From contig DASTIQ010000315.1 of the NCBI GenBank assembly GCA_035717485.1, positions 471-64,470 of the forward strand: DNA of 64,000 bases, written 5' to 3'. Below the pieces are notes generated by a model. That model worked only from the letters and a program-made list of their open reading frames with translations. It had not been told where the DNA came from and did no database searches. The position numbers were made by a program, and so were the translations under genes. The DNA is from Thermoanaerobaculia bacterium (lineage in GTDB: Bacteria > Acidobacteriota > Thermoanaerobaculia > UBA5066 > DATFVB01). How positions within the stretch are numbered: the stretch's first letter is position 1; each line of letters opens with the position of its first letter. This document shows, piece after piece, positions 1 through 64,000 of the stretch.

Positions 1-396
1 ACCGCGGCCATCCCGGAGACCCGCCCGGCGGCCGCGACCCGCGGACCGGTCCGCGTTCGCGTCGCGCGGCGGCCCGGCGAGGTGGAGGTGCGGTTCTTCC
101 TCGACGGCGGCTGGCACGTCCAGAGCCGGAATCCATCCCGCCCCGACCTCGTCCCGACGCGCGTGACGCTCCGAACGCCGGGCGCGGCCGAGCCGGCGTA
201 CCCGGCGGCGCAAGACGTGATCGTCGCGGGCGAGCGGCTGTCCGTCTACTCGGGGCAGTTCTCGGTGACGGCGAAGGCGGCCGGCCGCGGCGCCGTGGGC
301 GTCGACGTCGAATTCCAGTCGTGCGATGATTCGCGCTGCCTGGCGCCGGTCCGGCTGGAGCTCGAGGCGCCGTCTCTTCCGGAGGAGAACCGATGA
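1..396 (+). CDS. 3' portion of a DsbD/ScsB N-terminal-domain-like thiol:disulfide interchange protein (5' end outside window)
   Basis: Frame open from nt 1. C-terminal FQSCDDSRC motif resembles nDsbD-like domains. Stop TGA overlaps ATG of next gene (ATGA). Confidence 0.4.
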   Translation, partial: TAAIPETRPAAATRGPVRVRVARRPGEVEVRFFLDGGWHVQSRNPSRPDLVPTRVTLRTPGAAEPAYPAAQDVIVAGERLSVYSGQFSVTAKAAGRGAVGVDVEFQSCDDSRCLAPVRLELEAPSLPEENR

Positions 397-1985
397 CGCG
401 CCGTATCGCTCCCCTGCTGCTGCTCCTGGCGATCGGTCCCGCCCGCGCGCAGGAACTGTTTTCGGGCGTGGGAGCCGTCCACCACGCGATCGCGACCTCC
501 TCGCCGGAAGCGCAGAAATACTTCGATCAGGGTCTCGCTTTCGCCTACGGATTCAACCACGACGAGGCGATTCGATCCTTCGAGAAGGCCGCCGCCCTCG
601 ACCCGAAGGCCGCGATGCCGCTCTGGGGAATCGCGCTGGCGCTCGGGCCGAACATCAATCTGGACGTCGATCCCGACCATGAAAAGAAGGCCTTCGACGC
701 GGCGCGGAAGGCGCTCGCCCTCGCCGCCTCCGCGCCGGAGCCGGAGCGGGCCTACGTGCGGGCGGTCGCCCGCCGCTACACCGACGATCCGAAAGGAAAT
801 CTCAAGGCGCGTGCGGAGGACTACGCCGCCGCGATGAAGGACCTCGTCGAGCGATATCCCGACGACCTGGACGCCGCGACGCTGTACGCGGAAAGCCTCA
901 TGGATCTCCGTCCCTGGAAGCTCTGGAAGCCGGACGGCACGCCGGAGCCGGGGACGGAGGAGATCGTCTCCGTCCTCGAGTCCGTTCTGAAGCGCGATCC
1001 CTCGCACCTCGGCGCGAATCACTATTTCATCCATGCCGTCGAGGCGTCCGGCCATCCGGAACGGGCGATCGGGAGCGCGAAACGCCTCGAAACGCTCGCT
1101 CCGGCGTCGGGACACCTCGTCCACATGCCGGCCCACGTCTACATGCGGACCGGCGATTACCCGGGGGCGATCCGGGCCAATGAGCGCGCCGCCGAGGCGG
1201 ACCGAGCGTACATTGCGCGCACCCACGCCGAAGGCGTCTACCCCGCCATGTACTACAACCACAATCTCCAGTTCCTGGCGGCGGCGGCGATGATGCAGGG
1301 CAAGCGCGCCGACGCGCAGAAGGCGGCCGACGAGCTCGCGAAAAACGCGGCGCCGATCGCCAGAGAGATGCCGATGGCCGAGTTCGTCGTGCCGATGCCG
1401 CTGTTCGTCGAGCTGCGGTTCGCCGACTGGAACGCGGTGCTCGCCGAGCCCGATCCCGGACTTCCCCTCGCGGGCGCGATCCGACATTTCGCGCGCGCCT
1501 GGGCCGCCGCGGAAAAGGGCGACCGCGCCGCGGCCGACGCCGAAGCCGCGGCCTTCGCGCAGGCCCGGAGGGCCGTCCCGCCGGAAGCGACCTGGGGGAA
1601 CAACACGGGGGCGGACGCGCTCGCCGTCGCGGCCGCTTCTCTCGAGGCGCGCCGCGCCGAGATCGCCGGGCGGGGCGACGCGCTCGCGCTCTGGAAGAAG
1701 GCGGTCGACCTCCAGGACGGGCTCTCGTACGACGAGCCGCCTCCCTGGTACCGCCCTCTCCGCGAGAGCTGGGGGGCCGCCCTCCTGCGCGCCGGAAAAG
1801 CGGAGGAAGCGGAGGGGGTCTATCGCGACGACCTGCGCCGGAATCCGAAGAGCCCGTGGTCGCTCGCCGGTCTCGTCGCGAGCCTGGAGGCGCAGAAGCG
1901 CGCCGACGACGCACGCGGAGCCGACGCGGAGTGGCGCGAAGCGGCGGCGGGCGTCGACGCCGCGGTCTTCCGGCCGAAGCCGTGA
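393..1985 (+). CDS. Secreted tetratricopeptide-repeat (TPR) protein
   Basis: 530 aa with N-terminal signal peptide (LLLLLAIGPARAQE). Ala/Leu-rich helical repeats typical of TPR. ATGA overlap with upstream gene. Confidence 0.6.
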   Translation: MTRRIAPLLLLLAIGPARAQELFSGVGAVHHAIATSSPEAQKYFDQGLAFAYGFNHDEAIRSFEKAAALDPKAAMPLWGIALALGPNINLDVDPDHEKKAFDAARKALALAASAPEPERAYVRAVARRYTDDPKGNLKARAEDYAAAMKDLVERYPDDLDAATLYAESLMDLRPWKLWKPDGTPEPGTEEIVSVLESVLKRDPSHLGANHYFIHAVEASGHPERAIGSAKRLETLAPASGHLVHMPAHVYMRTGDYPGAIRANERAAEADRAYIARTHAEGVYPAMYYNHNLQFLAAAAMMQGKRADAQKAADELAKNAAPIAREMPMAEFVVPMPLFVELRFADWNAVLAEPDPGLPLAGAIRHFARAWAAAEKGDRAAADAEAAAFAQARRAVPPEATWGNNTGADALAVAAASLEARRAEIAGRGDALALWKKAVDLQDGLSYDEPPPWYRPLRESWGAALLRAGKAEEAEGVYRDDLRRNPKSPWSLAGLVASLEAQKRADDARGADAEWREAAAGVDAAVFRPKP

Positions 1986-2317
1986 ACGGACGCTTCGCGA
2001 GCTTCGAGGATTTCTGGCCCTTCTACGTGTCGCAGCACGCGAAGCCCGCGACGCGGCGGCTGCACTTCGCGGGCACGGCCGGGGCTCTGGCGATCCTCGG
2101 GGCTTCGGCGGCGCTCCGCCGTCCGGCGCTCGCCGCGGCTGCTCCCGCGTTCGCCTATGGCCTCGCGTGGTTCTCGCACTTCGCGATCGAGAAGAACCGG
2201 CCGGCGACCTTCGTCCATCCGTGGTGGTCCCTGCGCGGCGATTTTCGGATGTTCGGCCTGATGCTCTCGTTCCGCATGACCGGCGAGGCGGAGAGGCTGC
2301 TCGCCGCGAGAAATTGA
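1984..2317 (+). CDS. DUF962 (Mpo1-like) membrane protein
   Basis: GTG start overlapping the upstream stop (GTGA). Sequence NGRFASFEDFWPFYVSQHAKPATRRLHFAGT plus a hydrophobic segment matches the DUF962 family. The longer 1856 start is an Arg-rich artefact. Confidence 0.55.
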
Positions 2318-2329
2318 TAAAGTGACGCC

Positions 2330-2857
2330 GTGAATCTTCCCCAGCGGATCCAGGAGCTCCTTGCCGAGCTCGCCGCGAGAACCGAGCGGCCGACGCCCGG
2401 CTCCGTGCTCCTGCCGATCGCGCGCGAAGTCGAGTCCTGCCTCGACCGCGTGCGCTACAGCGGCGAGCGATACATGCGCCATCCGGTGTATCTCGCGCCC
2501 GACTGGGAAATCATGATGATCGCCTGGGAATCCGGGCAGAAGACCCCGATCCACGATCACCGCGGCGTGATGGGCTCGATGCTCGTGATGTCGGGAGGTC
2601 TCGTCGAGGAGTGCTTCGAGACTCCCGACGACCGCCCGCAGCTGCTCGAGCGCGCCGATCGCGCCTCCGGGACGACCTGCCTGACGAGCCCGACGCTCCT
2701 CCACCGGCTCTTTCCCCGGCGCGGCCGCTCGCTCTCGCTCCACGTCTACCGGCCGCCCCTCCGCGAGATGGGGATCTGGGAAGCGGACGGGATGCGGGAA
2801 ATTCGCGCGTCTGAGTACGACCTGCCGGCCGATACCCTCACCAAACAGATCAGCTGA
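2330..2857 (+). CDS. Cysteine dioxygenase type I-like cupin protein
   Basis: 175 aa. Cupin His motif (PIHDHRGVMGSMLVMSG...H). Size and pattern fit the CDO-like family. Confidence 0.5.
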   Translation: MNLPQRIQELLAELAARTERPTPGSVLLPIAREVESCLDRVRYSGERYMRHPVYLAPDWEIMMIAWESGQKTPIHDHRGVMGSMLVMSGGLVEECFETPDDRPQLLERADRASGTTCLTSPTLLHRLFPRRGRSLSLHVYRPPLREMGIWEADGMREIRASEYDLPADTLTKQIS

Positions 2858-2906
2858 CGCGTCCTTCCGGCCGCGGGCGGAAAACGTCCATGCTTGCCGG
2901 CGCCGG

Positions 2907-3713
2907 CTAGCGACGGGCCGCCGGGACAGGACGCCGGCTCGGTTTGGGATGAGCCGGCTCCCGCAGGATCCGCGACCGGGAGGGAGCTTTCCTTCGCCGC
3001 AGGCCGAACTGCTCGATCGCGTGCTTCTCGATGTGGGCGATCGCCTCGTCGATCGAATCGGTGAGGAGGATGAGATGCAGGTCCTCCGGGGCGATCGTCG
3101 CCTCGGCGACCATCTTCTCGAGCATTTCCGTCATCGGCGCCCAGAACGACTTCTCCATCACGACGACCGGAAACGAGAGGATCTTCTTCGTCTGGATGAG
3201 CGTCAGGGACTCGAAGAGCTCGTCCAGCGTGCCGAGGCCGCCGGGCATGACGACGAAGGCGTACGAGTACTTCACCATCATCACCTTCCGCATGTAGAAA
3301 TGGTGGAAGGTGATCCAGCGATCGAGGTACGGGTTCGGTTTCTGCTCCATCGGGAGCTCGATGTTGCATCCGATCGAGGGGCCGCCGACGTCCCGTGCGC
3401 CACGGTTGGCCGCCTCCATGATTCCGGGACCGCCTCCGGTCATGACGGTGAAACCGAGCTTCGCGATGCGACGTCCCATCTCGCGCGCGACGGCGTAGTA
3501 AGGATGGTCCTCCTTGAACCGCGCGGAGCCGAAGACGCAGACGCAGGGACCGACGAAATGCAGCGCGCGGAACCCGCGGATGAACTCGCCGAGGATCTGG
3601 AGAACCGAACGAAGCTCGGCGAGCCGCGGCCGCGGACCGGCCAGCAGGCCTTCGGGACGCGGCGTCTCGGGCTTGGCGAACCGGTCCGCTTTTCGATCCA
3701 CGTTTTCGATCAT
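2907..3713 (-). CDS. LOG family protein (cytokinin riboside 5'-monophosphate phosphoribohydrolase-like, TIGR00730)
   Basis: C-terminal 268 aa of the long minus ORF. Hallmark motifs GGGPGIMEA and PGGLGTLDELFE. Start at MIENVDRK; the upstream part of that ORF is an artefact. Confidence 0.8.
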   Translation of the reverse strand: MIENVDRKADRFAKPETPRPEGLLAGPRPRLAELRSVLQILGEFIRGFRALHFVGPCVCVFGSARFKEDHPYYAVAREMGRRIAKLGFTVMTGGGPGIMEAANRGARDVGGPSIGCNIELPMEQKPNPYLDRWITFHHFYMRKVMMVKYSYAFVVMPGGLGTLDELFESLTLIQTKKILSFPVVVMEKSFWAPMTEMLEKMVAEATIAPEDLHLILLTDSIDEAIAHIEKHAIEQFGLRRRKAPSRSRILREPAHPKPSRRPVPAARR

Positions 3714-3767
3714 AAAGGAACGCCCGACGTCCCGGCCCCGCCGCGCGTTGTGGTAGAAAAGTCGCGC

Positions 3768-4700
3768 GTGAATTCCGACACATCTCCCGCGATCCGCTGC
3801 CGCGGCCTGCGAAAGGCGTTCGGATCCGTCCAGGCGGTCAACGGACTGGACCTCGAGATCCCCCGCGGCGAATGCTTCGGCCTGCTCGGCCCCAACGGCG
3901 CCGGAAAGACGACGACGATCGAGATCCTCGAGGGCCTCACGGTGCGCGACGGCGGCGAAGTGGAGATCCTCGGAATGGCGTGGGAATCGGCCGCGCGGGC
4001 GATCCGCCGACGGATCGGCGTCTCGCTCCAGGAATCCCGCACGACCGAGAAGCTGACGGTGTTCGAAACGCTCCGGCTGTTCCGCTCGTTCTACGACGCC
4101 GGGATCGATCCCGAGGAGGCGATGCGGTTCCTGTCGCTGGAAGAGAAGAGGAACACGTGGGTCGTCAAGCTCTCCGGCGGCCAGCGCCAGCGGCTCGCGG
4201 TCGCGTGCGCGCTCGTGGGGGATCCCGAGGTCCTCTTCCTGGACGAGCCGACGACCGGGCTCGATCCGCAGAGCCGCCTCCAGCTCTGGGATCGGGTCGA
4301 GGCGCTGCGCGAACGGGGCAAGACGATCCTCCTGACGACTCACTACATGGACGAAGCGGAACGGCTCTGCGCGCGCGTCGCGATCATGGACCACGGAAAG
4401 ATCATCGCGGAAGGCACGCCTCCCGAGCTGATCGGGCGCCTCCACGCGTCGAACATCCTCGAGTTCTCGAGCGAGCCGATGATCGCGGAGGAGGACGTCC
4501 ACGGGATCGCGGGCGCCCGCGAAATCCGCGCGCGCGACTCTCGATGGCTCGTCTCCGTCGATTCGCTCGTCACCGCGATCCCGTCGCTCTTCCCGCTCCT
4601 CGAACGGCAGAACGCGCGGCTCGTGACGCTGTCGACGCACCGCGCGACGCTGGAAGACGTGTTCGTGGCCCTGACCGGGCGGGAGCTGCGCGATGAGTGA
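3768..4700 (+). CDS. ABC transporter ATP-binding protein (ABC-2 exporter type)
   Basis: Walker A GPNGAGKTT, signature LSGGQRQR, Walker B LFLDEPT, H-loop. GTG start 55 bp from the divergent LOG gene. The upstream part of ORF 2949 is antisense to LOG. Confidence 0.85.
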   Translation: MNSDTSPAIRCRGLRKAFGSVQAVNGLDLEIPRGECFGLLGPNGAGKTTTIEILEGLTVRDGGEVEILGMAWESAARAIRRRIGVSLQESRTTEKLTVFETLRLFRSFYDAGIDPEEAMRFLSLEEKRNTWVVKLSGGQRQRLAVACALVGDPEVLFLDEPTTGLDPQSRLQLWDRVEALRERGKTILLTTHYMDEAERLCARVAIMDHGKIIAEGTPPELIGRLHASNILEFSSEPMIAEEDVHGIAGAREIRARDSRWLVSVDSLVTAIPSLFPLLERQNARLVTLSTHRATLEDVFVALTGRELRDE

Positions 4701-5805
4701 ACCTCGGCCGACGATGCCCCCGGCCCGGGGGCCCGCGATCCCGACGTCGGCGTCTTCCGGGTCGAAGACCCCGGTCGCGCCGCCGCTCCTCGAGCTCACC
4801 CGCATCCGGATCCTCGCGTTCTTCCGGGAGCCGGGCGCCGTTTTCTGGGTGTTCGTCTTTCCGATCCTGATGGGGCTCGCGCTCGGCTTCGCGTTCCGCG
4901 AAAAGCCGCCGGAGAAGATCGCCGTCGGAGTGGAAACGGGCGCGCTCCCGCCGCCCATCCTCGCGGCCGTGTCCCGCGATGCCGACCTCGCCGTGCGGGA
5001 GTTCGCCGACGAGGCGGAGGCGCGCCGGGCGCTGACGTTCGGGAAAATCGCGCTCCTCGTCGAGCCGGGAACGCCTCTTCGGTATCGCTACGATCCCACG
5101 CGGCCGGAGTCGCGAACGGCGCGGCTCGCGCTCGATCACGCCGTGCAGAGAGGCGCGGGAGCCCCGGAACCGATGCCCACGCGGTCCGAGCTCGTCCGGG
5201 AGAAGGGCTCTCGCTACATTGACTTCCTCCTCCCGGGCATCCTCGGGCTGAACCTCATGGGAACGGGAATGTGGGGCATCGGCTTCTCGGTGCTCACGTC
5301 GCGGATCAAGAAGACGCTCAAGCTCCTCGCCGCGACGCCGATGAGCAAGCGCGACTACCTACTCTCGCACCTGCTCGGCCGGAGCGTCTTCCTCGCCTTC
5401 GAAGTGCCGTTCATCCTCCTGTTCGGCGTGCTCGTCTTCAAGGTCCCGATCCGCGGGTCGATCCTGTCGCTCGCGGCGCTTTGCGTGCTCGGCGCGTTCA
5501 CGTTCGCCGGAATCGGGCTGCTCACGACGGCGCGGGCGCAGACGCTCGAGTCCGGCTCGGGGCTGATGAACCTCGTCATGATCCCGATGTGGCTCCTCTC
5601 CGGGTCGTTCTTCTCGGCGGACCGTTTTCCCAAGGCGATCCAGCCCTTCATCCAGGCGCTCCCGCTGACGGCGCTCAACAACGCGCTGCGCGCCGTGATG
5701 CTCGAAGGAAAGTCGCTCGCCACGAACGCGGGCGAGATGGCGATCCTCGCCGCGTGGGGGATCGTGACCTTCGTGGTGGCGCTTCGGATCTTCCGGTGGC
5801 AATAA
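4693..5805 (+). CDS. ABC-2 family transporter permease
   Basis: 8-nt overlap with the ATPase gene. 370 aa with six predicted TM helices in the C-terminal half, typical of ABC-2 permeases. Confidence 0.75.
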   Translation: MSEPRPTMPPARGPAIPTSASSGSKTPVAPPLLELTRIRILAFFREPGAVFWVFVFPILMGLALGFAFREKPPEKIAVGVETGALPPPILAAVSRDADLAVREFADEAEARRALTFGKIALLVEPGTPLRYRYDPTRPESRTARLALDHAVQRGAGAPEPMPTRSELVREKGSRYIDFLLPGILGLNLMGTGMWGIGFSVLTSRIKKTLKLLAATPMSKRDYLLSHLLGRSVFLAFEVPFILLFGVLVFKVPIRGSILSLAALCVLGAFTFAGIGLLTTARAQTLESGSGLMNLVMIPMWLLSGSFFSADRFPKAIQPFIQALPLTALNNALRAVMLEGKSLATNAGEMAILAAWGIVTFVVALRIFRWQ

Positions 5806-5996
5806 CCCGTCGCGTTCGCGACGCTCGCGGAGCTCGGATCGCGAACGCGGCTCGCCGAACGAGCGACTCAACCGCGGCGACGGGCACCCCCTCGCAGTGC
5901 TTCCGCTCCCGCGGCGCGAGTCGTCTCGGCGAGTGATCGCGCGAGACTTTGTCGCGCCGCGAGGGCTCGACGCAGCGGCCTAGTCGAGTCTAATGA

Positions 5997-6461
5997 TTGA
6001 CCGCGGTGGATTCGATCTGGAGCAACCCAACTAGGGGAGAGATTGACTCCGAGGTCGGCGACGCGTTTCGCTACTCGCTTGGCATGTTCATTCTACAGAT
6101 CGCCGTCACAATCGGTTTCTGCGCGTACATCGCATACATCTTTGCCAAGTATTGGGAGCCCGGGTATCTGCCCTATGCAATTCTCGCAGCGGTGGTCTCG
6201 CTTTTAATCTGGGTGGCTATCTATCAGACCTACCACGACCCTCGTCTGTACGAGGTAAACGACGAGCAGGTGAAAGTCACTCGTTTCGACGGAACGCGCG
6301 ACTCGTACTCGCTCTCCTCGATCGTCGTCGATCCAGCCGGGAACCTGAAGGAAGCGATCAAGGTTCGCGATGTGAACGGGAATCTTCTGTTCAGGGTATG
6401 GCGATTCACGGAACGACGCGAAGAACTCATCCGCCGGCTCCGTCGCGAGCCGCGGAGCTGA
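5997..6461 (+). CDS. Hypothetical small membrane protein (2 TM plus cytoplasmic domain); atypically low GC
   Basis: 154-aa ORF at about 55% GC in a 70% GC context. TTG start, or ATG at MFILQ. Two hydrophobic helices. Followed by a terminator hairpin. Confidence 0.4.
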   Translation: MTAVDSIWSNPTRGEIDSEVGDAFRYSLGMFILQIAVTIGFCAYIAYIFAKYWEPGYLPYAILAAVVSLLIWVAIYQTYHDPRLYEVNDEQVKVTRFDGTRDSYSLSSIVVDPAGNLKEAIKVRDVNGNLLFRVWRFTERREELIRRLRREPRS

Positions 6462-6467
6462 ACAACG

Positions 6468-6500
6468 GAAAAGCCCCGCTTTCGCGGGGCTTCGACTTTC
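6468..6500. terminator. Rho-independent terminator hairpin (gccccgc-tttc-gcggggc) with flanking A/T runs, likely bidirectional
   Basis: 7-bp GC stem, tttc loop, T-rich tail. Lies between convergent genes. Confidence 0.5.
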
Positions 6501-6574
6501 GCCTTTCCGACTCGACGAATCTCGACTCGTGACTCGCGACTGTCGCGCCTGCGGCGCGACCCGACTCGCGACTT

Positions 6575-6931
6575 CTAAGGCGCCAGCGTCACCTTTTCCG
6601 GGTCGAGCATGTCGCCCTTGAGATCGCCGCGGATCTGGACCCGCTGGCCCGCGAACTTCTCCATCTTGTGCTGGTCCTTCAGGTTGTAGGTCCGGTTCCC
6701 CTCGCGGTCGGCGAGGACGTACTTCGCGCCCCCTTCGACGCACGCCTTGACGCAGGCGGCGTCGGAGAACTTCGCGACACCCCCGTGCTTGTCCTGCATC
6801 GCCGAATGATCGAGACCGCACATGCTGTCGCTGACGTATCCAGTGACGACGACGTCGTCGCTCGCGCGCGAGATCCCGGCCCCCGCCGCCGCGATCACGA
6901 GGACGCCGATTCCCGCCCATGCTTTCTTCAT
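6575..6931 (-). CDS. Hypothetical small secreted Cys-containing protein
   Basis: 118 aa, signal peptide MKKAWAGIGVLVIAAAGAGISRA, four Cys. GGAGG Shine-Dalgarno 9 nt upstream. Confidence 0.45.
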   Translation of the reverse strand: MKKAWAGIGVLVIAAAGAGISRASDDVVVTGYVSDSMCGLDHSAMQDKHGGVAKFSDAACVKACVEGGAKYVLADREGNRTYNLKDQHKMEKFAGQRVQIRGDLKGDMLDPEKVTLAP

Positions 6932-7014
6932 CGCAGACTACCTCCAGGGGGAAGAGGAGCACTTTCCGTGCCACGGCGGCTCAAGTACAGCCGCACGAAT
7001 GAGATAATCCCGCC

Positions 7015-8007
7015 ATGACTCTCCTGCTGTCGGCCGCCGACGTGAGGCGCCTGCTCCCGATGGACGACGCGATCCACGCGATGGAAGGGGCCTTTCGCGC
7101 CCTTTCGGACGGCGAAGCGCGCCTGCCCCTGCGGACGATCGTGTGGACGCCGGACCGCGCGGGAGGGCTCGGCGTCATGCCGGGCTATCTGCCGGCGCGC
7201 CTGGGAGCGAAGGTGGTCAGCGTCTTCCCGGGAAATCACGGGACGGAGCTCGATTCGCATCAGGGCGTCGTCCTCCTCTTCGAGGCCGAGCGCGGCCGGC
7301 TCGTGGCCATCGCCGACGCCACCGCGATCACCGCGATCCGCACCGCCGCCGTCTCCGGCCTCGCGACGCGGCTTCTCGCGCGAAACGACGCCGGGGATCT
7401 CGCGATCTTCGGGTCGGGAACGCAGGCCCGCAGTCACCTCGAGGCGATGCTCGCCGTCCGCCGCATCCGGCGCGTCCGGATCTGGAGCCGGTCGGCGGAG
7501 AACGCGCGCGCCTTCGCGGCTCGGGAAGGAGCACGCCACCGGGTGACGATCGAAGTCGCTTCTTCGGCGGAAGAAGCGGCTCGCGGCGCCGACCTCCTCT
7601 GCACGGCGACGTCGTCGAAGGAGCCGGTCCTTCGGGGCGAATGGCTCTCCCCCGGCGCGCACGTCAACGCCGCGGGATCGAGCGTCGCGTCCGCACGGGA
7701 GCTCGATTCCGCCGCGGTGGCCCGGGCTTCTTTCTTCGTCGATCGCCGCGAGTCGACCCTCAACGAATCCGGGGACTTCCTCTTCGCCCGGGCGGAGGGC
7801 GCCGTGACGGAGCAGCACATCCGGGCGGAGCTCGGCGACGTGCTCACCGGAAAGGCCGCCGGCCGACGGTCGCCGGACGAGATCACGCTCTTCAAATCCC
7901 TCGGCCTCGCGATCGAGGACGGGGCGGCCGCGGAACACGTCCGGCGGCGCGCGATCGAAGCGGGAATCGGCGTCGAATTCGATTTCGGCGGAAGACGGGA
8001 ACCGTGA
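7015..8007 (+). CDS. Ornithine cyclodeaminase / mu-crystallin family NAD(P)-dependent enzyme
   Basis: 330 aa. Rossmann motif AIFGSGTQA. Overall OCD-family pattern, including the N-terminal LLSAADVRRLL segment. Confidence 0.8.
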   Translation: MTLLLSAADVRRLLPMDDAIHAMEGAFRALSDGEARLPLRTIVWTPDRAGGLGVMPGYLPARLGAKVVSVFPGNHGTELDSHQGVVLLFEAERGRLVAIADATAITAIRTAAVSGLATRLLARNDAGDLAIFGSGTQARSHLEAMLAVRRIRRVRIWSRSAENARAFAAREGARHRVTIEVASSAEEAARGADLLCTATSSKEPVLRGEWLSPGAHVNAAGSSVASARELDSAAVARASFFVDRRESTLNESGDFLFARAEGAVTEQHIRAELGDVLTGKAAGRRSPDEITLFKSLGLAIEDGAAAEHVRRRAIEAGIGVEFDFGGRREP

Positions 8008-8969
8008 CGCCGCTCTCCCCCGTTTCGATCGAGGAAATCCTCGCGGCGCGCGATCGCATCGCCGGGGCGGCCCTGCGGACGCCGCTCGTCCGGTGGAACG
8101 GCGAGGCTCCGCCGGGCGTGGAAATCCATCTCAAGCTCGAGTGTCTTCAGCCGATCGGGTCCTTCAAGATCCGCGGAGCCGTCAACGCGATCGCCTCGGC
8201 CGATCCGGAACGGCTCGCGGGAGGCGTCTACACGGCGAGCGCGGGAAACATGGCGCAGGGAGTCGCGTGGGCCGCCCGGCGCCGGGGAATTCCGTGCACG
8301 GTGATCGTCCCGGAGCACGCTCCCTCCGCGAAGATCCGGGCGATCGAGCGCCTCGGGGCCTCGATCGAGAAGAGACCGTTCGACGCCTGGTGGAGGGTGC
8401 TCGCCGAGCACGGCTCGCCGGAGCGCCGGGACTTCTTCGTCCATCCGGTGAGCGACCCCGGCGTGATCGCGGGGAACGGGACGATCGGCCTCGAGATCGT
8501 CGAAGACCTCCCCGACGTCGATGCCGTCGTGGTTCCCTACGGCGGCGGCGGGCTCTCGTCCGGAATCGCCTGCGCCTTCCGCGCGCGGCGTCCCGCCGCG
8601 CGCGTGTTCGCCGCGGAGGTCGAGACGGCGGCGCCGCTGTTTCCTTCCTTCGCGGCCGGGACGCCCTCCGTTCCCTCTTACGCGCCGAGCTTCGTCGACG
8701 GCATCGGGGCCAAGGCGCTCCTCCCCGAGATGTGGCCGATGGTCCGCGAGCTCCTCGCGGGATCGATCGTCGTCTCCCTCGCGGAGACCGCTGCCGCGAT
8801 CCGGACGCTCGTCGAGCGCCACCGCGTCGTCGCGGAGGGCGCCGGCGGCGCGGCCGTCGCCGCCGCGCTCACGGGAAAGACGGGTCCCGGCAGGATCGTC
8901 GCGGTCGTGTCGGGAGGAAACATCGATCCGGAGAAGCTGGCGATCATTCTGACCGGCGGAATCCCGTAG
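8004..8969 (+). CDS. Threonine/serine dehydratase-like PLP-dependent enzyme (fold type II)
   Basis: GTG start overlapping the OCD stop (GTGA). PLP-lysine motif SFKIRGA and glycine-rich GGGG loop. The N-terminal part of ORF 7143 is an artefact. Confidence 0.75.
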   Translation: MTPLSPVSIEEILAARDRIAGAALRTPLVRWNGEAPPGVEIHLKLECLQPIGSFKIRGAVNAIASADPERLAGGVYTASAGNMAQGVAWAARRRGIPCTVIVPEHAPSAKIRAIERLGASIEKRPFDAWWRVLAEHGSPERRDFFVHPVSDPGVIAGNGTIGLEIVEDLPDVDAVVVPYGGGGLSSGIACAFRARRPAARVFAAEVETAAPLFPSFAAGTPSVPSYAPSFVDGIGAKALLPEMWPMVRELLAGSIVVSLAETAAAIRTLVERHRVVAEGAGGAAVAAALTGKTGPGRIVAVVSGGNIDPEKLAIILTGGIP

Positions 8970-9140
8970 AAGCGTCTCTCCCCACGGCCGCGCTTCGAGG
9001 GCAACCACGAGGCGCGCCGAGACGGGCGGAAAGACGCGTTCGAGGCGGCCTCCGGCTGGCGAGGCGTACCGGGGCGTACGTTGAGCCCGCCGGCGGCCGC
9101 CACGGGCGCGTATAGCAGCCCGTATCGACGCGCCCGATCT

Positions 9141-9701
9141 TCAACGTGGCCAGAGCCATCCGAACGTCGCCCCCGCGATCACCGCATAGATGATCCCGTC
9201 GATCGTCTCCTTCACCGCGGAACTGAAGGCCCGGCGGTACCAGATCGTGGTCTGCCAGAGCGCGAGGACGTATCCGATGAAGGAGACCGCCGCCGTGAAC
9301 CGGAAGGCGCGCCGGAACGTCGAATCGGGGGTGATCGCCCGGCTCGTGACGTAGGCGGCGAAGAGCTCGACGACGACGAGATACACGAACCAGAGGGCGA
9401 GGTTCCTTCCCATGGACATCACTCCGTTGGGATAGACGGTCGCGACCATCACCGGCCCGCGGTTCATCTTTTCCTTGAATTCCGCGGATTTCATCTCGGC
9501 GCCGCTCGAGCAGCGGGGAAGCATGTAGTCGCCGGGAGGAATGGCGAAGGGCCGGAGCGCGTCCATCACCTCCGCTTCGCGCGGGATCTTCGGGTAGTCG
9601 CTCTTGTGCCAGAACGGGCCCATGTGAAGGATCGAGCTCGCGAGAAACACGAACACGGCCGACAGCAGGATCGGGAGCCAGAGCGCCGACAAGGGTGTCA
9701 T
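9141..9701 (-). CDS. Hypothetical integral membrane protein
   Basis: Start at the second Met, preceded by AAAGGAGAG Shine-Dalgarno. Several TM helices. Downstream of and co-directional with fpg. Confidence 0.5.
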   Translation of the reverse strand: MTPLSALWLPILLSAVFVFLASSILHMGPFWHKSDYPKIPREAEVMDALRPFAIPPGDYMLPRCSSGAEMKSAEFKEKMNRGPVMVATVYPNGVMSMGRNLALWFVYLVVVELFAAYVTSRAITPDSTFRRAFRFTAAVSFIGYVLALWQTTIWYRRAFSSAVKETIDGIIYAVIAGATFGWLWPR

Positions 9702-9776
9702 GACCTCTCCTTTCTCCGGGGGTTTCGGACGATTATCCCGGAGGGTCCGGAGAGGCGTCAAACGTCGGCGGGCCGG

Positions 9777-10673
9777 TCAGCGCCGTTTTCGCTCTTCCCA
9801 TTCGTCCAGGGTCTTCGGCCAGTCGTGCATCAGCCGCGAGAGCGCCCGGTCGGCGAGGAGCCTGCCGCCCGTCTGGCAGGGAGCGCAGTAGTTCGCCTCG
9901 TTCTCGCCGTGGACGATCCGCTGCACGGGGGCGCCGCAATCGGGACATGGCTCGCCGAAGCGTCCGTGAACGGCCATCCCCTTCCGGAACGCGGTCACCT
10001 TCTCGGGAAAGCCGTCCCCGGTTTCGGCCCGGATCCGCTCGATCCAGCGCGCGAGCGTCGTTCGCGTCGCGTCGTAGAGCCGTGTCCTCTCTTGCGCGGT
10101 GAGGCGGCCGGTCAGCTTGACGGGGGAGAGTTTCGCGGCGTGGAGGATCTCGTCCGAATACGCGTTCCCGATCCCGGAAAAGAGCCGCGGGTCGGTCAGA
10201 GCGCGCTTCAGCGTGTGGTTTTCCGACCTCAGGACGGCGTCGAATTCCGCCGCCGTCGCCTCGAGGGGCTCGATGCCGCCGCGGGCGAACGACGCGAGCG
10301 CATCCTCTCCCCGGACGAGGTGGATCGAAGCGCGCTTCTTCGGGCTCGCTTCGGTGAGGAACAGGGAGCCGCGATCGAAATCGAAGGAGGCGAGGTTCAC
10401 CTTCCCCGCGATCCTCGCGCCCTTCGGCTTCCAGTGGAAGCGGCCGGCGATCATGAGATGGACGACGAGGAAGAGCTCGCCGTCGAGAGCGAACACCACC
10501 CGCTTCCCGATCCGGCGGACTCCGCGGACGGCCTTTCCCTCGGCCTCCGAGATCGGCGGGTCGTACGAGCGGAGCACGAACGGGCTCGCGATCCGCACCC
10601 GCTCGAGGGTGCGGCCGCCGATCGCCCGCTCGAGGCACTCGACGTACACCGCGACGTCGGGAAGCTCCGGCAC
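9777..10673 (-). CDS. mutM: Formamidopyrimidine-DNA glycosylase (Fpg/MutM)
   Basis: GTG start gives the canonical MPELPDV N-terminus. Zinc finger CPDCGAPV...CAPCQ at the C-terminus. 298 aa. Confidence 0.85.
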   Translation of the reverse strand: MPELPDVAVYVECLERAIGGRTLERVRIASPFVLRSYDPPISEAEGKAVRGVRRIGKRVVFALDGELFLVVHLMIAGRFHWKPKGARIAGKVNLASFDFDRGSLFLTEASPKKRASIHLVRGEDALASFARGGIEPLEATAAEFDAVLRSENHTLKRALTDPRLFSGIGNAYSDEILHAAKLSPVKLTGRLTAQERTRLYDATRTTLARWIERIRAETGDGFPEKVTAFRKGMAVHGRFGEPCPDCGAPVQRIVHGENEANYCAPCQTGGRLLADRALSRLMHDWPKTLDEWEERKRR

Positions 10674-10727
10674 GGCCGGTATCGTACACATCGGACGCGG
10701 CGTCCGGCGAGGTGCGACAATCGCGGC

Positions 10728-11717
10728 ATGCGCGCGATGGTCCTCTCGCGGAGCGGCACGAACGCCCTCCTCGACCCCGCCGAGAGGCCGAGCCCCGAGC
10801 CCGGCCGCGGGGAGATCGCGATCGCCGTCGAAGCGTGCGGGGTCTGCCGGACGGATCTCCACATCCTCGACGGAGAGGTGCCGGCGGCGCTGCCCGTGGT
10901 GCCGGGACATCAGGTCGCCGGGCGGGTGGCGAAGGTGGGCGGAGGCGTTGCCGGTTTCCGCGAGGGAGACGCGGTCGGCGTCGGCTGGCTCTGGCGAACC
11001 TGCGGGGTCTGCCGCTTCTGCACGACGGCCCGCGAAAACCTCTGTCTTTCCCCGCTCCACACGGGCCGGGACCGGGACGGGGGTTGGGCCGAAACGATGG
11101 TCGCCAGCGCGGCATTCGCCTTTCCGCTTCCCGCCGGGCTGCGCCCGGAAGCCGCCGCGCCGCTCCTTTGCGCGGGGATCATCGGATACCGTTCGCTGGC
11201 GCTCTCCGGGATCCGCCCCGGGGGCCGGCTCGGCCTCGTCGGATTCGGGGCCTCGGCGCACCTGGCGATCCAGGTGGCGCTCCACCGGAAATGCGAGGTC
11301 TACGTCTTCACGCGCGAGGAGCGGCACCGGCGCCTCGCGCGCGAGATGGGCGCGGTCTGGGCGGGAGAAGTCTCGGACGAGCCGGGCGTCCCGCTCGACG
11401 CCGCCGTGACGTTCGCGCCCTCGGGGGACCTGATTCCGGCGATGCTCCCCCGCCTCGACCGCGGCGCCACCCTCGCGGTGAACGCGATCCACATGAGTCC
11501 GATCCCCGCGTTCCCGTTCGACGAGATCTACTGGGAACGCGGCGTCCGAAGCGTCGCCAGCTACACGCGGCGCGATGCGGAAGAGTTCCTCGCGCTCGCG
11601 GCGGAGATCCCGATCCGCGCCCGCGTCGAGACGTTCCCCCTCGAGCAGGCCGGTGCGGCGCTCGTCGGGATCCGCCGCGGCGAAATCGAGGGGGCGGCCG
11701 TCCTCCGCGTGCGGTGA
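10728..11717 (+). CDS. Zinc-dependent alcohol dehydrogenase (MDR family)
   Basis: MRAMVLSRSG start. Catalytic zinc motif GHQVAGRV. Structural zinc motif CGVCRFC. Rossmann motif GFGASAHLA. Divergent from fpg with a 54-bp spacer. Confidence 0.8.
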   Translation: MRAMVLSRSGTNALLDPAERPSPEPGRGEIAIAVEACGVCRTDLHILDGEVPAALPVVPGHQVAGRVAKVGGGVAGFREGDAVGVGWLWRTCGVCRFCTTARENLCLSPLHTGRDRDGGWAETMVASAAFAFPLPAGLRPEAAAPLLCAGIIGYRSLALSGIRPGGRLGLVGFGASAHLAIQVALHRKCEVYVFTREERHRRLAREMGAVWAGEVSDEPGVPLDAAVTFAPSGDLIPAMLPRLDRGATLAVNAIHMSPIPAFPFDEIYWERGVRSVASYTRRDAEEFLALAAEIPIRARVETFPLEQAGAALVGIRRGEIEGAAVLRVR

Positions 11718-11845
11718 GATCCGCGGCCGGTTCGCCGCGGAACGCGGCGGTCGGCCATCCCGGGTTCCGCGCCGGAGTTCCCTCTGCCGCATCCGGGCGG
11801 CGGGCGATCACGCCCGCGAATGCTTCGGACTAGAATCCTCCGCGC

Positions 11846-12613
11846 GTGACGCTCCCGCACATCCTCGTGCTCGTCGCCTCGTCGCTCGGCGCCGGGGTGA
11901 TGAACGCGATGGCGGGCGGAGGCACGATCCTCACGTATCCGACCCTCCTCTTCCTCGGCGAATCGGCGATCGTCGCCAACGCGACGTCGACGATCGCGCT
12001 CTGGCCGGGGGCGGCCGCCAGCATGTGGGGCTACCGCCGCGACGTCGCGACGCATCGCGAGTGGCTGAAGACGCTCCTCGTCCCGAGCCTGCTCGGAGGC
12101 GCCGTCGGGTCGATCCTCCTCCTCCGGACGCCCGAAAAGGCGTTCGAGCGCCTCGCGCCGTTCCTGATCCTCTTCGCGACGGTGCTCTTCCTCGCGCAGG
12201 GCGCGGTGTCGAGGTCGTCCGCCGCGCGATCGGCCCAGCCGCGCTCGGCGGCCCGGCTCGCGGCGGCGCTCCTCTTCCAGTTCGCCGTGGCGGTCTACGG
12301 GGGTTACTTCGGAGCGGGGATCGGGATCCTGATGCTCGCGACCCTCGGCTTCCTCGGCCTCTCCGACATCCACGCGATGAACGGCCTGAAGAACTTCTTC
12401 GGAATGTGCATCAACGCCGTCGCCGCCGCTTACTTCATCCTCCGCGGGGCCGTCGAATGGCGGGCGGCGCTCGTCATGATCGGCGGCGCGATCGCCGGGG
12501 GTTACGGCGGCGCCCGCTTCGCCCGGCGCATCGGAAAAGCGAAGTCGCGCGCGGCGGTCGCGGTGATCGGCTTCGGCATCGCGATCCTCCTCTTCGTGCG
12601 CGGTATCCGGTGA
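11846..12613 (+). CDS. TauE/SafE family sulfite/anion exporter (DUF81)
   Basis: 255 aa with 7-8 TM helices and a Gly-rich internal repeat pattern typical of TauE. Confidence 0.7.
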   Translation: MTLPHILVLVASSLGAGVMNAMAGGGTILTYPTLLFLGESAIVANATSTIALWPGAAASMWGYRRDVATHREWLKTLLVPSLLGGAVGSILLLRTPEKAFERLAPFLILFATVLFLAQGAVSRSSAARSAQPRSAARLAAALLFQFAVAVYGGYFGAGIGILMLATLGFLGLSDIHAMNGLKNFFGMCINAVAAAYFILRGAVEWRAALVMIGGAIAGGYGGARFARRIGKAKSRAAVAVIGFGIAILLFVRGIR

Positions 12614-14292
12614 CGGCATCCTTCCTTCCGAAGACGTTCATCGTCCTGCGCGGCTACGACGCCGGCAGTTCCTGGCGGATCTCCAGGCCGGCGTCGTCGT
12701 CGGAATCGTCGCGATCCCGCTCGCGCTCGCTTTCGCGATCGCCTCCGGCGTGACTCCCGAGAGGGGCCTCGTCACCGCCGTCGTCGCCGGTTTCCTGATC
12801 TCCTTCCTCGGGGGGAGCCGCGTCCAGATCGGTGGCCCGACGGGAGCGTTCGTCGTGATCGTCTTCGGGATCGTCGAGAAGTACGGCACCGACGGGCTCG
12901 CGGTCTGCACCCTGATCGCGGGAGTCCTGCTCGTGGCGATGGGCCTCGCGCGCTTCGGCGGGGCGATCAAGTTCATCCCGTACCCCGTCGTCACCGGTTT
13001 CACGAGCGGGATCGCCGTGATCATCTTCTCCTCCGAAGTTCGGGACCTGCTCGGGCTTCGCATGGCGTCGGTTCCCGCCCCGTTCTTCGAAAAGTGGGAG
13101 GCGATCGGCGCGGCGCTGCCGACCGCTTCCGGGCCCGCGATCGCGGTCTCCGCGGCGTCTCTGGCGATCCTCGTGTTCTGGCCGAAGGTCTCGGAGGAAG
13201 ATCCCCGGCCCGATCGTCGCGATCGTGGCCGTGACCGCGGCGGTGGCCCTCCTGCACGTTCCGGTCGAAACGATCGGCTCCCGGTTCGGCGCGTTCCACC
13301 CCGGAATTCCCGCGCCCCGTCTCCCCCGGGTCTCGATCGGCCGCGTCCGCGAGCTCTTCTCCCCCGCGGTGACCGTGGCGCTCCTCGCCGCGATCGAGTC
13401 GCTCCTCTCGGCCGTCGTCGCCGACGGCATGATCGGCAGCCGGCACAAGTCGAACGTGGAGCTCGTCGCGCAGGGAGTCGCCAACGTCGGTTCGGCTCTC
13501 TTCGGGGGGATTCCCGCGACCGGCGCGATCGCGCGCACGGCGACGAACGTGAAGAACGGCGGACGAACGCCGGTCGCCGGAATGATCCACGCGGCGACCC
13601 TCTTCCTGGTGCTGCTCCTGTTCGGGCGGTGGGCGAGCCGGATTCCGCTCGCCACCCTCGGGGCGATCCTCGCGGTCGTCGCGTACCACATGAGCGAATG
13701 GCGCTCCTTCGCGACGCTCCTGAAGGCGCCGCGGAGCGACGTCCTCGTGCTGCTCGCCACCTTTCTCCTGACGGTCGTCGTCGATCTCTCCGTCGCCGTG
13801 CAGGTCGGGGTCGTTCTCTCGGCGTTCCTCTTCATGCGCCGGATGGCCGAGGTCACGAACGTGGCGGCGATCACGAGGGAGTTCCAGGAGTCTCCCGACG
13901 GAACGATGCTCGCCGACCCGGGCGGCGTCGCGCGGAGGCGCATTCCGCCCGGCGTGGAGGTCTACGAGATCAACGGTCCTTTCTTCTTCGGAGCCGCCGA
14001 CAAGATCCTCGACGTCCTCGGCGTCGTCGCGCGGAAGCCGTCCGCCTTCATCTTCCGGCTCCGCAACGTGCCGGCGATCGACGCGACCGGAATCCGTGTC
14101 CTGGACGATCTGGACGAGGCCTTCCGGCGGCGCGGGATCCGCTTCGTCCTGGCGGGCCTCCACGCGCAGCCGTTCCTCGCGCTGGACCGCGCCGGGGGTC
14201 TCGACCGCTACGGACGCGAAAACCTCGCGGCCGACCTGGACGAGGCGCTCGCCCTGGCCGAGCGGGCCGCTCCGAAAACCGGGGCCGTTTGA
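12610..14292 (+). pseudogene. SulP family (DauA/YchM-like) anion transporter with C-terminal STAS domain, interrupted by two compensating frameshifts
   Basis: Three collinear segments read in frames 1, 0 and 1. First: GTG 12610 (GTGA overlap with tauE) ...LRGYDAGS. Second: FLADLQAGVVVGIVAIPLALAFAIASG...ILVFWPKV. Third: IPGPIVAIVAV...STAS. Together they align along the full length of E. coli DauA. Switches near nt 12667 and nt 13203. Confidence 0.6.
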
Positions 14293-14388
14293 TCCGATTG
14301 GATCTGGAACCCGGGGCCTCGCGCCGCTAGCCTCGAACCCGGAGGCAGCCGGCCGCCCAACGCCCGCCGCGCCTCCCTGGAGGCGATC

Positions 14389-15333
14389 ATGAACGAAAAG
14401 GACCGATTTCGAATTCTCCTTCCGATGGCCCCGGAGGAGTCCTGCAGCGAAGTGCTTCCGCTGCTTTCCGCGATCTTTCCGCCGGCCGCGACGCACGTGC
14501 GCCGGCTCTACGTCTCGCGCCCCCTCCATTCCGACGCCTTCCTTCCCGAGATGTACGCCGATTTCGAGGAAATCACGCGGATCGACCGCGAGGCGCGCCT
14601 CGCCGCCAACGAGCTCGCGCGCCGGAACACCGAACCGCTCGAGCGTGCGGGGTTCGCCGTCGAGACCGACGTCGCGGAAGGGTTTCCGATCGCGGAGGTC
14701 ACCCGCGAGATGTTCGCCTGGAGCGCGGACCTGACGGTGATCCGCGCGACGCGGCCGGAGATGCGGGAAACCCGGCTCGGGCAGCTCACGTCCGCGCTCC
14801 TCCGGCAGTCGACGACGCCTCTCCTGATCCATCGAAGCATCCCCGAGGAGTGGCGGCTCCGCCGCGTGCTCATCGCGACCGATTTCTCCGAAGCGTCGCG
14901 GGCGAGCGCGGACTGGGGCATGGCGATCGCGGCGGCCGCCGGTGCGGAGGCGCATCTCCTCTACGTGCTCGCCCGCCACGGCACCCGGCGTCTCGATTCC
15001 GGAGCGCTCCTGCGCGCCGGCACCGACGAGATCGCCCGCTGGCGTGCCCATCTCACCCCCGGGTTCGGGATTCCCGTCAGCGACGCCCATGTCGTTTCCG
15101 CGGAATTCCCGGCCGAGGGAATCCTGAACTTCGCCCGCGAGTCGGGTTTCGACCTCGTCGCTCTCGCCGGCACCGGCCGGTCGGCGATGTCGGGTCTTCT
15201 GCTCGGTTCGAACGCGCGGACTGTCGTTCGCGACGCGGACCGCCCCGTGCTGCTCGTCCCGACCCACAGCCGGATCGAGCCGGGGGCCGCGATGGCGAAG
15301 CTCCGGGCCGCCGCGGTTCCTTCGGTCGCCTGA
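14389..15333 (+). CDS. Tandem universal stress protein (UspA) domain protein
   Basis: Two Usp-like halves. The second has the G-x2-G-x9-GS ATP-binding-like motif (LAGTGRSAMSGLLLGSNA). Confidence 0.65.
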   Translation: MNEKDRFRILLPMAPEESCSEVLPLLSAIFPPAATHVRRLYVSRPLHSDAFLPEMYADFEEITRIDREARLAANELARRNTEPLERAGFAVETDVAEGFPIAEVTREMFAWSADLTVIRATRPEMRETRLGQLTSALLRQSTTPLLIHRSIPEEWRLRRVLIATDFSEASRASADWGMAIAAAAGAEAHLLYVLARHGTRRLDSGALLRAGTDEIARWRAHLTPGFGIPVSDAHVVSAEFPAEGILNFARESGFDLVALAGTGRSAMSGLLLGSNARTVVRDADRPVLLVPTHSRIEPGAAMAKLRAAAVPSVA

Positions 15334-15498
15334 AGTCCGTCGGCCGCGGCAGGGCGGAGTCCCCCGCCGCGGCCCCGGCGAGCCCCCCCGGAAGCCCTTG
15401 CCGGCGCGGGGTCCGGACACGGTGATGGACGCCCCCGGCCCGTTGGCCTGCTCGTGTCGCCGGGATGCCCACCGTGCGGGTTCTGTTAGGATTACGTC

Positions 15499-16161
15499 AT
15501 GCCGTCACCCGTCCGCGAAGCGATCGATCTGCTTTCCAAGAGCGGCGAGGCCGCCTTCGCGATCGACGCGTCCGACCGGCTCGTCTACTGGAACAAGGGA
15601 TGCGAGGAGATCCTCGGCTTCGAGGCCCAGAAGGTCCTGGGAAAGCTCTGCTTCGAGGTCATGGGGGGACGGGACGAGCACGGAAATGTGTATTGTTTCA
15701 AGAACTGCCCCGTCGCCCATCAGGCGCGGCACAACGAGGACGATCCGGTCCAGCCCTTCGTGCTTTCCGTCAAGGACAAGAAGGGCGAGCAGCGGAAGCT
15801 GACCGTTTCGATGTTCGCGGTCCCGGCCGTTCGCCCCTCCCTGTCGGCCGTCGTGCACGTCATCCGGGAAACCGGCGCTCCGGCGTCTCCTCTCGAGAAG
15901 ACGCTCGCGAAGCAGGCCGCCGCGGCGCCCCCGACGCGCTGGCCCCTTCTCACGACCGAGGGACAGCCGGTCGAGCTCACGACGCGCGAAAAGGAGATCC
16001 TCCGCTGCCTGGCCGAGGGCTTCTCGACGTCGGCGATCGCGGAGAAGCTCTTCATCGCCCCGGTGACGGTGCGGAACCACGTCCAGAGCATCCTGCAGAA
16101 GCTCGACGTGCACACGAAGCTGGCCGCGGTCGTGTTCGCCTACCGCCATCAGTTGATTTAG
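15499..16161 (+). CDS. PAS-domain / LuxR-family HTH transcriptional regulator
   Basis: N-terminal PAS-like sensor region. C-terminal LuxR HTH (LTTREKEILRCLAEGFSTSAIAEKLFIAPVTVRNHVQSILQKL). Confidence 0.7.
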   Translation: MPSPVREAIDLLSKSGEAAFAIDASDRLVYWNKGCEEILGFEAQKVLGKLCFEVMGGRDEHGNVYCFKNCPVAHQARHNEDDPVQPFVLSVKDKKGEQRKLTVSMFAVPAVRPSLSAVVHVIRETGAPASPLEKTLAKQAAAAPPTRWPLLTTEGQPVELTTREKEILRCLAEGFSTSAIAEKLFIAPVTVRNHVQSILQKLDVHTKLAAVVFAYRHQLI

Positions 16162-16304
16162 CGGCGCGGCGATACGCCGCGTGATACGGGCCCGTGCGGC
16201 CCGGCGCCGAGTCGTCCGAGCCCGTCTTCCACGACGTCTCGCCGCGCCTCGAACTCGACCCAATCGGCAGGGGGAGCCGGGGTCCGCCGGTCTCCCCGAC
16301 GGCT

Positions 16305-16739
16305 TCAGCGAGCGCGGCGGAGTGCTTTCCTGGGAGCTCTACCGGTCCGTCGCCGCTTCGCCTTCGCGCCGAGCTCGCGGGAGACGAGATCGAGCAGGTC
16401 CGAGACGGTCAGGATGCCGACGAGCTTCCCGTCCGAGACGACCGGGAGCGCGCCGATCTTCCTCCGCCTCATCAGGTAGGCGGCGTCCTCGACCGGCGTC
16501 GCCGGCGCGACGACCGCGACGCCGCGGCTCATCACCTGGTCGATCGTCCGATCGATGCGGAGGTTGCCGACGAGGAGCCCCGCGATGTCGCGGTCCGAGA
16601 CGATCCCGACCACCCGCTCCCCCCGCACCACGACGAGGTGGCGCAGCCGCCGCGCGCGCATCCGTTTCAGGGCCTGCTCCGCGGATCCGTCCTCCCCGAT
16701 CGTCTCGACCTTCCGGTGCATCAGCTGTTCGACTCGCAC
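16305..16739 (-). CDS. CBS domain pair protein
   Basis: 144 aa with two CBS motifs. Confidence 0.6.
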   Translation of the reverse strand: MRVEQLMHRKVETIGEDGSAEQALKRMRARRLRHLVVVRGERVVGIVSDRDIAGLLVGNLRIDRTIDQVMSRGVAVVAPATPVEDAAYLMRRRKIGALPVVSDGKLVGILTVSDLLDLVSRELGAKAKRRRTGRAPRKALRRAR

Positions 16740-16859
16740 GGGCTCCCTCCCCCCTCCACTCTACCCTCCGCGGCCGCTCTTCGAGCGCCGAAATGATGCA
16801 TTTGGAGCAAGACCGGCTCCCGGCCGGGGGACATGATCGGATCGGCAAGGAGGGCGTGC

Positions 16860-17342
16860 ATGCGGGTTCGCGATCTGATGACCACCCACGTCTGGTCCTG
16901 TTCCGAGAACGCGACCGTCGCTTCGGCCGCCAATACGATGCTCGACCACAACTGCGGCTTCGTTCCCGTCGTGGGCAAGGACGGCGACGTCCTCGGCGTC
17001 GTGACCGACCGGGATCTATGCATGGCCCTCGTGCGGAACGACCGGCGCGCCGCCGAGATCCCCCTCGCCGAGGTCTGCTCGGGCCGGGTCGTCTCCTGCC
17101 GGCCCGACCAGGAGATCCACGACGTCCTCCAGATCATGGAGGGCGCGCGGGTCCACCGGCTGCCCGTCGTGGAGGACGGCCGGCTCAAAGGGATCATTTC
17201 GATGACGGACGTGCTCCGGCACGCCTCTCCCGTCCGGAGCGCCGACGGGGACTGTCTCACCTGCGCCGAGGCGGTGGGCGCGCTGAAGATGATCACCGCC
17301 GTCCGCCGGCCCCGGAAGAGCTGGGTCGCCGCGGCGGAATGA
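16860..17342 (+). CDS. CBS domain pair protein
   Basis: Start at MRVRDLMTTHVW, preceded by AAGGAGG. Two CBS motifs. Divergent from the other CBS gene. Confidence 0.6.
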   Translation: MRVRDLMTTHVWSCSENATVASAANTMLDHNCGFVPVVGKDGDVLGVVTDRDLCMALVRNDRRAAEIPLAEVCSGRVVSCRPDQEIHDVLQIMEGARVHRLPVVEDGRLKGIISMTDVLRHASPVRSADGDCLTCAEAVGALKMITAVRRPRKSWVAAAE

Positions 17343-17445
17343 CCGCAGATTGAAGTGTTTGCATCATGCGTCCGCGTGTGACTTTCGCGAGACTGAAAGC
17401 GGCAAAAGGAGCAACGGGCTCATACCGCCGATTCGAGGAGGGCCA

Positions 17446-17742
17446 ATGCAAGACCTCAACCGAACCATCCGCACCCGAGGGCCGGGCGGGGAAACGGCTT
17501 CGCCCGCTCCGATTCTTCCGCCGAGAACCGAATCCATGAAGACGACTTCCCCGGGAGAATGGCTGAGCCGCACCGAAGTGGCGCGGCTGTTCCAGGTTTC
17601 CGCTTCGACCGTCACGCGCTGGGCCCGGGAAGGAAAAGTCCCCGCCAAGCGCACGCCGGGAGGGCACTATCGATATCCGGCGGCCGAGGTTCGCCGACTC
17701 GCCGGGACGTCGGGGCCCGGCGATCTCGTCCGACTCGACTGA
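17446..17742 (+). CDS. Helix-turn-helix DNA-binding protein (excisionase/MerR-like HTH)
   Basis: GAGGAGG Shine-Dalgarno 4 nt before ATG. HTH segment LSRTEVARLFQVSASTVTRWAREGKVP. Sits directly upstream of the cytochrome operon. Confidence 0.5.
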   Translation: MQDLNRTIRTRGPGGETASPAPILPPRTESMKTTSPGEWLSRTEVARLFQVSASTVTRWAREGKVPAKRTPGGHYRYPAAEVRRLAGTSGPGDLVRLD

Positions 17743-17787
17743 TTCTTCCGGGTCATTTCGGCGCCGAGCGCGCCACAGGAGGAGAAC

Positions 17788-18084
17788 ATGAAATCGGTTA
17801 CCCGTACCGGGCTCGTCATCGGCGGGCTCTACCTGGCGTCGATCGCTTCCCAGGGAATCGCGTTCGGCAAGGCGTCGTGGGTGAAGGGCGCCAAGGACCT
17901 CGGTATGCCCGCCCAGAACTGTCTCTACTGCCACACCGAGAAGATGCCCAAGAAGGACACCTTCAAGGTGGACGAGCTCAACGATCGCGGCAAGTGGCTC
18001 ATGAGCGAAAAGGACAAGAAGAAGGCTGCCGAGATCGACCTGGCGTGGCTCAAGGAATACCCGGGAGGCCCGGAACAGAAGTAG
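17788..18084 (+). CDS. Small periplasmic monohaem c-type cytochrome
   Basis: AGGAGGAG Shine-Dalgarno. Signal peptide. Single CLYCH haem-binding motif. 98 aa. Confidence 0.65.
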   Translation: MKSVTRTGLVIGGLYLASIASQGIAFGKASWVKGAKDLGMPAQNCLYCHTEKMPKKDTFKVDELNDRGKWLMSEKDKKKAAEIDLAWLKEYPGGPEQK

Positions 18085-18166
18085 TCGTCAGCTGACCACC
18101 GGGGCCGGACGGAGTCCGGCCCCGTTTTCCGTCCATCGGACGGACAAAAAGGCGCGCGGTGAGACC

Positions 18167-20329
18167 ATGAAGAGCTTCAGGATCGTTCTGATCGCGGTGT
18201 GCGCGGCGGCGGGCGTCGCGCTCGGGGCCGAAACGAAAGCCAAGGCGAAACCGCCCGCCGATGCCGATTGTCTCGGCTGCCACTCCGACGCGACGTTGAA
18301 ATCCGCGAAGGGCCGCTCCCTCTTCGTCGCCGCCGCGAAGCTCGCCCGGTCCGTTCACGGAGCCGCGGGTCTTTCCTGCGTGGACTGCCACGCCGGATTC
18401 GACCCCGGAGAGATTCCCCACAAGGCGAAGATCACCCCGGTCGCGTGCGTCGGATGCCACGACGACGTCGCCGCCAAGCACCCGTTCCACCGCGATCTCG
18501 CGGAAGCGAAGAAGGGCGGCGCCGCGCCCGCGGTCGACTGCCAGTCGTGCCACGGCGGACACGGCGTCGTTCCCGTCTCGTCGCGCGCGTTCCTGCTCAA
18601 GAGCGACCCGGCCGCGGGCTGCGGATCGTGCCACGACGACGTCGTCGCCGAATTCCGCTTCTCGGCGCACGGGCGCGCGCTCGCGCGCTCCGTCAAGGGA
18701 GCGCCGGACTGCCTCACGTGCCATCGCCAGGACATGATCGGCTCGATCGGCGTGCCGTATGCGACCCGCAAGATCGCGCAGGAGAAGATGTGCCTCTCCT
18801 GTCATCTCAAGAACCCCGCGATCCGCGCGATGATGCCGAGCGCCGGGTTCATCGAATCCTTCGAGACGAGCGTCCACGGACGCGCGCTCGCGCGCGGAAA
18901 CGGTGCGGCGCCGACCTGCATCGACTGTCACGGAACCCACGGCATGAGCAACCCCCTCTCGCCGGGCTCGAACGTCGGGAAGCTCGAGATTCCGCACCTC
19001 TGCGCGAAGTGCCACAAGACGGAAGCCGCCCAGTACGCCACGAGCGTTCACGGAACCGCGCTCGCTCGCGGGATGAAGGACGCCCCCGTCTGCACCGACT
19101 GCCACGGCGAGCACGCCGTGCTCCCGCGCCGTGATCCGAACTCCCCGATCGCCGCGGCGAACGTCTCGGCGCGCGTCTGCACGCCCTGCCACGGCTCGCT
19201 GCGGCTCGCGCAGAAATTCAACCTGCCCACCGACCGCTCCCGGAGCTACGCGGACAGCTTCCACGGCATGGATTCCCGCGGGGGGGTCGCCTCGGTCGCC
19301 AACTGCGCGAGCTGCCACGGCGCGCACGACATCCTTCCGTCTTCCGATCCGCGCTCGCGCGTCGCCAAGGCGAACCTCGCCTCGACCTGCGGCCAGAACG
19401 GGTGTCACCCGAAGGCGAACGACCGGTTCGCGCTCGGCCGCGTCCACGTCACCGGCACGAGGGACAAGGACCCGCTCCTCTTCGTGATCGCGACGATCTA
19501 CATCGTGCTCATCGCCGGCGTCATCGGCGGGATGCTCGCGCACAACGCGCTCGACTTCCTCCGGAAGCTCCGGCACCGATTCCGGATCCGGATGGGCAAG
19601 GACGTCGAAGCTCCCGCGGGGAACGGCGTCTACCTGCGAATGACGCTCTTCGAGCGGCTCCAGCACGGGGGCGTCGCCCTCCCGTTCATCCTGCTCGTCA
19701 TCACCGGCTTCATGCTCCACTACCCCGACGCCGCCTGGGTGCGGCTCATCCGGCGGATGAACCCGAGGGCGTTCGAGCTCCGGAGCGTCCTCCACCGCGC
19801 GGCGGGCGTCGTGATGACGGTGACGAGCCTCGTCCACGTCGCCTACATCGTCCTCTCCGCGCGCGGCCGCCAGCTCGTCGCGGATCTCTGGCTGCGCCCG
19901 AAGGACCTCACGGACGCCTGGAAGACCCTCAAGTACAACCTCGGTCTCTCGAAAGAGAAGCCGATGTACGGAAGGTTCTCGTACGCCGAAAAGGCGGAGT
20001 ACTGGGCGCTGGTCTGGGGCACGATCGTCATGACGGTCACCGGCGTCGTCATGTGGTTCGACAACACCTTCATCGGACTCCTGACGAAGCTCGGCTACGA
20101 CGTCTCCCGCACGATCCACTTCTACGAGGCGTGGCTCGCGTTCCTCGCGATCGTCGTGTGGCACCTGTATTTCGTGATCTTCAACCCGGACGAGTACCCG
20201 ATGAATCTCGCCTGGCTCACCGGAATGCTCTCCGAGAAGGAAATGGAAGAGGAACACCCGCTCGAGCTCGAGCGGCTTCGCCGTTCCGGACCCGAGCCCG
20301 GCGCCCCCGCACCGGCGCCCCCGGCATGA
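18167..20329 (+). CDS. Multihaem cytochrome c (12 CxxCH plus one CX4CH) fused to a C-terminal dihaem cytochrome b membrane domain (CbcL-like quinol oxidoreductase)
   Basis: Signal peptide. 12 CxxCH motifs plus CGQNGCH. The C-terminal 300 aa have 5 TM helices with conserved His pairs, like HydC/FdnI-type cytochrome b. Confidence 0.8.
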   Translation: MKSFRIVLIAVCAAAGVALGAETKAKAKPPADADCLGCHSDATLKSAKGRSLFVAAAKLARSVHGAAGLSCVDCHAGFDPGEIPHKAKITPVACVGCHDDVAAKHPFHRDLAEAKKGGAAPAVDCQSCHGGHGVVPVSSRAFLLKSDPAAGCGSCHDDVVAEFRFSAHGRALARSVKGAPDCLTCHRQDMIGSIGVPYATRKIAQEKMCLSCHLKNPAIRAMMPSAGFIESFETSVHGRALARGNGAAPTCIDCHGTHGMSNPLSPGSNVGKLEIPHLCAKCHKTEAAQYATSVHGTALARGMKDAPVCTDCHGEHAVLPRRDPNSPIAAANVSARVCTPCHGSLRLAQKFNLPTDRSRSYADSFHGMDSRGGVASVANCASCHGAHDILPSSDPRSRVAKANLASTCGQNGCHPKANDRFALGRVHVTGTRDKDPLLFVIATIYIVLIAGVIGGMLAHNALDFLRKLRHRFRIRMGKDVEAPAGNGVYLRMTLFERLQHGGVALPFILLVITGFMLHYPDAAWVRLIRRMNPRAFELRSVLHRAAGVVMTVTSLVHVAYIVLSARGRQLVADLWLRPKDLTDAWKTLKYNLGLSKEKPMYGRFSYAEKAEYWALVWGTIVMTVTGVVMWFDNTFIGLLTKLGYDVSRTIHFYEAWLAFLAIVVWHLYFVIFNPDEYPMNLAWLTGMLSEKEMEEEHPLELERLRRSGPEPGAPAPAPPA

Positions 20330-23106
20330 TCCGTCCGGCGAGAACGCTCGCGCTCCTGTTCGCGGTCCTGGCGCTCGCCCCCGCGGCCGGGGCCGCGAAC
20401 CCGGCCCCCTCGAAGGACGACTGCCTCGCGTGCCACGAACCGGGCGTCCGCGTCGGGCGGCGGAAAGCCGGCGAGGCCCCGCCGTTCAACGCGGCGGCCC
20501 TGAAATCCTCTCCCCACGCGGACCTCGACTGCGTTTCCTGCCATGCCGACATCAAGGAAGTCCCTCATCCGGACAAGCTCGCGCGCGTGGACTGCGGCTC
20601 CTGCCACTCGGACGAGGGAAAGCAGTATGCGGCGAGCGTGCACGGCCGGAAGAGCGCCGCCGGCGATCTCTACGCCCCGGGCTGCAAGAGCTGCCACGGC
20701 ACGCACGACGTTCTCCGTCCCGGAACGCCCGGTTCGCCGACCTCGACGATGCAGATCCCGCGCCTCTGCGGCGGCTGCCACCGCGAAGGGTCCGCCGTCA
20801 GCCTCACCCGGAAGATCCCGCAGACGAACATCCTCGGCAACTACATGGACAGCATCCACGGCGAAGGTCTCTTCAAGCGCGGGCTGATCGTCGCCGCCGT
20901 CTGCACGAGCTGTCACACGGCGCACTTCGTGCTCCCCCACAACGACCCCCGCTCCTCGATCGCCAAGGAGAACATCGCGAAGACCTGCACGAAGTGCCAC
21001 GCGCAGATCGAGATCGTCCACCGCAAGGTGATCCGGGGCGAGCTCTGGGAGAAGCAGCCGCACCTGATTCCCGCCTGCGTCGACTGCCACTCTCCGCACA
21101 AGATCCGGAAGGTCTTCTACTCGCAGGGAATGGCGGACCAGGACTGCCTGCGCTGCCACGGCGACCCGAACCTGAAGGGAACCCGGGGCGGCGAGACCGT
21201 CTCCATGTTCACGGACGCGAAGGAGCTCGCGCATTCCCGCCACGCGAAGATCGCCTGCGGGCAGTGCCACACCGGCGGCGACCCCTCGAAGACCCGCCCC
21301 TGCCTCACGATCGCGGCGCGCGTCGACTGCTCGATCTGCCACGCCGCCGTCGTCGACCAGTACAAGGAAAGCCGACACGGTCAGCTCTTCGCGCAGGGCA
21401 GCCCCGACGCGCCGTCGTGCCAGGACTGCCACAGTCCGCACGGGACGTTGTCCAAGACCGACCTGAATTCCCCGACGTTCTCGCGGAACGTCCCGGCGCT
21501 GTGCGCGCGCTGCCATCGCGCGGGCGAGAAGGCGGCCGTCCGATACCGGGGCGCCCAGAAGAACATCGTCGAGAACTATCTCGAGAGCATCCACGGCAAG
21601 GGCCTCATGGAGTCGGGGCTCACGGTCACCGCCAACTGCGCCGACTGCCACAGCGCGCACCGCGAGCTGCCGTCGGCCGACCCCCGGTCGACCGTGAATC
21701 GCGCCAACGTCGCCCTGACCTGCGCAAAGTGCCACCGCGGGATCTACGAGCTCTTCAACGCGAGCGTCCATTCGACGGCCGTGACCCGGACGAACAAGAC
21801 GCTTCCGGTCTGCAGCGACTGCCACTCGGCTCACAGCATCCAGCGGACGGACCTCTCGAACTTCCGCCTCCACATCATGGACCAGTGCGGCCGATGCCAC
21901 GAGAAGATCGCGGCGACGTACTTCGACACGTTCCACGGAAAGGTCTCGAAGCTCGGGTATCTCGCGACCGCCAAGTGCTACGACTGCCACGGGTCGCACG
22001 ACATCCTTCCCGTGACCGATCCCCGCTCGCGCCTCTCCCGCGCCAACATCGTCAAGACGTGCGGGAAGTGCCACAGCGGTTCGCACCGCCAGTTCGCCGG
22101 ATATCTCACGCACGCGACGCACCACGACCCGAAGCGCTACCCCTTCCTCTTCTACACGTTCTGGGGGATGACGTTCCTCCTCGTCGGAACGCTCACGTTC
22201 GCCGGCACCCACACCGCGCTCTGGCTCCGCCGCTCGCTCGCCGACGGAAAGGCCCCCGCCGCGGCCGAGGCCCAGGCCGACCGCGTCTACGTCCGCCGCT
22301 TCACGACGTTCCAGCGGAACCTGCACCTGATGGTGATCGGCAGTTTCCTCGGGCTCGCGGCGACCGGCATGACGCTGAAGTTCTCCTACGCGCCGTGGGC
22401 GCGCGTCCTCGCGCGGCTCTTCGGCGGATTCGTCGCGGCCGGCCTGATCCACCGCTTCTGCGCGGTCGTGACCTTCACCTATTTCGGGCTCCACCTCTGG
22501 GACCTCGTCCGCCAGAAGCGGAAGAGCGGGAAGAGCTGGATCCGGCTCGTCTTCGGTCCGGACAGCATGATGCTCAACCGCCGCGACTGGCGCGAGTTCG
22601 TCGGATCGATCAAGTGGTTCCTGAAGAAGGGGCCGCGGCCCCGCTACGGGCGCTGGACCTACTGGGAGAAGTTCGACTACTTCGCGGTGTTCTGGGGCGT
22701 GGCCGTGATCGGCATGACCGGCCTGATCCTCTGGTTCCCGACCGTCTTCACGCGAGTGCTGCCCGGGTGGATGGTGAACGTGGCGACGACGATCCACAGC
22801 GACGAGGCGCTGCTCGCCGTGTGCTTCATCTTCAGCATCCATTTCTTCAACACCCACTTCCGTCCGGAGAAGTTCCCGATCGACACCGTGATCTTCACGA
22901 CGGGAGTTCCGCTCGAGGAGCTCAAGCACGACCGGCCGCTCGAGTACCGGCAGCTTCGCGAGAGCGGAGAGCTCGAGCGCCTGAAGATGCCGGCGCCGAT
23001 CCCGCTGGCGAACCGGATGTGGCGCCGTTTCGGCTTCACCGCGCTCGCGATCGGGCTCGTGCTGATCGGGCTGATCCTGTATTCGATGCTCTTCCTCTAT
23101 CGGTGA
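20326..23106 (+). CDS. Second multihaem cytochrome c (19 CxxCH) fused to a dihaem cytochrome b membrane domain (CbcL-like paralogue)
   Basis: ATGA overlap with the previous gene. Signal peptide MIRPARTLALLFAVLALAPAAGA. 19 CxxCH motifs. C-terminal multi-TM domain with His ligands. The upstream part of ORF 19402 is an artefact. Confidence 0.8.
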   Translation: MIRPARTLALLFAVLALAPAAGAANPAPSKDDCLACHEPGVRVGRRKAGEAPPFNAAALKSSPHADLDCVSCHADIKEVPHPDKLARVDCGSCHSDEGKQYAASVHGRKSAAGDLYAPGCKSCHGTHDVLRPGTPGSPTSTMQIPRLCGGCHREGSAVSLTRKIPQTNILGNYMDSIHGEGLFKRGLIVAAVCTSCHTAHFVLPHNDPRSSIAKENIAKTCTKCHAQIEIVHRKVIRGELWEKQPHLIPACVDCHSPHKIRKVFYSQGMADQDCLRCHGDPNLKGTRGGETVSMFTDAKELAHSRHAKIACGQCHTGGDPSKTRPCLTIAARVDCSICHAAVVDQYKESRHGQLFAQGSPDAPSCQDCHSPHGTLSKTDLNSPTFSRNVPALCARCHRAGEKAAVRYRGAQKNIVENYLESIHGKGLMESGLTVTANCADCHSAHRELPSADPRSTVNRANVALTCAKCHRGIYELFNASVHSTAVTRTNKTLPVCSDCHSAHSIQRTDLSNFRLHIMDQCGRCHEKIAATYFDTFHGKVSKLGYLATAKCYDCHGSHDILPVTDPRSRLSRANIVKTCGKCHSGSHRQFAGYLTHATHHDPKRYPFLFYTFWGMTFLLVGTLTFAGTHTALWLRRSLADGKAPAAAEAQADRVYVRRFTTFQRNLHLMVIGSFLGLAATGMTLKFSYAPWARVLARLFGGFVAAGLIHRFCAVVTFTYFGLHLWDLVRQKRKSGKSWIRLVFGPDSMMLNRRDWREFVGSIKWFLKKGPRPRYGRWTYWEKFDYFAVFWGVAVIGMTGLILWFPTVFTRVLPGWMVNVATTIHSDEALLAVCFIFSIHFFNTHFRPEKFPIDTVIFTTGVPLEELKHDRPLEYRQLRESGELERLKMPAPIPLANRMWRRFGFTALAIGLVLIGLILYSMLFLYR

Positions 23107-23179
23107 CCGGAGCGAGGAATAAAATCGACCATCGCCCGCCGAGGACGCGGGCCGAACGACAGAAAGGGGACCGGCGGGA

Positions 23180-24622
23180 ATGAAGGATTTCGCGAAGAAC
23201 TGGCTGCGCCCGATCGTCTATCTGGGGCAGAACCCCATGAGCATCCTCGGCGCGGTCCTCACGACGAGTTCGGCGCTGACTCTCGCCGGCTTCTGGGTGT
23301 TCGAGATCCTGCAGACACGACCGCTGCCCCCCTACGCGGGGATCGTCCTCTACCTCGTCCTTCCCGGCATCTTCGTGATCGGCCTCGTCCTGATGCCGGT
23401 CGGCGCGCTCTGGCAGCGCCGCAGCCTCAAGCGCGCCGGGAAGCTTCCCCACGAGTATCCGCGGATCGACCTGCGGCACCCCGTGCTCCGGCGCGCGGCC
23501 GTGCTCGTCGCGATCGCCACCGGGTTGAACGTGATGATTCTCGGAACCGCTTCCTACCTCGGCGTGGAGTACATGGACTCGGTGCAGTTCTGCGGACAGA
23601 GCTGCCACACGGTGATGGCCCCGGAATACACCGCCTACAAGGATTCCCCCCACTCCCGCGTCGCCTGCGTCGAGTGCCACATCGGAGCGGGAGCGCCGTG
23701 GTTCGTGCGCTCCAAGATCTCCGGCGTGCGGCAGGTCTTCGCGGTGGCGTTGAAGACGTACTCGACGCCGATCCCGTCTCCGGTCCAGCACTTGCGGCCG
23801 GCGCGCGAGACGTGCGAGCGCTGCCACTGGCCGCAGCGGTTCGTCGGCGACAAGCTGCTCGTCCGTCCGAAGTTCGCCGACGACGCCGCGAACACGAAGT
23901 CGTACGACGTCCTCGTGATGAAGATCGGGGGCCACACCTGGCAGGGGGCCGTCGGAATCCACGGCCGGCACCTCGCCCAGGCGTCGCGCGTGTCGTATGT
24001 CTCGACGGACGCGCACCGGCAGGTGATCCCCGTCGTCCGCTACACCGACGATTCCGGCAAGACGATCGAGTACGTCTCGACGGACGTCAAGACGACTCCC
24101 GAGCAGCTGCAGCGCGGCGAGAAGCGGACGATGGACTGCATGGACTGCCACAACCGGCCCTCCCACACGTTTCAGATACCCGAGAAGGCCGTCGACCAGG
24201 CGATGGCGGCCGGTCGGATCAGTCCGGAGCTCCCGTTCGTCAAGAAAGAGACCGTCGCGCTCCTGAAGACCCCGTATGCGGACCGGGATGCGGCGTCGGC
24301 GGCGATCGGCGAAAAGATGGCGGAGTTCTATCGGACGTCCTATCCGGACGTCTTCCGGACGCATCGCGCGCAGATCGAGGCGGCCGCCGACGAAGCGCGG
24401 CAGATCTATCTGCGGAACGTCTTCCCCGCGATGAAGATCGGATGGGGCACCTACCCGAACAATCTCGGGCACGAGGACTTCCTCGGCTGCTTCCGCTGCC
24501 ACGACGGCAGCCACCAGTCGAAGGACGGGAAGGTCATCACCCAGGACTGCGACGCGTGCCACGCCCTGCTGGCGCAGGACGAATCGAACCCGAAGATCCT
24601 CGCCGAGCTCGGGATGAAATGA
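23180..24622 (+). CDS. Membrane-anchored multihaem cytochrome c, NapC/NirT-family, ImcH-like (6 CxxCH, 3 N-terminal TM helices)
   Basis: Three N-terminal hydrophobic helices, then a periplasmic domain with CGQSCH, CVECH, CERCH, CMDCH, CFRCH and CDACH. Confidence 0.75.
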   Translation: MKDFAKNWLRPIVYLGQNPMSILGAVLTTSSALTLAGFWVFEILQTRPLPPYAGIVLYLVLPGIFVIGLVLMPVGALWQRRSLKRAGKLPHEYPRIDLRHPVLRRAAVLVAIATGLNVMILGTASYLGVEYMDSVQFCGQSCHTVMAPEYTAYKDSPHSRVACVECHIGAGAPWFVRSKISGVRQVFAVALKTYSTPIPSPVQHLRPARETCERCHWPQRFVGDKLLVRPKFADDAANTKSYDVLVMKIGGHTWQGAVGIHGRHLAQASRVSYVSTDAHRQVIPVVRYTDDSGKTIEYVSTDVKTTPEQLQRGEKRTMDCMDCHNRPSHTFQIPEKAVDQAMAAGRISPELPFVKKETVALLKTPYADRDAASAAIGEKMAEFYRTSYPDVFRTHRAQIEAAADEARQIYLRNVFPAMKIGWGTYPNNLGHEDFLGCFRCHDGSHQSKDGKVITQDCDACHALLAQDESNPKILAELGMK

Positions 24623-24656
24623 GGGGCGCCGCCGGTCCGCCTCCGGACCCCGCGCC

Positions 24657-27197
24657 GTGAGCGCGACGGCCGGGGAGCGGCCGAGCGGCCTCTCCAGCGC
24701 GCGCGCCCGGGAGCTCCTCGCCGAACACGGGCCCAACCGGTACGTCCCGGCGGGCCGCACCGCCTCGTTCGCCGAATTCCTCCGCACGCTCGCCGACCCG
24801 ATGGCGATCATGCTGCTCGCCGCGGCGATCCTCTCCTTCGCGGCGGGACAGCGGCGGGACGGAATCGTGCTCCTGGTGGCCCTCTTCCCGGTGCTCGCGG
24901 TCGACGTCGTCCTCGAGGCGAGGTCGCGGCAGGCGCTGAAGAAGCTCGCGCAGGCGGTTTCCCCGCGTGCCACCGTCGTCCGCGACGGCGTGCCGGCCGA
25001 GATCCCGACCGAGGAGATCGTGCCCGGCGACATCCTCGTGATCCGCGAGGGAGACGTTCTGCACGCCGACGGGACCGTCGCGTGGTCCGCGCACCTGGCG
25101 ATCGACGAGTCCATGCTGACCGGCGAGTCGGAGCCGAAGGACAAGATCGCCGGCACGCCGTTCTACGCCGGCTCGCGCGTGCTCACCGGTCAGGGCGGGG
25201 GCGAAGTGGCCTCGACCGGCCTCCGGACGCAGTACGGCCGGATCGCCTCGCTCGTCGCGGAAGCGCCCGCGGGGCAGACGCCGATCCAGGAGAAGACCGC
25301 GAAGGTCGTCTCCATCCTCGGGAAAGTCGCGCTCGTCGTCGCGGCCGCGGTCTTCGGCCTCGCGTGGCTCCGGGAACGGTCGCTGGCGCGCGCCTTCGTG
25401 TCGGCGATCAGCGTCGCGATGTCGGCGATGCCCGAGGAGTTCCCGCTCGTGTTCACGCTGTTCCTCTCGCTCGGGGCCTGGCGCCTCTCGAAGCATCGCG
25501 TCCTCGTCCGGCGGCTCGCGAGCGTCGAGACGCTGGGGTCGACGACGGTGATCTGCACGGACAAGACCGGGACGCTGACGCTCGGGCAGTTCGTCCTCGA
25601 AGCGGTGCTCCCGTTCGGCGACTTCACGGAGGCCGATCTCCTGGAATCCGCCGTCCTCGCCTGCGAGATCGACCCCTCCGACCCGCTGGATCAGACGATC
25701 CTCGAATCCGCGCGCGCCGCCGGACTCGACCCGGGGCGGCTCCATTCGGGCGGGCGCCTCGTCCGCGACCATTCGTGGGACGCCCTCGGCAAGCACATGT
25801 CGCACGTGTGGAGAACGGAAGACGCGGCGGCGGGCACCCTCGTCGTCGCGGCGAAAGGCGCCCTCGAGGGGATCCTCGAGCACTGCGCGCTGACGCCCGG
25901 GCGCCGGGCCGAAGCCGAAGCGCGTCACGCGGAGCTCGCGGCGGGAGGGCTGCGCCTCCTCGCGGTCGCCGGAAAAACGCAGCGGGAGGGGTCCGAGGAC
26001 CGCGCGAGCGACGAATCGAACCTCGCGCTCGTCGGCTTCCTCGGCTTCCGGGATCCCCTCCGGCCGGAGATCGCGGCCGCGGTCGCGGACTGCCGCACCG
26101 CCGGAATCGCGATCAAGCTCGTGACCGGCGACCATCCGGTCACGGCGCAGGCGATCGCCGAGAGCGCCGGCATCGTCACGGGACGCGAGCCGATCGCGAC
26201 CGGCGACGAGCTCGCGGCGCTCTCTCCCCCCGATTTCGCGCGGCGCGTCGCGGAATCGCCGATCCTCGCCCGCATCCTCCCCGAACAGAAGTACGCGATC
26301 GTCGACGCGCTCCGCGCCGGCGGAGAAGTCGTCGCGATGGCCGGCGACGGCATCAACGACGCTCCGGCTCTCCGCCGCGCGTCGATCGGGATCAGCATGG
26401 GCGCCCGGGCCACGGAGGTGGCGCGCGCCGCGGCCGATCTCGTCCTTCTCGACGACAATTTCGGCTCGATCGTCCAGACGATCCGGGAGGGCCGGCGGAT
26501 CTACGACAACCTCGAGAAGGCGTTCCGGTACCTGCTCGCCTTTCACGTGCCGATCGTCCTTCTCGCGGTGGTCGTTCCCCTCCTGGGGTTCCCGCTCCTC
26601 CTCCTTCCGGTCCACCTCGTCTGGCTCGAGCTCGTCGTGCACCCCGTTTCCGCCCTGCTGTTCGAAGGAGAGCCGGCGGATCCCGACGTCATGCGGCGCC
26701 CGCCCCGGCCGCCCGGATCGTCTCTGCTCGGGAAGCGTTCGGTCCGGAGCTCCGTCGCGACCGGCGCCCTGCTCGCGGCCGCGGTGCTCGCGATCTACGC
26801 CGCGGCGGTGTCGAAGGGAGAAGACGCGGCACGGGGCTTCGCGCTCGCGGCGCTCATACCGGGGACGCTCCTGATCGCCTGGGCGGAGCGCGCCGGAGAT
26901 CGTCCCTGGCGGCGCGTTCCGGCGCCGAACACCGGCCGGTTCTGGGGGATCATGGCGCCGATCGCGGTCTCGCTCCCCCTTCTCGTCGCCTGGCCGACCG
27001 CCTCGCAGATTCTCCACGCCACGTTTCCGTCCTCCGGGCAGTGGGCGATCGCGCTCGCGGCGGCAACCGCGGCGGTCGCCTGGCGCGCGTTCGGCACCGG
27101 GGAAGAAAGGCGAAAACTCCCCGTCTCGCCGGACTTCTCCGCCGATCGAAATGCCGCCGGCGCCGCCGGACGGCGGCCCGGTGCGCCCCCGCTCTGA
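24657..27197 (+). CDS. P-type cation-transporting ATPase (P2/Ca-Mg type)
   Basis: DKTGTLT phosphorylation motif, TGES, GDGINDAPAL hinge, 8-10 TM helices. 846 aa. GTG start. Confidence 0.85.
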   Translation: MSATAGERPSGLSSARARELLAEHGPNRYVPAGRTASFAEFLRTLADPMAIMLLAAAILSFAAGQRRDGIVLLVALFPVLAVDVVLEARSRQALKKLAQAVSPRATVVRDGVPAEIPTEEIVPGDILVIREGDVLHADGTVAWSAHLAIDESMLTGESEPKDKIAGTPFYAGSRVLTGQGGGEVASTGLRTQYGRIASLVAEAPAGQTPIQEKTAKVVSILGKVALVVAAAVFGLAWLRERSLARAFVSAISVAMSAMPEEFPLVFTLFLSLGAWRLSKHRVLVRRLASVETLGSTTVICTDKTGTLTLGQFVLEAVLPFGDFTEADLLESAVLACEIDPSDPLDQTILESARAAGLDPGRLHSGGRLVRDHSWDALGKHMSHVWRTEDAAAGTLVVAAKGALEGILEHCALTPGRRAEAEARHAELAAGGLRLLAVAGKTQREGSEDRASDESNLALVGFLGFRDPLRPEIAAAVADCRTAGIAIKLVTGDHPVTAQAIAESAGIVTGREPIATGDELAALSPPDFARRVAESPILARILPEQKYAIVDALRAGGEVVAMAGDGINDAPALRRASIGISMGARATEVARAAADLVLLDDNFGSIVQTIREGRRIYDNLEKAFRYLLAFHVPIVLLAVVVPLLGFPLLLLPVHLVWLELVVHPVSALLFEGEPADPDVMRRPPRPPGSSLLGKRSVRSSVATGALLAAAVLAIYAAAVSKGEDAARGFALAALIPGTLLIAWAERAGDRPWRRVPAPNTGRFWGIMAPIAVSLPLLVAWPTASQILHATFPSSGQWAIALAAATAAVAWRAFGTGEERRKLPVSPDFSADRNAAGAAGRRPGAPPL

Positions 27198-27209
27198 GGA
27201 GCGACGGCG

Positions 27210-27333
27210 AGACGCGAGCCCGGATGGAATGCGGGCGGCCCGCAGCGACCGCAGGCGTACTGAAGAAGTACGTCGGAGGAAGCGGCGGGCCGCACGCGCC
27301 CGTCCGGCTCGATGGATGGTCCGCGCCCGCTCC
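27210..27333. repeat. 124-bp direct repeat, copy 1 (intergenic, 3' of ATPase)
   Basis: Identical to copy 2 except for 2 mismatches. Internal hairpins such as cgtac-tgaagaa-gtacg and gcccg-gatggaat-gcgggc. Confidence 0.7.
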
Positions 27334-27385
27334 ACGACGATTCGAGCCGCTTCCCGGATGACCGGAATGCGGCTCAGGCGCGGCC

Positions 27386-27509
27386 AGACGCGAGCCCGGA
27401 TGGGATGCGGGCGGCCCGCAGCGACCACAGGCGTACTGAAGAAGTACGTCGGAGGAAGCGGCGGGCCGCACGCGCCCGTCCGGCTCGATGGATGGTCCGC
27501 GCCCGCTCC
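27386..27509. repeat. 124-bp direct repeat, copy 2 (period 176 bp)
   Basis: 122/124 identity to copy 1. Separated by a 52-bp spacer. Confidence 0.7.
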
Positions 27510-27511
27510 GG

Positions 27512-27703
27512 TTACGAGGGCGTCACCCCCGGCTCATGCGCCTGCAATGACGGCTCCGGACCGCGCTTCTCGCGCCGGCTCGGCCCCTCGAATTCTTCGG
27601 TCTGGGCGATGAACGCCTCTTTTTCTTCGGGTGTCATCCGGTCGTTCGGCGTGACGCGCGTTCGCGCGGGGCGCCGGTTTCCGGTCGTGGCAATCGGTTT
27701 CAT
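27512..27703 (-). CDS. Hypothetical small protein (63 aa)
   Basis: Strong GAAGGAGG Shine-Dalgarno 6 nt upstream of ATG. Lower-GC codon usage. Overlaps antisense to the longer but unsupported ORF 27312..27728. Confidence 0.35.
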   Translation of the reverse strand: MKPIATTGNRRPARTRVTPNDRMTPEEKEAFIAQTEEFEGPSRREKRGPEPSLQAHEPGVTPS

Positions 27704-27795
27704 GGCAAGCCTCCTTCTGTCGGCCTGACGCGTTCACGATCGCACGGGCGCGCCTCGGAATCCATCCTCCAAACGCTTCAATCTATGATCGGAAG

Positions 27796-28692
27796 ATGAC
27801 GACGAAACCCGCCTGGCCGGAGCTCCCCCTCGACGAGTGGCGCGAAACGAACGAAACGCTCCATCGCTGGACGCAGATCGTCGGCAAGGTCGCCCTCGCG
27901 CTGACGCCGCGGGTGAACCACTGGTGGAACGTTTCTTTCGCGGTGACGGCGCGCGGCCTCGCGACCTCCCTCCTTCCGTTCGGGACCGGGGCGCTCGACA
28001 TGGAATTCGACTTCGTCGAGCACGTCCTGCGCCTGCGCACGACGGATGGGCGGACGGCGACGATCGCCCTCGCGCCGAAGAGCGTCGCGCGCATGCGCTC
28101 CGAGATCTTCGGCGAGCTCGAGGCGCTCGGCGTTCCCGCGCGGATCTGGAACGTGCCCGTCGAGATCGAGGACCCGATCCCGTTCGATCGGGACGAGACG
28201 CACCGCTCGTACGAACGCGAGCCGGTCGAACGGTTCTGGCGCATCCTCGCCGGGACTCACGCCGTGTTCACCGAGTTCCGAGCGGGGTTCCTGGGGAAGT
28301 GCAGCCCGGTCCAGTTCTTCTGGGGCACCTTCGATCTCGCCGTGACCCGCTTCTCCGGACGCGTCGCGCCGCCGCGGCCGGACGCCGACGCGATCACCCG
28401 GGAGGCGTACTCCCACGAGGTTTCGAGCGTCGGCTTCTGGCCGGGGGATTCCCGCCTGCCGCTCCCGGCCTTCTACAGCTACGCGGCTCCGGAGCCGCCG
28501 GGGTTCCGCGACTCCCGCGTCCGGCCGGACCCCGCCTACTACCATCCGCAGCTCGGCGGGTTCTACCTGCACTACGACGAAGTCCGCCGAAGCGGCGAAC
28601 CGGAGCGTCGGCTCCTCGATTTCTGCCGCGCGACGTACGAAGCGGCCGCCGACGCGGGAGCGTGGGACCGGGCGAACCTCGAAAGAAGATGA
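27796..28692 (+). CDS. DUF5996 family protein
   Basis: 298 aa. The N-terminal WPELPLDEWRETNETLHRWTQIVGKVALALTPRVNHWWN matches the conserved DUF5996 start. Confidence 0.55.
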   Translation: MTTKPAWPELPLDEWRETNETLHRWTQIVGKVALALTPRVNHWWNVSFAVTARGLATSLLPFGTGALDMEFDFVEHVLRLRTTDGRTATIALAPKSVARMRSEIFGELEALGVPARIWNVPVEIEDPIPFDRDETHRSYEREPVERFWRILAGTHAVFTEFRAGFLGKCSPVQFFWGTFDLAVTRFSGRVAPPRPDADAITREAYSHEVSSVGFWPGDSRLPLPAFYSYAAPEPPGFRDSRVRPDPAYYHPQLGGFYLHYDEVRRSGEPERRLLDFCRATYEAAADAGAWDRANLERR

Positions 28693-28807
28693 CCTCCGCG
28701 CGAGGGTTCGCCGCACTCGTTTCCCCGACGCTGCGCGAGCGCCGATAGGGGCGCTCCGGAATTCCGGCGGCCATCGCCCGCGGCATATCATCGGATCCGG
28801 AGGCACG

Positions 28808-30076
28808 ATGGCGGAAGAAAGGCTCGGGATCCTGGTGGGAGGCGGACCGGCGCCCGGAATCAACAGCGTCATCTCGTCCGCGACCATTCGCGCCGCGCTC
28901 CAGGGTGTCGAGGTCGTCGGGATCCGGAACGGATTCGAAGGAATCATGCGCGGAAACGTCGACGACGCCCGGCCTCTCACGATCGGAGAAATCAGCCGGA
29001 TCCATTTCCGGGGCGGGTCGCACCTCGGAATCTCCCGCGCGAATCCGAGCCGCGATCCCGCTCTCCTGGAAACCGCGGTGGGGTCCCTCCAGCGCCTCGG
29101 GATCACGCGCCTCGTCACGATCGGCGGCGACGACACGGCCTTCTCCGCGATGAAGCTGGAGGAGAAGGCCGGGGGCCGCCTCCGCGTCGTTCACGTCCCG
29201 AAGACCATCGACAACGACCTCGATCTCCCGCCGCACGTCGATACCTTCGGATTCCAGACCGCACGCCACTACGGCGCGGAGATCGTCGAGAGTCTGATGG
29301 TCGACGCTCGAACCACCGCCCACTGGTATTTCGTGGTCGCGATGGGGCGAAAGGCCGGCCACCTCGCTCTCGGGATCGGAAAGGCGGCCGGGGCGACCCT
29401 GACGCTCATCCCGGAGGAGTTCACCGCGGGCCCCCCGACGTTCGGCGAGGTCGTGGACACGCTCGTGGGCTCGATCGTCAAGCGCCTGAGCCACGGGCGC
29501 CGCGACGGCGTCGCGGTGATCGCGGAAGGCCTCGTTCTCTCTCTCGCGCCCGGAGAGATCGCCGCGCTCCACGACGTCGAGCGCGACGCGCACGGCAACG
29601 TGCGAATCGCCGAAATCAACTTCGGCGAGATCGTCAAGCACGCCGTCGGCGAGCGGCTGAAGGAGCTCGGGCTGGCGGCGACGATCGTCGCCAAGAACCT
29701 CGGATACGAGCTGCGCTGCGTGGATCCGATTCCGTTCGACCTCGAGTACACGCGGGACCTCGGCTACTGCGCCGCGAAATTCGTGCTCGAGGGAGGGACC
29801 GCCGCGATGGTATCGATGCAGAACGGACGCTTCGTGCCGGTACCGTTCTCGCAGCTCCTCGACCCGGCGACGGGACGGGCGAAGGTCCGCATGGTCGACG
29901 TCCGTTCGACGGGGTACGGCATCGCGCGCCGCTACATGATCCGGCTCCGGCGGGACGATTTCGAGAAGCCCGACGAGATCGCCCGGCTCGCCGCGGCCGC
30001 GAAGCTCCCGGTGGCCGAATTCCGGCGGCGCTTCGAGCCTCTCGTCGCCCACGAGCCTCCGTCGATCGCGCTCTGA
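28808..30076 (+). CDS. pfk: 6-phosphofructokinase (ATP- or PPi-dependent PFK)
   Basis: GGGPAPGINS, GGDDT, PKTIDND and MGRKAGHLA motifs of the PFK A family. 422 aa. Confidence 0.85.
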   Translation: MAEERLGILVGGGPAPGINSVISSATIRAALQGVEVVGIRNGFEGIMRGNVDDARPLTIGEISRIHFRGGSHLGISRANPSRDPALLETAVGSLQRLGITRLVTIGGDDTAFSAMKLEEKAGGRLRVVHVPKTIDNDLDLPPHVDTFGFQTARHYGAEIVESLMVDARTTAHWYFVVAMGRKAGHLALGIGKAAGATLTLIPEEFTAGPPTFGEVVDTLVGSIVKRLSHGRRDGVAVIAEGLVLSLAPGEIAALHDVERDAHGNVRIAEINFGEIVKHAVGERLKELGLAATIVAKNLGYELRCVDPIPFDLEYTRDLGYCAAKFVLEGGTAAMVSMQNGRFVPVPFSQLLDPATGRAKVRMVDVRSTGYGIARRYMIRLRRDDFEKPDEIARLAAAAKLPVAEFRRRFEPLVAHEPPSIAL

Positions 30077-30082
30077 CCGGCG

Positions 30083-31177
30083 CTATCCGGGGCCCGGCAC
30101 CCGCATCATCCGAAGCGGCCGGCGGCCCTCCCGGCGGAACTTCGGGAAGGCGAGGGCCCGGATCGCGCGACGGGAGTCGCGCGGGATCGTGAGGTACGCG
30201 GTTCCCCATTTGAGCGCCACCCAGAGCTCGTCGGGAAACGGGAGCTTCCCGTGGCCGGCCGGAAGAACGCGTTCGGTGAGCTCCCGCTCGAGCCGGCGCT
30301 TCTCGGAGGGCGGGAGCGCCTCACCGCGGGCGTTCGCCGCGAGCCGCTCCGCGACCGCCGCTTCGATCCTCGCCCGTTTCCGGCGGCCGGCCGTGAAGAC
30401 CGGCGGGTCGAGCGCTTCGTCCCAGCCGGGTTCGACGAAGCGGCACACGTCGACCTCGCGGCGCCGGACGAGGAGTCCCGTCGCCGCGCTCCGGCCGAAC
30501 ACCGGGTCGTTCCCCTCGAACCAGCTCGACGCGAGACGATAGCCGGCGGTCGTCGCTTCGGCATCCGCGCGGCTCACGACGCCCGTCGACCGCGCGCCCA
30601 TGAGACCGCGTTCGTCGGCCATCGCGTCCCGGAACGCGTCCTCGGCGTTTCGGATCGGCGACCCGCGTTGTCGCCCCGCGTTCCAGGCGAAGAAGCCGTT
30701 GGAGAAGAGATGGGTGAGCTTGTCGGTGCCGATCCGGACGCCGCAGAGTCGGAAGGTCGGCGCGAGAGACCGCATCGCGAGCCGGTCGTAGCGGCTCTCG
30801 TCGTAGATGCTCTCCCGGCCGAGGAGGACGATCCTCTCGAACCGCGGCCAACCCGGGCAGTCGTTCCGTTCGACGCAGGCTCCGAACGACGGAAGGAGGC
30901 GGTCGTCGAACTTGCGGAGGACCTCCGCGCGGTACTCCTGAACGAACGCGAGCTCGACCGTGACGTCGTCGTCGCGGAGGGGATCTCCCCCGGCTGCCAG
31001 GCGGGCGTTCGCGCGCGCGGCGATCCGGGCGAGCGCCGCGTTCACGATCCCGTTCAGCTTTCCCGCGGACTCCTCCAGAGGAACGTACCGGTACGTCAGG
31101 TTGTCGGTCTCGGCGGCCGCCGCGATTCCGGGCAGGAGCGCGACCAGGAGGGCCGCCGGGATGCCGACGGCGCGCCA
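30083..31177 (-). CDS. Hypothetical secreted protein (start uncertain; apparent 1-nt frameshift at the signal peptide)
   Basis: About 360-aa non-repetitive protein (AETDNLTYRYVPLEES...). The hydrophobic signal core VGIPAALLVALLPGIAAAAE has no in-frame start. ATG GCG CGC lies 1 nt out of frame. Confidence 0.45.
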   Translation of the reverse strand, partial: WRAVGIPAALLVALLPGIAAAAETDNLTYRYVPLEESAGKLNGIVNAALARIAARANARLAAGGDPLRDDDVTVELAFVQEYRAEVLRKFDDRLLPSFGACVERNDCPGWPRFERIVLLGRESIYDESRYDRLAMRSLAPTFRLCGVRIGTDKLTHLFSNGFFAWNAGRQRGSPIRNAEDAFRDAMADERGLMGARSTGVVSRADAEATTAGYRLASSWFEGNDPVFGRSAATGLLVRRREVDVCRFVEPGWDEALDPPVFTAGRRKRARIEAAVAERLAANARGEALPPSEKRRLERELTERVLPAGHGKLPFPDELWVALKWGTAYLTIPRDSRRAIRALAFPKFRREGRRPLRMMRVPGPG

Positions 31178-31347
31178 TGACCCATGGATCTTCCACCCCC
31201 GCCGATTCGACGTGGCCGCCTCCCGTCGCCGGCGCCCGCTCACGGTCTCCGACGTCGAAGTCGTGCGGCGTCGCGCTCGGGGTTTCGGGATTGCAGGAAC
31301 CGGGCCGGGTTCCCGGGAGCCACCGCCGGGTGCCGAGCTCCGGGAGT

Positions 31348-32208
31348 TCAGCGCCGCCCGAGCAGGACGACCCCGCCCATGCGCCTCATTTCCTCGCGCC
31401 GGGCGGGCGAGCTGATGCGGGAGAAGAGCCGGTAGAGCCAGGCCATCTTCGGTTTGCGGTCGAGCCGAATCCCCTCCTCGATCGTGGAGCGGAACTCGAG
31501 CTCGTTCCATCCGTGGGGCTCGAAGAACCTCGTCCCTTCGGCCGGCGCGAAACGGAACGGTGCGTTGGCGGCGCCGACGTGCCTGCCGACCCTCCGGTCG
31601 AGCATTTTCTTGAGGCGCGGAGAGGCGAGGTCGATGAGCCAGAGGCGCATCGCCGGCTCGGCATGGAGGTCGTCGGAGAGAGAGGCCACCTGCTCCGGCG
31701 CGAGGTACGCGAGGAGACCTTCGGTCACGACGAGGACCGCCGCGGCGCCGTCCGCCGCGCGGGAGAAGAGCCGGCGTCGGGCATCGGGGTCGGACAGGTC
31801 GGCCGCCACCCGCTCGAGCGCGCAGACCGGCTCCTCGCCGGCGAGTTTCTCCTCCTTGTAGGCGATCATCGGCGGAAGATCGGCCTCGATCCAGCGAAGG
31901 GACCTCGGCAGCGGCAGCCGGTACGGACGGGCGTCGAGGCCGGCGGCGAGGTTGAGGACGCAATCCACGCCCTCCCGGGCGATCGACCCGAGGATGATCT
32001 CGTCCATCACCGCGGTGCGCACGATCATCGGCCAGGCGAGATCGCCGACCTTCATCCGGCGGACGATCTCTTCCCCGCGATCCGCGACGAGCGTCTTCGC
32101 GAGCGGATCCCGGAAGATCGCGTCCGGGCGCGCGCTCTCCATCACGCGGTACTGGGCGACCCAGAGCGCGGTGTCGGAGACGTTCTTCAGCGTCGGCTCG
32201 TCGGGCAT
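31348..32208 (-). CDS. Class I SAM-dependent methyltransferase (Ppm1/LCMT-like O-methyltransferase family)
   Basis: 286 aa. Motif I VLNLAAGLDARPYRL. Resembles mycobacterial Omt-type / leucine carboxyl methyltransferase-like proteins. Confidence 0.65.
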   Translation of the reverse strand: MPDEPTLKNVSDTALWVAQYRVMESARPDAIFRDPLAKTLVADRGEEIVRRMKVGDLAWPMIVRTAVMDEIILGSIAREGVDCVLNLAAGLDARPYRLPLPRSLRWIEADLPPMIAYKEEKLAGEEPVCALERVAADLSDPDARRRLFSRAADGAAAVLVVTEGLLAYLAPEQVASLSDDLHAEPAMRLWLIDLASPRLKKMLDRRVGRHVGAANAPFRFAPAEGTRFFEPHGWNELEFRSTIEEGIRLDRKPKMAWLYRLFSRISSPARREEMRRMGGVVLLGRR

Positions 32209-32497
32209 GCGTGAATGATACGGGAGGCCACATGGGATTCACCGTAAGGTCCCGGATTCGTCACGAGTGAGAACCGCGTGCCGCCTGGAACGAGGACCCG
32301 TTCCGTCGAACGACCTCCACCCGATCGTGCCCGGGGGCTATCGCATCGCGGAGAGCTTTCGCCGAAGTAACCGGGGCGAAAGCTCCGCGATGCGGGAGCG
32401 GCGGCGAAGGGGGTGGCGGCGGCGCGGTCGAGTCGCTCGTTCGACGAGCCGTGCCGCCGTTACACGCTACCGGTCCCCGAGCCCGCTCCCGCGACGG

Positions 32498-34447
32498 TCA
32501 GTTGTGCCAGCGGATGTAGACGCCGTACCGATTCGCGTCGTAGTTCGCGAGCGATCCGGCGAGCGTCGCCTTTTCCTCGTACTTGTCCCGGTTCCACTCC
32601 CCGATGAGCGAAAAATTCTTCGCCACGTCGACGGCGGCGCGAACGGCCGCGCGATCGATCGTGAAGGGGAAAGAACCCTCGTTCTCGAAGCGGCCGACGG
32701 CGCCATCGATCGACACCGGCGCGAAGATCAGGGTCAGCCCGCCGTCGAACGACCGGCCGTTCTCGCGGTGGAACGACGTGTCGATCGAGAAGTCCTCGGG
32801 ATGCCGGAAGAGGATCCGGCTGTCGGATTCGTACTTCTCGGCGGAAACTCGCAGGCGCAGGAACTTCGCCGGAGAGCCCTCCGCCTCGCCGCCGTACTGG
32901 CGGATCCTGGCGTCGTATCCGATCCCCGTGCGGTCGTTCGAGGCATCGATCTGCTCGCCGGTCAGGCTCAGGCGGAAGACGTCCTTGAGCGCCCAGGCGG
33001 CGCGGAGACGGTATCGGTCACGGTCCAGGAAGTCGGTGCGGACGACGGGATCGTCGGCACGGTCGCGACGCCAGTCGGCGCCGAGAGTCAGGCCGCTCGC
33101 GGTGAATTTCGCCCCGAGATCGAATCCGTTGATCCGCCGGTCGAAGGAACCGTCCTGCGCGCCGGGAACGACGATCTCTTCCGGCCCTTCGACGACGGTC
33201 ACGCGCTGCTTGTTCTGGGAGCCGCCGGCGAAGACCGAGAGCCCTCCGAACGCCCGCGCATCGACCCGCGCGTCGAAGATCTCGTCCGTGCGCTCGACCG
33301 AGGTCTTCGCCTCGATCGTCTGGAGGAGATCGCGCGGATCGAGACCCGCAAACGTCACCGTCTGGAGATACAGATCCGAAATCAGCGCGAATCCGTCGAG
33401 CTCCTGGTGATTCTTCGACCAACCCGCGGAGAGGTCGATCCCGTCGGCGAGATTCGCCTCGACGCGGCCGCTCCCCCGCCATGCCGTGTTCTCGGCGCGC
33501 GAGGAGATCGTGTCGGTCAGGCCGGCGAAGATCCGGCTGATCCCGAAGGAGACGAGGTTCCCCGCGAAGTCCTCGCGCTCCGTGACGTCGGCTTCCGCGG
33601 CCGCGCGCACGTACGAGCCGATGAGCTTCACGCGACTGCCCAGGCGCGCCGCGACGGCGGCGTTCGTGATCGGCGTGTTCGCGTCGTTCTTGGTCGTGCG
33701 ATGGAAGTTGTCGAGCGACACGGGAACGCCCAGCACCGTTCCGGAGCCGTTGCCGGCCCCCGCTCCCGGCACGAGGTCCTGGGTCTCGACCTCGTGGAGC
33801 TTTCGCCAGCCCTGGGTGACCTGGCCGGTGACGGGACCCGCGTCGAATGCGGCGCCCCCGTAGATCTCCTGATCGTCCTCGTCGAGGTTCTGGGTGAGCC
33901 GGAACTCGTCGCCGCCGGCGGAGTACGTCGTCCGGCCGGGCCCCTCGTAACGGTTGTAGACGTAGCCGACGATCGGCGTGATCCAGTAGCCGGGAAGGAA
34001 GCGCAGCTCGACTCCCAGGATGTTCCGGGTGCGGTCGTACGTGTGCTCGCCGGGAGTGATCCCTTCGGAGATCAGCGGGTTGGCGAACGCCGGAAGCGCG
34101 GAGAACATCTCCGTCCGCCGGTAGTTGAGCCGCAGGTCGTACTTGCCGGCGAGGCCCGCCTGCAGGCGGAACGATCCCGCCGGTCCGGCGCCCAGGTCGT
34201 TCGCGTCGAGGCGGAACTGGTCGAAGAGTCCCGCGCCCGCGGGACCGCCGGCGGACAGGCTCAGGGCGCGGAGGAGGAAACCCTCGCGCTCGTTGATCTG
34301 GCTCCGGTACATGTCTTCGTTCCCGCTGACGTCGAGGAACCGGTATCCGAGCTCGACGTCCACCGGGACGGCGGGGGGATCGGCCGCCAGGACGGCGCTC
34401 GAAGCGCCGGCGGCGATCAGGGCGATGACGAGGCGGAGCTTCTTCAT
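32498..34447 (-). CDS. Outer-membrane beta-barrel porin, MtrB/PioB/MtoB-like
   Basis: Signal peptide MKKLRLVIALIAAGASSAVLAA. 649 aa with alternating beta-strand pattern, rich in Gly/Asp/Arg/aromatic residues. Immediately downstream of the decahaem gene with an 11-nt gap. Confidence 0.6.
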   Translation of the reverse strand: MKKLRLVIALIAAGASSAVLAADPPAVPVDVELGYRFLDVSGNEDMYRSQINEREGFLLRALSLSAGGPAGAGLFDQFRLDANDLGAGPAGSFRLQAGLAGKYDLRLNYRRTEMFSALPAFANPLISEGITPGEHTYDRTRNILGVELRFLPGYWITPIVGYVYNRYEGPGRTTYSAGGDEFRLTQNLDEDDQEIYGGAAFDAGPVTGQVTQGWRKLHEVETQDLVPGAGAGNGSGTVLGVPVSLDNFHRTTKNDANTPITNAAVAARLGSRVKLIGSYVRAAAEADVTEREDFAGNLVSFGISRIFAGLTDTISSRAENTAWRGSGRVEANLADGIDLSAGWSKNHQELDGFALISDLYLQTVTFAGLDPRDLLQTIEAKTSVERTDEIFDARVDARAFGGLSVFAGGSQNKQRVTVVEGPEEIVVPGAQDGSFDRRINGFDLGAKFTASGLTLGADWRRDRADDPVVRTDFLDRDRYRLRAAWALKDVFRLSLTGEQIDASNDRTGIGYDARIRQYGGEAEGSPAKFLRLRVSAEKYESDSRILFRHPEDFSIDTSFHRENGRSFDGGLTLIFAPVSIDGAVGRFENEGSFPFTIDRAAVRAAVDVAKNFSLIGEWNRDKYEEKATLAGSLANYDANRYGVYIRWHN

Positions 34448-34457
34448 CGCGTCCTCC

Positions 34458-35369
34458 CTACTTCAAAAGCGTCGGCGAACGGTTCGAACCGTGGATCGCC
34501 GTGTGACAGACCGTGCAGTTCTGGTATCGCGGCAGGAGGATGTTGTGAAAGGAAGGCGGCTGCGAGCCGAGGGTTCCCGCGGCGATCGGCGAGTGGCATT
34601 CGAGGCAGAGCTGGGAGACCTGGGCGCGCTTGAGCTGCTTCGGATTCGACGAGCCGTGCGCCTCGTGGCAGCTCAGGCAGTTGCCGGCGACCCCGGACAC
34701 GTGCTCGAAGACGAAGGGCCCCTTCTTCTCGGCGTGACAGGAGAGACACGGGAGCTCGTCGGCCCGGGTGAATCGCAGCGCGGAGTCGCGCGGGAGCCCG
34801 TGCGGATCGTGGCAGGAAGCGCAGTCCATCCCTGCCTGGAGCCGGTGCGCGAACGGCTTGTCGCGGAATCCCGCCGCCTTCCCGGGATGGCACGACTCGC
34901 AGAGCGCGACCGAATCCATCACGAGGAGATGCGGCCGCGCCGGGGCGGCGTGGATCGAGTGGCAGCTCAGGCAGTTGACCGTCGCCGAGTTGCCGTGGAC
35001 GCCGTTCCGGAACGAGGCGTGATCGGAAGGATGGTCGTGACAGGTCAGGCAGAACTCGGCGCCGGTCCGGCCGTGCAGCTTGCGCTCGACCGGCTTCTCC
35101 CCGGAGGACTCGACGTGCGCCGACGTGTCGCCGTGGCAGCTCGAGCAGACCGCATCCCCCGACACGCGAGCGCGACCCGCCAGGAATGGAATCCGTGCGT
35201 GGGGATTGCGGGAGAAGTCCTTCGCCTGATCGTGGCAGTCCGCGCACGCGGCGACGGCGCTCTTTTCGGAAGGGGGCGCCGCGGGCGGGGAAGCCTGCGC
35301 GGCGGCGAGGGCGGCCGCGCCGAAGATGACCGCGGCCATCGCCGCGCGAAGTCCGAGCGTGATCTTCAT
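34458..35369 (-). CDS. Periplasmic decahaem c-type cytochrome, MtrA/MtoA/PioA-like
   Basis: 303 aa, signal peptide, exactly 10 CxxCH motifs. Same size and haem density as MtrA. Confidence 0.8.
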   Translation of the reverse strand: MKITLGLRAAMAAVIFGAAALAAAQASPPAAPPSEKSAVAACADCHDQAKDFSRNPHARIPFLAGRARVSGDAVCSSCHGDTSAHVESSGEKPVERKLHGRTGAEFCLTCHDHPSDHASFRNGVHGNSATVNCLSCHSIHAAPARPHLLVMDSVALCESCHPGKAAGFRDKPFAHRLQAGMDCASCHDPHGLPRDSALRFTRADELPCLSCHAEKKGPFVFEHVSGVAGNCLSCHEAHGSSNPKQLKRAQVSQLCLECHSPIAAGTLGSQPPSFHNILLPRYQNCTVCHTAIHGSNRSPTLLK

Positions 35370-35469
35370 TTCGCCGCGCCTCCTCGCACTCCTCCGGCCC
35401 TGCGGTTCTCCGCCGGCCGGATTTCCCCCGGTCCGCCGTCAATCGGCGGACCGAAGGAACGGACCCGCG

Positions 35470-37557
35470 TCACCGCGCGTGCACCTTGTCGACCGAGAAG
35501 TCATCCTCAGGAGCGTGGCAGGCGGCGCAGGCTTCGCCGAACGGCGCCGTCATCACGTACGCATGCGCCGCGGCTTCCTGCGTGTCGTGGCAGCCGAGGC
35601 AGGCCGCCGCCGTCGTCTGTTGCGGCGTGTACCACTCCAGTGGTGGAGGAGGAGTCTGGACCGGGAGGTTCGTGGTCGGCAGCGGGAGCTCCTGGGAACC
35701 GTTGACATGGCATTTGGCGCAGTCCCGCAGATCTCCCGGGAACAGCACTTCCCGGAAATTTTTCTCGGAGACGATGAAATCGCGGGTCAGGTTTTCGCCG
35801 CGGTGAATCCGGTGGATGAAGCGCTGGAAGCTGATCGACTGCGGCACCGGATCCGCGCCGTCGTTCTTATTCGGATTGTGGCAGATCACGCATTCCTCCG
35901 GGGTCCGCCGCTGGGTGCCGTGGAACGCGATCTGGTCGTGGCAGACGTTGCAGTTCGCGAGCGACACGACGGTCCGACGCGGGACCGGCGCGGGGTCGGT
36001 CACGGCGAAATCCAGGATCGGGTTCAGCGCGGATTCGTCCTGCTCGATGTCCGCGCCGCCGTCCCCACGGTGGAGCGTGATCGACCGCCGGGTATCGACC
36101 GAAAGGCGCCAGGTTCCCGCCGCGTCGGCGGGGATCGCGTTCGTGAACGTGTAGGTCGCGTTCGTGCCGTCGAAGACGAGCGCCGCCGTTCCTGCGCCGT
36201 TCGGTTCCTGAATGTAGGTCCCGATGTCGGTCGTCGGGCCTCCGATGAGGAACCGGCAGCGTGCGAGCGTGTTCGGGTCGACCGGCGTGCCGTCGCCGTT
36301 GGTGACCTGGAACGTGACGACCGGCTTCTCGCCCGGAGCCGTGTGCGCGATCGACAGGATCTTCGCGTTCAGACCCGGGAGCTGGGTGGACTTCGTCGGA
36401 TTCGTGTGCGCGCCCAGGATCGACGCGTCGAACTCCGTGTCTCCCTGCGGAACGTGGCACGACGCGCAGGCGCCGTCATCGACGGCGATCCCGCCCGGAT
36501 GGTTCTCACCGGTCGCGAAATTCACGTTGTCGTGGCAGGAGCCGCACGCCGCCTGGCTCGGATACGTGTAGTAATTCGTCGCCTGAGTGGCCGGCGCCGC
36601 ATGACACTTCGTGCAATTCCGCACGTCCTGGGGGAACACGACGGTCGAGAAATCGGAGACGCCATGGCTGTTGATGATCTGGTACGGCGTGCCCGCCGCG
36701 ACGCTCGGCAGGTCTGCGCCCCGGTGGATCTTGTGGATCAGGACCTTGAAATCGACGGTGTTTCCGGTGTCGGGGTTGACGCTCTGCGGCGAATGGCACA
36801 GAACGCAGAGCTTCACGTCCTGGCGCGAGCCGCCGTGGGCGGAGAGCGGGTTGTGGCAGTTGTTGCAGGCGGCCGTGTCGATCATGTCCCACTTGTCGAC
36901 GACGGCCTGGGTGTCAGGACGGAAATCGAATTCGGCGTTGGCGTAGTAGTTCTTGTCGAAGACGTTGGGGTCGACCGCGATGAGGTTCCGGGTCGCGTAG
37001 ATGCCGAGCGTCGTGGTCTTTGTCCCGTCGTAGCTCGCCGGGAGAACCGTCTTGAACGTATAGGTCGAATGCCCGAGCGAAAGGTCGTTGAACCCCGCCA
37101 GTCCGGCGCCGTCGGCGCCCGCCTGCGTGACGGTCTGCTGAATCGGGCTCGTCGGAAGCGACGTGGCCTGCCGGGTCGTGTAGGAGGTGTACTGCCTCTG
37201 GACGGGGTCCCACCAGGCGAGCACGAAGCTCATGCTGAGCGCCCCCGGCGTGACCTTTCCAAGCCGGTCGAGCGGCTGGCCGGCATCGTCGTAGTACGTG
37301 ACGTCGGCGACCACCTTGCGGTCCGAACCGATCGTGACGCTGTTGATGGCGATGTGGAATCCGGGCCGGATGTACCCGAACTGGTCCGTCGTGAGGTAAT
37401 GCTCCTTCGCGCTGGCCGCGTACGCGCTCGGGCTCGTGAGAGTGACCGGCCGCGACGAGATCGCCGCCGGCGCCCCTCGATCCCCGACGCCGCCGAACGG
37501 GACGACGATTCCGGCAGCTGACATTCCCAAAACGACGAGGCGCCTGAGGATCTGCAT
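35470..37557 (-). CDS. Decahaem c-type cytochrome with MtrC/OmcA-like four-domain layout
   Basis: 695 aa, signal peptide, 10 CxxCH in two pentahaem blocks. The blocks are separated by non-haem domains of about 150-220 aa, like MtrC domains I-IV. Confidence 0.65.
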   Translation of the reverse strand: MQILRRLVVLGMSAAGIVVPFGGVGDRGAPAAISSRPVTLTSPSAYAASAKEHYLTTDQFGYIRPGFHIAINSVTIGSDRKVVADVTYYDDAGQPLDRLGKVTPGALSMSFVLAWWDPVQRQYTSYTTRQATSLPTSPIQQTVTQAGADGAGLAGFNDLSLGHSTYTFKTVLPASYDGTKTTTLGIYATRNLIAVDPNVFDKNYYANAEFDFRPDTQAVVDKWDMIDTAACNNCHNPLSAHGGSRQDVKLCVLCHSPQSVNPDTGNTVDFKVLIHKIHRGADLPSVAAGTPYQIINSHGVSDFSTVVFPQDVRNCTKCHAAPATQATNYYTYPSQAACGSCHDNVNFATGENHPGGIAVDDGACASCHVPQGDTEFDASILGAHTNPTKSTQLPGLNAKILSIAHTAPGEKPVVTFQVTNGDGTPVDPNTLARCRFLIGGPTTDIGTYIQEPNGAGTAALVFDGTNATYTFTNAIPADAAGTWRLSVDTRRSITLHRGDGGADIEQDESALNPILDFAVTDPAPVPRRTVVSLANCNVCHDQIAFHGTQRRTPEECVICHNPNKNDGADPVPQSISFQRFIHRIHRGENLTRDFIVSEKNFREVLFPGDLRDCAKCHVNGSQELPLPTTNLPVQTPPPPLEWYTPQQTTAAACLGCHDTQEAAAHAYVMTAPFGEACAACHAPEDDFSVDKVHAR

Positions 37558-37682
37558 TTCATACCTCCCGGATATGTGGCCATTCTAGGCACGCCGACCC
37601 AGTGCTCCGTTTGATGAAAACGAATCAAATTGTTCGGGCGGCGCATTCTTCGCGGCTCGATCGACGGACGTAAGATCCGCGC

Positions 37683-38498
37683 GTGAACTCGGTCGACGCT
37701 CCGGACCGGCCGCCCCTCAGCCGGCTGTCGGTGCGCTACCGGTTCCTCTACGCGTTCGCCGGCGTCGTCCTGGCGACGGGAGCCCCGCTCGGGGCGCTCG
37801 CCATCCGCCTCGCGACCGGCTCGGTCGCGCCGGGGATCGAGGTGAGGAATCACTTCTTCTATTACGTCTACGAGCTCTTCGGCACCGCGGTCGTCTTCGG
37901 GACCGCGGGGTTCTTCGCCGGGCGCCGCGCGGACCGCCTGCAGGCGGGGCGTGAGCGGTTCCGCGAGCTCGCCGGCCGGGACGACCTGACGGGACTTCCG
38001 AACCGGCGCCTGTTCCGCGAACATTACGGGCGCGTGGCGGCGCGGTCGCACCGCTTCGGCGAGCCGGTGTCCCTGCTGCTCGTCGACGTGGACGGCCTGA
38101 AGGAAATCAACGATCGTTGGGGGCACATGGCGGGAAACGCCGTGCTTCGCCACGTCGCGCGGATCGTCCGTGAAAAGAAGCGGACGGAGGACCTTGCCGC
38201 GCGGTGGGGAGGCGACGAGTTCGTGCTCCTCCTTCCGGGCGCCGACGCTTCCGCCGCCGAGCGCGTCGCGGGAGACATCCTCCGGGCGGCGGAGCGAAGC
38301 GCGTTGAAGGCTCCGCCGACGACGGTGACCGTGACGATCGGGATCGGCAGCGGGATCGCGGCTTCCCCGGAGCACGATTTCTTCGCCGCCGCCGACCGGG
38401 CGCTCTACGAAGGGAAAGCCGCGGGTCGCAACCAGTACCGCGTCGTCCGGAGCGACCTTCCGCCGCCCGAAGGACCCGACCGGAGTTCGAGCCCCTAG
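37683..38498 (+). CDS. Membrane-anchored GGDEF diguanylate cyclase
   Basis: Two N-terminal TM helices. GGDEF active site RWGGDEFVLLL. GTG start. Divergent from the MtrC-like gene. Confidence 0.8.
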   Translation: MNSVDAPDRPPLSRLSVRYRFLYAFAGVVLATGAPLGALAIRLATGSVAPGIEVRNHFFYYVYELFGTAVVFGTAGFFAGRRADRLQAGRERFRELAGRDDLTGLPNRRLFREHYGRVAARSHRFGEPVSLLLVDVDGLKEINDRWGHMAGNAVLRHVARIVREKKRTEDLAARWGGDEFVLLLPGADASAAERVAGDILRAAERSALKAPPTTVTVTIGIGSGIAASPEHDFFAAADRALYEGKAAGRNQYRVVRSDLPPPEGPDRSSSP

Positions 38499-38593
38499 GG
38501 CGCCCGGCGGCAGTGATTCATTCGCATCTGCCGGCCTCTTCCCGGTCCGACCCAGAATGACGCGAGCCGCAGGGGCTCGGGAAGGAGACCGCC

Positions 38594-39079
38594 ATGCCCA
38601 CCATTGCCGGCCCTCGGCCGGGAAAGACACCTCGCGCGGGCGGCGCACCGCCGAAAGCGCCGCGGCTGAGGACTCTCGTTCGCGACCTCATGACCGAGAA
38701 CGTCGTGACGTTCTCGCCCAAGGACAACCTCGCCGATCTGGCGGACCGGATGGCGGACGAGCACATCCGCCACGCTCCGATCGTGGACCGGGAGGGGGAG
38801 CTCGTCGGCCTCGTGACCGAAAGAGACCTCGCGCGGTTCGCGTTCTTCGACTCTCCCGACGCGCCGCTGTCGGTCGAACGCGAGGTGCTGGGCGGAAAAC
38901 GTGTTCGCGAAATCATGGGAACGGAAGTGGACACCCTCGAACCGGACGCCTCGCTGCGGGAAGCGGCCGAGCTCCTGCTCGAGAACAAGGTCGGCTGCAT
39001 TCCGATCGTCGAGGGGCGCCGCGTGGTCGGCATCCTCACGGAGGCCGATTTCGTGCGCCGCTATCTCGAGACCGAATAG
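38594..39079 (+). CDS. CBS domain pair protein
   Basis: 161 aa with two CBS motifs after a basic N-terminal tail. Confidence 0.6.
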   Translation: MPTIAGPRPGKTPRAGGAPPKAPRLRTLVRDLMTENVVTFSPKDNLADLADRMADEHIRHAPIVDREGELVGLVTERDLARFAFFDSPDAPLSVEREVLGGKRVREIMGTEVDTLEPDASLREAAELLLENKVGCIPIVEGRRVVGILTEADFVRRYLETE

Positions 39080-39095
39080 CGCGCCGGGAGCCGCG

Positions 39096-39509
39096 ATGTT
39101 CCGCCGCATCCTGGTTCCCGTCGACTTCACCCCGAAAGCGATGCGGGCGGCCCGGGCCGCCGCGCGGATCGCGGCGACCGACGCCGAGGTGACGCTGCTG
39201 CACGTCATCGAGAAGCTGCACGGGGACGTGCCGGGAATCGAGCGTTTCTACCGGCGTCTCGAGCGGCTCGCCCGGGGGAAAGCGGGCGCCTTCACCGGCC
39301 TCTTCCGGCGGAAGAAGACCCGCGTCCGCGTCGAAATCGTCTACGGGGACCCGCTGCAGGAGACGCTCCGCTATGCCTCCTCGATGCGCGCGGACCTGCT
39401 CGTCATGGGAAGCCACCGATTCTCGCGGTCGAGCCCGGGACGCGGATGGGGAACGCTCTCGTATCGCGTGGGATTGCTTTCCCGCGCGCCCGTCCTCCTC
39501 GTCAAGTAG
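39096..39509 (+). CDS. Universal stress protein UspA
   Basis: MFRRILVPVDFT start. Usp fold motifs (LLVMGSHRFS...LLV). The upstream part of ORF 38901 is out-of-frame overlap. Confidence 0.7.
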   Translation: MFRRILVPVDFTPKAMRAARAAARIAATDAEVTLLHVIEKLHGDVPGIERFYRRLERLARGKAGAFTGLFRRKKTRVRVEIVYGDPLQETLRYASSMRADLLVMGSHRFSRSSPGRGWGTLSYRVGLLSRAPVLLVK

Positions 39510-39578
39510 CCCGGCGCCCCCGGAAAGCGCCCTCGTCGCCGAAGCCGGGACGCCTCCCCCTCCCTCGTCCCCGGCGGG

Positions 39579-40253
39579 CTAGTGGCGGAGATGCCGGAGG
39601 AACCAGGATCCCGCTTCACGGGCGACTTCCTCGAGCGCGCCCGGTTCCTCGAAGAGGTGCGTCGCTTCCGGAACGACGTGAAGCCGCTTCTCCCCCCGGA
39701 GGGCGTCGAGCGCCGACTCGTTTTCCCGGAGGATCGCCGGATCGGCCCCGCCGACGATCAGGAGCACCGGCGCGCGGACCGCGTCGAGGAAGGCGCCCGC
39801 GAGAGCCGGCCGGCCGCCGCGCGAGACGATCGCCCCCACGTCGCCGGGGATCCGGGCGGCCGTCACGAGCGCGGCGGCGGCCCCGGTGCTCGCGCCGAAG
39901 AAGCCGATCGGCGCGATCCGCGGCCGTTCCGCGAGGAGCCAGGCGGTGGCGCGCTCGAGGCGCTCGGCGAGAAACCCGATGTCGAACCGGAGATGGGCGG
40001 TGTGGACGTCGATCTCCCCTTCTTCGGGAGTGAGCAGATCGAAGAGCAGCGTCCCGAACCCCTGGTCGCGAAGCACGCTCGAAACGAACCGGTTCCTCGG
40101 GCTGCTTCGCCCGCCTCCCGAGCCGTGCGCGAAGACGATGACGGAAGGCGACCCTTCGGGAATGTCGAGCTCTCCGGCGAGGCTCGCATCCCCCGCGGGA
40201 ATCCGGATCTCCTCCCGCTCGGCGACGGCGTTCACGAAGGAACCGTCGAGCAA
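39579..40253 (-). CDS. Alpha/beta hydrolase, dienelactone hydrolase-like
   Basis: 224 aa with HGSGGG oxyanion region and nucleophile elbow GASTGA. Confidence 0.6.
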   Translation of the reverse strand: MLDGSFVNAVAEREEIRIPAGDASLAGELDIPEGSPSVIVFAHGSGGGRSSPRNRFVSSVLRDQGFGTLLFDLLTPEEGEIDVHTAHLRFDIGFLAERLERATAWLLAERPRIAPIGFFGASTGAAAALVTAARIPGDVGAIVSRGGRPALAGAFLDAVRAPVLLIVGGADPAILRENESALDALRGEKRLHVVPEATHLFEEPGALEEVAREAGSWFLRHLRH

Positions 40254-40326
40254 GCGCCGTGCCCCGGCCCGTGAGAGGGGCGGAGCCCGCGGGAGCGGGG
40301 ATCAGCCGACGGGGAGCGGAGCGGCG

Positions 40327-41724
40327 TCAGCGTGGCGCGTACATCGCGATCACGCGCTCGAGCGACCGGCGGCAGACCGCACAGAAGCCGACCTCGTCCC
40401 GCGTGAACATGATGCAGTCTTCCTGGGGCCGGAAGTAGCCTTTCGCCTGATAGTCGGCGCCTTCGAACGCTCCCACCTTCCCGGAGTAGCGGTCGGTCCC
40501 GAGGAGCTTCGTCTCCTCCTCGCGCTCGGTGCGGAAGAGCGCGTCCATTTCCGCCTCCGGGCGGTTCGCGGCCCGGATCGCCCGCCGCTTCGCCTGGATC
40601 TCGCGCGAGCGGGTCTCGAACGTCTCCTTGTTCCACGGCGTCGGGATGGGCGTCCCCGGGGAGACGAGATCCTTCCACTTCAGGGCGGACGGGTCCTTCA
40701 TCGCGGTCGCATTCGGCTCCCACGGCTCGACCCTTTCGCTCCCCGTCTCGTAGGCGACGTCCGAAGTGAAGTACTCATCGGCGAGCCCGGAGAACTGATG
40801 GCCGAATTCGTGCACGAAGATGTACGGGGCCCATGCGCTGTCGGCCGCCACGGTGCTGTAGAGGTTATGGATCCCTCCTCCCCCGTAGGTGTTTCCGTTG
40901 ACGAGGATCTCGACGAACTCGTACGGCGCGAACTGCGCGATCTCGCGGAACGCGCGGTTGTCGAAGGTGAGCACGTACCGTTCCGAACCGAAGGCGTCGT
41001 ACGTCGAGCCGACGGGGTTCCGGCGATGGACGCCGGTGGACGGACGGGAGATTCCCGACTCGGCGGCCGCCGGGCAGAGCCCCCAGACGTTGAAGTCGGA
41101 CCTGTGCTCCTTGAACGGCGACGTCGCGAAGAGGATCTCGACGAGGCGGCGGGCGTCCTTCTCGAACTTCGGCTCCTCCTCGCGCGTGTACCCGTCGCCG
41201 AGGATCAGGAAATCGACTTTCGCCGCCGGATCGCCCGATTTCTGGAGCGCCAGCAGAGGAGCGGGCGCCGGAGGAATCGAAGAATCGACGAACATGCTCT
41301 TCGGATCGATCGTCGCCCGCCAGATCTCGCGGAACGCGTTGGCGGCATCGCGCTTCTCGATCACCACCGTCACGGGCGCATCCGGCGCCGGAAACCGGAC
41401 GGACTCCTCGAACGTCCGATCGACCTGCTTGGCTTCGTCGGTCGTCTCCCACTCCCCGTAGATCGACGCGAAGCCGCGCGAATAGAGCGGGTGCCCGGTC
41501 GCCGCGTCCCGAACCTCGAAGAAGTACTTCCCGAGGTTCAGGTCGTCGAGAGGGCGCGCCGGGTTGCCGGGCCACTCGAGGGGCTCGAGGACGACGCGTC
41601 CCCAGCTGAAGCGCTCCTCTTTCGCGTTTCCGGAATGGAAGTAGTCGAATCGCATCGTGCGCGGAGCCGCTCCCGCGAGGGCGGGGGCCGTGACGAGCAG
41701 AAGGAGCCCGACGGCGTGTTTCAT
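40327..41724 (-). CDS. Secreted M64 family (IgA-peptidase-like) zinc metallopeptidase
   Basis: Signal peptide MKHAVGLLLLVTAPALAGA. HEFGHQF zinc-binding motif. About 465 aa. Confidence 0.7.
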   Translation of the reverse strand: MKHAVGLLLLVTAPALAGAAPRTMRFDYFHSGNAKEERFSWGRVVLEPLEWPGNPARPLDDLNLGKYFFEVRDAATGHPLYSRGFASIYGEWETTDEAKQVDRTFEESVRFPAPDAPVTVVIEKRDAANAFREIWRATIDPKSMFVDSSIPPAPAPLLALQKSGDPAAKVDFLILGDGYTREEEPKFEKDARRLVEILFATSPFKEHRSDFNVWGLCPAAAESGISRPSTGVHRRNPVGSTYDAFGSERYVLTFDNRAFREIAQFAPYEFVEILVNGNTYGGGGIHNLYSTVAADSAWAPYIFVHEFGHQFSGLADEYFTSDVAYETGSERVEPWEPNATAMKDPSALKWKDLVSPGTPIPTPWNKETFETRSREIQAKRRAIRAANRPEAEMDALFRTEREEETKLLGTDRYSGKVGAFEGADYQAKGYFRPQEDCIMFTRDEVGFCAVCRRSLERVIAMYAPR

Positions 41725-41782
41725 CGGGGAATGATATAGGTTCCGAGGGGGGGTCTTCGCCCCGGAGAGGAAGCCTGTCGAG

Positions 41783-44700
41783 TTGGCCATCGTTCGCCCG
41801 CCGGGCCCCGGCCCGCTGGAAATCATCCTCGCCGAATACGGCATCAATGCGGACTACGCCCTCGAGCTCTATGACCGGTGGCGGAGCGATCCCGCCCTCG
41901 TCGACGAGGACTGGCGCGAATACTTCGAGGGGCTGACCGGTGCGCCCGCGCGGGCCGCGTCGCCGGCCACTCCGTCCGCTCCCGTCTCCCCCGCTCCCCC
42001 GGCGCCCGTCTCCCAGGCTCCGTCGGCCGCGCCCCCGCCGCGCCCGGCGCCGGAGCCTCCGGCGGGAGAGCGGCAGCCGATCCGCGGCGCGGCGCTCCAG
42101 ATCGCGCAGAACATGAAGGCGAGCCTCGAGGTGCCCACGGCGACGTCGCAGCGGCAGGTCGCGATCAAGCTCCTCGACGAGAATCGCCGGCTCGCGAACG
42201 AATATCGCGCCTCCAACGACGAGAGCAAGATCTCGTTCACGCACCTGGTCGCCTGGGCCGCCCTCCGCGCGCTCCACGATTTCCCGCGCCTCAACGACGC
42301 GTTCACCGGGGGACCCGATCCCGCGCGTCTCGCGCGGACGGAGGTCCATCTCGGGATCGCGGTCGACGTCCAGAAACGGGACGGCAGCCGGAGCCTCCTC
42401 GTTCCGAACATCAAGAACGCCCACACGATGTCCTTCGGCGAGTTCGTCGGTGCGATGGACGACGTCGTGTCGCGCGCGCGCGCGGGAAAGCTCGCGCTCG
42501 CCGACTTCCAGGGCACGACGGTCTCCCTCACGAACCCCGGGCCGATGGGAACCACGGCCTCGATCGCCCGGCTGATGCCGGGGCAGGGGCTGATCCTCGC
42601 GACCGGCGCGATCGACTGGCCGGCCGGATTCTCCGCGATGGCGCCGGAGGCGATCTCGAACCTCGGGATCAGCAAGGTCATGACGCTTTCCTGCACCTAC
42701 GATCACCGGATCATCCAGGGGGCGGAGTCGGGCGCCTTCCTCGGGCGAATCGAGGAGCTCCTCCTCGGGGAGCACGGCTTCTACGAGGAGATCTTCGAAG
42801 ACCTCGCGATCCCCCATCGCCCGTTTCATTGGGCCGTCGACCTCAACCCCGCGTTCGGCGGCGCGGACGTGTCGCGGCTCCGCGAGATCGAGAACCAGGC
42901 GCGGGTCCTCGAGCTCATCAACGCCTACCGGGTCCGCGGGCATCTCGTCGCCGACATCGACCCTCTTCGCGCCGCGCCTCCGCCCCGGGTCCCGGAGCTC
43001 GACCTCGAGACGTACGGACTGACCATCTGGGATCTCGACCGGGAGTTCATCACCGGAGGGCTCGGCGGATCGGAAACGCTCCCGCTCCGGAAGATCCTCG
43101 AGATCATGCGCCGCTCCTATTGCGGGAAGATCGGCGTCGAGTACCGGTTCATCCAGGACGGCGCGGAGAAGGAATGGCTGCGCCGGCGGATCGGAGCGCT
43201 CCCGGAGCCGCCGCCGGCCGAGGTTCGGAAGCAGATCCTCTGGAAGCTCCTCTCGGCCGAGGTCTTCGAGAAATTCCTGCACAACCGGTTCCTCGGCCAG
43301 AAGCGCTTTTCGATCGAGGGCGTCGAAACGCTGATCCCGTTCCTCGACCAGCTCGTTTCGGGAGCGGGAGCCCGCGGGATCGACGAGATCACGATCGGAA
43401 TGTCGCATCGCGGCCGTCTCAACGTCATCGCGAACGTGATCGGGCGTTTCTGCGAGCGGATCTTCGCGAGCTTCGAGGGCGTCGTCCATCCCGACTTCCC
43501 CGCCGACGAGGGGGACGTCAAGTACCACCGCGGGGCGCAGGGCGCCCGCGACGTCGGCGGCCGCCGCGTCTCGATCGAGCTCGTCCCGAACCCGTCGCAT
43601 CTCGAGTTCGTCGACGCGGTCGTCGAGGGCATCGTGCGCGCGCGACAGGACAAGCTCGGCGGCCGCGGCCCGGCGGTCTGGAACCGGGTCCTCCCCGTCC
43701 TCGTCCATGGAGACGCGGCGTTCGCCGGGCAGGGAATCGTCGCGGAGACGCTGAACCTCGCGCAGCTCCGCGGCTACCGCACCGGCGGAACGATCCACGT
43801 CGTCGTCAATAACCAGATCGGCTTCACGACCCCGCCGGGCGAGAGCCGCTCGTCGCTCTATTCGACCGACATGGCGAAGATCAACCAGGTGCCCATCTTC
43901 CACGTGAACGCCGACGAGCCGGAGGCGGCGCATCGCGTCCTCCAGATCGCCCTCGATTACCGCCAGGAGTTCCACAAGGACGCCGTCGTCGACCTGATCG
44001 GGTTCCGCCGGCACGGTCACAACGAAGGGGACGAGCCGAGCTACACCCAGCCGGTGATGTACCGGCGGGTCCGAGAGCACCCGGGGGTGTTCGCGCTCTA
44101 CGCGAAGAAGCTCGTTCGCGAGAAGGTCGTCACCGAGGACGAGGTCCGGGAGCTCGAAGCGGAACGGCTCCGCCGCTACGAGGCCGCCCTCGACCGCGCG
44201 AAGGAGATCGCCGCCGGCGGCGGCGCGCCGCGCTGGGACGAGCGACCGGCCCCGGCGGCTCCCCCGCCCGCGCCCGAAACCGCGATCGCGGCGGAGGCTT
44301 TCGACGCGATCGGCTCGGCGCTCGCGAAGCTCCCGCGCGATTTCCACGTCAACCCGAAGGTCGCGACCCTCCTCGCGCGGCGCGGGAAGATGGCCCGCGG
44401 CGAGTCTCCCGTCGACTGGGCGTCCGCGGAGGCGTTCGCGTTCGGCTCTCTCCTGCGGGAAGGAACTCCCGTGCGTCTCTCGGGCGAAGACACCAGCCGC
44501 GGGACGTTCTCCCAGCGCCACATGGTCCTCCACGACACGGTCACCGGCGCGCGATGGACGCCGCTCGAGTCCGTCGCCCCGGGCGTCCGCTTCTCCGTCT
44601 TCGACAGCGCCCTGTCCGAGGCGGGAGTGCTCGGTTTCGAGTACGGGTACAGCGTCGAAGCGCCGGAGACGCTCACCCTGTGGGAGGCGCAGTACGGGGA

Positions 44701-45418
44701 TTTCGTGAATGCCGCGCAGGTGATCGTCGACCAGTTCATCGTGTCGGGACGCGAGAAGTGGGCCCAGCCCAGCCGGCTCGTCCTCCTCCTCCCGCACGGC
44801 CAGGAAGGACAGGGACCGGAACATTCCAGCGCGCGGCCCGAGCGGTTCCTCGCGCTCGCCGTGGACGGCAACCTCCAGGTCTGCCAGCCGTCGACGCCGG
44901 CGCAGTATTTCCATCTCCTGCGCCGGCAGGTGCGGAGGCCGGAAGCTTCCCCCCTCGTCGTCCTCACGCCGAAGAGCCTGCTCCGCCTCGCCGCGTCCTT
45001 CTCCGATCGTGCGGAGATGACCGCCGGGCGCTTCGAACCGGTCCTCGGCGACCGCACGATGGCCGGCGCCGATCGCGTGATCCTCTGCAGCGGAAAGGTG
45101 TCCTACGAGCTCGCCGCCGCGCGCGAAAAGAGCGGCGCGCGAGCGGCGATCGTCCGCGTCGAGCAGCTGGCGCCGTTCCCGGCGGCGGAGCTCCGCGCGG
45201 CTCTCGACGCCCATCGGGACGCGACGGATCTCGTCTGGGTGCAGGAGGAGCCGCGCAACATGGGGGCGTGGGCGCACGTCTCGGAGCGGTTCGCCGACGC
45301 CCGCGACGGCCGGACGCTCCGGTACGTCGGACGACCCGCCTCCGCCTCGCCGGCGACGGGATCGGCGCAGGTCTTCCACGAGGAACAGGAGAAGCTCGTC
45401 CAGGAAGCCCTCTCGTAG
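41783..45418 (+). CDS. sucA: 2-oxoglutarate dehydrogenase E1 fused to an N-terminal E2 acyltransferase catalytic domain (OdhA/Kgd type)
   Basis: 1211 aa. SucA-like N-terminus, an Ala/Pro linker, an E2 catalytic domain with the DHRIIQG motif and no lipoyl domain, then the ThDP-dependent E1 body. Confidence 0.85.
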   Translation: MAIVRPPGPGPLEIILAEYGINADYALELYDRWRSDPALVDEDWREYFEGLTGAPARAASPATPSAPVSPAPPAPVSQAPSAAPPPRPAPEPPAGERQPIRGAALQIAQNMKASLEVPTATSQRQVAIKLLDENRRLANEYRASNDESKISFTHLVAWAALRALHDFPRLNDAFTGGPDPARLARTEVHLGIAVDVQKRDGSRSLLVPNIKNAHTMSFGEFVGAMDDVVSRARAGKLALADFQGTTVSLTNPGPMGTTASIARLMPGQGLILATGAIDWPAGFSAMAPEAISNLGISKVMTLSCTYDHRIIQGAESGAFLGRIEELLLGEHGFYEEIFEDLAIPHRPFHWAVDLNPAFGGADVSRLREIENQARVLELINAYRVRGHLVADIDPLRAAPPPRVPELDLETYGLTIWDLDREFITGGLGGSETLPLRKILEIMRRSYCGKIGVEYRFIQDGAEKEWLRRRIGALPEPPPAEVRKQILWKLLSAEVFEKFLHNRFLGQKRFSIEGVETLIPFLDQLVSGAGARGIDEITIGMSHRGRLNVIANVIGRFCERIFASFEGVVHPDFPADEGDVKYHRGAQGARDVGGRRVSIELVPNPSHLEFVDAVVEGIVRARQDKLGGRGPAVWNRVLPVLVHGDAAFAGQGIVAETLNLAQLRGYRTGGTIHVVVNNQIGFTTPPGESRSSLYSTDMAKINQVPIFHVNADEPEAAHRVLQIALDYRQEFHKDAVVDLIGFRRHGHNEGDEPSYTQPVMYRRVREHPGVFALYAKKLVREKVVTEDEVRELEAERLRRYEAALDRAKEIAAGGGAPRWDERPAPAAPPPAPETAIAAEAFDAIGSALAKLPRDFHVNPKVATLLARRGKMARGESPVDWASAEAFAFGSLLREGTPVRLSGEDTSRGTFSQRHMVLHDTVTGARWTPLESVAPGVRFSVFDSALSEAGVLGFEYGYSVEAPETLTLWEAQYGDFVNAAQVIVDQFIVSGREKWAQPSRLVLLLPHGQEGQGPEHSSARPERFLALAVDGNLQVCQPSTPAQYFHLLRRQVRRPEASPLVVLTPKSLLRLAASFSDRAEMTAGRFEPVLGDRTMAGADRVILCSGKVSYELAAAREKSGARAAIVRVEQLAPFPAAELRAALDAHRDATDLVWVQEEPRNMGAWAHVSERFADARDGRTLRYVGRPASASPATGSAQVFHEEQEKLVQEALS

Positions 45419-45439
45419 TTCGACCCGCGGTGTCACGTA

Positions 45440-45470
45440 AAAAAAGGCCCCGGCGTTTCCGCCGGGGCCG
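45440..45470. terminator. Rho-independent terminator (aaaaaaa ggccccggcg-tttc-cgccggggcc), mainly for the minus-strand gene
   Basis: Perfect 10-bp GC stem, tttc loop, A7 tract (T7 on minus strand). Lies between convergent genes. Confidence 0.6.
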
Positions 45471-45492
45471 TCCCATCACCCGATTCGGGATT

Positions 45493-48400
45493 TCAGTGGG
45501 CGACGACGTCGTCGTAGTACGTGTAGGTCGGATCTCCTGCGTAGTTGTCGTCGTGGTTGGAGAGCGTGAGAGTCACGCTGTGCCCGGCGCTGGCCGACGC
45601 GTTGTAGTTGATCTGCGTCCAGGTCGGCGTCGCCGTGCAGACCTTCGCGAGGATCGTGGTCGTGGTCCCCGTCACGTTGTCCTTCAGGGTGGCGGTGGCC
45701 CAGTCGTACGTGAGGGTGTCCGGGCACTTGTTCGCGTACCAGAAGGAGACCGTCGGGCTGCTCGACCCGAGGGTGAACGTCTGCGAGATCGAGCTGTTCG
45801 TCGAGGGCGACGCGCTCCCGACCATGGCTCCGTAGGTCCCCGAGTGCTTGGCCGAGGTGTTGACGGCCGTGACGCCGGCGGAGGTCCAACCGCTGAGCGT
45901 CCCGGTCTCGAATCCGCCGTTGGTGACGACGTTCGTCACCGGGACCGTGACCGTCAGCGAGACGCTGGCGGTGTGCGTGATTCCGCCGCCGCTCCCCGTC
46001 ACGGTGATCGCGTAGGTGCCCGCCGCGGTCGACGCCGCGACCGCCATCGTCATCGTCGACGAGCCCGAGCCCGGCGCCGCGATCGACGTCGGATTGAACG
46101 AGACCGTCACGCCCGAGGGCTGGCCGGACGCCGAGAGCGACACGACGTTGTTGAAGCCGCCGGACACCGTCGTCGAGATCGTCGAGGTCCCGGAGTTCCC
46201 TTGCAGAACCGAAACCGAAGTCGGCGAGGCGGCGATCGTGAAGTTCGGGGTCGCGGCCGCGGTGACCGTGAGCGACACGGAGGTCGTGTGGGTCACGCCG
46301 CCGCCGGTTCCCGTGATCGTGATCGGGTAGGTGCCCGTCGCGGCCGTCGAGCCGACCGTGAACGTCGCCGTGGAAGAACCGGAACCCGGCGCCGCAATCG
46401 ACGTCGGATTGAACGAGACCGTCACGCCCGACGGCTGGCCGGACGCCGAGAGCGACACGGTGTTGTTGAAGCCGCCGGTGACGGCCGTCGAGATCGTGGA
46501 GGCTCCCGACGATCCCTGGACGACGGAAACGGCCGTCGGCGACGCCGAGATCGAGAAGTCGGGCGTGCTGGCCACCGTGAAGACGAGGTCGTCATGATCG
46601 TCGTAGGCGCCCGTGCTGCACGAGGATGCGCTCCCCGTGTACCGGAAGTTCGCGCGGACCGCCTGCAGGCTGCCGCCGGAAGGAAGCGTGTACGTGCCCG
46701 AGAGGACCTGAGAGCCGGCCGCCGTCGGATTGATCGTGCCGATGAGCGTCCAGGCGGGCGCGCTCGCGTTGGCGGCGTAGTACAGGTCGAGGTGATCAGA
46801 CGTGTATCCCGAATACGCCCACACCGTCGCCTGCACGGTCACCGACTTCCCGGGGGCGAAGTTGCTGCCGTCGGTCGTGAAGACCTTCAGCCGGTCGTTG
46901 GATTCGTCGGAATGGAACGTGCCGGAAGTGCCGTCCGCGCACGAGCCGTTGATCGTGTTCGGCTGATTCGGCTCCGGCCCGAGGTTCGCGCGACCGAGGA
47001 GCAGCGAAGTCCCCGAATCGCAGGAGCTCCCCAGCGTCGCGCATTTCGGCGCCTTGAGGGTCGCGTCGTAGGAGGCCGTCAGCGCGCCGGCCGCGGTGAC
47101 CGAGAGCGCGACGCTCGCCGTGTGCGTGACGCCTCCGCCCGAGCCGGTGACGGTGATCGTCGAGTTTCCGACGGCGGCCGAGGAGGCCACCGTCACGGTC
47201 ATCGTCGACGAACCGGTCCCGGGCGCCGCGATCGACGTCGGATTGAACGAGACCGTCACGCCCGAGGGCTGGCCGGACGCCGAGAGCGAGATCGCGTTGT
47301 TGAAGCCGTTCAGCGCGGACGTCGAAACCGTCGACGTGCCGGAGTTCCCCTGGACGATCGAGAGGGAGGCCGGCGAAGCGGACAGCGAGAAGTCCGGGGT
47401 CACGGTCGTCGAGCAGGAGGAGTACTTGAAGTTCCCGATCCGGGTCTGCCAGTGGAACGAATCTCCGTTGCTCGCGTAGTACTCGGTCGTGTACCAGAAG
47501 GTGCAGTCGTCGGACGGATCGACGCTCATGCTCGAGTAGTCGCCCCAGCGGGAGTACGTTCCGGTGTTGACGCCTCCCCCGGCGATCATCGTGCTCTCCC
47601 CCTGCGAGAGCTGTCCCGCGGGGTCGGTGGCGAGGCGTCCGGCGAAACGGATCCCGGGCTTGTTCGAGGAAGCGTCCGAGATGCTGTAGCCGGCGGCGAT
47701 GTTTCCGACGTGATCCATCGCGACGGAACCCATCCAGCGATAGCTCGAATCCGGCGCGAAGGTCCCCTGCTGGAAGATCGAGGGAGAGCTCCCGGGCGAC
47801 CGGATCTCGTACCAGCGGATGCCGCCGCCCGAGCCCGCCGCCACGCTGTGGTCGACGACGAGCGATTCGTACGTGCCCATGTTCCGGTAGGCGAGGCGGT
47901 ACATCAGGCGGTCGGCGAGTGAGTCGAGCTTCTGCGTGGTGCCCGGCTGGGGAACGCACGTCCCGCCGCCGCAGAGGGCCGAATAGCTCGCGACGGCGAG
48001 GCTCGTCGGCCCGGTGAAAGTCGAGTTGGAGGGCGTCGTCCAGTCCACGTGGAAACGCCACAGATTCAGCGAGCTCGTCTGGAGGTCGACGTAGTAGTTC
48101 GGCGAACCTCCGGGGGGAACCGTCGTCCCCGTGACGTCGGACGGCAGGAGGCCGCCGTCGTTGGCCTCGGGGCCGAAGCACTGCGCGGCTTTCGCGGCCG
48201 CGCCCGCGATCATGTCGGTGCGATCGTACGCGCACGCCATGCCGCCGGAGAACGTGCTGCCGTTGGCGAAGATGTTGAACGAGAAATAATACGCATCCGG
48301 CCAGACGCCGATCTTCGGGTAGTCGTTGAAGTTGGACGATCCGAACGAGAAGGAATAGCGGTTCCACGATCCGGTCGGGTCGTTCGTCGAGGAAACCGCG

Positions 48401-49020
48401 ACGCACTGGAGGTAGGGCGTCGAGCTCACGGCGAACTGCGACACGACCCAGCGGTCCGCCGCGCGGTCGTACTTGACGACCGGGTCACCGTCGTTGTTCG
48501 TCTGGCAGCCGCCGCCGAACCCGCTCCACAGCGTGTTGATCGACTCCGGTCCGAGGACGATCGCGCCGCTCTTGCTGAAGACGGTGAGCGAGGAGTTGAC
48601 GGTCTGGACGTAGTGGTTGGGTCCCACGTCGCCGTTCGTGTCGGGAGGCGTGCCACCGGGCGAGAAGCCGGCGAGGCCGGCGCCCATTCCCTCGAAGCTC
48701 GAGGAGGTCGGCATCGCGAGCGTCGCGGCGGACGTCTGCCGAACCGGGTCGGGACGGTTCGACGGCAGATCCAGGGGGATGCGGCCGGGCGAACGATCGA
48801 CGTCCTCCGGCGGGCCGGGAGGAATCGGCGGAATCGCCGCGAGCGGGAGGGAGACGTCGTGGTGAACCGAGGGAATCAGGGTCGCGCCGTTTGGCAGCTT
48901 CCGGCTGCCGGGGATGTCGGAACCGAACGGGACGCCGTTGGCGGCGAGGGCCGCTCCGGCTCCGAAGAGAAAAGCCGCAGCGATCGCCGCGGCTCTTCCC
49001 GCCTTCGACTCGAAATGCAT
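45493..49020 (-). CDS. Large secreted protein with three tandem Ig-like repeats and a C-terminal CBM-like jelly-roll domain
   Basis: 1175 aa, signal peptide. Three repeats of about 100 aa (...FNNxVSLSASGQPSGVTVSFNPTSIAAPGSGSS...). C-terminal GGFETGTLSGW motif. Confidence 0.6.
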   Translation of the reverse strand: MHFESKAGRAAAIAAAFLFGAGAALAANGVPFGSDIPGSRKLPNGATLIPSVHHDVSLPLAAIPPIPPGPPEDVDRSPGRIPLDLPSNRPDPVRQTSAATLAMPTSSSFEGMGAGLAGFSPGGTPPDTNGDVGPNHYVQTVNSSLTVFSKSGAIVLGPESINTLWSGFGGGCQTNNDGDPVVKYDRAADRWVVSQFAVSSTPYLQCVAVSSTNDPTGSWNRYSFSFGSSNFNDYPKIGVWPDAYYFSFNIFANGSTFSGGMACAYDRTDMIAGAAAKAAQCFGPEANDGGLLPSDVTGTTVPPGGSPNYYVDLQTSSLNLWRFHVDWTTPSNSTFTGPTSLAVASYSALCGGGTCVPQPGTTQKLDSLADRLMYRLAYRNMGTYESLVVDHSVAAGSGGGIRWYEIRSPGSSPSIFQQGTFAPDSSYRWMGSVAMDHVGNIAAGYSISDASSNKPGIRFAGRLATDPAGQLSQGESTMIAGGGVNTGTYSRWGDYSSMSVDPSDDCTFWYTTEYYASNGDSFHWQTRIGNFKYSSCSTTVTPDFSLSASPASLSIVQGNSGTSTVSTSALNGFNNAISLSASGQPSGVTVSFNPTSIAAPGTGSSTMTVTVASSAAVGNSTITVTGSGGGVTHTASVALSVTAAGALTASYDATLKAPKCATLGSSCDSGTSLLLGRANLGPEPNQPNTINGSCADGTSGTFHSDESNDRLKVFTTDGSNFAPGKSVTVQATVWAYSGYTSDHLDLYYAANASAPAWTLIGTINPTAAGSQVLSGTYTLPSGGSLQAVRANFRYTGSASSCSTGAYDDHDDLVFTVASTPDFSISASPTAVSVVQGSSGASTISTAVTGGFNNTVSLSASGQPSGVTVSFNPTSIAAPGSGSSTATFTVGSTAATGTYPITITGTGGGVTHTTSVSLTVTAAATPNFTIAASPTSVSVLQGNSGTSTISTTVSGGFNNVVSLSASGQPSGVTVSFNPTSIAAPGSGSSTMTMAVAASTAAGTYAITVTGSGGGITHTASVSLTVTVPVTNVVTNGGFETGTLSGWTSAGVTAVNTSAKHSGTYGAMVGSASPSTNSSISQTFTLGSSSPTVSFWYANKCPDTLTYDWATATLKDNVTGTTTTILAKVCTATPTWTQINYNASASAGHSVTLTLSNHDDNYAGDPTYTYYDDVVAH
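45960..46270. repeat. Intragenic tandem repeat copy (about 310 bp) encoding an Ig-like domain
   Basis: A 75-bp core (cccggcgccgcgatcgacgtcggattgaacgagaccgtcacgcccga...) is nearly identical in three copies. Confidence 0.5.
46270..46575. repeat. Intragenic tandem repeat copy 2
   Basis: Same 75-bp core with 2 mismatches, 314 bp from copy 1. Confidence 0.5.
47100..47410. repeat. Intragenic repeat copy 3
   Basis: Same core at about 47222-47296. Separated from copy 2 by a non-repeat domain of about 170 aa. Confidence 0.5.
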
Positions 49021-49315
49021 CTCCGGTTCTCCTCAATGTTCATTCGGTTGGGGCACCACCAGCCTCGGGCCGGCCGGCTTGGCTCTGGTCCCGACCAGAC
49101 GAGCACGGGAGCGCCCCCCTACGAAAAGCCCGCGGGGGAGACGAAGCTCTCCCGTCGGGCGAGGTTCTCCCCGAGGTACACCGGTCCGAGTGCCGAATGA
49201 ATCGAAACGATCATTGAAAAAATTGCAACGGATTCTACGAGCGTTTCAGACCGAGTCAACACATATTTGCGCAAATCCGCAAACGCCTACAAAAAGCGTG
49301 CCTTATCATCGCCCG

Positions 49316-51004
49316 ATGCTGCCGATTTTCCTCGCGCCGCTCGTTGCGGCCTCCTTCGCTCCGATCCGCGACCGCTACGTCGACCGCTACTTCGCCGCCT
49401 ATCCGACCGCCGCGACCCAGGCGGGCCGACACGAACACGACCGCGAGCTCGAGGACTGGAGTCCGGCGCGGCGCCGCCGCTGGCTCGACGAGAACCGCCG
49501 GACGCTCGCCGCGATCGACGCGTGGGAACGCGCCTCTCCGGGCACCGCCGACGACCGCCTCGACGCGGAAGCGCTCGCCGCGCAGGTCCGGCGCGAGATC
49601 CACGATTTCGCCGTCCGGCGACGTCCGGACCGCGATCCGCTCTGGTGGACGGAACCGATCGGGAACGCCACCGTGTTCCTCCTGATCCGCGACGATCGCC
49701 CCGCCCGCGAGCGGCTCTCCGCCGCGGCCGCGCGCGCAACGCTCCTCCCGAGGCTGGCGGGCGAAGCGGAGAACGCCCTGTCCGCCGCCCCGCCGGGGGA
49801 AATCGCCCCCGAGCTCTGCTCGATCGCCGCCTCGCAGGTCCGCGCGAGCGCCGCCTTCTACCGGGAAGGATTTCCCCGCGTCGATGCCTCCGACGCGGCG
49901 CTTTCGCGCTCCGGCGCGCGCGCCGCGGCCGCGCTCGAGCGGTTCGCCGCGTTCCTCGACGGACTGGGCCGGAAAGCGACGGGCTCACCGCGCCTGGGGA
50001 AGGACTACGCCGAGACGTTCCGGCTCGGCACGGGGATCGCCGAGCCGATCGAGAACGTGCTGGCCGACGCCGAACGCGACCTCGCGGCCAAGCGCGTCGA
50101 GGCGGCCGCCTACGGGAGAACGATCTGGAAAAGCTACTTTCCCGATTCCGCGCCCCCGCCGGACGACCGGGAGCTCCTGCGCCGGCTGTTCTCGCGCGCC
50201 GCCGACGACCACGCCCCGACGGTCGAATCGTTCGTCGCGCAATACCGGGCGCGCGTCGTGGAGCTCGAGCGGTATCTCCGGGAGCGGAAGATCGTCACGC
50301 TCCCCGATCCGCTGACGATCTGGACGGACCGATCCCCTGCGTTCTTCGTCGGGCAGAGCGTCGGCGGAATCTACGCGGCGGGCCCGTGGGAACCCGACGC
50401 GAAGACGCTCTGGTTCCTCCCGACGCCTCCCGAGGGCGCGACGGCGGCGGAACGCGAAGCGTTCTTCCGCGACTTCAACGACCATTTCAACGCGATGATC
50501 ACGCCGCACGAGACGCTTCCGGGCCACTACCTGCAGCTGAAGTTCGCCGCGCGTCACCCGCGGAAGGTCCGCGCGATCTTCGCCGACGGCGTCTTCGTCG
50601 AAGGATGGGGGACGTTCTGCGAGCGGCTGATGCTCGACGAAGGGTGGGGCGGCCCGCTCGACCGCGTCGCGCACCTGAAGAAGCAGATGGAAAACATCGC
50701 GCGAACGATCGCGGACATCCGCGTCCACACGAAGGGGACCTCCCGCGAGGAGCTGACCCGGTTCCTGCGCGACGATGCCGTGCAGGACGCGCAGTTCTCC
50801 TCGAACATGTGGACCCGCGCGATCACGAGCGCGCCTCAACTCACGTTCTACTACCTCGGTTACCGGGAGGTTCGCGGCCTGTTCGACGACGTCCGCCGCG
50901 CGCGCGGGCCCGCCTTCCGCCTGCGCGACTTCATGGACGCGATGATGGAGGACGGCCCGGTGCCGGTCGCGCACTACCGGGAGAAGATGCTGGGAAAACG
51001 GTGA
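49316..51004 (+). CDS. DUF885 family protein (putative metallopeptidase-like)
   Basis: 562 aa starting MLPIFLAPLVAASFA. Size and sequence pattern fit DUF885. Upstream in-frame extension rejected. Confidence 0.55.
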   Translation: MLPIFLAPLVAASFAPIRDRYVDRYFAAYPTAATQAGRHEHDRELEDWSPARRRRWLDENRRTLAAIDAWERASPGTADDRLDAEALAAQVRREIHDFAVRRRPDRDPLWWTEPIGNATVFLLIRDDRPARERLSAAAARATLLPRLAGEAENALSAAPPGEIAPELCSIAASQVRASAAFYREGFPRVDASDAALSRSGARAAAALERFAAFLDGLGRKATGSPRLGKDYAETFRLGTGIAEPIENVLADAERDLAAKRVEAAAYGRTIWKSYFPDSAPPPDDRELLRRLFSRAADDHAPTVESFVAQYRARVVELERYLRERKIVTLPDPLTIWTDRSPAFFVGQSVGGIYAAGPWEPDAKTLWFLPTPPEGATAAEREAFFRDFNDHFNAMITPHETLPGHYLQLKFAARHPRKVRAIFADGVFVEGWGTFCERLMLDEGWGGPLDRVAHLKKQMENIARTIADIRVHTKGTSREELTRFLRDDAVQDAQFSSNMWTRAITSAPQLTFYYLGYREVRGLFDDVRRARGPAFRLRDFMDAMMEDGPVPVAHYREKMLGKR

Positions 51005-51134
51005 GATTGCCGATGCGAGCCCGCCGATGACGGCGCCTCGTGCCACCGGCGGGATCGAAGAAGGACCGGGCTTCGCCGGTTGAGGTCATCGCCAGCGCGG
51101 CTCGGGCCGGGGGGAAGGTGGGTGGCCCGCCGGG

Positions 51135-52124
51135 TCAACCATGGGTCTGGTCCACTCCGGCGACGTCCGCCGCCGGTCGGATCGTGTAGAGAGTCTCTCC
51201 TTCCACGGGATGGCCCGCGTCCGCCCAGCCGTCGAGGCCTCCCTCGAGCGGCCGCACCTTCATGAATCCCTTGTCCATCAGGAGGCGAGCCACACGGGCC
51301 GCCGAGGCTTCGTTCGGTCAGGTGCAGTAGAGGACGATTTCCCGGTCGAGAGGGAGCTGAGCGATCGAGGAGTCGATCTCCTCGAGGACGAGGCGCACCG
51401 CTCCCGGGATCCGCCGCGGATCGCCCTGGACGGCGGCCCGGTTGCGGACGTCGACGATCACCGGCGCCCTTCCGGCGTCGATCAGGCTGCGAAGCTCCGC
51501 CACGGAGATCCGCGCCATCCGGAGGAAGCGGTAGAAGCGCCGCCGTTGCCACCATTTCCACCCGACGAATGCCGCGAGGAGGAGCGCCGCGATCACGAGC
51601 GCCCAGAACCCGAGCCCCTCGAGGAGCTCCGCCACGCGATCGATCGCCCTGTGGAAGACGATTCCGGCGGCCACGCCGGAGCCGGCCCAGACGAGCGCGC
51701 CCCCGGCGTCGAACAGCGCGAAGCGGAGAAACCCGACGCGCAGCGCCCCCGCGAGCGGCGGAGCGACCGTCGAGAACCCGGGGATGAACTTCGCGTAGAG
51801 GAGCGAGCCGACCCCGTGCCGCTCGAAGAGCGACTCCGTCTGGCGCACGCACGAATCGGGAGAAAGCGAGATCCCGCACACCGTCTTCAGGATCCGGTAC
51901 CCGTGCCGGCGTCCGAGGACGTACCAGAGGGAGTCCGCGATCAGTGAGGCGCCGACCGCGAGGGCGAGGAGAGCCACCGTCGACAGACGCCCTCCGGCCG
52001 AGAGCGCGCCCGCCGCGACCAGGGTCGGAATCGCGGGGACCGGGAGACCGAGCTGCTCCAGCAGGACGTTGGCGAAGACGAGCGGCAGACCGTGCCGCGC
52101 GAGCTGCTCGATCAGCGCGTGCAC
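51135..52124 (-). CDS. DedA/SNARE-associated membrane domain fused to a rhodanese domain; in-frame TGA (51318-51320) in the rhodanese active-site loop (possible selenocysteine, or pseudogene)
   Basis: DedA-like N-terminal 200 aa. Rhodanese motif DVRN...IPGAV...IVLYCT-TGA-PNEASAARVARLLMDKGF...GGLDGW continues 60 codons in the same frame to TGA at 51135-51137. The ORF track stops at the internal TGA. Confidence 0.5.
51284..51303 (-). promoter_or_regulatory. Candidate bacterial SECIS-like hairpin 14 nt downstream of the in-frame UGA
   Basis: mRNA GGCGGCC-CGUGU-GGC(U)CGCC: 7-bp GC stem with a bulged U, 5-nt apical loop with G at the second position, about 21 nt from the UGA. Confidence 0.3.
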
Positions 52125-52190
52125 GGCGCAACCCGGGTCGACGCGGCGGGATTTCGGGACAACATCGCGCGGTAGCTTACCGCGGCGGGG

Positions 52191-52355
52191 TCACTCCTCG
52201 GATTGGCCCTCGTGAGTCTCGGGGTCGGAGGCGGGCTCCGAGTAGCCGCACTTCGAGCAGCGGAAGAATTCTTCCACCAGCGCCCTGTCGATGAGCGGAA
52301 CGAGGAACACCTCTCCGCACTGAGGGCATTTCTTGGCGATTCGCGGCTCGCTCAT
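52191..52355 (-). CDS. Small zinc-ribbon protein (54 aa, CPQCG...CSKCG)
   Basis: GGGGAGG Shine-Dalgarno 6 nt upstream of ATG. Two CxxC pairs. 66 nt upstream of and co-directional with the DedA-rhodanese gene. Confidence 0.4.
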   Translation of the reverse strand: MSEPRIAKKCPQCGEVFLVPLIDRALVEEFFRCSKCGYSEPASDPETHEGQSEE

Positions 52356-52534
52356 GGACGGCCTCCCCATCCGACCGTCGATCAAAAGTTGTATTTGTTC
52401 GCTAACCGCAATCCGCACGCCAAGGCGGTATTGCAGAATTTTACTTCTATTTCAACGATTTAGAACGCAATCCCGGCGGGCGCCGATTGATTTTCTGTCA
52501 GCCGCCCGATCCCGGCGGTGACAAAAAGACGCAC

Positions 52535-53215
52535 TCAGCCCCCGCCGGCAGCGGCGATGTGTCGCGCCCTCCGGGCGCGGTGTTCGGCGACCGCGAAGAC
52601 CAGCGTCAGCCAGGCGAAGCCGATCGTCCAGCCGCCCAGGACGTCCGTCGGCCAGTGAACGCCCAGCGCCACGCGGGACGACCCGACGAGGACGACGGCC
52701 GCAAATCCCGTGGCGAGGTACGCGGCGGCATGACGTCCCCGTTTCGCCGAGGCGGCCGCAAGGCCGGCGACCGAACCGAAGAACGCCGCGGACAATGCCG
52801 AATGGCCGCTGGGAAACGAGTATCCGATCGCGTGGGCGAGCGGATCGAAGAGCCCCGGCCGCGCCCGATGGAAGAAACGCTTGAAGAGCTGCACCCAGAT
52901 GACCGCGCCCGCAATGGACACGAGGAAAGCCCGAAGGCGGCGCCACGCCCGGATCCGGCCGAGGAAGAGAGCCACCGCGAGCGATCCGGCGGCGATGAAG
53001 GTCGTGCTCCCGAAGAAGGAGACGACGCGGAGGGCCGCCGTGAGCGGCGCGGCGATCCAACCGTGCACGCCGAGCTCGATCCGGCGATCGAGCGGCCCTC
53101 CGAGAGGAAGGCGCGCGGCCGCCCGCGCGAGCGCGGTGAAGGCGACCGCGAGAACGGCCGCGATCGCGAAGAGGCTCTCCGCCTGATGCCAGGCGCGCGG
53201 ACTCGGGCGCGTCAC
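52535..53215 (-). CDS. PAP2 family phosphatase (phosphatidic acid phosphatase type 2 / undecaprenyl-PP phosphatase-like)
   Basis: Motifs KRFFHRARP, PSGHS and SRVALGVHWPTDV in a multi-TM protein. Confidence 0.7.
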   Translation of the reverse strand: MTRPSPRAWHQAESLFAIAAVLAVAFTALARAAARLPLGGPLDRRIELGVHGWIAAPLTAALRVVSFFGSTTFIAAGSLAVALFLGRIRAWRRLRAFLVSIAGAVIWVQLFKRFFHRARPGLFDPLAHAIGYSFPSGHSALSAAFFGSVAGLAAASAKRGRHAAAYLATGFAAVVLVGSSRVALGVHWPTDVLGGWTIGFAWLTLVFAVAEHRARRARHIAAAGGG

Positions 53216-53255
53216 GCGGGCGAGCTCATGCCGGAATCTCGGCGCCCGAGCCGGG

Positions 53256-54560
53256 TTACTTCTCCAGCAGGTCGAGGAGCACCGCCACTTCGGACCGGAT
53301 CCCCGTCGTGATGGTCGCCTTTCGGTCGGGCGCGAAGAGCGCCGAATGGAGGGAAGGAAGCCGCCTCCCCTCCCGTCTCGCGGACTCCCAGGCTGCCGGT
53401 TCGGCGGCCCCGAGACGGTAGATCACGGACGGGACTCCGGCGCGGCCGAACTCGCTGAAGTCCTCGGACGCCGTCTCGGGCGGGAGCGCCGAGACTTTCT
53501 CGTTCCCGAGCTCGCGCCGGAGCGCCGCCGCGACCCTCTCCGTGAGCGCCGGGTCGTTGACCGTGACGTTCGAGCTCACGTCCACGATCTTCACCTCCGG
53601 AGGTTTCGGGGCGGCCGCCGCCTCGGCTTCCGCCTTGGCGATGCGGGCGATCCCGGCGAGAAGCCGCTGCCGGACCTCCTCGCGAAACGCCCGGACCGTG
53701 AGCTGAAGACGCACTTCGTCCGGGATGATGTTGTGCTTGGTTCCCCCGTGGATCGAGCCGACGGTGACGATCGCGGGGTCGAGAGGGTCGTTCTCCCGGG
53801 AAACGAGGGTCTGGAGCGCGAGCACCGTCCGCGCGGCGATCACGATCGGATCGACGCTCGCCTCCGGATGCGCGCCGTGAGCGCCCTTCCCGAAGATGGT
53901 GAGGTCGACGGAATCCGCGCTCGAGAGCGCGGGACCGGACGTATAGCCGACCGAGCCCGACGGCAGCGTGGGGATGTCGTGCAGCGCGATCACCGCGTCG
54001 GGTTTCGGGAAGCGCGTGAAGAGCCCGTCGTCGAGCATCGCGCGGGCGCCGATCCCCCGCTCTTCGGCGGGCTGCGCGATCACGACGAGCGTCCCGGTCC
54101 ACCGGGACCTCTCGCGGGAGAGAAACGTCGCGGTACCGAGCCAGGCGGCCATGTGGACGTCGTGCCCGCACGCGTGCATCACGCCGACATCCCGCCCGGA
54201 GTCGTCCTTCGTCCGTTCCCGGCTCGCGTACGGCAGCCCGGTCTTCTCCTCGAGAGGGAGCGCGTCGAGCTCGGTCCGGAGCATCGCGGTCTTCCCGGGA
54301 CCGTTGCGGAGGACCCCCACGACGCCGGTTCCGCCCACGTGCTCGGTGACTTCGAAGCCGAGCTTCCGGAGATCGCCCGCGAGGATCGATGCCGTGCGCG
54401 TCTCGTGGAGAGAGAGCTCGGGGTGCCGGTGGATGTCCAGATATACCGGCTCCATCTCCGAATACAGCGCCTCGAGCTTCGCCGCCGGGATCGCCGGTTC
54501 GGCACGGCCGGTTCGCGCGCCCACGAACGCCGCGAGGATCAGGATGCCCCACCTCTTCAT
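53256..54560 (-). CDS. Secreted M20D family amidohydrolase (aminoacylase/hippurate hydrolase-like)
   Basis: Start at MKRWGILILAAF, preceded by GGAGGAA. M20 motifs HACGHDVH and the GAHGAHP region. Signal peptide. Confidence 0.75.
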   Translation of the reverse strand: MKRWGILILAAFVGARTGRAEPAIPAAKLEALYSEMEPVYLDIHRHPELSLHETRTASILAGDLRKLGFEVTEHVGGTGVVGVLRNGPGKTAMLRTELDALPLEEKTGLPYASRERTKDDSGRDVGVMHACGHDVHMAAWLGTATFLSRERSRWTGTLVVIAQPAEERGIGARAMLDDGLFTRFPKPDAVIALHDIPTLPSGSVGYTSGPALSSADSVDLTIFGKGAHGAHPEASVDPIVIAARTVLALQTLVSRENDPLDPAIVTVGSIHGGTKHNIIPDEVRLQLTVRAFREEVRQRLLAGIARIAKAEAEAAAAPKPPEVKIVDVSSNVTVNDPALTERVAAALRRELGNEKVSALPPETASEDFSEFGRAGVPSVIYRLGAAEPAAWESARREGRRLPSLHSALFAPDRKATITTGIRSEVAVLLDLLEK

Positions 54561-55163
54561 CGGGTTCCTCCGGCGGGGATTATCGCAGACGAGCCGGGAC
54601 GAGGTGGCAGAACGATTGCAGTCCCCGGGAGGCATGCTTCGAACTCGAGACCGAACGGCAGCGGCTGAGCCCGCACCGATCCGAACGGCGGCGCGGGCGC
54701 AATTCGTCCGGCTGCTGCGCGACGAGTCCGAGGAAGTGGGGGCCGAGATCCACTACCGCTCGGGCGACGGCGAGCAGACGAAGGTCTTCTTTCGGGACCG
54801 GGAGAGCCTTCGCGCGCATATCGGCGAGCTGCGGCGCGCGGGCGCCGACGTCGTCGAAGAGGAGACCGCCCTCAACGCGATGATCGCGGCCGGGAGGCCG
54901 GGAAACTGAGGGGGAAAACGGGAGAGTCGTCCCAGCGCCGCGACGAGGAGTGGGAATTCGGCTTCCCGGAATGGCGTCTCTCCGGTCCTCGATACGCCGT
55001 CGTCAACCGGCGGCGCCGGTCGGAAAAGCACGACGCGCAGTAGTACTTCCCTCCCATCGGGAAGAGGTGGAGCGTCTCGTGGCACCGCTCACAGATCCCG
55101 TTCACGGCTTTTCTTTCCTCGTCGTTCCGCTTTCGACACTTCGGCACGCAAGAAATCGGCCAG

Positions 55164-55523
55164 TCAATCGCAGTGCTCCCGGACGAGCGCCATCAGCCGA
55201 ACGGGGTCGAAGGGCTTGAGAAGGAAGCCCTGGAAGTTGAGGTCCGCCTCCCGGCCGGCGAGATCGCTCGTTCCGCTCAGCATGATGACCGGGATCTTCG
55301 CGAGTTCCGGATCGCGGTTGCGGAGCTCGAGGAATTCCAGGCCGTTCATCACGGGCATCTTCAGGTCGAGGAGAACCAGGCACGGGCGCGGCGACGCGCG
55401 GAGCCGCTCCCACCCTTCGGCGCCGTCTCCGGCCGCCGTCACCTCCGCTCCCTCCCCGCGGAGGATCTCGACGAGGACTTCGCGCACCTCCTCGTTGTCT
55501 TCGACGACCAGAACCGGGCTCAT
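55164..55523 (-). CDS. Single-domain response regulator (CheY-like receiver)
   Basis: Start at MSPVLVVEDN, preceded by AAGGAG. Phospho-acceptor Asp in LVLLDLKMP. Conserved T/K positions. 119 aa. Confidence 0.7.
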   Translation of the reverse strand: MSPVLVVEDNEEVREVLVEILRGEGAEVTAAGDGAEGWERLRASPRPCLVLLDLKMPVMNGLEFLELRNRDPELAKIPVIMLSGTSDLAGREADLNFQGFLLKPFDPVRLMALVREHCD

Positions 55524-55642
55524 CCCGCTCCTTCCGTTCACGCCGGAAACGATCGGTCGTTTCCGCCGACGGGAATTGCAGATTGAGTGCCATTCCGGAA
55601 CGCCTCCTTTGGAATTCCCGCCCGGGTGAACGAGATCTTGCT

Positions 55643-55729
55643 TGGTGGGGGCAGAGAGATTCGAACTCTCAAGGGATTGCTCCCAACAGGTCCTAAGCCT
55701 GTCGCGTATGCCAGTTCCGCCATGCCCCC
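55643..55729 (-). tRNA. tRNA-Leu (anticodon TAG), type II with long variable arm, CCA encoded
   Basis: Manual fold: acceptor GGGGGCA/TGCCCCC. Anticodon stem ACAGG/CCTGT with loop CTTAGGA. Long variable arm. T-arm GAGAG-TTCGAAT-CTCTC. 87 nt. Confidence 0.85.
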
Positions 55730-55846
55730 GGGTCCGCAGGATAACCGCAACGGCCGAAGCGGGCATGGCGCTGTCGGCAATGCTCTGGAAGGAACCGGCG
55801 GTCGCGCGCAGGGCTACGTGGATGGACCGGCGCTCCCGGCGCCGCG

Positions 55847-56350
55847 CTACTGCTGGAGCGTCAGGGTGATCGACGCCTCGGCGTCGCCCGCATGGACCTC
55901 GTCCGAGGTCAGCTCCGCGGTCACGGTCACCGGCACGTTGTTCGTGCCGCCGCCGAGCGTGCCGTGCAGATGGATCGTGCCCGAGGACTGCGAGTTCTTG
56001 TCGATGGTGCCGAAGGAGAAGTCGGCCGTCCCGCCGTTGGCTCCATTCGACGAGGAGACCGTTCCCCCGCCCGAGGTCACCTCGGCGGACTCGATGACGA
56101 TGGGCGGCGGAAGGACGACGTGGACGTGGACGTCGTGCAGGACCGAGAAGCCGAGGTTCCGTGCCTTGACGTCGACGTTGAAACTCTCCCCCGACGCCAC
56201 CGGTGCCGACGGCCCCCCGAGCTCCACCTGTGCGAGCGAGCCGCCCGTCGGGGTCGTCCCGTGATCGCTGTTGTCGTTGCAGGCGACCCCGCTCGCCAGC
56301 GCAAAGGCCGCCGCGGCGAAGATCGTCGAGAAGCGTCGAAATCCCCTCAT
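55847..56350 (-). CDS. Hypothetical secreted protein / lipoprotein (Ser/Thr/Gly-rich beta-rich domain)
   Basis: Signal peptide with possible lipobox (FALASGVAC). Lies between two tRNA genes. Start choice uncertain. Confidence 0.4.
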   Translation of the reverse strand: MRGFRRFSTIFAAAAFALASGVACNDNSDHGTTPTGGSLAQVELGGPSAPVASGESFNVDVKARNLGFSVLHDVHVHVVLPPPIVIESAEVTSGGGTVSSSNGANGGTADFSFGTIDKNSQSSGTIHLHGTLGGGTNNVPVTVTAELTSDEVHAGDAEASITLTLQQ

Positions 56351-56452
56351 GCCCGGCGGTAGCAGCAACCCCGGTGCCAGTATTCCGCGGGGTGGGTCCG
56401 GAATGAACGCTCTTCGCGATCCGAGTCCCGCGAGCGTCGTGAATGCGACGGA

Positions 56453-56528
56453 TGGTGAGGCGTCAGGGAATCGAACCCTGAACCTAGAGATTAAGAGTCT
56501 CTTGCTCTGCCAATTGAGCTAACGCCTC
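56453..56528 (-). tRNA. tRNA-Lys (anticodon CTT), CCA encoded
   Basis: Manual fold: acceptor GAGGCGT/ACGCCTC. D-arm GCTC-AATTGGCA-GAGC. Anticodon stem AGAGA/TCTCT with loop CTCTTAA. T-arm CAGGG-TTCGATT-CCCTG. 76 nt. Confidence 0.85.
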
Positions 56529-56680
56529 AACGGAGCCGGAGGATACGGGAAAGGACCGGGTCGCGCAAGAGCGGAGCTCCTCGGCCGATCGATCCCGGAG
56601 ATCGCTTCGCTCCGCTCGCGACGACGGAGAGCTTTCGGGAGAATTTCGAAACTTTCGTCGACCCGCGGGAGGCGCGCCTC

Positions 56681-56902
56681 TTACCCGCCGCCGACGAAGG
56701 TCACCACTTCCAGGTCGTCCCCCTCGTGCAGCACCGTCTCCGCGTACTGCGTCTTCGGCAGGATCTCGCGGTTGTATTCGACCGCGACGCGCGGCATCGA
56801 GACGCCGAGCGAAGCGAGGAGATCGGCGACGCGCGTGTCGGGTCCGACCGCCCGGGGCTCGCCGTTGACGCGGATGCGGACTTCTGCCGCCGCTCCGCTC
56901 AC
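56681..56902 (-). CDS. thiS: ThiS/MoaD-like sulfur-carrier protein (C-terminal GG)
   Basis: GTG start overlapping the upstream stop (GTGA). 73 aa ending ...EGDDLEVVTFVGGG with the VRIRVNGE beta-grasp pattern. Confidence 0.6.
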   Translation of the reverse strand: MSGAAAEVRIRVNGEPRAVGPDTRVADLLASLGVSMPRVAVEYNREILPKTQYAETVLHEGDDLEVVTFVGGG

Positions 56903-57633
56903 CCTCGATGCCTCAGGAGGTACTTGATCTCGTTGCTTCCCGTTTCCGACGTGGCCTGGATGATCAGCGCCGCGTTCCCGTTGCGGTAATCGGGAAGCTT
57001 GCAGTGCGCGATGCACGAGCCGTCGGAGGCGGTCTTCCCCTGGAACACGACGGTCGGCTTGTCCACGGTCGAGATGATCTTGACGAGGATCGCCGCCCCG
57101 ATGATCGGCCGGCGGGAGAGCGACGTCTCGGCCTTGACGCGGATCTCGACGTTCTCTCCCAGATAGAACTCGGGAGAGGAGTAGAGCGTCAGGTCGAGAT
57201 GCTCCTGGGAAACCTCGGAAGCGAGATAGTCGAGGATCACCTGGTCGAGCGTCTTCTCGTCCGCCTTGGCCGTCCGGTCGACGACGACCGCCCCCGCGGG
57301 AATGTCGATCGAGCCGCTCGAGGGTGCCACGAGCACCGCCTCGAAGGAATCCTCCTTCGGGGCCTTCGCCGCGGCTCCGCTCGTGGTATCGAACCGGCCG
57401 CGCTGCACCGCGGCGATCATCTTGCGGTGCTGCGATTCCATCATTTCCTGAACGGCGGCCGTCCCCCCGCCGTTCCGGATCGAATCGCCGTAGGGAGTCT
57501 TCTTCGAGGCGATGATCTCCCCGCCGACGTAGACGAGGGATTCGACGAACGGGTTGTCCTCGCCCTTGTCTTCCGTCTGCACGTGGAATACCCGGTCGCC
57601 GTGCTTGATGTCCGTGTTGAATCCGGTGATCAC
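56899..57633 (-). CDS. Hypothetical protein (244 aa), no recognised domain
   Basis: Non-biased composition, moderate GC. Translationally coupled to thiS downstream. 56 nt after the lyase gene. Confidence 0.5.
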   Translation of the reverse strand: MITGFNTDIKHGDRVFHVQTEDKGEDNPFVESLVYVGGEIIASKKTPYGDSIRNGGGTAAVQEMMESQHRKMIAAVQRGRFDTTSGAAAKAPKEDSFEAVLVAPSSGSIDIPAGAVVVDRTAKADEKTLDQVILDYLASEVSQEHLDLTLYSSPEFYLGENVEIRVKAETSLSRRPIIGAAILVKIISTVDKPTVVFQGKTASDGSCIAHCKLPDYRNGNAALIIQATSETGSNEIKYLLRHRG

Positions 57634-57689
57634 GCGCTTCTCCGCACCGCGCGGATTTTATCCCAGCGAGGGGAACTCCGCCGGCTTCG

Positions 57690-59078
57690 CTACGCGATGG
57701 CTTCGAACTCGGCGGTGAAATGCCGGAGGTAGGGCGCCTGCTTGACGATCCTCACGCCGCCGATCGCGCTCCGATTCCGGAAGCATTCGAGCACCACTTC
57801 CGCGACGTAGTCGAGGTGCGTGTTCGAGTAGACCCGCCGCGGAATGGTGAGCCGGACGAGCTCGAGCTCCGGAGCGATCTCCTGGCCCGTTCGGGGGTCT
57901 CGCCGGCCGAACATCACCCCTCCGATCTCGACGGAGCGGACTCCCCCTTCGCGGTACAGCGCGACCGAGAGCGCCTGCGCGGGGTACTGCGACGAGGGAA
58001 GGTGCGGCAGGAAGCGCCGGGCGTCGAGATACACGGCGTGTCCTCCGACCGGCCGGACGATCGGAACGCCGCCGTCCACCAGACGCTGCCCGAGCCGGCG
58101 GACCTGCCCGATGCGGAAGTGGAGGTAGCGCTCGTCGAGCACTTCGCGGAGCCCGCGGGCGACGACTTCGAGGTCGCGTCCCGCGAGGCCGCCGTAGGTT
58201 GGAAAGCCCTCGATGAGGACGAGCTTGTTCTTCAGGCTCTGGACCCAGGTGTCGTGGCGCAGCGCGAGGAAGCCGCCGATGTTGGCGAGCCCGTCCTTCT
58301 TCGCGCTCATGGTGCACCCGTCGGCGAAGGTGAAGATCTCGCGCACGATCGAGATGACCGACCAGTTCTGGCACGCGGGCTCCCGCTCGCGGATGAAATA
58401 CGCGTTTTCGGCGAAGCGACAGGCGTCGATGATCAGGGGAACGTCGTGCTTCTCGCACGCGGCCTTCACGGCGCGGACGTTCTCGAGGGAGACGGGCTGT
58501 CCGCCCCCGGAGTTGTTCGTCATCGTGAGCATGACGAGGGGAACCCGGCCGGGGTTCTTCTGGAGCGTCTCCGCGAGGCGGCCGACGTCCATGTTTCCCT
58601 TGAACGGGTAGTCGGAATCGAGGTCCTTCGCCTCCGGAACGACGAGGTCGAGCGCGACGCCGCCGTTGGCCTCGATGTTGGCCCGCGTCGTGTCGAAATG
58701 CGTGTTGTTGGGGACGATCCAGCCGGGCTTAAGCACCGTCGAGAAGAGAAGGTTCTCGGCGACCCTCCCCTGATGCGTGGGGATCACGAAGGGAAAGCCG
58801 AAGATCTCCCGGACCGTCGTCTCGAAGGAGAAGAAGTTCCGGCTCCCCGCATACGACTCGTCGCCGCGCATCATCGCCGCCCACTGCTCGTCGGACATCG
58901 CCGAGGTTCCCGAGTCCGTCAGGAGATCGATGAACACGGCCTCCGAGGGAACCGCGAAGAGGTTGTAACCGGCCTTCTTGAGATGCTTCTCCCGCGCCCG
59001 GCGATCGAGGAGCTGGATCGACTCCACGACCTTGACGCGCCACGGCTCGGGAAGGATCCGGGAAAGATCGTCGGTCAT
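57690..59078 (-). CDS. Tryptophanase / tyrosine phenol-lyase family PLP-dependent beta-eliminating lyase
   Basis: 462 aa. Family-typical segments (FFSFETTVREIFGFPFVIPTHQGR, PLP-Lys region DGCTMSAKKDGLANIGGFLA). ATGA overlap with the hemY stop. Confidence 0.8.
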   Translation of the reverse strand: MTDDLSRILPEPWRVKVVESIQLLDRRAREKHLKKAGYNLFAVPSEAVFIDLLTDSGTSAMSDEQWAAMMRGDESYAGSRNFFSFETTVREIFGFPFVIPTHQGRVAENLLFSTVLKPGWIVPNNTHFDTTRANIEANGGVALDLVVPEAKDLDSDYPFKGNMDVGRLAETLQKNPGRVPLVMLTMTNNSGGGQPVSLENVRAVKAACEKHDVPLIIDACRFAENAYFIREREPACQNWSVISIVREIFTFADGCTMSAKKDGLANIGGFLALRHDTWVQSLKNKLVLIEGFPTYGGLAGRDLEVVARGLREVLDERYLHFRIGQVRRLGQRLVDGGVPIVRPVGGHAVYLDARRFLPHLPSSQYPAQALSVALYREGGVRSVEIGGVMFGRRDPRTGQEIAPELELVRLTIPRRVYSNTHLDYVAEVVLECFRNRSAIGGVRIVKQAPYLRHFTAEFEAIA

Positions 59079-60385
59079 CGGGCCGCGATTATCGCATTCT
59101 CGACGACGTCCCCGACCGAGATCCCGCCGCGGTAGTTGCCGAGGAAGCGCAGCCCCGGGAGCGCCGCCTCCGCCTCCGCGAGCGCCCGCATCCGCGCGCC
59201 GTGCCCCGCTTCGTACTGCGGGATCGCCGCGGCATAGCGCGTCGTTCGGAGGATCTCGACGGCCTGCGTCGAGCCGAGAGCGCGGCGGGCGTCCGCGTCG
59301 ACCGCGTCGGCGACGGCCCGGTCGTCGAGCCTCGCGCCCCCGGGATTGCGCCGTCCGCCCAGAAAAAACGTCAGCAGGACCTTCCCGGCGGGAGCCCGCC
59401 CGGGAAAGAGGGCCGAGCTCCAGACGGCGCCGAGGACGGGCTCGCCGGGACGCGGCGCGAGGAGATGGCCGAATCCGAGGGGGGGCCGCGCGAAGGCGGG
59501 GGCCGCCCAGGCGCAATGCGCGACGCATACCTCGGGCGCGGCGATCTCGGAAAGCGCGCGAGACGCCGCGGGGGCCGCCGCCGCGACGATGCGGGCCGCG
59601 GCGGCGGCGGGCGCGGCCACGACGACCCGGCGGGCCAGCCGGTTTCCGTCGTCGGAAGCGAACAGCCGCCATCCGTCGCCCGTCCGCTCGATCCGCTCGA
59701 CCGCGACGTTCGCCCGGAACCTCTCGCCGAGCCCCTTCGCGAGCGCGCGCGGGAGCGTTCCGAGGCCGGACGCGAACGACATCAATCCCTTCGGCTTCGG
59801 CCCCGCCGGCTTCGGCCCCTTCTTCCGGGACTTCCAGAACCCGCCGATCACGCTGCCGTGCTCGCGCTCGAGCTCGACGAGCTTCCCGAAGGCGTCCGCC
59901 GCGGTGAGCTTCCGCGCATCCCCGGCGTAGATTCCCGAAACGAAGGGCTCGAGGAGCTTCCCGGCGATCGCCGGCCCGAAGCGCCGGGCGACGAAATCGT
60001 AGGCGCTCTCGTCCCCGGTGGCCGCGCGCCCGCGCACGAAGGGCTCCGCCGCCGCGCGGAGCATCGCCCACGGCGACAGCACGCCGAACGGGATCTTCCG
60101 GAGGCGTCCGCCGATCTCCACGAAACGCGGGAGGCGCGGATCGGAAAAACGCATCTCCTCCGCGATGCCGAGCTCGGCGGCCAGGGCGAGGAGGGCGGGA
60201 GTCGGCCGTACCGTATTCGGTCCGAGCTCGAGGAGATACCCGTCCTGCTCGACCGTCCGGACGACTCCGCCGGGAAGGGCGCCGCTCTCGAGAAGGACGA
60301 CGTCCGCTCCCGCGCGGACGAGCGCATGGGCGTGGACGAGCCCGGAGAGGCCCCCGCCGATCACGACGGTCTCGATCTCGTTCAC
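59075..60385 (-). CDS. hemY: Protoporphyrinogen/coproporphyrinogen oxidase (HemY family, FAD-dependent)
   Basis: GTG start with the dinucleotide-binding motif VVIGGGLSGL right at the N-terminus. 436 aa. GTGA overlap with the hemH stop. Confidence 0.75.
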   Translation of the reverse strand: MNEIETVVIGGGLSGLVHAHALVRAGADVVLLESGALPGGVVRTVEQDGYLLELGPNTVRPTPALLALAAELGIAEEMRFSDPRLPRFVEIGGRLRKIPFGVLSPWAMLRAAAEPFVRGRAATGDESAYDFVARRFGPAIAGKLLEPFVSGIYAGDARKLTAADAFGKLVELEREHGSVIGGFWKSRKKGPKPAGPKPKGLMSFASGLGTLPRALAKGLGERFRANVAVERIERTGDGWRLFASDDGNRLARRVVVAAPAAAAARIVAAAAPAASRALSEIAAPEVCVAHCAWAAPAFARPPLGFGHLLAPRPGEPVLGAVWSSALFPGRAPAGKVLLTFFLGGRRNPGGARLDDRAVADAVDADARRALGSTQAVEILRTTRYAAAIPQYEAGHGARMRALAEAEAALPGLRFLGNYRGGISVGDVVENAIIAAR

Positions 60386-61362
60386 TGCCAGAACTCCTTC
60401 CGCTCGTCGATCATGCGGGCGAGCGACGCCAGGAACGCGGGGTGCGCGTTCAATCCCGGCGTCCGGCGGAAATGCGCGATCCCCGCGTCGGCCGCCGCGC
60501 GCGCGAAGAGCTGGTCGATTTCGAACAGCGTCTCGATGTGGTCGGTCACGAACGCGATCGGGACGACGAGCACCTGCTTCTCCCCTTTTCGTCCCAGCTC
60601 GGCGAGGACGTCGGCGGTCTGGGGACCGAGCCACTCGACCGGGCCGAGCTTCGACTGGTACGCGAGTCCCGTCCGGCGCTCCGGGCCGATCTCCCGCGCG
60701 ATCGCGGCCACGGTCTGCCCGATCTCCCGTTCGTAGGGATCGTTCTCCTCGGTGACGAGCTTCTTCGGGATCGAATGCGCCGAGAAGAGGACGTAGGTCG
60801 CGCCCGGCGCCGTGTCGGGGAACGCCGCGAGCTCCCGCCGGATGAGATCGGCGTGGGCCGCGACGAAGCCGGGGTCGGCCGGAAACGAGCCCGTCTCGAG
60901 CAGCGTCGCCACTCGCGCGTACCGGTGCACGGCTTCCCGCGATCGGTCGAGCGCCCCCTTCGTCGTCGTCAGGGAGTACTGCGGATAGAGGGGAAGCGCG
61001 AGGAACCGGCGGCAGCCGCCCGCCGCCAGCTCGGCCACGACGTCCTCGACCAGCGGCCGGGAGCAGGTCATCGCGGTCCGCACGGCGACGTCGCGGCCGC
61101 GAGAGCGCAGGAGGGCCTCGACTCCCGCGGACTGCTCGTCCGTCAGGCGCCGGATCGGTGAGCCCCCGCCGATCGCGGCGTACATCTTCTTCGAGGTTCC
61201 GGCGCGGCTCAGAGCGATGGATGCGGCGATCGCCCGCCGGAGGATCCCGGAGCGGACGCGGATCACCTCGGGATCGGCGAAGAGCCGATAGAGGAATCCC
61301 CGCACGTCCGCGAGCGTCTCGGGCCCGCCCAGCTGCAGGAAGAGAACGGCGCGATCCGTCAT
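60382..61362 (-). CDS. hemH: Ferrochelatase
   Basis: 326 aa. Ferrochelatase-typical segments (FLQLGGP, SAHSIP, conserved His/Glu). Confidence 0.85.
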   Translation of the reverse strand: MTDRAVLFLQLGGPETLADVRGFLYRLFADPEVIRVRSGILRRAIAASIALSRAGTSKKMYAAIGGGSPIRRLTDEQSAGVEALLRSRGRDVAVRTAMTCSRPLVEDVVAELAAGGCRRFLALPLYPQYSLTTTKGALDRSREAVHRYARVATLLETGSFPADPGFVAAHADLIRRELAAFPDTAPGATYVLFSAHSIPKKLVTEENDPYEREIGQTVAAIAREIGPERRTGLAYQSKLGPVEWLGPQTADVLAELGRKGEKQVLVVPIAFVTDHIETLFEIDQLFARAAADAGIAHFRRTPGLNAHPAFLASLARMIDERKEFWQ

Positions 61363-61462
61363 TCCGCCGGGCGCAGATCCGCCCGCCCGCCGGAGAGCCG
61401 GGCGAGAAGGCGGAGTGATCGCGCCGGAGCGTGTCGCGACGCGCGCGAAGCGCCAAGCCGGA

Positions 61463-62839
61463 TCACAGCGTGCGGGAGAACATCGGCTTCTCGGAGGCGG
61501 CCGCCAGGTATGCGTCGAACGGCATCGCCAGGTTCCGCAGGAAGATCCGGCCGAGCGACGTCGCGCGGATCTCCCGGTCGGAGATCTCGACGAGGCCGTC
61601 CTCCCGGCACTCCTCGAGCTTCGCGAGCGCGTCGCCGAACGTCTCGTCGAAGGGCACGCCGAACTGCTCCTCGATCTCGGTCTTGACGATCACTCCGTGG
61701 CAGAGGAGGTTCTGGATGACGACCCGCCGCAGCCGGTCGTCGGCGGAGAGCCGGAAGCCGCGCATCGTCGCCGGGCCGCCGCGCTCCATGGCCGCGCGAT
61801 AGGCGGGGAGGTCGCGCTGGTTCTGGACGTACGCGTCGGCGATTCCGCCGATCGAACTCATCCCGAGGCCGAACAGGTCCGTGCCCGCCTTCGTGGTGTA
61901 GCCCTGGAAGTTCCGCCAGAGCGTGCGGTTGCGGCGCGCCCGCGCGAGTTCGTCGTCGGGCCGCGCGAAGTGGTCCATCCCGATGTACTCGTACCCCGAT
62001 TCCGTGAAGCGGGAGAGCGCGGTCCGGAAGATCTCGAACTTCTCGCGCTCGGTCGGGAGCTTCGGTTCGTTGACGCGCTGGTGCTTCTTCATCCACGGCA
62101 CGTGCGCGTAGGAATAGACGGCGAGCCGGTCCGGGCCGATCGAGAGGATCTTGTCGATCGTCCGGCGAAACGATTCGGGCGTCTGGAACGGGAGCCCGAA
62201 GATCAGGTCCATGTTCACGCTCTGGAAGCCGAGGGAGCGCGCCGCCTCGACGAGGTCGCGGGTGGCTTCGTACGGCTGGACGCGGTTGACGGTCTCCTGC
62301 ACCTTCGGATCGAAATCCTGGACGCCCATCGAGAGGCGGTTGAATCCCCCCTTGCGCAGCACTTCGAGGTGCGCGCGCGTCGTCACGCGCGGATCGATCT
62401 CGACGCCGAGCTCGGCGTCGGGCGCGAACGTGAAGGCGCCGTGGAGCGCCTCGGCGAGCCGATCGAGCCGCTCCGGATCGAAGTACGTCGGCGTTCCCCC
62501 GCCGTAGTGGAGCTGGACGACGGGCCGCGACCGATCGACCCGCTCGGCGAGCCACGCGATCTCCTTCCGGAGAAGCGCGAGGTATCCCTCTTCGGTCCGG
62601 TGATTCTTCCCGGTGATGACGACCGTGCAGCCGCAGAAGAAGCAGAGCTTCTCGCAGAACGGCAGGTGCAGATACAGCGAGAGAGGCGCCGGCGCCTCGG
62701 CCGCGTTCGATTCCGCGATCAGCTTCTCGTAGTCCGGCGGGCCGAAATCGTCCCGCCACGACGGCGCCGGCGGATAAGAGGTGTAGCGGGGTCCCGCCAC
62801 GTTGTACTTGTGGAGCAGCTCGTAGGGAACGTCGTTCAT
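61463..62839 (-). CDS. hemN: Oxygen-independent coproporphyrinogen III oxidase (radical SAM HemN)
   Basis: 458 aa. Radical-SAM cluster motif CEKLCFFCGC and the HemN-specific GPRYTSYPPA N-terminal motif. Confidence 0.85.
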   Translation of the reverse strand: MNDVPYELLHKYNVAGPRYTSYPPAPSWRDDFGPPDYEKLIAESNAAEAPAPLSLYLHLPFCEKLCFFCGCTVVITGKNHRTEEGYLALLRKEIAWLAERVDRSRPVVQLHYGGGTPTYFDPERLDRLAEALHGAFTFAPDAELGVEIDPRVTTRAHLEVLRKGGFNRLSMGVQDFDPKVQETVNRVQPYEATRDLVEAARSLGFQSVNMDLIFGLPFQTPESFRRTIDKILSIGPDRLAVYSYAHVPWMKKHQRVNEPKLPTEREKFEIFRTALSRFTESGYEYIGMDHFARPDDELARARRNRTLWRNFQGYTTKAGTDLFGLGMSSIGGIADAYVQNQRDLPAYRAAMERGGPATMRGFRLSADDRLRRVVIQNLLCHGVIVKTEIEEQFGVPFDETFGDALAKLEECREDGLVEISDREIRATSLGRIFLRNLAMPFDAYLAAASEKPMFSRTL

Positions 62840-63867
62840 GATTTCCCCCGCACCGCGTCGTAGTACGCGGAGACGGATTCGATCGGAGTCTCCGGCAGGA
62901 TGCCGTGTCCGAGGTTGACGATGTGGCCGAGCCCGCCCGTCTCGGCCATGATTTCCGCCACGCGCGCCGCGACGGATTCCGGCGTCCCGAAGAGCAGGGC
63001 CGGATCGAGATTTCCCTGGAGCGCCCGGCCGGGAAGCCGCCGCCGCACTTCCCCGAGCGAGCAGCGCCAGTCGATCGACAGCACGTTCGCCCCGGTTTCC
63101 GCCGCCGCTTCGAGGATCCCGGCGATTCCGTTGACGAAATAGATGACGGGCTTGCCGAGCCGTTCGAGCTTCGCGATCGCGTCCCGCACGTACGGTAGCG
63201 CGAATTCCCGGTACTCGGCGGGCGAGAGCTCCCCCGCCCACGTGTCGAAGAGCTGGACCGAGTCGGCGCCCGCCTCGAGCTGGGCCGCCAGGTAGGCGGC
63301 GACCATTCCCGAGAGCTTCGTCAGGAGCGCTCGCAGCGCCCGCGGCTCGCGCGTCATCATCCTCTTGATCACCGTGAAGTTCCGGGAGCCTCCCCCCTCG
63401 ACCAGATAGGAGGCGAGCGTCCACGGCGCGCCGGAGAACCCGAGGAGCGCGGCCGAATCTCCGACCGAGGCCCGAAGCGAACGGAGGATGTCCATCACGA
63501 AACGGGTCTCCCCCTCGGGATCGAACCCCCGAAGCGCCTCGACGTCGGCGGCGGTCCGCACGGGACGGCCGAGCTTCGGCCCCCCGTCGTCGATCTCGAC
63601 GGGCGCGCCCATCGCGCGGATCGGCACGAGGATGTCCGAAAAGAGGATCACGGCATCCGGCCGGAACCGCTCGAACGGCTGGAGCGACACCTCGACGGCG
63701 GCTTCGACGTCTTCGCAGAGCCCGAAGAAAGAGAGCCTTTCCCGCACTTTGCGGTACTCGGGCAGATACCGGCCGGCCTGGCGCATCATCCACGCCGGCG
63801 GACGATCGACCGCCAGGCCTCGCGCGGCATCGAGAAACCGGCGGCGCGGCGTGATCGTTTCCATCAT
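62836..63867 (-). CDS. hemE: Uroporphyrinogen decarboxylase
   Basis: 343 aa with the conserved PAWMMRQAGRYLPEY N-terminal motif. ATGA overlap with the hemN start. Confidence 0.85.
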   Translation of the reverse strand: MMETITPRRRFLDAARGLAVDRPPAWMMRQAGRYLPEYRKVRERLSFFGLCEDVEAAVEVSLQPFERFRPDAVILFSDILVPIRAMGAPVEIDDGGPKLGRPVRTAADVEALRGFDPEGETRFVMDILRSLRASVGDSAALLGFSGAPWTLASYLVEGGGSRNFTVIKRMMTREPRALRALLTKLSGMVAAYLAAQLEAGADSVQLFDTWAGELSPAEYREFALPYVRDAIAKLERLGKPVIYFVNGIAGILEAAAETGANVLSIDWRCSLGEVRRRLPGRALQGNLDPALLFGTPESVAARVAEIMAETGGLGHIVNLGHGILPETPIESVSAYYDAVRGKS

Positions 63868-63919
63868 CGTTTTCGATTCTATGCTGCCGCTCCGGGAGCG
63901 AATGATCCGTTTGCACCAT

Positions 63920-63946
63920 TTGCTCCCTTCCGATCCCCGCTACAAT
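63920..63946 (+). promoter_or_regulatory. Possible sigma70-like promoter (TTGCTC -35 / TACAAT -10) for a + strand gene starting at GTG 63955
   Basis: TACAAT at 63941-63946, 8 nt before a GTG that opens a hydrophobic ORF (VISAALLGIAALAFY...) running off the window. A 15-16 bp spacer to a weak -35. Confidence 0.2.
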
Positions 63947-64000
63947 CGACCGCGTGATCAGCGCCGCGCTCCTGGGAATCGCCGCCCTCGCTTTCTATGG

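Follow-up and report, generated by a model that had tools for sequence, protein, structure and literature searches.

A probable extracellular electron transfer region in a Thermoanaerobaculia genome combining an MtrCAB-like conduit with ImcH- and CbcL-type cytochromes

Within a 64-kb window (i.e., the whole stretch of Thermoanaerobaculia DNA analysed here, 64,000 nt), a 22-kb region encodes an MtrCAB-like outer-membrane conduit together with inner-membrane multihaem cytochromes. We consider it probable that this region represents an extracellular electron transfer (EET) pathway, most likely for respiration with insoluble oxides of Fe(III)/Mn(IV) or comparable acceptors outside the cell. In the proposed route, an ImcH-type protein and two CbcL-type fusions (Cbc12, Cbc19) of the inner membrane would oxidise menaquinol, and electrons would cross the periplasm via the long multihaem domains and/or a small secreted monohaem protein. 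They would then enter a decahaem MtrA-like protein sheathed by a 26-strand MtrB-like barrel and exit through a surface decahaem MtrC-family protein. In Geobacter, menaquinol is oxidised by ImcH for acceptors of high potential and by CbcL for those of low potential (10.1101/2023.05.03.539133, PMC9129911). By analogy, the three quinol oxidases here probably differ in the redox potential of the acceptors that they serve.

Gene content of the region

Genes were called with guidance from GC3 and assigned to families by Pfam and NCBIfam scans (Table 1). All genes named in a sequence-only reading of the window, which had proposed a gene island of about 20 kb, were recovered at their coordinates. Its gene list thus stands, while the real span is 22 kb. 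That reading was also silent on positions 27198-32497, which carry genes unrelated to electron transfer, i.e., the middle 5.3 kb (DUF5996, PPi-PFK, hypothetical, LCM methyltransferase) is outside the electron route. The CxxCH motifs, on the other hand, are far from a chance scatter, since all 57 found in GC3-supported ORFs of the window are located inside six genes.

The inner-membrane part forms one co-oriented run from the HTH gene via the monohaem gene, Cbc12, Cbc19 and the ImcH-type gene to the P-type ATPase, with operon-like gaps of 45, 82, -4, 73 and 34 bp in this order (the negative value reflects an ATGA in which the Cbc19 start overlaps the Cbc12 stop). Gaps inside mtrCAB (100 and 10 bp) are operon-like as well. 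Between the monohaem gene and Cbc12, a hairpin shows 10 G-C pairs in an 11-bp stem followed by TTTTCC. Judging from this strong terminator-like pattern, the plus-strand run may be split into two transcripts.

Table 1. Features of the region and the evidence for their assignment (positions refer to the window)
Feature	Position	Strand	Evidence
PAS-LuxR (GerE) transcription regulator, 220 aa	15499-16161	+	Pfam GerE 1.5e-17, PAS 1.7e-5
CBS-pair protein, 144 aa	16305-16739	-	Pfam CBS 1.1e-30, two copies
CBS-pair protein, 169 aa	16833-17342	+	Pfam CBS 3.9e-31
Small HTH_17/MerR-like DNA-binding protein	17446 or 17536 to 17742	+	HTH_17 1.2e-11, MerR 1e-9
Monohaem c-type cytochrome, 98 aa	17788-18084	+	one CxxCH
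Terminator-like hairpin	18100-18124	+	11-bp stem, pattern match
Cbc12, CbcL-type inner-membrane cytochrome, 720 aa	18167-20329	+	12 CxxCH + Ni_hydr_CYTB
Cbc19, CbcL-type cytochrome, 926 aa	20326-23106	+	19 CxxCH + membrane domain homologous to Cbc12
ImcH-type inner-membrane multihaem cytochrome, 480 aa	23180-24622	+	3 TM, NapC/NirT homology, 6 haem motifs
Type II/III P-type cation ATPase, 846 aa	24657-27197	+	Pfam E1-E2_ATPase, Cation_ATPase_N/C, Hydrolase
Intergenic 129-nt duplicated repeat	27205-27509	.	repeat search
DUF5996 protein	27796-28692	+	Pfam/NCBIfam
PPi-dependent phosphofructokinase	28808-30076	+	Pfam/NCBIfam
Hypothetical protein	30083-31243	-	homology with L165 protein stops near 31168
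LCM-type methyltransferase	31348-32208	-	Pfam/NCBIfam
Outer-membrane beta-barrel, MtrB-like by predicted fold, 649 aa	32498-34447	-	
Periplasmic decahaem cytochrome, MtrA/DmsE type, 303 aa	34458-35369	-	10 CxxCH, PDB MtrA match
Cell-surface decahaem cytochrome, OmcA/MtrC family, 695 aa	35470-37557	-	TIGR03507, Pfam, PDB MtrF
Membrane-anchored diguanylate cyclase (GGDEF)	37683-38498	+	Pfam GGDEF 4.5e-38

Conduit, inner-membrane cytochromes and direction of electron flow

With regard to the conduit, the surface protein matches TIGR03507 over its full length (432 bits, cutoff 209, residues 79-693), Pfam (MtrC-MtrF_II-IV, 6e-52; PF22113 matched twice) and MtrF among PDB sequences (1.8e-33). Its 10 CxxCH are arranged 5+5, which places it in the OmcA/MtrC family. 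The sequence of the periplasmic decahaem protein is clearly homologous to MtrA: residues 49-298 match PDB entry 6r2q_A at 1.3e-30, and a full-length alignment to TIGR03508 scores 187.0 bits, i.e., slightly under the cutoff of 192.2. For the barrel, Pfam (PF11854 included) and NCBIfam give no match at E <= 0.01, and a 70-sequence profile retrieves no MtrB among PDB sequences. PF11854 matches were obtained for 2/10 of its remote relatives, all sub-threshold. The predicted structure of the barrel superposes best on MtrB; it shows 26 strands and is large enough to sheath MtrA, directly after whose gene it is encoded.

The small monohaem protein (CxxCH at residue 45) has no match in Pfam, NCBIfam or PDB. 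Its family alignment shows a hydrophobic, variable N-terminus that ends in an AxA-like site, and the protein is probably periplasmic after signal-peptide cleavage. Positions C45, H49 and P54 as well as several Lys are invariant in this alignment, which holds neither an invariant Met nor a second invariant His.

Cbc12 starts with a signal peptide, carries 12 CxxCH and a further Cx4CH, and ends in a membrane domain of the dihaem cytochrome b type. This domain matches Ni_hydr_CYTB of Pfam (64 bits, cutoff 30, residues 491-673) and the FdnI-type gamma subunit of NCBIfam (2.4e-15) and comprises 5-6 hydrophobic segments. The membrane domain of Cbc19 scores under the Ni_hydr_CYTB cutoff (21.5 bits); it shares 30% identity with its Cbc12 counterpart (E 8e-29), and four His are aligned. 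Both proteins thus show what characterises CbcL/MtoC/MtrH, i.e., an N-terminal periplasmic multihaem c domain fused to a dihaem-b domain (HydC/FdnI-like) with conserved His; 3-23 CxxCH and 416-1034 aa have been published for these families (PMC6295460). The family's membrane domain has about six helices, of which a crude hydropathy scan gives 5. Orthologues of Cbc19 are 78-86% identical in lineages whose MtrCAB are 43-66% identical.

The ImcH-type protein carries three TM helices (22-40, 54-72, 102-120), NapC/NirT/NrfH-like first haems and 6 haem motifs that begin with a Cx3CH; the architecture of the ImcH family (GSU3259) is 3 TM helices, such first haems and 5-9 motifs. It matches Cytochrom_NNT of Pfam (6e-10) and NrfH of NCBIfam (1.7e-13), and its family profile matches the NrfH 2j7a at 2.9e-6, while a Foldseek search of PDB with the apo model gave no match. 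Its motifs end at 142, 166, 215, 323, 440 and 460 (spacing 24/49/108/117/20), compared to 135, 159, 208, 314, 431, 451 and 489 (24/49/106/117/20/38) for GSU3259. TM positions and motif spacing also agree with the tabulated 6-haem homologues of Geothrix and Solibacteraceae, and the last three motif positions are identical to those of Solibacteraceae SbA6. This class assignment, like that of Cbc12 and Cbc19, is based on architecture and published motif tables rather than on direct alignment to GSU3259/GSU0274.

CbcL homologues (MtoC) are found in Fe(II) oxidisers too (PMC6295460), so the parts list leaves the direction of flow unfixed. An inward pathway, in which Fe(II), minerals or a cathode would supply the quinone pool with electrons as in MtoAB-MtoC-MtoD or PioAB systems, would fit the co-occurrence of CbcL/MtoC/MtrH homologues with the small monohaem MtoD in Fe(II)-oxidising clusters (PMC6295460, PMC8805035). 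It would also fit a related MAG (L171; also L005) with an ImcH-like gene beside MtrA and a true MtrB_PioB, no MtrC, plus Rieske/cytochrome b genes. We nevertheless regard inward flow as very unlikely: the window encodes a surface cytochrome of the MtrC family, a component invariant among the relatives, reports of ImcH homologues are so far confined to outward electron transferrers (PMC6295460), and the cultured class member Thermoanaerobaculum aquaticum, which has MtrC and MtrA genes, is an Fe(III) reducer (PMC9671151). We infer outward flow.

Linkage in relatives and origin of the region

We compared the region with 42 species-level Thermoanaerobaculia/Acidobacteriota loci, anchored at the barrel with at least 9 kb of flank on each side. 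MtrC-MtrA-barrel is kept in 42/42 loci; ImcH-like genes occur in 25, Cbc12-like in 20 and Cbc19-like in 13. In 27/42 loci, mtrCAB has ImcH- or CbcL-like genes within 10 kb, and in 23/42 it has both kinds. That is, the clustering of cytochrome genes pointed out for the window is a recurrent association in relatives and not a coincidence. Many loci show the order MtrC-MtrA-barrel-mono(1-3)-Cbc12-(Cbc19)-ImcH on one strand (collinear in L003, L004, L011, L034, L038, L039 and L063), and in the closer relatives L002 and L172 the two halves abut with zero genes between them. The small monohaem gene, present in at least one copy in 30/42 relatives and frequently repeated in tandem (2-3 copies) behind the barrel, travels with either half.

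This adjacency, the same-strand operon form, the abutting halves and the monohaem gene that accompanies either half argue against two independent neighbouring units, i.e., an inner-membrane operon for periplasmic or other sinks beside an mtrCAB that is fed by other quinol oxidases. Such independence is nonetheless what the 5.3-kb stretch between the halves, with unrelated genes in either orientation, might suggest, as might the different genes that fill an 18-kb gap in one relative (L167/L169). Furthermore, 15/42 loci, that of an 85% relative among them, show no inner-membrane cytochrome within 10 kb of mtrCAB. ImcH-like genes elsewhere (46-67% identical) adjoin CbcL-like genes, and this MtrC or barrel is present in 0/17 such metagenome loci with wide flanks. 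Since mtrCAB can lack these neighbours within 10 kb and ImcH-like genes are common without this conduit, the halves can function apart. The upstream regions of the two halves also share no operator-like motif. On balance, we consider independent units unlikely and favour a linked outward pathway.

Linkage does not extend to inheritance of the block as a whole, as had been proposed from the window. While mtrCAB is invariant, whole-block presence or absence is not seen. The filler (27198-32497) separates the halves only in the window, L165 and L001; it is absent there in L002 and L172, and its genes are found at the locus in 1/42 of the broad set. Inner-membrane genes vary piecemeal between close relatives, i.e., a 91% relative is without the 19-haem gene and an 83% relative without both CbcL-like genes and the ATPase. 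The class probably started from one operon with the order mtrC-mtrA-barrel-mono-cbc-imcH. The lineage of the window would then have inverted its inner-membrane half relative to mtrCAB and added regulatory genes (HTH/CBS/PAS-LuxR) at the head of this half and a P-type ATPase at its tail, before the 5.3 kb of unrelated genes came between the halves in a later step.

Genes beyond the cytochromes are less widely shared, and the pathway roles of regulators, ATPase and GGDEF protein are putative. The HTH_17/MerR-like gene heads the module in both arrangement types: it precedes the monohaem gene in the window, L001, L002, L165, L167 and L172, and 7 collinear loci carry it about 1 kb upstream of MtrC. 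The CBS gene at 16305-16739 is conserved beside the LuxR and HTH genes in L001, L165 and L172, and the one at 16833-17342 shows the same synteny. The GGDEF gene is divergent from mtrC (125 bp intergenic), likewise in L002 and L006/L168, while in L167 it is found at the opposite module end; its product shows the GGDEF motif, an RxxD five residues upstream and N-terminal hydrophobic segments. The P-type ATPase, for which only a generic NCBIfam model scores above cutoff, adjoins cytochromes in L002, L165, L167, L172, L005 and L171. Among the 42 loci, the ATPase is present in 2, GGDEF in 4, LuxR in 12 (within 10 kb of mtrCAB), HTH in 9 and CBS in 11. Given these low counts, the regulators can be called dedicated, as the sequence-only reading did, within a sub-clade but not in the wider set, and the ATPase is a lineage-restricted passenger.

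Finally, we checked whether the composition is continuous with the flanks, which it is. GC ranges from 0.66 to 0.72, GC3 is 0.885 inside vs. 0.872 outside the module, and codon usage of the module is nearer to the window mean than that of the flanking genes. Given this native base composition and codon usage, the region is not an island in the sense of acquired DNA. Recent horizontal acquisition in one piece is thus extremely improbable, even though mtrCAB clusters with passenger genes move between lineages (PMC8805035) and gene content differs between close relatives. Neither tRNA nor integrase is found at the module borders, the flanks (Fpg-TauE-SulP-Usp and M64-OGDH-DUF885) are syntenic housekeeping genes that are the same in relatives, and synonymous sites are saturated between lineages in all module genes. 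Composition, borders and piecemeal content variation are hence not those of a genomic island.

Comparison with known systems

With Shewanella MtrCAB (6R2Q; MtrF 3PMQ) the region shares the order mtrC-mtrA-barrel, homologous decahaem MtrA and MtrC and a barrel of about 650 aa that resembles MtrB in its model. It differs in that the barrel escapes PF11854, NCBIfam and PDB-sequence profile searches, and in that ImcH and CbcL types rather than CymA, FccA or CctA are encoded beside the conduit. Furthermore, the lipobox cysteine of Shewanella MtrC is absent because no Cys precedes residue 231; the lipobox is a feature of the Shewanella proteins outside the HMM definition of TIGR03507. Compared to Geobacter sulfurreducens ImcH (GSU3259), the three TM helices are followed by the same haem-motif spacing, but with 6 instead of 7 motifs and a Cx3CH as the first. 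The fusion of a periplasmic multihaem domain to a dihaem cytochrome b is that of CbcL (GSU0274), which has 9 haems in contrast to 12-13 in Cbc12 and 19 in Cbc19. In Geobacter, imcH/cbcL do not adjoin the outer-membrane conduits, which are Pcc/Ext rather than Mtr types.

Rhodoferax ferrireducens (cymA, mtrH) and Mto clusters (mtoA, mtoB, mtoC, mtoD) likewise place a CbcL-family gene and a small periplasmic cytochrome beside an MtrAB-type conduit, and a modularity of mtr/mto clusters in terms of passenger genes has been described (PMC8805035, PMC6295460). These clusters, however, use CymA and no ImcH, and a 2018 survey reported no mtrAB/mtoAB adjacent to imcH (PMC6295460); the small carrier found here is, moreover, unrelated in sequence to any annotated family. 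Group 5 mtrCAB of Acidobacteriia/Bryobacterales (Baker et al. 2022, PMC8805035) stem from the same phylum and also show no mtrC duplication, but in these clusters mtrB is followed by a gene for a periplasmic tetrahaem protein, and no quinone oxidoreductase of the inner membrane is encoded close by. Those of Thermoanaerobaculia encode monohaem proteins and ImcH/CbcL types instead.

Tentatively, and with considerable doubt, Thermoanaerobaculia might represent a distinct, unrecognised EET type that joins an Mtr conduit with an HMM-undetectable barrel to ImcH and very long CbcL types. Here, Cbc19, which seems under unusually strong constraint (about 80% identity vs. about 50% for its neighbours), could form a fixed wire that reaches MtrA across the periplasm, and the Lys-rich 70-residue monohaem protein, lacking a conserved Met/His distal ligand, could be a new kind of adaptor. 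If so, surveys that rely on markers and require an MtrB match would systematically underestimate how much metal reduction is due to this class, which is abundant in soil and sediment.

Gene content and composition of the block

The window has a G+C content of ~69%, so that long spurious ORFs are plentiful; we chose genes among the ORFs by third-position GC (GC3) and obtained 17 genes between 15.5 and 38.5 kb, which are listed in the table together with further elements. These gene calls, family scans and the CxxCH count bear out each item of the inventory given by the sequence-only reading, i.e., quinol oxidases, a monohaem carrier, an MtrCAB-like conduit, a P-type ATPase and nearby regulators. 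Its description of the span left the genes between the ATPase and the barrel unmentioned, which have no known link to electron transfer (filler in the following). Six block genes hold 57/57 CxxCH motifs of the window's GC3-supported ORFs. Gaps are short in the plus-strand run from the HTH gene to the ATPase (45, 82, -4, 73 and 34 bp) as well as within mtrCAB (100 and 10 bp).

Features of the block (15499-38498) and further elements of the window
Feature	Position	Strand	Remarks
PAS-LuxR regulator	15499-16161	+	first gene of block
CBS-pair gene	16305-16739	-	
Second CBS-pair gene	16833-17342	+	
Small HTH_17/MerR-like protein	to 17742	+	head of tight co-oriented run
98-aa monohaem protein	17788-18084	+	
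720-aa cytochrome (g6, Cbc12)	18167-20329	+	12 CxxCH; C-terminal Ni_hydr_CYTB/FdnI-like dihaem-b domain
926-aa cytochrome (g7, Cbc19)	20326-23106	+	19 CxxCH; ATG overlaps stop of g6
480-aa NapC/NirT-like cytochrome (g8, ImcH-like)	23180-24622	+	
P-type ATPase	24657-27197	+	
Filler	27198-32497		DUF5996; pyrophosphate-dependent phosphofructokinase (NF041103, 619 bits); hypothetical protein; LCM-type methyltransferase
649-aa protein (barrel)	32498-34447	-	signal peptide; no family match
MtrA/DmsE-type decahaem cytochrome	34458-35369	-	
OmcA/MtrC-family decahaem cytochrome	35470-37557	-	
Membrane GGDEF protein	37683-38498	+	divergent from mtrC
SulP sulfate-permease gene	12610-14241		frame changes near 12660 and 13199
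Terminator-like hairpin	18100-18124	+	between monohaem gene and g6
Cx3CH motif of g8	23591-23608		residues 138-143
129-nt direct repeat	27205-27333, 27381-27509		176-nt spacing
AT-rich inverted repeat	37600-37640		TTTGATGAAAACGAATCAAA; mtrC-GGDEF divergent intergenic region

With regard to composition, GC is 0.66-0.72 throughout, and GC and codon usage are continuous across the block: mean GC3 is 0.885 inside compared to 0.872 outside, and the long genes of the block lie nearer to the mean codon usage of the window than the flanking genes do. The only tRNAs of the window lie at 55.6 and 56.5 kb. The block shows no sign of recent acquisition, and its reading as an acquired island is rejected on the basis of native composition, ordinary borders and syntenic flanks.

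Two irregularities were observed. The SulP gene carries two frame changes compared to the intact 562-aa orthologue of a relative (locus L165; 88-92% identity over three aligned pieces), i.e., it is either a pseudogene or affected by assembly indel errors. Between the ATPase and DUF5996 genes, a gap of 600 bp, in which L165 has a 488-aa hypothetical gene, holds two 98% identical copies of a 129-nt direct repeat, each with a 31-nt imperfect hairpin and without further copies in the window. This repeat could be the trace of a deletion or duplication, or else a small structured element.

Outer-membrane conduit and cytochromes

By sequence, the predicted MtrC-like protein is a firm member of the MtrC family: it scores 432 bits against TIGR03507 (cutoff 209) and matches MtrF (3PMQ) with 1.8e-33. 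The MtrA-like protein is similar to the MtrA chain of the solved Mtr complex (1.3e-30); its TIGR03508 score is 5 bits under the NCBI cutoff.

The barrel found no match in Pfam, NCBIfam or PDB sequences, neither as a single sequence nor as a 70-sequence profile, and is by sequence outside PF11854. Searched with a profile, 1.8 billion representatives yielded 1046 relatives; MtrB_PioB matches, sub-threshold only, were seen in 2/10 remote relatives scanned. The AlphaFold2 model built on the 70-sequence alignment (pLDDT 79.8, ~26 strands) has MtrB (6r2q_B) as best Foldseek match (E 8.8e-15, TM 0.66), followed by 22-strand TonB-dependent transporters (TM <=0.49). Given this result and the constant position after mtrA, the barrel is, by modelled fold and context, an MtrB-type sheath. 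Since it escapes standard MtrB models, pipelines that require mtrB would miss these candidate metal reducers.

We compared g8 with the haem-motif and transmembrane-helix positions tabulated for verified ImcH homologues (PMC6295460, Table S3). GSU3259 has helices at 13-35, 45-67 and 100-122 and motif cysteines ending at 135, 159, 208, 314, 431, 451 and 489 (PMC6295460), while g8 shows hydrophobic segments at 22-40, 54-72 and 102-120 and motifs ending at 142, 166, 215, 323, 440 and 460. The resulting motif intervals of g8 (24/49/108/117/20, compared to 24/49/106/117/20/38 in GSU3259) equal those of the six-haem ImcH homologues of Geothrix, Anaeromyxobacter and Solibacteraceae in the same table (PMC6295460). 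The g8 family profile also picks up NrfH (2j7a) at 2.9e-6. Searched against the PDB with Foldseek, the g8 model had no match at E < 1, which is not surprising for a multihaem protein modelled without its haems. Its architecture and its agreement with the published motifs would thus place g8 in the ImcH type. The first haem motif of g8, which adjoins the predicted quinol site, is a Cx3CH (C138-G-Q-S-C142-H143). This Cx3CH is shared by all 46 family members in the alignment, in contrast to the CxxCH of every tabulated ImcH homologue at this place.

The assignment of g6 and g7 to CbcL/MtoC/MtrH rests on their shared architecture, with lengths and haem numbers within the published ranges; between the two membrane domains, identity is 30% (E 8e-29) and four histidines align. 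Some relatives encode the multihaem and cytochrome b parts of the Cbc12-type protein by two or three separate genes (L002 18716-20859, L005 346-2432, L171 7928-9978), which resembles CbcBA of Geobacter, while the window's version is fused. The 19-haem protein g7 keeps 78-86% identity across lineages whose MtrC, MtrA and barrel share just 43-66% (orthologues in L002, L003, L011, L034, L038, L063), and whether its gene precedes or follows the ImcH-like gene varies from lineage to lineage. Recent horizontal spread was rejected as the cause of this conservation, since the four-fold synonymous sites of the gene (0.47-0.49) have reached the same saturation as in neighbouring genes (0.39-0.62), which argues for strong purifying selection.

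The monohaem protein has no sequence relative in the PDB and is a new small cytochrome family. Mature, it is strongly basic with ~70 residues; invariant in the family alignment are several lysines, one Arg-Gly pair and one Pro, with no invariant Met or second His as distal haem ligand. Judged from this alignment, its axial ligation may be unusual.

Gene order and regulation among relatives

The barrel homologues derive from Thermoanaerobaculia/Acidobacteriota MAGs. With the barrel alignment as query, 79 loci were found in a scan of a single genome per species, and all window proteins were mapped onto them by tblastn; features were scored within 10 kb where a locus had at least 9 kb on each side (42 loci). 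MtrC-MtrA-barrel occur in that order in 42/42 loci. At least one copy of the small monohaem gene is found in 30/42 and two or three tandem copies in 16/42, while ImcH-like, Cbc12-like and Cbc19-like genes are present in 25/42, 20/42 and 13/42, respectively. Any of these three inner-membrane types accompanies 27/42 loci, and 23/42 combine an ImcH-like gene with a Cbc type. The P-type ATPase (2/42) and the DUF5996/PFK/LCM filler (1/42) are rare. The most frequent layout is a one-strand MtrC-MtrA-barrel-mono(1-3)-Cbc12-(Cbc19)-ImcH (e.g., L003, L004, L011, L034, L038, L063); in a second layout, a more distant ImcH/Cbc pair (~40% identity) lies divergently upstream of mtrC.

Close relatives show where the layout of the window comes from. 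In L172 (ImcH-like 78%) and L002 (barrel 65%), the inner-membrane run is inverted and directly adjoins mtrCAB, i.e., ImcH-ATPase is followed by barrel-MtrA-MtrC on the other strand with no genes between. L165 (ImcH-like 91%) has the filler plus two extra genes, and L001 (barrel 83%) keeps the filler without Cbc12 and the ATPase; both lack the 19-haem gene. Within 10 kb of mtrCAB, inner-membrane cytochrome genes are missing in the 85% relative (L006/L168), and L009 keeps the monohaem gene alone. GCA_936417675.1 carries both halves on a single contig, separated by 18 kb with different genes. The outer flanks are common to the window and these relatives: Fpg-TauE-SulP-Usp borders the locus at one end, and genes for peptidase M64, 2-oxoglutarate dehydrogenase and DUF885 border it at the opposite end. 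Shared flanks and varying content indicate an old and native locus with an interior in flux. The earlier claim of a single co-inherited module thus holds for a recurrent, real module around an invariant mtrCAB, but not for the 22-kb span as a unit, given variable inner-membrane genes, a filler confined to the nearest relatives and the separated halves.

Together with the GGDEF protein and the ATPase, the proposed dedicated regulators are linked to the module only in the window's sub-clade; PAS-LuxR genes occur in 12/42 loci, CBS in 11/42, HTH in 9/42 and GGDEF in 4/42. The HTH protein is the most consistent of them, standing at the module head in both layouts; any role of these proteins is conjecture. 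A pair of paralogous Cys-rich proteins (~154 and ~199 aa; e.g., L038 5750-6794) is encoded between the HTH gene and mtrC in 24 loci and has no homologue in the window. The hairpin behind the monohaem gene is the region's strongest terminator-like element (11-bp stem with 10 G-C pairs, T-rich tail) and, as predicted from sequence, could raise the yield of the small carrier above that of the membrane cytochromes. The inverted repeat TTTGATGAAAACGAATCAAA is conspicuously AT-rich for a genome of 69% G+C and might serve the divergent mtrC and GGDEF genes as an operator or promoter element. A search for operator-like words common to the upstream regions of both clusters returned only GC-rich chance matches, and a sigma-70 scan found no sites. 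Since Geobacter cytochrome genes are controlled by c-di-GMP/cGAMP riboswitches, we also ran an Rfam scan of 15000-39500, with nothing at E <= 1.

In a reciprocal scan, the ImcH-like alignment found 80 loci on metagenome contigs (46-67% identity). A CbcL-like gene directly adjoins the ImcH-like gene in 16/37 loci with 2.5 kb on each side. Among the 17 loci with 6 kb on each side, window-type MtrC, barrel and monohaem genes are absent throughout, and an MtrA-like decahaem gene is found in 8. In one MAG, an ImcH-like gene stands beside a pair made up of an MtrA and a true PF11854 MtrB_PioB gene, together with Rieske/cytochrome b genes, and another of its contigs has an ImcH-like gene beside an MtrC-like gene. 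The ImcH/CbcL pair is thus a sub-module joining several kinds of outer-membrane conduits; judged by gene order, its pairing with MtrCAB is typical of Thermoanaerobaculia.

Direction of electron flow and known systems

Outward electron transfer for metal respiration is the best-supported reading. Quinol would be oxidised by g8, g6 and g7, the periplasm crossed via multihaem domains and/or the monohaem protein, and electrons would exit through the MtrA-like protein inside the barrel to the MtrC-like protein. The direction is suggested by the invariant MtrC, by the restriction of ImcH homologues, in reports so far, to outward-transferring organisms (PMC6295460), and by cultured Thermoanaerobaculum aquaticum, which reduces Fe(III) and has MtrC and MtrA genes (PMC9671151). 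By analogy with Geobacter, the different oxidases might serve different potentials.

CbcL-family genes beside mtrAB/mtoAB are already known from Rhodoferax mtrH and from mtoC, and a 2018 survey found no mtrAB/mtoAB adjacent to imcH (PMC6295460). A 2022 Mtr phylogeny describes acidobacterial (Bryobacterales) mtrCAB without an inner-membrane quinone oxidoreductase nearby (PMC8805035). Among the best-ranked literature matches, no paper combines Thermoanaerobacul* with ImcH or CbcL, which, at incomplete coverage, is absence of evidence only. Among close relatives, the presence of the 19-haem gene and of both CbcL types varies naturally, which offers a ready-made deletion series for the contribution of each quinol oxidase. 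Of possible specialist use are the class-wide pairing of Mtr with ImcH/CbcL, the barrel invisible to MtrB models, the new small cytochrome family and the strongly constrained 19-haem protein.

The models of extracellular electron transfer, Shewanella (CymA and MtrCAB) and Geobacter (ImcH/CbcL and Pcc/Ext conduits), are usually seen as separate toolkits. The block joins a Shewanella-type exit and a Geobacter-type entry in one cluster, and this pairing recurs across a whole Acidobacteriota class that is widespread in soil and sediment metagenomes.

Follow-up and report, generated by a model that had tools for sequence, protein, structure and literature searches.

An ImcH-type and two CbcL-type cytochromes encoded side by side in a soil Thermoanaerobaculia bacterium: a probable entry stage for extracellular electron transfer

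Why would a bacterium encode three membrane-bound multihaem cytochromes side by side, and where would their electrons go? Two families that Geobacter employs to send respiratory electrons out of the cell frame the question: ImcH, which is needed for acceptors above about -0.1 V, and CbcL, which is required below about that potential and is off when the potential is high. Relatives of both are encoded at positions 17788-24622 of a 64-kb window (the whole stretch of DNA analysed here) from a soil member of the Thermoanaerobaculia (Acidobacteriota). The source bacterium is represented by a metagenome-assembled genome only. We believe, with a probability of roughly 75%, that this cluster provides an extracellular electron transfer chain with its entry stage in the inner membrane, in the form of three separate menaquinol dehydrogenases.

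The cluster consists of four genes on the forward strand, here called g1 to g4. g1 (17788-18084) encodes a 98-residue monohaem cytochrome c with a single CLYCH motif; g2 (18167-20329) a 720-residue protein with five transmembrane (TM) helices, 12 CXXCH motifs, and one CGQNGCH; g3 (20326-23106) a 926-residue protein with six TM helices and 19 CXXCH motifs; and g4 (23180-24622) a 480-residue protein with three TM helices, one CGQSCH, and five CXXCH motifs. A preliminary description of this DNA had given coordinates, lengths, and haem motifs that matched these almost to the residue, and the NCBI annotation lists g2, g3, and g4 at identical lengths (HET9796035.1, HET9796036.1, and HET9796037.1). 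When the residues of each protein were shuffled, CXXCH appeared on average 0.01 to 0.1 times and at most twice, compared with the 12, 19, and 5 copies observed in g2, g3, and g4.

Do the four genes constitute an operon, as the same description held? They do share a strand, and the stop codon of g2 overlaps the start codon of g3 in the ATGA that had been pointed out (20326-20329); the cluster may be co-transcribed. The limits of an operon are nevertheless uncertain, because a strong terminator-like hairpin lies between g1 and g2 and another gene begins 34 bp after g4. The GC-rich hairpin, which could equally be called attenuator-like (18100-18124, forward strand), has an 11-bp stem with 10 G-C pairs and is followed by TTTT; the g1-g2 spacer has a folding energy of -41.6 kcal/mol. 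Hairpins of differing sequence also lie 3' of g1 in loci L001 and L005, and the one described here may uncouple g1 from the remaining genes. The downstream gene (24657-27197, forward strand) encodes a cation-translocating P-type ATPase that matches Pfam E1-E2_ATPase and scores below the equivalog cut-offs of the NCBIfam models for type II/III P-type ATPases. It also follows imcH in L005, is absent from L001, and may be co-transcribed with g4.

At the other end of the cluster, a small helix-turn-helix (HTH) DNA-binding protein of the BldC/MerR/excisionase type is encoded at 17560-17742 on the forward strand. It matches Pfam HTH_17 (46.9 bits) as well as MerR, scores 68.5 bits against the NCBIfam BldC family (cut-off, 77), and is kept immediately upstream of g1 in L001, L002, and L005; it is a candidate local regulator. 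g1 itself has an N-terminal hydrophobic segment that serves as a signal or anchor and matches no family in Pfam or NCBIfam. Its own family comprises 89 clusters with invariant C45, C48, and H49 and a lysine-rich set, and the alignment contains neither a conserved Met nor a conserved second His. g1 is probably a periplasmic electron carrier.

The last of the four proteins, g4, had been assigned to the NapC/NirT/ImcH type, and its sequence bears this out. Residues 108-197, which take in helix 3 and the first haems, match the Pfam family Cytochrom_NNT (PF03264; 39.5 bits against a cut-off of 24.1), and NrfH is recovered both as an NCBIfam model (E 1.7e-13) and as a PDB chain (2j7a_C; E 2.3e-5). 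More specifically, the protein is of the ImcH type in its TM segments, its CX3CH motif, its CXXCH positions, and its haem-1 pocket. Hydropathy peaks fall at about 22-44, 54-72, and 106-124, compared with 13-35, 45-67, and 100-122 in ImcH of Geobacter sulfurreducens (GSU3259). The CGQSCH at 138-143 comes right after helix 3, and a CX3CH in this place is a feature of ImcH (PMC6295460). Among 82 homologues, C138, C142, and H143 are invariant, K179 is conserved in 100%, Q185 in 99%, and Y194 in 84% (another 12% have F here), and position 133 invariably holds an acidic residue; K179, Q185, Y194, and D133 correspond to K173, Q179, Y188, and E127 of GSU3259, each offset by +6. The haem motifs of g4 start at 138, 163, 212, 320, 437, and 457, shifted by +6 to +9 relative to the first six of GSU3259 (132, 156, 205, 311, 428, and 448). 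Unlike Geobacter ImcH, g4 has no seventh haem (the motif at 486 in GSU3259), because its chain stops at residue 480. Such six-haem proteins have already been catalogued in Geothrix fermentans, Anaeromyxobacter, and Geopsychrobacter. The motifs of g4 parallel those of the Geothrix protein (134, 158, 207, 316, 433, and 453), and its five CXXCH positions match the six-haem ImcH homologues of the published Table S3; ImcH proteins have five to nine such motifs in addition to the CX3CH.

What of the two larger proteins? Each had been described as a c-type multihaem domain fused to a dihaem cytochrome b domain of the HydC/FdnI type, an identification upheld by ligand alignment, by profile matching, and by the fold of the g3 model. 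FdnI, the gamma subunit of Escherichia coli formate dehydrogenase-N (PDB 1KQF chain C), has a four-helix dihaem b fold like that of g2 and g3. All four of its haem ligands (His18, His57, His155, and His169) align with histidines in g2 (H500, H543, H651, and H666) and g3 (H667, H709, H824, and H839), and these positions are 98 to 100% conserved in 51 relatives. A profile built from the b domains retrieves FdnI at E 5e-17. The Pfam Ni_hydr_CYTB profile recognizes g2 (64.3 bits), but g3, at 21.5 bits, falls below the gathering score of 30.1. NCBIfam models of the b domain gave hits as well. In contrast to FdnI, the b domain of both proteins is fused to a chain of c haems through one extra helix, and g3 carries a further helix at its C terminus. 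FdnI accepts electrons from FdnGH to reduce quinone; the domain in g2 and g3 probably runs the opposite way.

Within this fold, CbcL is the relevant comparison. CbcL (GSU0274) and its Desulfuromonadales orthologues join a c domain to a six-helix FdnI-type b domain and have no accessory subunits, a plan shared by g3, whose helix spacing resembles that of GSU0274. Additional conserved histidines in helix 0 and helix 2 of the b domains are likewise as reported for CbcL. CbcL in the narrow sense, meaning the Desulfuromonadales orthologue group, has nine haems and about 615 residues, and its members are 57% or more identical to one another. g2 and g3, with 13 and 19 haems and 27% and 37% identity to a CbcL, are not orthologues by this definition, and only g3 shares the CbcL clade; both are therefore better called CbcL-family members. 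Their haem counts lie inside the range of 3 to 23 for the CbcL/MtrH/MtoC family (PMC6295460). The six helices characteristic of that family are present in the g3 model; g2 has five, as do a few members listed in the same paper. The CbcBA system of G. sulfurreducens also combines a multihaem c protein with a dihaem b quinol oxidase, but CbcB is reported to have no sequence homology to CbcL and to supply three histidines, with the fourth coming from CbcA. The histidine pattern of g2 and g3 is that of FdnI and CbcL, so identity with CbcBA was rejected.

g3 begins with a signal peptide, and its b domain, first described as having five helices, has six in the AlphaFold model (606-640, 661-685, 702-734, 779-803, 814-844, and 893-924). 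The model has a pLDDT of 79.4, and Foldseek returned FdnI (1kqf_C) as its top and sole significant structural match (E 5.5e-5; target-normalised TM-score, 0.79). How did this protein come to have 19 haems where CbcL has 9? Its residues 328-921 can be aligned to positions 25-614 of a 621-residue, nine-haem CbcL from a Geopsychrobacteraceae genome (37% identity over 628 aa), which is encoded beside an ImcH 43.5% identical to g4. In addition, residues 59-278 of g3 repeat as 301-525 with 39% identity. As judged from these alignments, g3 consists of a full CbcL core preceded by a haem module that arose by internal duplication, which would account for the difference. In a tree, g3 clusters with the Desulfuromonadales CbcL proteins. 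Over 120 clusters in the database share 70% identity or more with it, and a 19-haem class of CbcL/MtrH/MtoC homologues was catalogued in 2018 (Zhong and Shi). One of these, from Solibacteraceae SbA3 (WP_105502606.1; 931 aa), has six TM helices and about the same motif spacing; g3 shows no difference of note and is a member of the class, for which we found no experimental study in the literature searched. The closest homologues are thus of the ImcH and CbcL types, not nitrite or hydroxylamine reductases. Neither of the two outcomes that the preliminary description had named as refuting it, missing His ligands in the membrane domains or closest homologues of the reductase type, was observed.

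g2 is the less familiar protein. It has a signal peptide, TM segments near residues 437, 501, 545, 613, and 654, and, at residue 408, the unusual CX4CH site (CGQNGCH) that had been singled out earlier and that brings its haem motifs to 13. Its 27% identity to the Geopsychrobacteraceae CbcL extends over 587 aa, and the tree places it in a clade separate from CbcL and g3, the whole of which has five helices and lacks the C-terminal sixth. Proteins of this type were not in the 2018 catalogue. Phylogeny and motif counts thus mark g2 as part of a deep, uncatalogued sister clade of CbcL with 11 to 13 haems and five helices. The depth of the separation also rules out a local, recent duplication as the origin of the tandem pair; these are old subfamilies. 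g2, g3, and g4 all belong to known families, then, and the g2 clade is the uncatalogued part.

How unusual is it to find these genes together? Less so than it may seem. We compared 51 ImcH loci whose flanks extended 5 kb or more in each direction. In 33, a gene of the CbcL type lies no more than 10 kb away; in 30 of those 33 it is directly adjacent, which makes ImcH and CbcL-type genes neighbours at about 60% of these loci. In G. sulfurreducens, the locus tags of cbcL (GSU0274) and imcH (GSU3259) are far apart, and the genes are presumably not neighbours there; outside Geobacter, adjacency is a common arrangement. The full trio of g2-type, g3-type, and ImcH genes occurs in Acidobacteriota, Planctomycetota, and Gemmatimonadota in differing gene orders, and, depending on the lineage, ImcH is accompanied by one, two, or no CbcL-type genes. 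Members of the Vicinamibacterales encode split forms beside imcH, with separate c and b subunits in a layout like that of CbcBA. The syntenic relative OY970224.1 has ImcH and lacks both g2 and g3, which are thus dispensable for its lineage.

The remaining multihaem genes of the window lie 8 kb from g1-g4, in an mtrC-mtrA-mtrB-like cluster on the reverse strand. A decahaem cytochrome of the OmcA/MtrC family with 10 CXXCH motifs (35470-37560; TIGR03507, 432 bits against a cut-off of 209; Pfam MtrC-MtrF_II-IV, 176 bits) is the probable outer-surface terminal reductase. It is followed by an MtrA/DmsE-like periplasmic decahaem cytochrome, also with 10 CXXCH motifs (34458-35369; TIGR03508, 187 bits, just under the cut-off of 192.2), and by a protein that may form an outer-membrane barrel, encoded where mtrB would be expected (32498-34447), with a signal peptide, no Cys, and 10.8% Gly. 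The putative barrel matches no family, MtrB models included, and its gene always adjoins both decahaem genes in L001, L003, and L005. The order resembles that of MtrCAB of Shewanella, with a large secreted protein in the place of MtrB. In L003, these genes are contiguous with the cytochrome cluster. Unlike Shewanella MtrCAB, which works with CymA, the set here is paired with ImcH- and CbcL-type dehydrogenases.

How might such a system operate? By analogy with NrfH and ImcH, g4 would oxidise quinol on the periplasmic face of the membrane beside its first haem, the CX3CH haem with a Gln distal ligand, and pass electrons along its six c haems. In g2 and g3, two b haems arranged one above the other through the membrane, on the FdnI pattern, would connect a quinol site near the cytoplasmic side to the chain of c haems in the periplasm, 13 in g2 and 19 in g3. 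Protons from quinol oxidation would then be released on the cytoplasmic side, so that the g2 and g3 routes would conserve less energy and could run at lower acceptor potential, in keeping with mechanistic models of CbcL and ImcH (bioRxiv 10.1101/2022.08.31.506072 and 10.1101/2023.05.03.539133). All three routes would deliver electrons to periplasmic carriers, for which g1 is a candidate, and from there to the MtrCAB-like proteins.

Could the electrons flow the other way? CbcL/MtoC-family proteins occur in Fe(II) oxidisers too (PMC6295460), so sequence alone does not fix the direction, and FdnI, whose fold and ligands the b domains share, itself reduces quinone. Electrons from Fe(II), reduced humics, or a partner could in principle pass through Mtr-type proteins and the c haems to reduce menaquinone at the cytoplasmic-side site, an FdnI-like redox loop that would generate proton motive force. 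We consider this unlikely, because the genes adjoin ImcH, so far found only in Fe(III) reducers; g3 groups with Desulfuromonadales CbcL; and the number and spacing of motifs in g2 and g3 are unlike those of the MtoC/MtrH entries in the published table, with nine to ten haems and about 660 aa. Less likely still, and in our view very improbable, is that the three proteins are general hubs from quinol to periplasm that serve soluble periplasmic reductases encoded elsewhere instead of extracellular acceptors. Homology of g4 to NapC/NirT/NrfH and the many reductases served by Shewanella CymA lend this idea some credence; yet nrfA, nap, tor, dms, and genes of that kind are absent from the 64-kb window, the genes bordering g1-g4 encode no catalytic subunit of a reductase or dehydrogenase, and the MtrC/OmcA-family and MtrA-like genes are the only multihaem company.

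A quite different doubt concerns the proposal that the set is tuned to redox potential, for which the argument is one of analogy with G. sulfurreducens genetics only. The families may be right and the tuning wrong: the three dehydrogenases could be redundant, or could differ in quinone type or partner. We take this possibility seriously, though we lean against it. Sequence is silent on midpoint potential, and the variable company of ImcH across lineages, down to ImcH alone in a close relative, would fit redundancy. Against it, potential does separate ImcH from CbcL in G. sulfurreducens (PMC5322298), and g2-type and g3-type genes have stayed with ImcH in three phyla despite reshuffled order, which argues for non-redundant roles.

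Our preferred reading thus remains that of an entry stage with three menaquinol dehydrogenases. A bolder and rather doubtful extension is that g2-type proteins constitute a functionally distinct fourth class of quinol dehydrogenase for extracellular respiration, and that the trio is a portable, three-tier, potential-graded entry module that spread through at least three phyla. If so, the Acidobacteriota trio would feed MtrCAB-like proteins and not the porin-cytochrome complexes of the Geobacter type.

The four cytochrome genes at 17788-24622 include three for membrane cytochromes that have a quinol-dehydrogenase architecture and intact haem ligands and that are encoded together near Mtr-type genes. 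All four reading frames lie on one strand and have the G+C-rich third codon positions typical of genuine genes, the window as a whole having a G+C content of 69%. The first gene, g1 (17788-18084, plus strand), encodes a 98-residue protein with a single CLYCH motif. It is followed on the same strand by g2 (18167-20329; 720 residues, 12 CXXCH motifs and one CGQNGCH), g3 (20326-23106; 926 residues, 19 CXXCH motifs), and g4 (23180-24622; 480 residues, three hydrophobic helices, one CGQSCH and five CXXCH motifs). When the residues of these proteins were shuffled, each contained at most two CXXCH motifs. The preliminary description was right about the cluster, its coordinates, lengths, and haem motifs (about 13 and 19 in the two bc fusions), as well as about the ATGA overlap, in which the start codon of g3 overlaps the stop codon of g2. 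Identical database proteins (HET9796035.1, HET9796036.1, and HET9796037.1) belong to a Thermoanaerobaculia metagenome-assembled genome; publicly, g2 and g3 are named "cytochrome c3 family protein" and g4 "NapC/NirT family cytochrome c."

Do these genes form a four-gene operon, as had been proposed? Two corrections make its limits uncertain: a strong hairpin followed by TTTT occupies the g1-g2 spacer (18100-18124), and a P-type ATPase gene starts 34 bp past g4. GC-rich hairpins lie 3' of g1 in three genomes (window 18100-18124; locus L001, 9923-10000; locus L005, 4931-5030), all different in sequence. The element may terminate or attenuate transcription or stabilize the mRNA, separating g1 from the downstream genes. 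A sigma-70 promoter scan found no promoter, and an Rfam search of the window returned only two tRNAs, both outside the cluster. The spacer after the ATPase gene holds two copies of a 129-nt direct repeat (27205-27333 and 27381-27509; 98% identical, 176 nt apart), each with a 31-nt imperfect palindrome, and there are no further copies within the window.

On sequence grounds, g4 is an ImcH, as the preliminary description of a 480-residue ImcH-type protein with three helices and six haems had it. Its score with the NapC/NirT Pfam model exceeds the threshold, and in the PDB it matches NrfH. Geobacter GSU3259 (ImcH) and GSU0274 (CbcL) were compared with g4 and g3 through published motif and helix coordinates, while the ImcH and CbcL of a Geopsychrobacteraceae genome, taken from a scan of species-representative genomes, were compared by sequence. 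The haem motifs of GSU3259 lie at residues 132 (CX3CH), 156, 205, 311, 428, 448, and 486 and its helices at 13-35, 45-67, and 100-122 (PMC6295460); those of g4 lie at 138, 163, 212, 320, 437, and 457, with comparable helix positions, so that only the seventh motif is missing. The same six-haem form is seen in the ImcH entries of Geothrix fermentans, Anaeromyxobacter, and Geopsychrobacter (PMC6295460). For the unusual haem-1 pocket of GSU3259, four residues have been proposed (Q179, K173, Y188, and E127); their counterparts in g4 are Q185, K179, Y194, and D133, which among 82 homologues are conserved at 99%, 100%, 84%, and, as an acidic residue, 100%, respectively. Identity to the Geopsychrobacteraceae ImcH is 43.5%, inside the range of 31.5-49% given for ImcH homologues outside the Geobacter group when compared with that group (PMC6295460).

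The two fusion proteins, g2 and g3, both belong to the bc fusions of the CbcL family but represent distinct types. Only g2 scores above threshold with the Ni_hydr_CYTB Pfam model. In an alignment of 51 relatives from related loci, however, four histidines of each membrane domain are 98 to 100% conserved (H500, H543, H651, and H666 in g2; H667, H709, H824, and H839 in g3). His18, His57, His155, and His169 of E. coli FdnI, the formate dehydrogenase-N gamma subunit, are the haem ligands in structure 1KQF and align exactly on these columns, and the b-haem ligands whose absence would have spoken against the assignment are all present. A profile built from the 51 b domains matches FdnI (E = 5e-17). 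For full-length g3, AlphaFold gave a poor model (pLDDT 52.8), which was set aside, but a model of residues 595-926 alone (pLDDT 79.4) has FdnI (1kqf_C) as its sole significant PDB match (E = 5.5e-5; target-normalized TM-score, 0.79). This model has six membrane helices, not the five originally assigned to both fusions. Further histidines, conserved within the linker helix and helix 2, agree with the description of CbcL. Could g2 instead be a fusion of CbcB and CbcA? This candidate was rejected because g2 aligns with FdnI and CbcL, whereas CbcB reportedly is no relative of CbcL and has another histidine pattern. The closest homologues are of the CbcL and ImcH types rather than nitrite or hydroxylamine reductases.

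The reference CbcL, with nine haems and 621 residues, is encoded beside ImcH in a Geopsychrobacteraceae genome. Residues 328-921 of g3 align with its residues 25-614 (37% identity, E = 1.5e-123), and the first 300 residues of g3 duplicate the next 300 (39% identity, E = 3e-49); judging by these alignments, g3 therefore combines a CbcL core with a haem module that arose by duplication. Its motifs are spaced as in the 19-haem class of the 2018 catalogue of Zhong and Shi, e.g., Solibacteraceae SbA3. More distant is g2, at 27% identity to the same CbcL, and no entry of about 720 residues with 13 motifs and five helices was found in that catalogue (PMC6295460). A neighbor-joining tree of the membrane domains has two deep clades, one with g3, the Desulfuromonadales CbcL proteins, and many split c-plus-b versions and the other with g2 and its relatives, which have 11 to 13 haems and five helices and lack the C-terminal helix. 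At 29% identity to each other, g2 and g3 are evidently old paralogues brought together rather than products of a local duplication. The CX4CH site noted earlier in g2 aligns with an ordinary CXXCH in g3 and most g2-type proteins. Its two-residue insertion is common only to the two closest relatives, and the inserted residues differ in each, indicating a real, clade-specific variant. PDB sequence searches returned only NrfH and 28pb_A, a 278-residue "Cytochrome c" that is the best match to the N-terminal haem modules (g2 residues 32-187, E = 1e-4; g3 residues 31-169, E = 1e-7). Recent lateral transfer of g3 had been hinted at by its 82 to 87% identity to relatives whose ImcH is only 66 to 76% identical, but it was rejected, as identity stays at 70% or higher throughout the 19-haem family, with more than 120 database clusters reaching that level against g3.

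The small cytochrome g1 belongs to a family of about 95 residues with only 89 clusters in a database of 5.8 billion protein sequences, and no Pfam or NCBIfam model matches it. The family alignment has neither a conserved Met nor a conserved second His, and its invariant positions are rich in lysine (K36, K55, K56, K69, K75, and K89); the distal haem ligand may therefore be Lys or Tyr, or there may be none. Upstream of g1, a PAS-LuxR regulator (15499-16161) and a small BldC/MerR-like helix-turn-helix protein (17560-17742) are conserved in syntenic relatives and are possible regulators of the cluster. Two CBS-domain genes flank the region upstream of g1 (16305-17342).

How general is this arrangement? 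A scan of species-representative genomes gave 450 ImcH relatives, the best 80 of which were examined with 10-kb flanks. Among the 51 of these loci whose flanks extend 5 kb or more on each side, a CbcL-type membrane-domain gene lies within 10 kb of ImcH in 33 and directly adjacent in 30. A g2-type gene, a g3-type gene, and ImcH occur together, in varying order, in four acidobacterial loci (L003, L005, L008, and L007, which reaches the end of its contig) as well as in one genome each of Phycisphaerae (L050) and Gemmatimonadetes (L076). Gene order in L005 (ImcH 76% identical) is that of the window, ATPase included. Contig OY970224.1 (L001/L004, 9626-11443; ImcH 80% identical) is syntenic on both sides of window 17788-27197, but imcH directly follows g1, without g2, g3, or the ATPase. 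Split g3-type genes, with a c subunit of 9 to 19 haems that retains the linker helix and a b subunit of 280 to 330 residues encoded by another gene, are often directly beside imcH (L026-L045, from Vicinamibacterales and other Acidobacteriota, and L007 and L008). The split in L003 may be an assembly frameshift, because part of the g3 homologue falls in a third overlapping reading frame; those in many other genomes look real. Directly after its g3-like genes, L003 has genes for a Rieske protein, a cytochrome b, and a 9-CXXCH cytochrome (14857-17682), suggesting a further quinol-oxidizing complex in the same gene island. The Geobacter locus tags GSU0274 and GSU3259 are far apart. Adjacent cbcL and imcH tags, such as A2X79_01190 and A2X79_01185, can be read in published tables (PMC6295460); the papers searched do not comment on them, and a literature search found none on the cbcL-imcH neighborhood or on genes of the g1-g4 type in Thermoanaerobaculia.

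An Mtr-like trio lies 8 kb downstream of the cluster on the opposite strand (32498-37560, minus strand). It encodes an OmcA/MtrC-family decahaem cytochrome (432 bits against a cutoff of 209), an MtrA/DmsE-like decahaem cytochrome (187 bits against 192.2), and, in the position of MtrB, a secreted, cysteine-free protein of 649 residues. In L003, such a trio (1590-6700) is contiguous with three tandem g1-like genes, a g2-type gene, imcH, and a g3-type gene; the 2018 survey did not find mtrAB genes next to imcH. Catalytic subunits of reductases or dehydrogenases are not encoded in the vicinity of the cluster, and the only multihaem genes in the window are those of the cluster and the Mtr-like genes. 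A GGDEF diguanylate cyclase gene and a CBS-domain gene adjoin the MtrC-like gene (37674-39079).

In which direction would electrons flow? By analogy to G. sulfurreducens, NrfH, and FdnI, ImcH would oxidize menaquinol at the periplasmic face, and the CbcL-type proteins would do so near the cytoplasmic face, passing electrons outward through two b haems to the long c-haem chain and giving up energy conservation for the use of acceptors of lower potential. Electrons would then reach the Mtr-like proteins through periplasmic carriers. On the same analogies, g2, g3, and g4 may plausibly operate over different potential windows. The main rival is electron uptake, in which the CbcL-type proteins would run in reverse as quinone reductases; although less likely, it is compatible with the sequence, since MtoC of Fe(II) oxidizers belongs to the same broad family as g2 and g3.

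Overall, the cluster would not surprise a specialist. It had been identified correctly, and its novelty is lower than first assumed because ImcH and the 19-haem CbcL class, like their joint occurrence, are published or widespread in public genomes. Modestly new are the Thermoanaerobaculia example, the uncatalogued g2-type clade, the recurring trio of g2-type, g3-type, and imcH genes, and its link to Mtr-type genes. ImcH and CbcL, studied only in Geobacter, are the best sequence markers of extracellular respiration in metagenomes. As the window and the best 80 of the 450 loci show, soil Acidobacteriota and members of several other phyla usually encode both families at one locus, often with two different CbcL-type proteins, and these genes at least sometimes adjoin Mtr-type outer-membrane genes. 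This suggests that a common metal-respiration module of abundant soil bacteria is hidden by public annotation names.

Follow-up and report, generated by a model that had tools for sequence, protein, structure and literature searches.

The described systems closest to the repeats analysed here are REP and REPIN sequences, MITE-like repeats such as ERIC, Correia/NEMIS and RUP, and the attC sites of integrons. Movement of REP and REPIN sequences is commonly ascribed to RAYT (Y1/HUH) transposases, and copying of this kind leaves no target-site duplication; Liang, Rudd and Deutscher are said to have found in 2015 that REPs very near stop codons stall terminating ribosomes. Depending on orientation, the folded RNA of ERIC/Correia/RUP-type repeats can alter how stable neighbouring mRNA is, and attC sites measure 57-141 nt and carry the core sites RYYYAAC and GTTRRRY. 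REPINs combine conserved ends with a spacer that undergoes compensatory change, can form a hairpin in ssDNA or mRNA and occasionally occur in clusters (PMC3116915), and REPs favour sites downstream of ORFs (PMC3733652).

The locus compared here with these systems is a pair of repeats beside an ATPase gene in the window, by which we mean the whole 64,000-nt stretch of Thermoanaerobaculia DNA analysed. We lean towards reading the repeats as neighbouring copies of a dispersed, non-coding element of ~130 nt, REPIN- or MITE-like in kind, that doubles as a gene-end hairpin. As with REPIN/RAYT systems such as that of Pseudomonas fluorescens SBW25 (PMC3116915), the element is extragenic and roughly 100-130 nt long, has two conserved inverted ends and a middle kept paired through compensatory changes, can form a long hairpin in ssDNA or mRNA, is occasionally found as neighbouring copies and persists vertically over long periods; a clover-like alternative fold, with a small palindrome in each arm, is possible in both. 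It differs in carrying neither a GTAG tag nor an obvious short REP palindrome at each end, in having a conserved tip where REPINs have a variable spacer, in that no RAYT was seen in the window or the syntenic contigs, and in a strict orientation relative to stop codons, which is not among the REPIN features described (PMC3116915). With the REP/BIME sequences of Escherichia coli and the GTAG/CGTC superfamilies (PMC3733652) it shares a position downstream of ORFs, between convergent or co-directional genes, the presence of inverted pairs able to form larger hairpins, and proposed roles in mRNA stabilisation and termination; REP units, however, are 20-40 bp long with an unpaired tag, whereas the element is a single ~130-nt hairpin that has no tag and shares no sequence with them. 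ERIC, Correia/NEMIS, RUP and other MITE-like repeats resemble it in size (about 100-150 nt), terminal inverted repeats and intergenic, transcribed locations, but have defined target duplications (TA for Correia) and, in some cases, a known parent IS, while for the element no target duplication, parent element or sequence similarity was found. Membership in REP/REPIN-RAYT or MITE is thus not established, and the best reading is a new family of REP/REPIN/MITE-like kind. A literature search returned no description of such repeats in Thermoanaerobaculia, and we know of none.

A repeat search of the 64-kb window returned 27205-27333 and 27381-27509 as a direct repeat of 129 nt with a period of 176, identical at 126/129 positions (98%). 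Base-by-base comparison places the three mismatches at 27209, 27228 and 27251, two of them inside the 124-nt blocks that a preliminary description, made from the sequence alone, had reported as differing by two substitutions. One 32-mer of the unit is present twice in the window but absent from all of 100 dinucleotide shuffles. Together the repeats occupy the 314-nt gap between the ATPase stop codon (27195-27197) and that of a small minus-strand ORF (27512-27514), which bears out the convergent intergenic location first described. The preliminary judgement that the locus is not a CRISPR array is likewise correct. Copy 1 begins 3 nt past the ATPase stop codon, and its outermost 5' bases are GCGACGGCGAGAC where the family consensus has GGCGCGGCGAGAC; copy 2, whose base stem is complete (GGCGCGGCCA / TGGTCCGCGCC), stops 2 nt short of the 63-codon ORF's stop codon. 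The ATPase starts with GTG, and its protein is 100% identical to an NCBI protein named from a Thermoanaerobaculia MAG; the 63-codon ORF is also called in the relatives L001, L008 and L010. Coordinates of these and all other family features are collected in Table 1.

The unit is not a protein-coding repeat. Because its period, 176, does not divide by 3, the reading frame shifts from one copy to the other, as the preliminary description had argued, and ORFs 27151-27612 and 27312-27728 do read the copies differently; neither ORF has a Pfam match. A six-frame translation of the unit, which would also have picked up spurious ORFs annotated across other copies, had no match at E <= 0.01 in 5.8 billion protein clusters.

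Table 1. Positions of the repeat copies, their relatives and neighbouring genes. Contigs other than the window are given by their labels; the last column names the gene whose stop codon adjoins the 3' end of the folding strand on the opposite strand.
Feature	Contig	Position	Strand	Evidence or remark	Opposite-strand gene
P-type cation ATPase gene	window	24657-27197	+	Pfam	
Copy 1	window	27201-27333	+	direct repeat and cmsearch, 114.4 bits, E 3.8e-19; nhmmer and covariance model match 27199-27332 +	
Copy 1 tip stem-loop	window	27254-27274	+	GGCGTACT-GAAGA-AGTACGTC	
Spacer between copies	window	27334-27376	+	~47 nt, unrepeated	
Copy 2	window	27377-27509	+	cmsearch, 126.4 bits, E 2.2e-21; nhmmer and covariance model match 27375-27508 +	63-codon ORF
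Copy 2 tip stem-loop	window	27430-27450	+	same as copy 1 tip	
63-codon ORF	window	27512-27703	-	ORF call, strong ribosome-binding site GAAGGAGG	
Third window member	window	9009-9139	+	cmsearch, 97.6 bits, E 4.9e-16; nhmmer, covariance model	ORF 9141-9761 (-); 3' stem ends 5 nt before stop
Fourth window member	window	16158-16250	-	42.9 bits, E 7.5e-6; nhmmer, covariance model	GerE-type regulator gene
Family copy	L008	4128-4261	-	nhmmer, covariance model	GerE-type regulator gene
Family copy	L008	19250-19383	+	nhmmer, covariance model	gene 19386-20657
Short family copy	L008	13948-13987	-	20 bits, E 0.11	488-codon ORF
Family copy	L015	4108-4241	-	nhmmer, covariance model	GerE-type regulator gene
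Family copy	L030	15845-15977	+	nhmmer, covariance model	gene 15965-16888, stop within stem
Family copy	L005	924-1052	-	nhmmer, covariance model	ORF 244-921
Partial family copy	L009	1-70		cut by contig end	
Phage hairpins	L020	750 and 5423			ORFs with stops 874-876 and 5546-5548
Interval with 485-490-codon ORF	L008	12439-14075		compared with window 27095-27515	
Interval with 485-490-codon ORF	L012	12557-14029		compared with window 27095-27515	
Interval with 485-490-codon ORF	L013	2808-4277		compared with window 27095-27515	
Interval with 485-490-codon ORF	L030	12508-13965		compared with window 27095-27515	

The predicted fold of each unit is a single long, imperfect hairpin of about 100-125 nt. 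Copy 1 reaches -77.4 kcal/mol on the + strand (z -4.3) against -69.5 on the - strand, copy 2 reaches -85.4 kcal/mol (z -6.4), and the segment 27376-27505 (+), at -98.4 kcal/mol, is the most stable of 8516 sliding 130-nt windows on both strands (mean -54 kcal/mol, sd 8.4). The folding of both strands proposed in the preliminary description yields one hairpin per unit, more stable on the + strand. Of the two smaller hairpins that it had picked out, cgtac/gtacg is real and forms the tip of the fold, while gcccg...gcgggc exists only as a local alternative: the minimum-energy fold pairs its bases with the 3' arm.

The family was assembled from several sources. An inverted-repeat scan brought up a long hairpin at 16152-16259 that shares blocks with the repeat unit and with L005, a metagenome contig hairpin located via a tip 20-mer, and syntenic contigs from relatives were obtained through ATPase relatives of 72-91% identity. 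Six full-length members, aligned with a mean column identity of 74%, formed the basis of a covariance model. On the best-folding strand the consensus reads (GA)GGCGCGGCGAGAC, variable stems, CGAGGCGTAC-loop-GTACGTYGAG, variable stems and GTATCGCCGCGCC. Searches with nhmmer and cmsearch recovered 4 copies in the window and 7 more in the related contigs and L005, all intergenic; apart from the short copy at L008 13948-13987, forward-strand scores were 43-128 bits and reverse-strand scores 26-36 bits. The same models found no copy in L012, L014 or L031. Where present, the family has a density of about one copy per 10-20 kb, it is absent from some relatives, and about a dozen copies were seen in total in about 250 kb.

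The family is thus dispersed, and one of its copies has been retained at the same locus across relatives. The third window member lies between convergent genes, 40 nt past the stop of a PLP-enzyme gene (8010-8969 +), and folds at -94.5 kcal/mol against -88.2 on the opposite strand. The fourth, a shorter version that has lost the tip, is matched by full-length orthologues at the GerE-CBS locus of L008 and L015; in L009 the contig end truncates the copy. The L008 and L015 copies are orthologous by synteny, have widely different middle stems and fold at -94.7 and -101.7 kcal/mol respectively (z -7.9 and -10.0). Terminal inverted repeats (GGCGCGGCGA...TCGCCGCGCC) stand at both ends of most members. 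The preliminary suggestion of a REP/BIME/ERIC-like repeat or MITE accordingly gains further copies in the window and in relatives and a hairpin with compensatory changes; it had named the lack of any other copy and of structural conservation as grounds for demoting the repeat to a local duplication, and on both counts the outcome favoured the repeat reading.

Beyond the related contigs, representative genomes and JGI metagenomes were scanned with the tip 20-mer (GCGTACTGAAGAAGTACGTC) rather than with the family consensus, and L005 was the sole true long-hairpin relative in these scans. Hits in L002 and L006 were chance coding matches, that in L004 was an ordinary low-GC terminator, and L003 and L007 (Nitrospira) contain the 33-nt tip alone.

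Within the pair, identity starts abruptly at 27205/27381 and ends abruptly at 27333/27509, with unrelated flanking sequences, and the spacer, which holds a 13-bp hairpin of its own (27344-27375, GAGCCGCTTCCCGG...CCGGAATGCGGCTC), was sought before copy 1 and after copy 2 and is absent from both. Tandem duplication of a 176-nt segment is disfavoured because it would have duplicated the spacer too, and the unrepeated spacer, unrelated flanks and sharp edges point instead to two insertions. Judged from the sequence, this suggests either two insertions of one subtype or the insertion of one copy beside a resident one. We find it scarcely credible that the pair arose solely by local tandem duplication of a commonplace terminator hairpin belonging to no family. 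In favour of such a reading, the 64-kb window holds just two copies of the exact subtype and no third, and a scan of 185,579 representative genomes with the tip 20-mer gave nothing beyond chance-level matches. Against it stand the members found in other genomes and at loci unlinked to the pair, the unduplicated spacer, the lack of similarity between the flanks and the missing U-tract.

The hairpin fold is conserved with covariation, and it is strand-specific. RNAalifold returned a single hairpin of 39 pairs from the family alignment. Across 8 sequences, standard pairs fill 89.5% of cells, against 33-42% when the partners are slid by 1-3 columns, and 15 pairs show changes on both sides, with 0/500 shuffles reaching the observed values; the alignment was fitted to the model, so these figures favour the structure somewhat. 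Base stem and tip stem (GAGGCGTAC-loop-GTACGTYGAG) are conserved, while the middle stems drift in sequence and keep pairing. A G.T(U) wobble in the tip stem is invariant in every member that retains the tip (pair 60-83 is G.U in 7/7), and its neighbour alternates between G-C and G.U.

With RNA parameters the same strand is the more stable by 3-20 kcal/mol in 11/11 elements, and with DNA parameters in 3/3. Paired columns contain 26 G.U cells against 11 A.C cells, and internal mismatches on the better-folding strand are mostly G.A. Downstream of genes in general no such bias was seen, the strands being split 23 vs 19.

These properties bear on the idea, raised in the preliminary description as a duplicated small RNA, that the repeats are two copies of an independently transcribed + strand small RNA gene, the hairpin being its body or its terminator. 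A strand-specific fold with conserved G.U and G.A features, as in functional RNAs, and great stability (-211 kcal/mol on the + strand of the 323-nt region, z -8.9, vs -186 on the - strand) would suit such a gene. We nevertheless regard it as improbable, and the earlier suggestion found no positive support. The Rfam/Infernal search that had been proposed placed no family on the repeats, either at the gathering threshold or at E up to 10 (best regional match E 0.92, far below threshold), a simple scan of 26800-28000 gave no promoter-like site, copy 1 starts only 3 nt past the ATPase stop, several members fill their intergenic gap and leave no room for a promoter, and the loop sequence varies among members. 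An Rfam search of L003, L005 and L020 likewise found nothing. The window's only Rfam matches are tRNA-Leu and tRNA-Lys on the minus strand (55643-55729 and 56453-56528).

Individual motif readings fared no better. The tip CU-GAAGA-AG of the two window copies and L005 has the same nine bases as lambda nutL boxB; a boxB reading was rejected because the loops of other members are unrelated (CGGGGC, CGAGAGC, CGUGAGCA, UGUA), and the loop is for that reason not a conserved family feature. SECIS and tRNA-anticodon-mimic readings were dropped on sequence grounds.

The position of the element relative to genes is narrowly defined. At nine to ten independent loci the distance from the 3' end of the well-folding strand to a stop codon on the opposite strand is about -8 to +7 nt (Table 1), so that the two lie within about 8 nt of each other; for the fourth window member, the 3' stem ends 1 nt from the stop of the GerE-type regulator (16159-16161, + strand). 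Convergent gene pairs flank four of the loci, and there the folding strand carries the sense of the more distant gene; at four with tandem pairs (L005, L008 19250, L030 and L020) it is antisense to both genes. Copy 1, which adjoins the ATPase stop on the same strand, is the lone exception to the orientation rule. We know of no transposition mechanism that explains so strict an orientation relative to a neighbouring stop codon, and no such orientation is known to us for REPINs. Two further long hairpins in the window, at 32388-32494 (+) and 5808-5935 (-), are unmatched by the family model; they share a 23-nt block (GAGTCGCTCGTTCGRCGAGCC), adjoin the opposite-strand stops of the genes at 32498-34447 (-) and 4693-5805 (+), and fold better on the strand antisense to the adjoining gene. 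At the orthologous LCM locus, L008 has a true family member in place of the window's unmatched hairpin.

A hairpin directly after a stop codon, of similar size, built as an imperfect inverted repeat and folding on the complement of the strand that codes for the gene before it is also what characterises integron attC sites, in which folded bottom-strand hairpins follow the stop codons of cassettes. That the repeats are integron-like attC sites is nonetheless very improbable, because the core sites are absent from the element ends, no integrase lies nearby, and the flanking genes are not cassettes but syntenic housekeeping genes conserved across relatives.

The interval between ATPase and small ORF is hypervariable: sequence homologous to L008, L010 and L012 breaks off at 27094-27115 and picks up again at 27508-27516. 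In L008, L012, L013 and L030 a 485-490-codon ORF with no Pfam family lies between the ATPase and the small ORF/DUF5996 genes (Table 1); the window lacks this ORF, and the C-terminal tail of its ATPase differs over ~20 residues. The corresponding gap of L010 measures 467 nt and contains a diverged copy plus other hairpins. Several short hairpins of a recurring type (for example, GATCATCCGCCTTCGCC...GGCGGATC) at L010 3090-3338 are unrelated to the repeat family. L013 terminates within a fragment resembling the 3' arm of the repeat unit, and the Logan contig L001, 99.8% identical to the window, ends 32 nt into copy 2. Contigs L001, L009 (at its start) and L013 all end inside hairpin repeats, and the end of L011 and the other end of L009 lie 39-91 nt beyond the ATPase stop. 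Breaks at these hairpins are the usual behaviour of contigs at multi-copy repeats, and they suggest that the repeats routinely break short-read assemblies of this lineage. Repeats of this kind can be miscalled as small ORFs, they break metagenome assemblies, and they mark sites of gene-order change.

Signs of a mobilising machinery were sought in several ways. No transposase domain was found in the 28 window ORFs scanned or in the Pfam annotations of L008-L015 and L030, and neither the window nor the related contigs contain a parent insertion sequence with the same ends. GTAG/CTAC is absent from element ends in the alignments, GTAG occurring sporadically and only inside L005 and copy B of L020, and no direct repeat flanks any copy, as judged by eye and from the alignments. 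A sensitive blastn of the repeat region against plasmids and phages gave no match. Empty sites could be compared at two places, L012 lacking the copy at the GerE locus and the window lacking the L008 19250 copy, and gave no clean filled/empty junctions because the flanks are too diverged.

The missing transposase, GTAG/CGTC tag and target-site duplication, the conserved tip and the strict orientation to stop codons count against a mobile, REPIN-like reading, and so does the persistence of a copy at an orthologous locus with compensatory change, which a host function would explain equally well or better. A serious alternative, to which we attach a smaller but appreciable probability, is an RNA structure that acts in cis for the host and is not itself mobile: gene-end hairpins maintained by selection as 3'-end protectors, unconventional terminators, insulators separating convergent or adjacent genes, or RNase processing sites, and made alike by occasional recombination or gene conversion. 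Such a structure would account for the strong covariation, for the element being kept, with compensatory change, at the GerE-CBS locus of the window, L008, L009 and L015, for placement strictly at gene ends, for the four loci at which the folding strand is the sense of the convergent upstream gene and hence its 3' UTR, and for the two copies in a phage structural operon that sit exactly between ORFs. It does not, however, dispense with a copying process, which near-identical copies with sharp edges and unrelated flanks require; relatives L012, L014 and L031 do without the element at the same genes; and at the tandem loci (L005, L008 19250, L030 and L020) the mRNA would be the less stable complement, with A.C and pyrimidine mismatches. 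The terminator scan placed nothing on the repeats, and no member has a T-run after the hairpin on either strand, so that the repeat, having no U-tract, is not a canonical intrinsic terminator.

Under the preferred reading of a dispersed REPIN/MITE-like element, we infer both the copying step and a role of the hairpin as RNA. An enzyme encoded elsewhere would copy the element, now or until recently, into further sites in the form of a folded single strand, and copies 1 and 2, being of one subtype, may have inserted separately and recently. After insertion the hairpins would serve as structures at gene ends, where they could shield the 3' ends of the transcripts that converge from the ATPase and the small ORF, could block read-through between the two genes, and possibly hinder ribosomes terminating a few bases away. 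Doubt that the folding strand becomes RNA at all arises from the four tandem loci, where it is antisense to all local genes. Stop-codon position, fixed orientation and strand-specific fold together offer a testable handle on a long-standing question for REP-like elements in general, namely whether they last as selfish DNA or through the host's use of the hairpin.

The tip and base of the hairpin were also searched for in viral contigs. The base-stem pattern had 0 matches and the tip pattern 12, of which 11 lie in coding (EAYxxKYVE-type) or non-hairpin contexts. The twelfth, L020, is a tailed-phage contig with terminase, portal and major head genes, and contains two ~125-nt hairpins with the family tip, each exactly between ORFs of the phage structural operon; an extended tip pattern found L020 alone. 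The second of these hairpins bears a compensating change (GTAC-to-GTAG / GTAC-to-CTAC), and both have the family's wobble, G.A flanks, stop-codon position and orientation. Kinship is unproven, because they score just 19-22 bits with the family model; given the non-complementary positions in the pattern, we estimate from the sequence that a chance tip match is unlikely. Contigs L028 and L029, retrieved with the base pattern of L020, do not fold and are chance matches. L020 also carries arrays of an 8-nt-period motif, CTACTYNN, at 4213-4263, 8142-8200 and 10093-10117, just upstream of gene ends, one of which adjoins a partial hairpin 3' arm after the major head gene. In L003 (Nitrospira MAG VGXC01000003.1) a solitary 33-nt tip module, GAGGCGTACTGAAGAAGTACGTCGAGG, at 1078-1110 immediately follows an in-frame TGA and precedes a 512-codon ORF whose frame it shares.

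Should the relationship of the phage copies prove genuine, the tip module would indicate a binding partner that is conserved. That the module GAGGCGUAS-loop-SUACGUYGAG, with its invariant G.U wobble and adjoining G.A mismatches, identifies strand-specific elements of a new class, recognised by a conserved protein, is a doubtful proposition at present; such a class could be a mobile element that targets gene ends as ssDNA in a fixed orientation, or an antisense-strand RNA device that shields gene 3' ends.

The window contains other repetitive sequence. A multi-haem cytochrome gene cluster at 18167-24622, conserved beside the ATPase in all syntenic relatives, has CxxCH-coding segments that form direct repeat families of 96 nt and 33 nt. 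Three 300-nt direct repeats (45947-47395), 78-79% identical, lie within a minus-strand ORF of 1175 codons (45493-49020); the + strand frame across them is coding-like by GC3 yet interrupted by stops, and the 1175-codon ORF probably encodes a repetitive surface protein.
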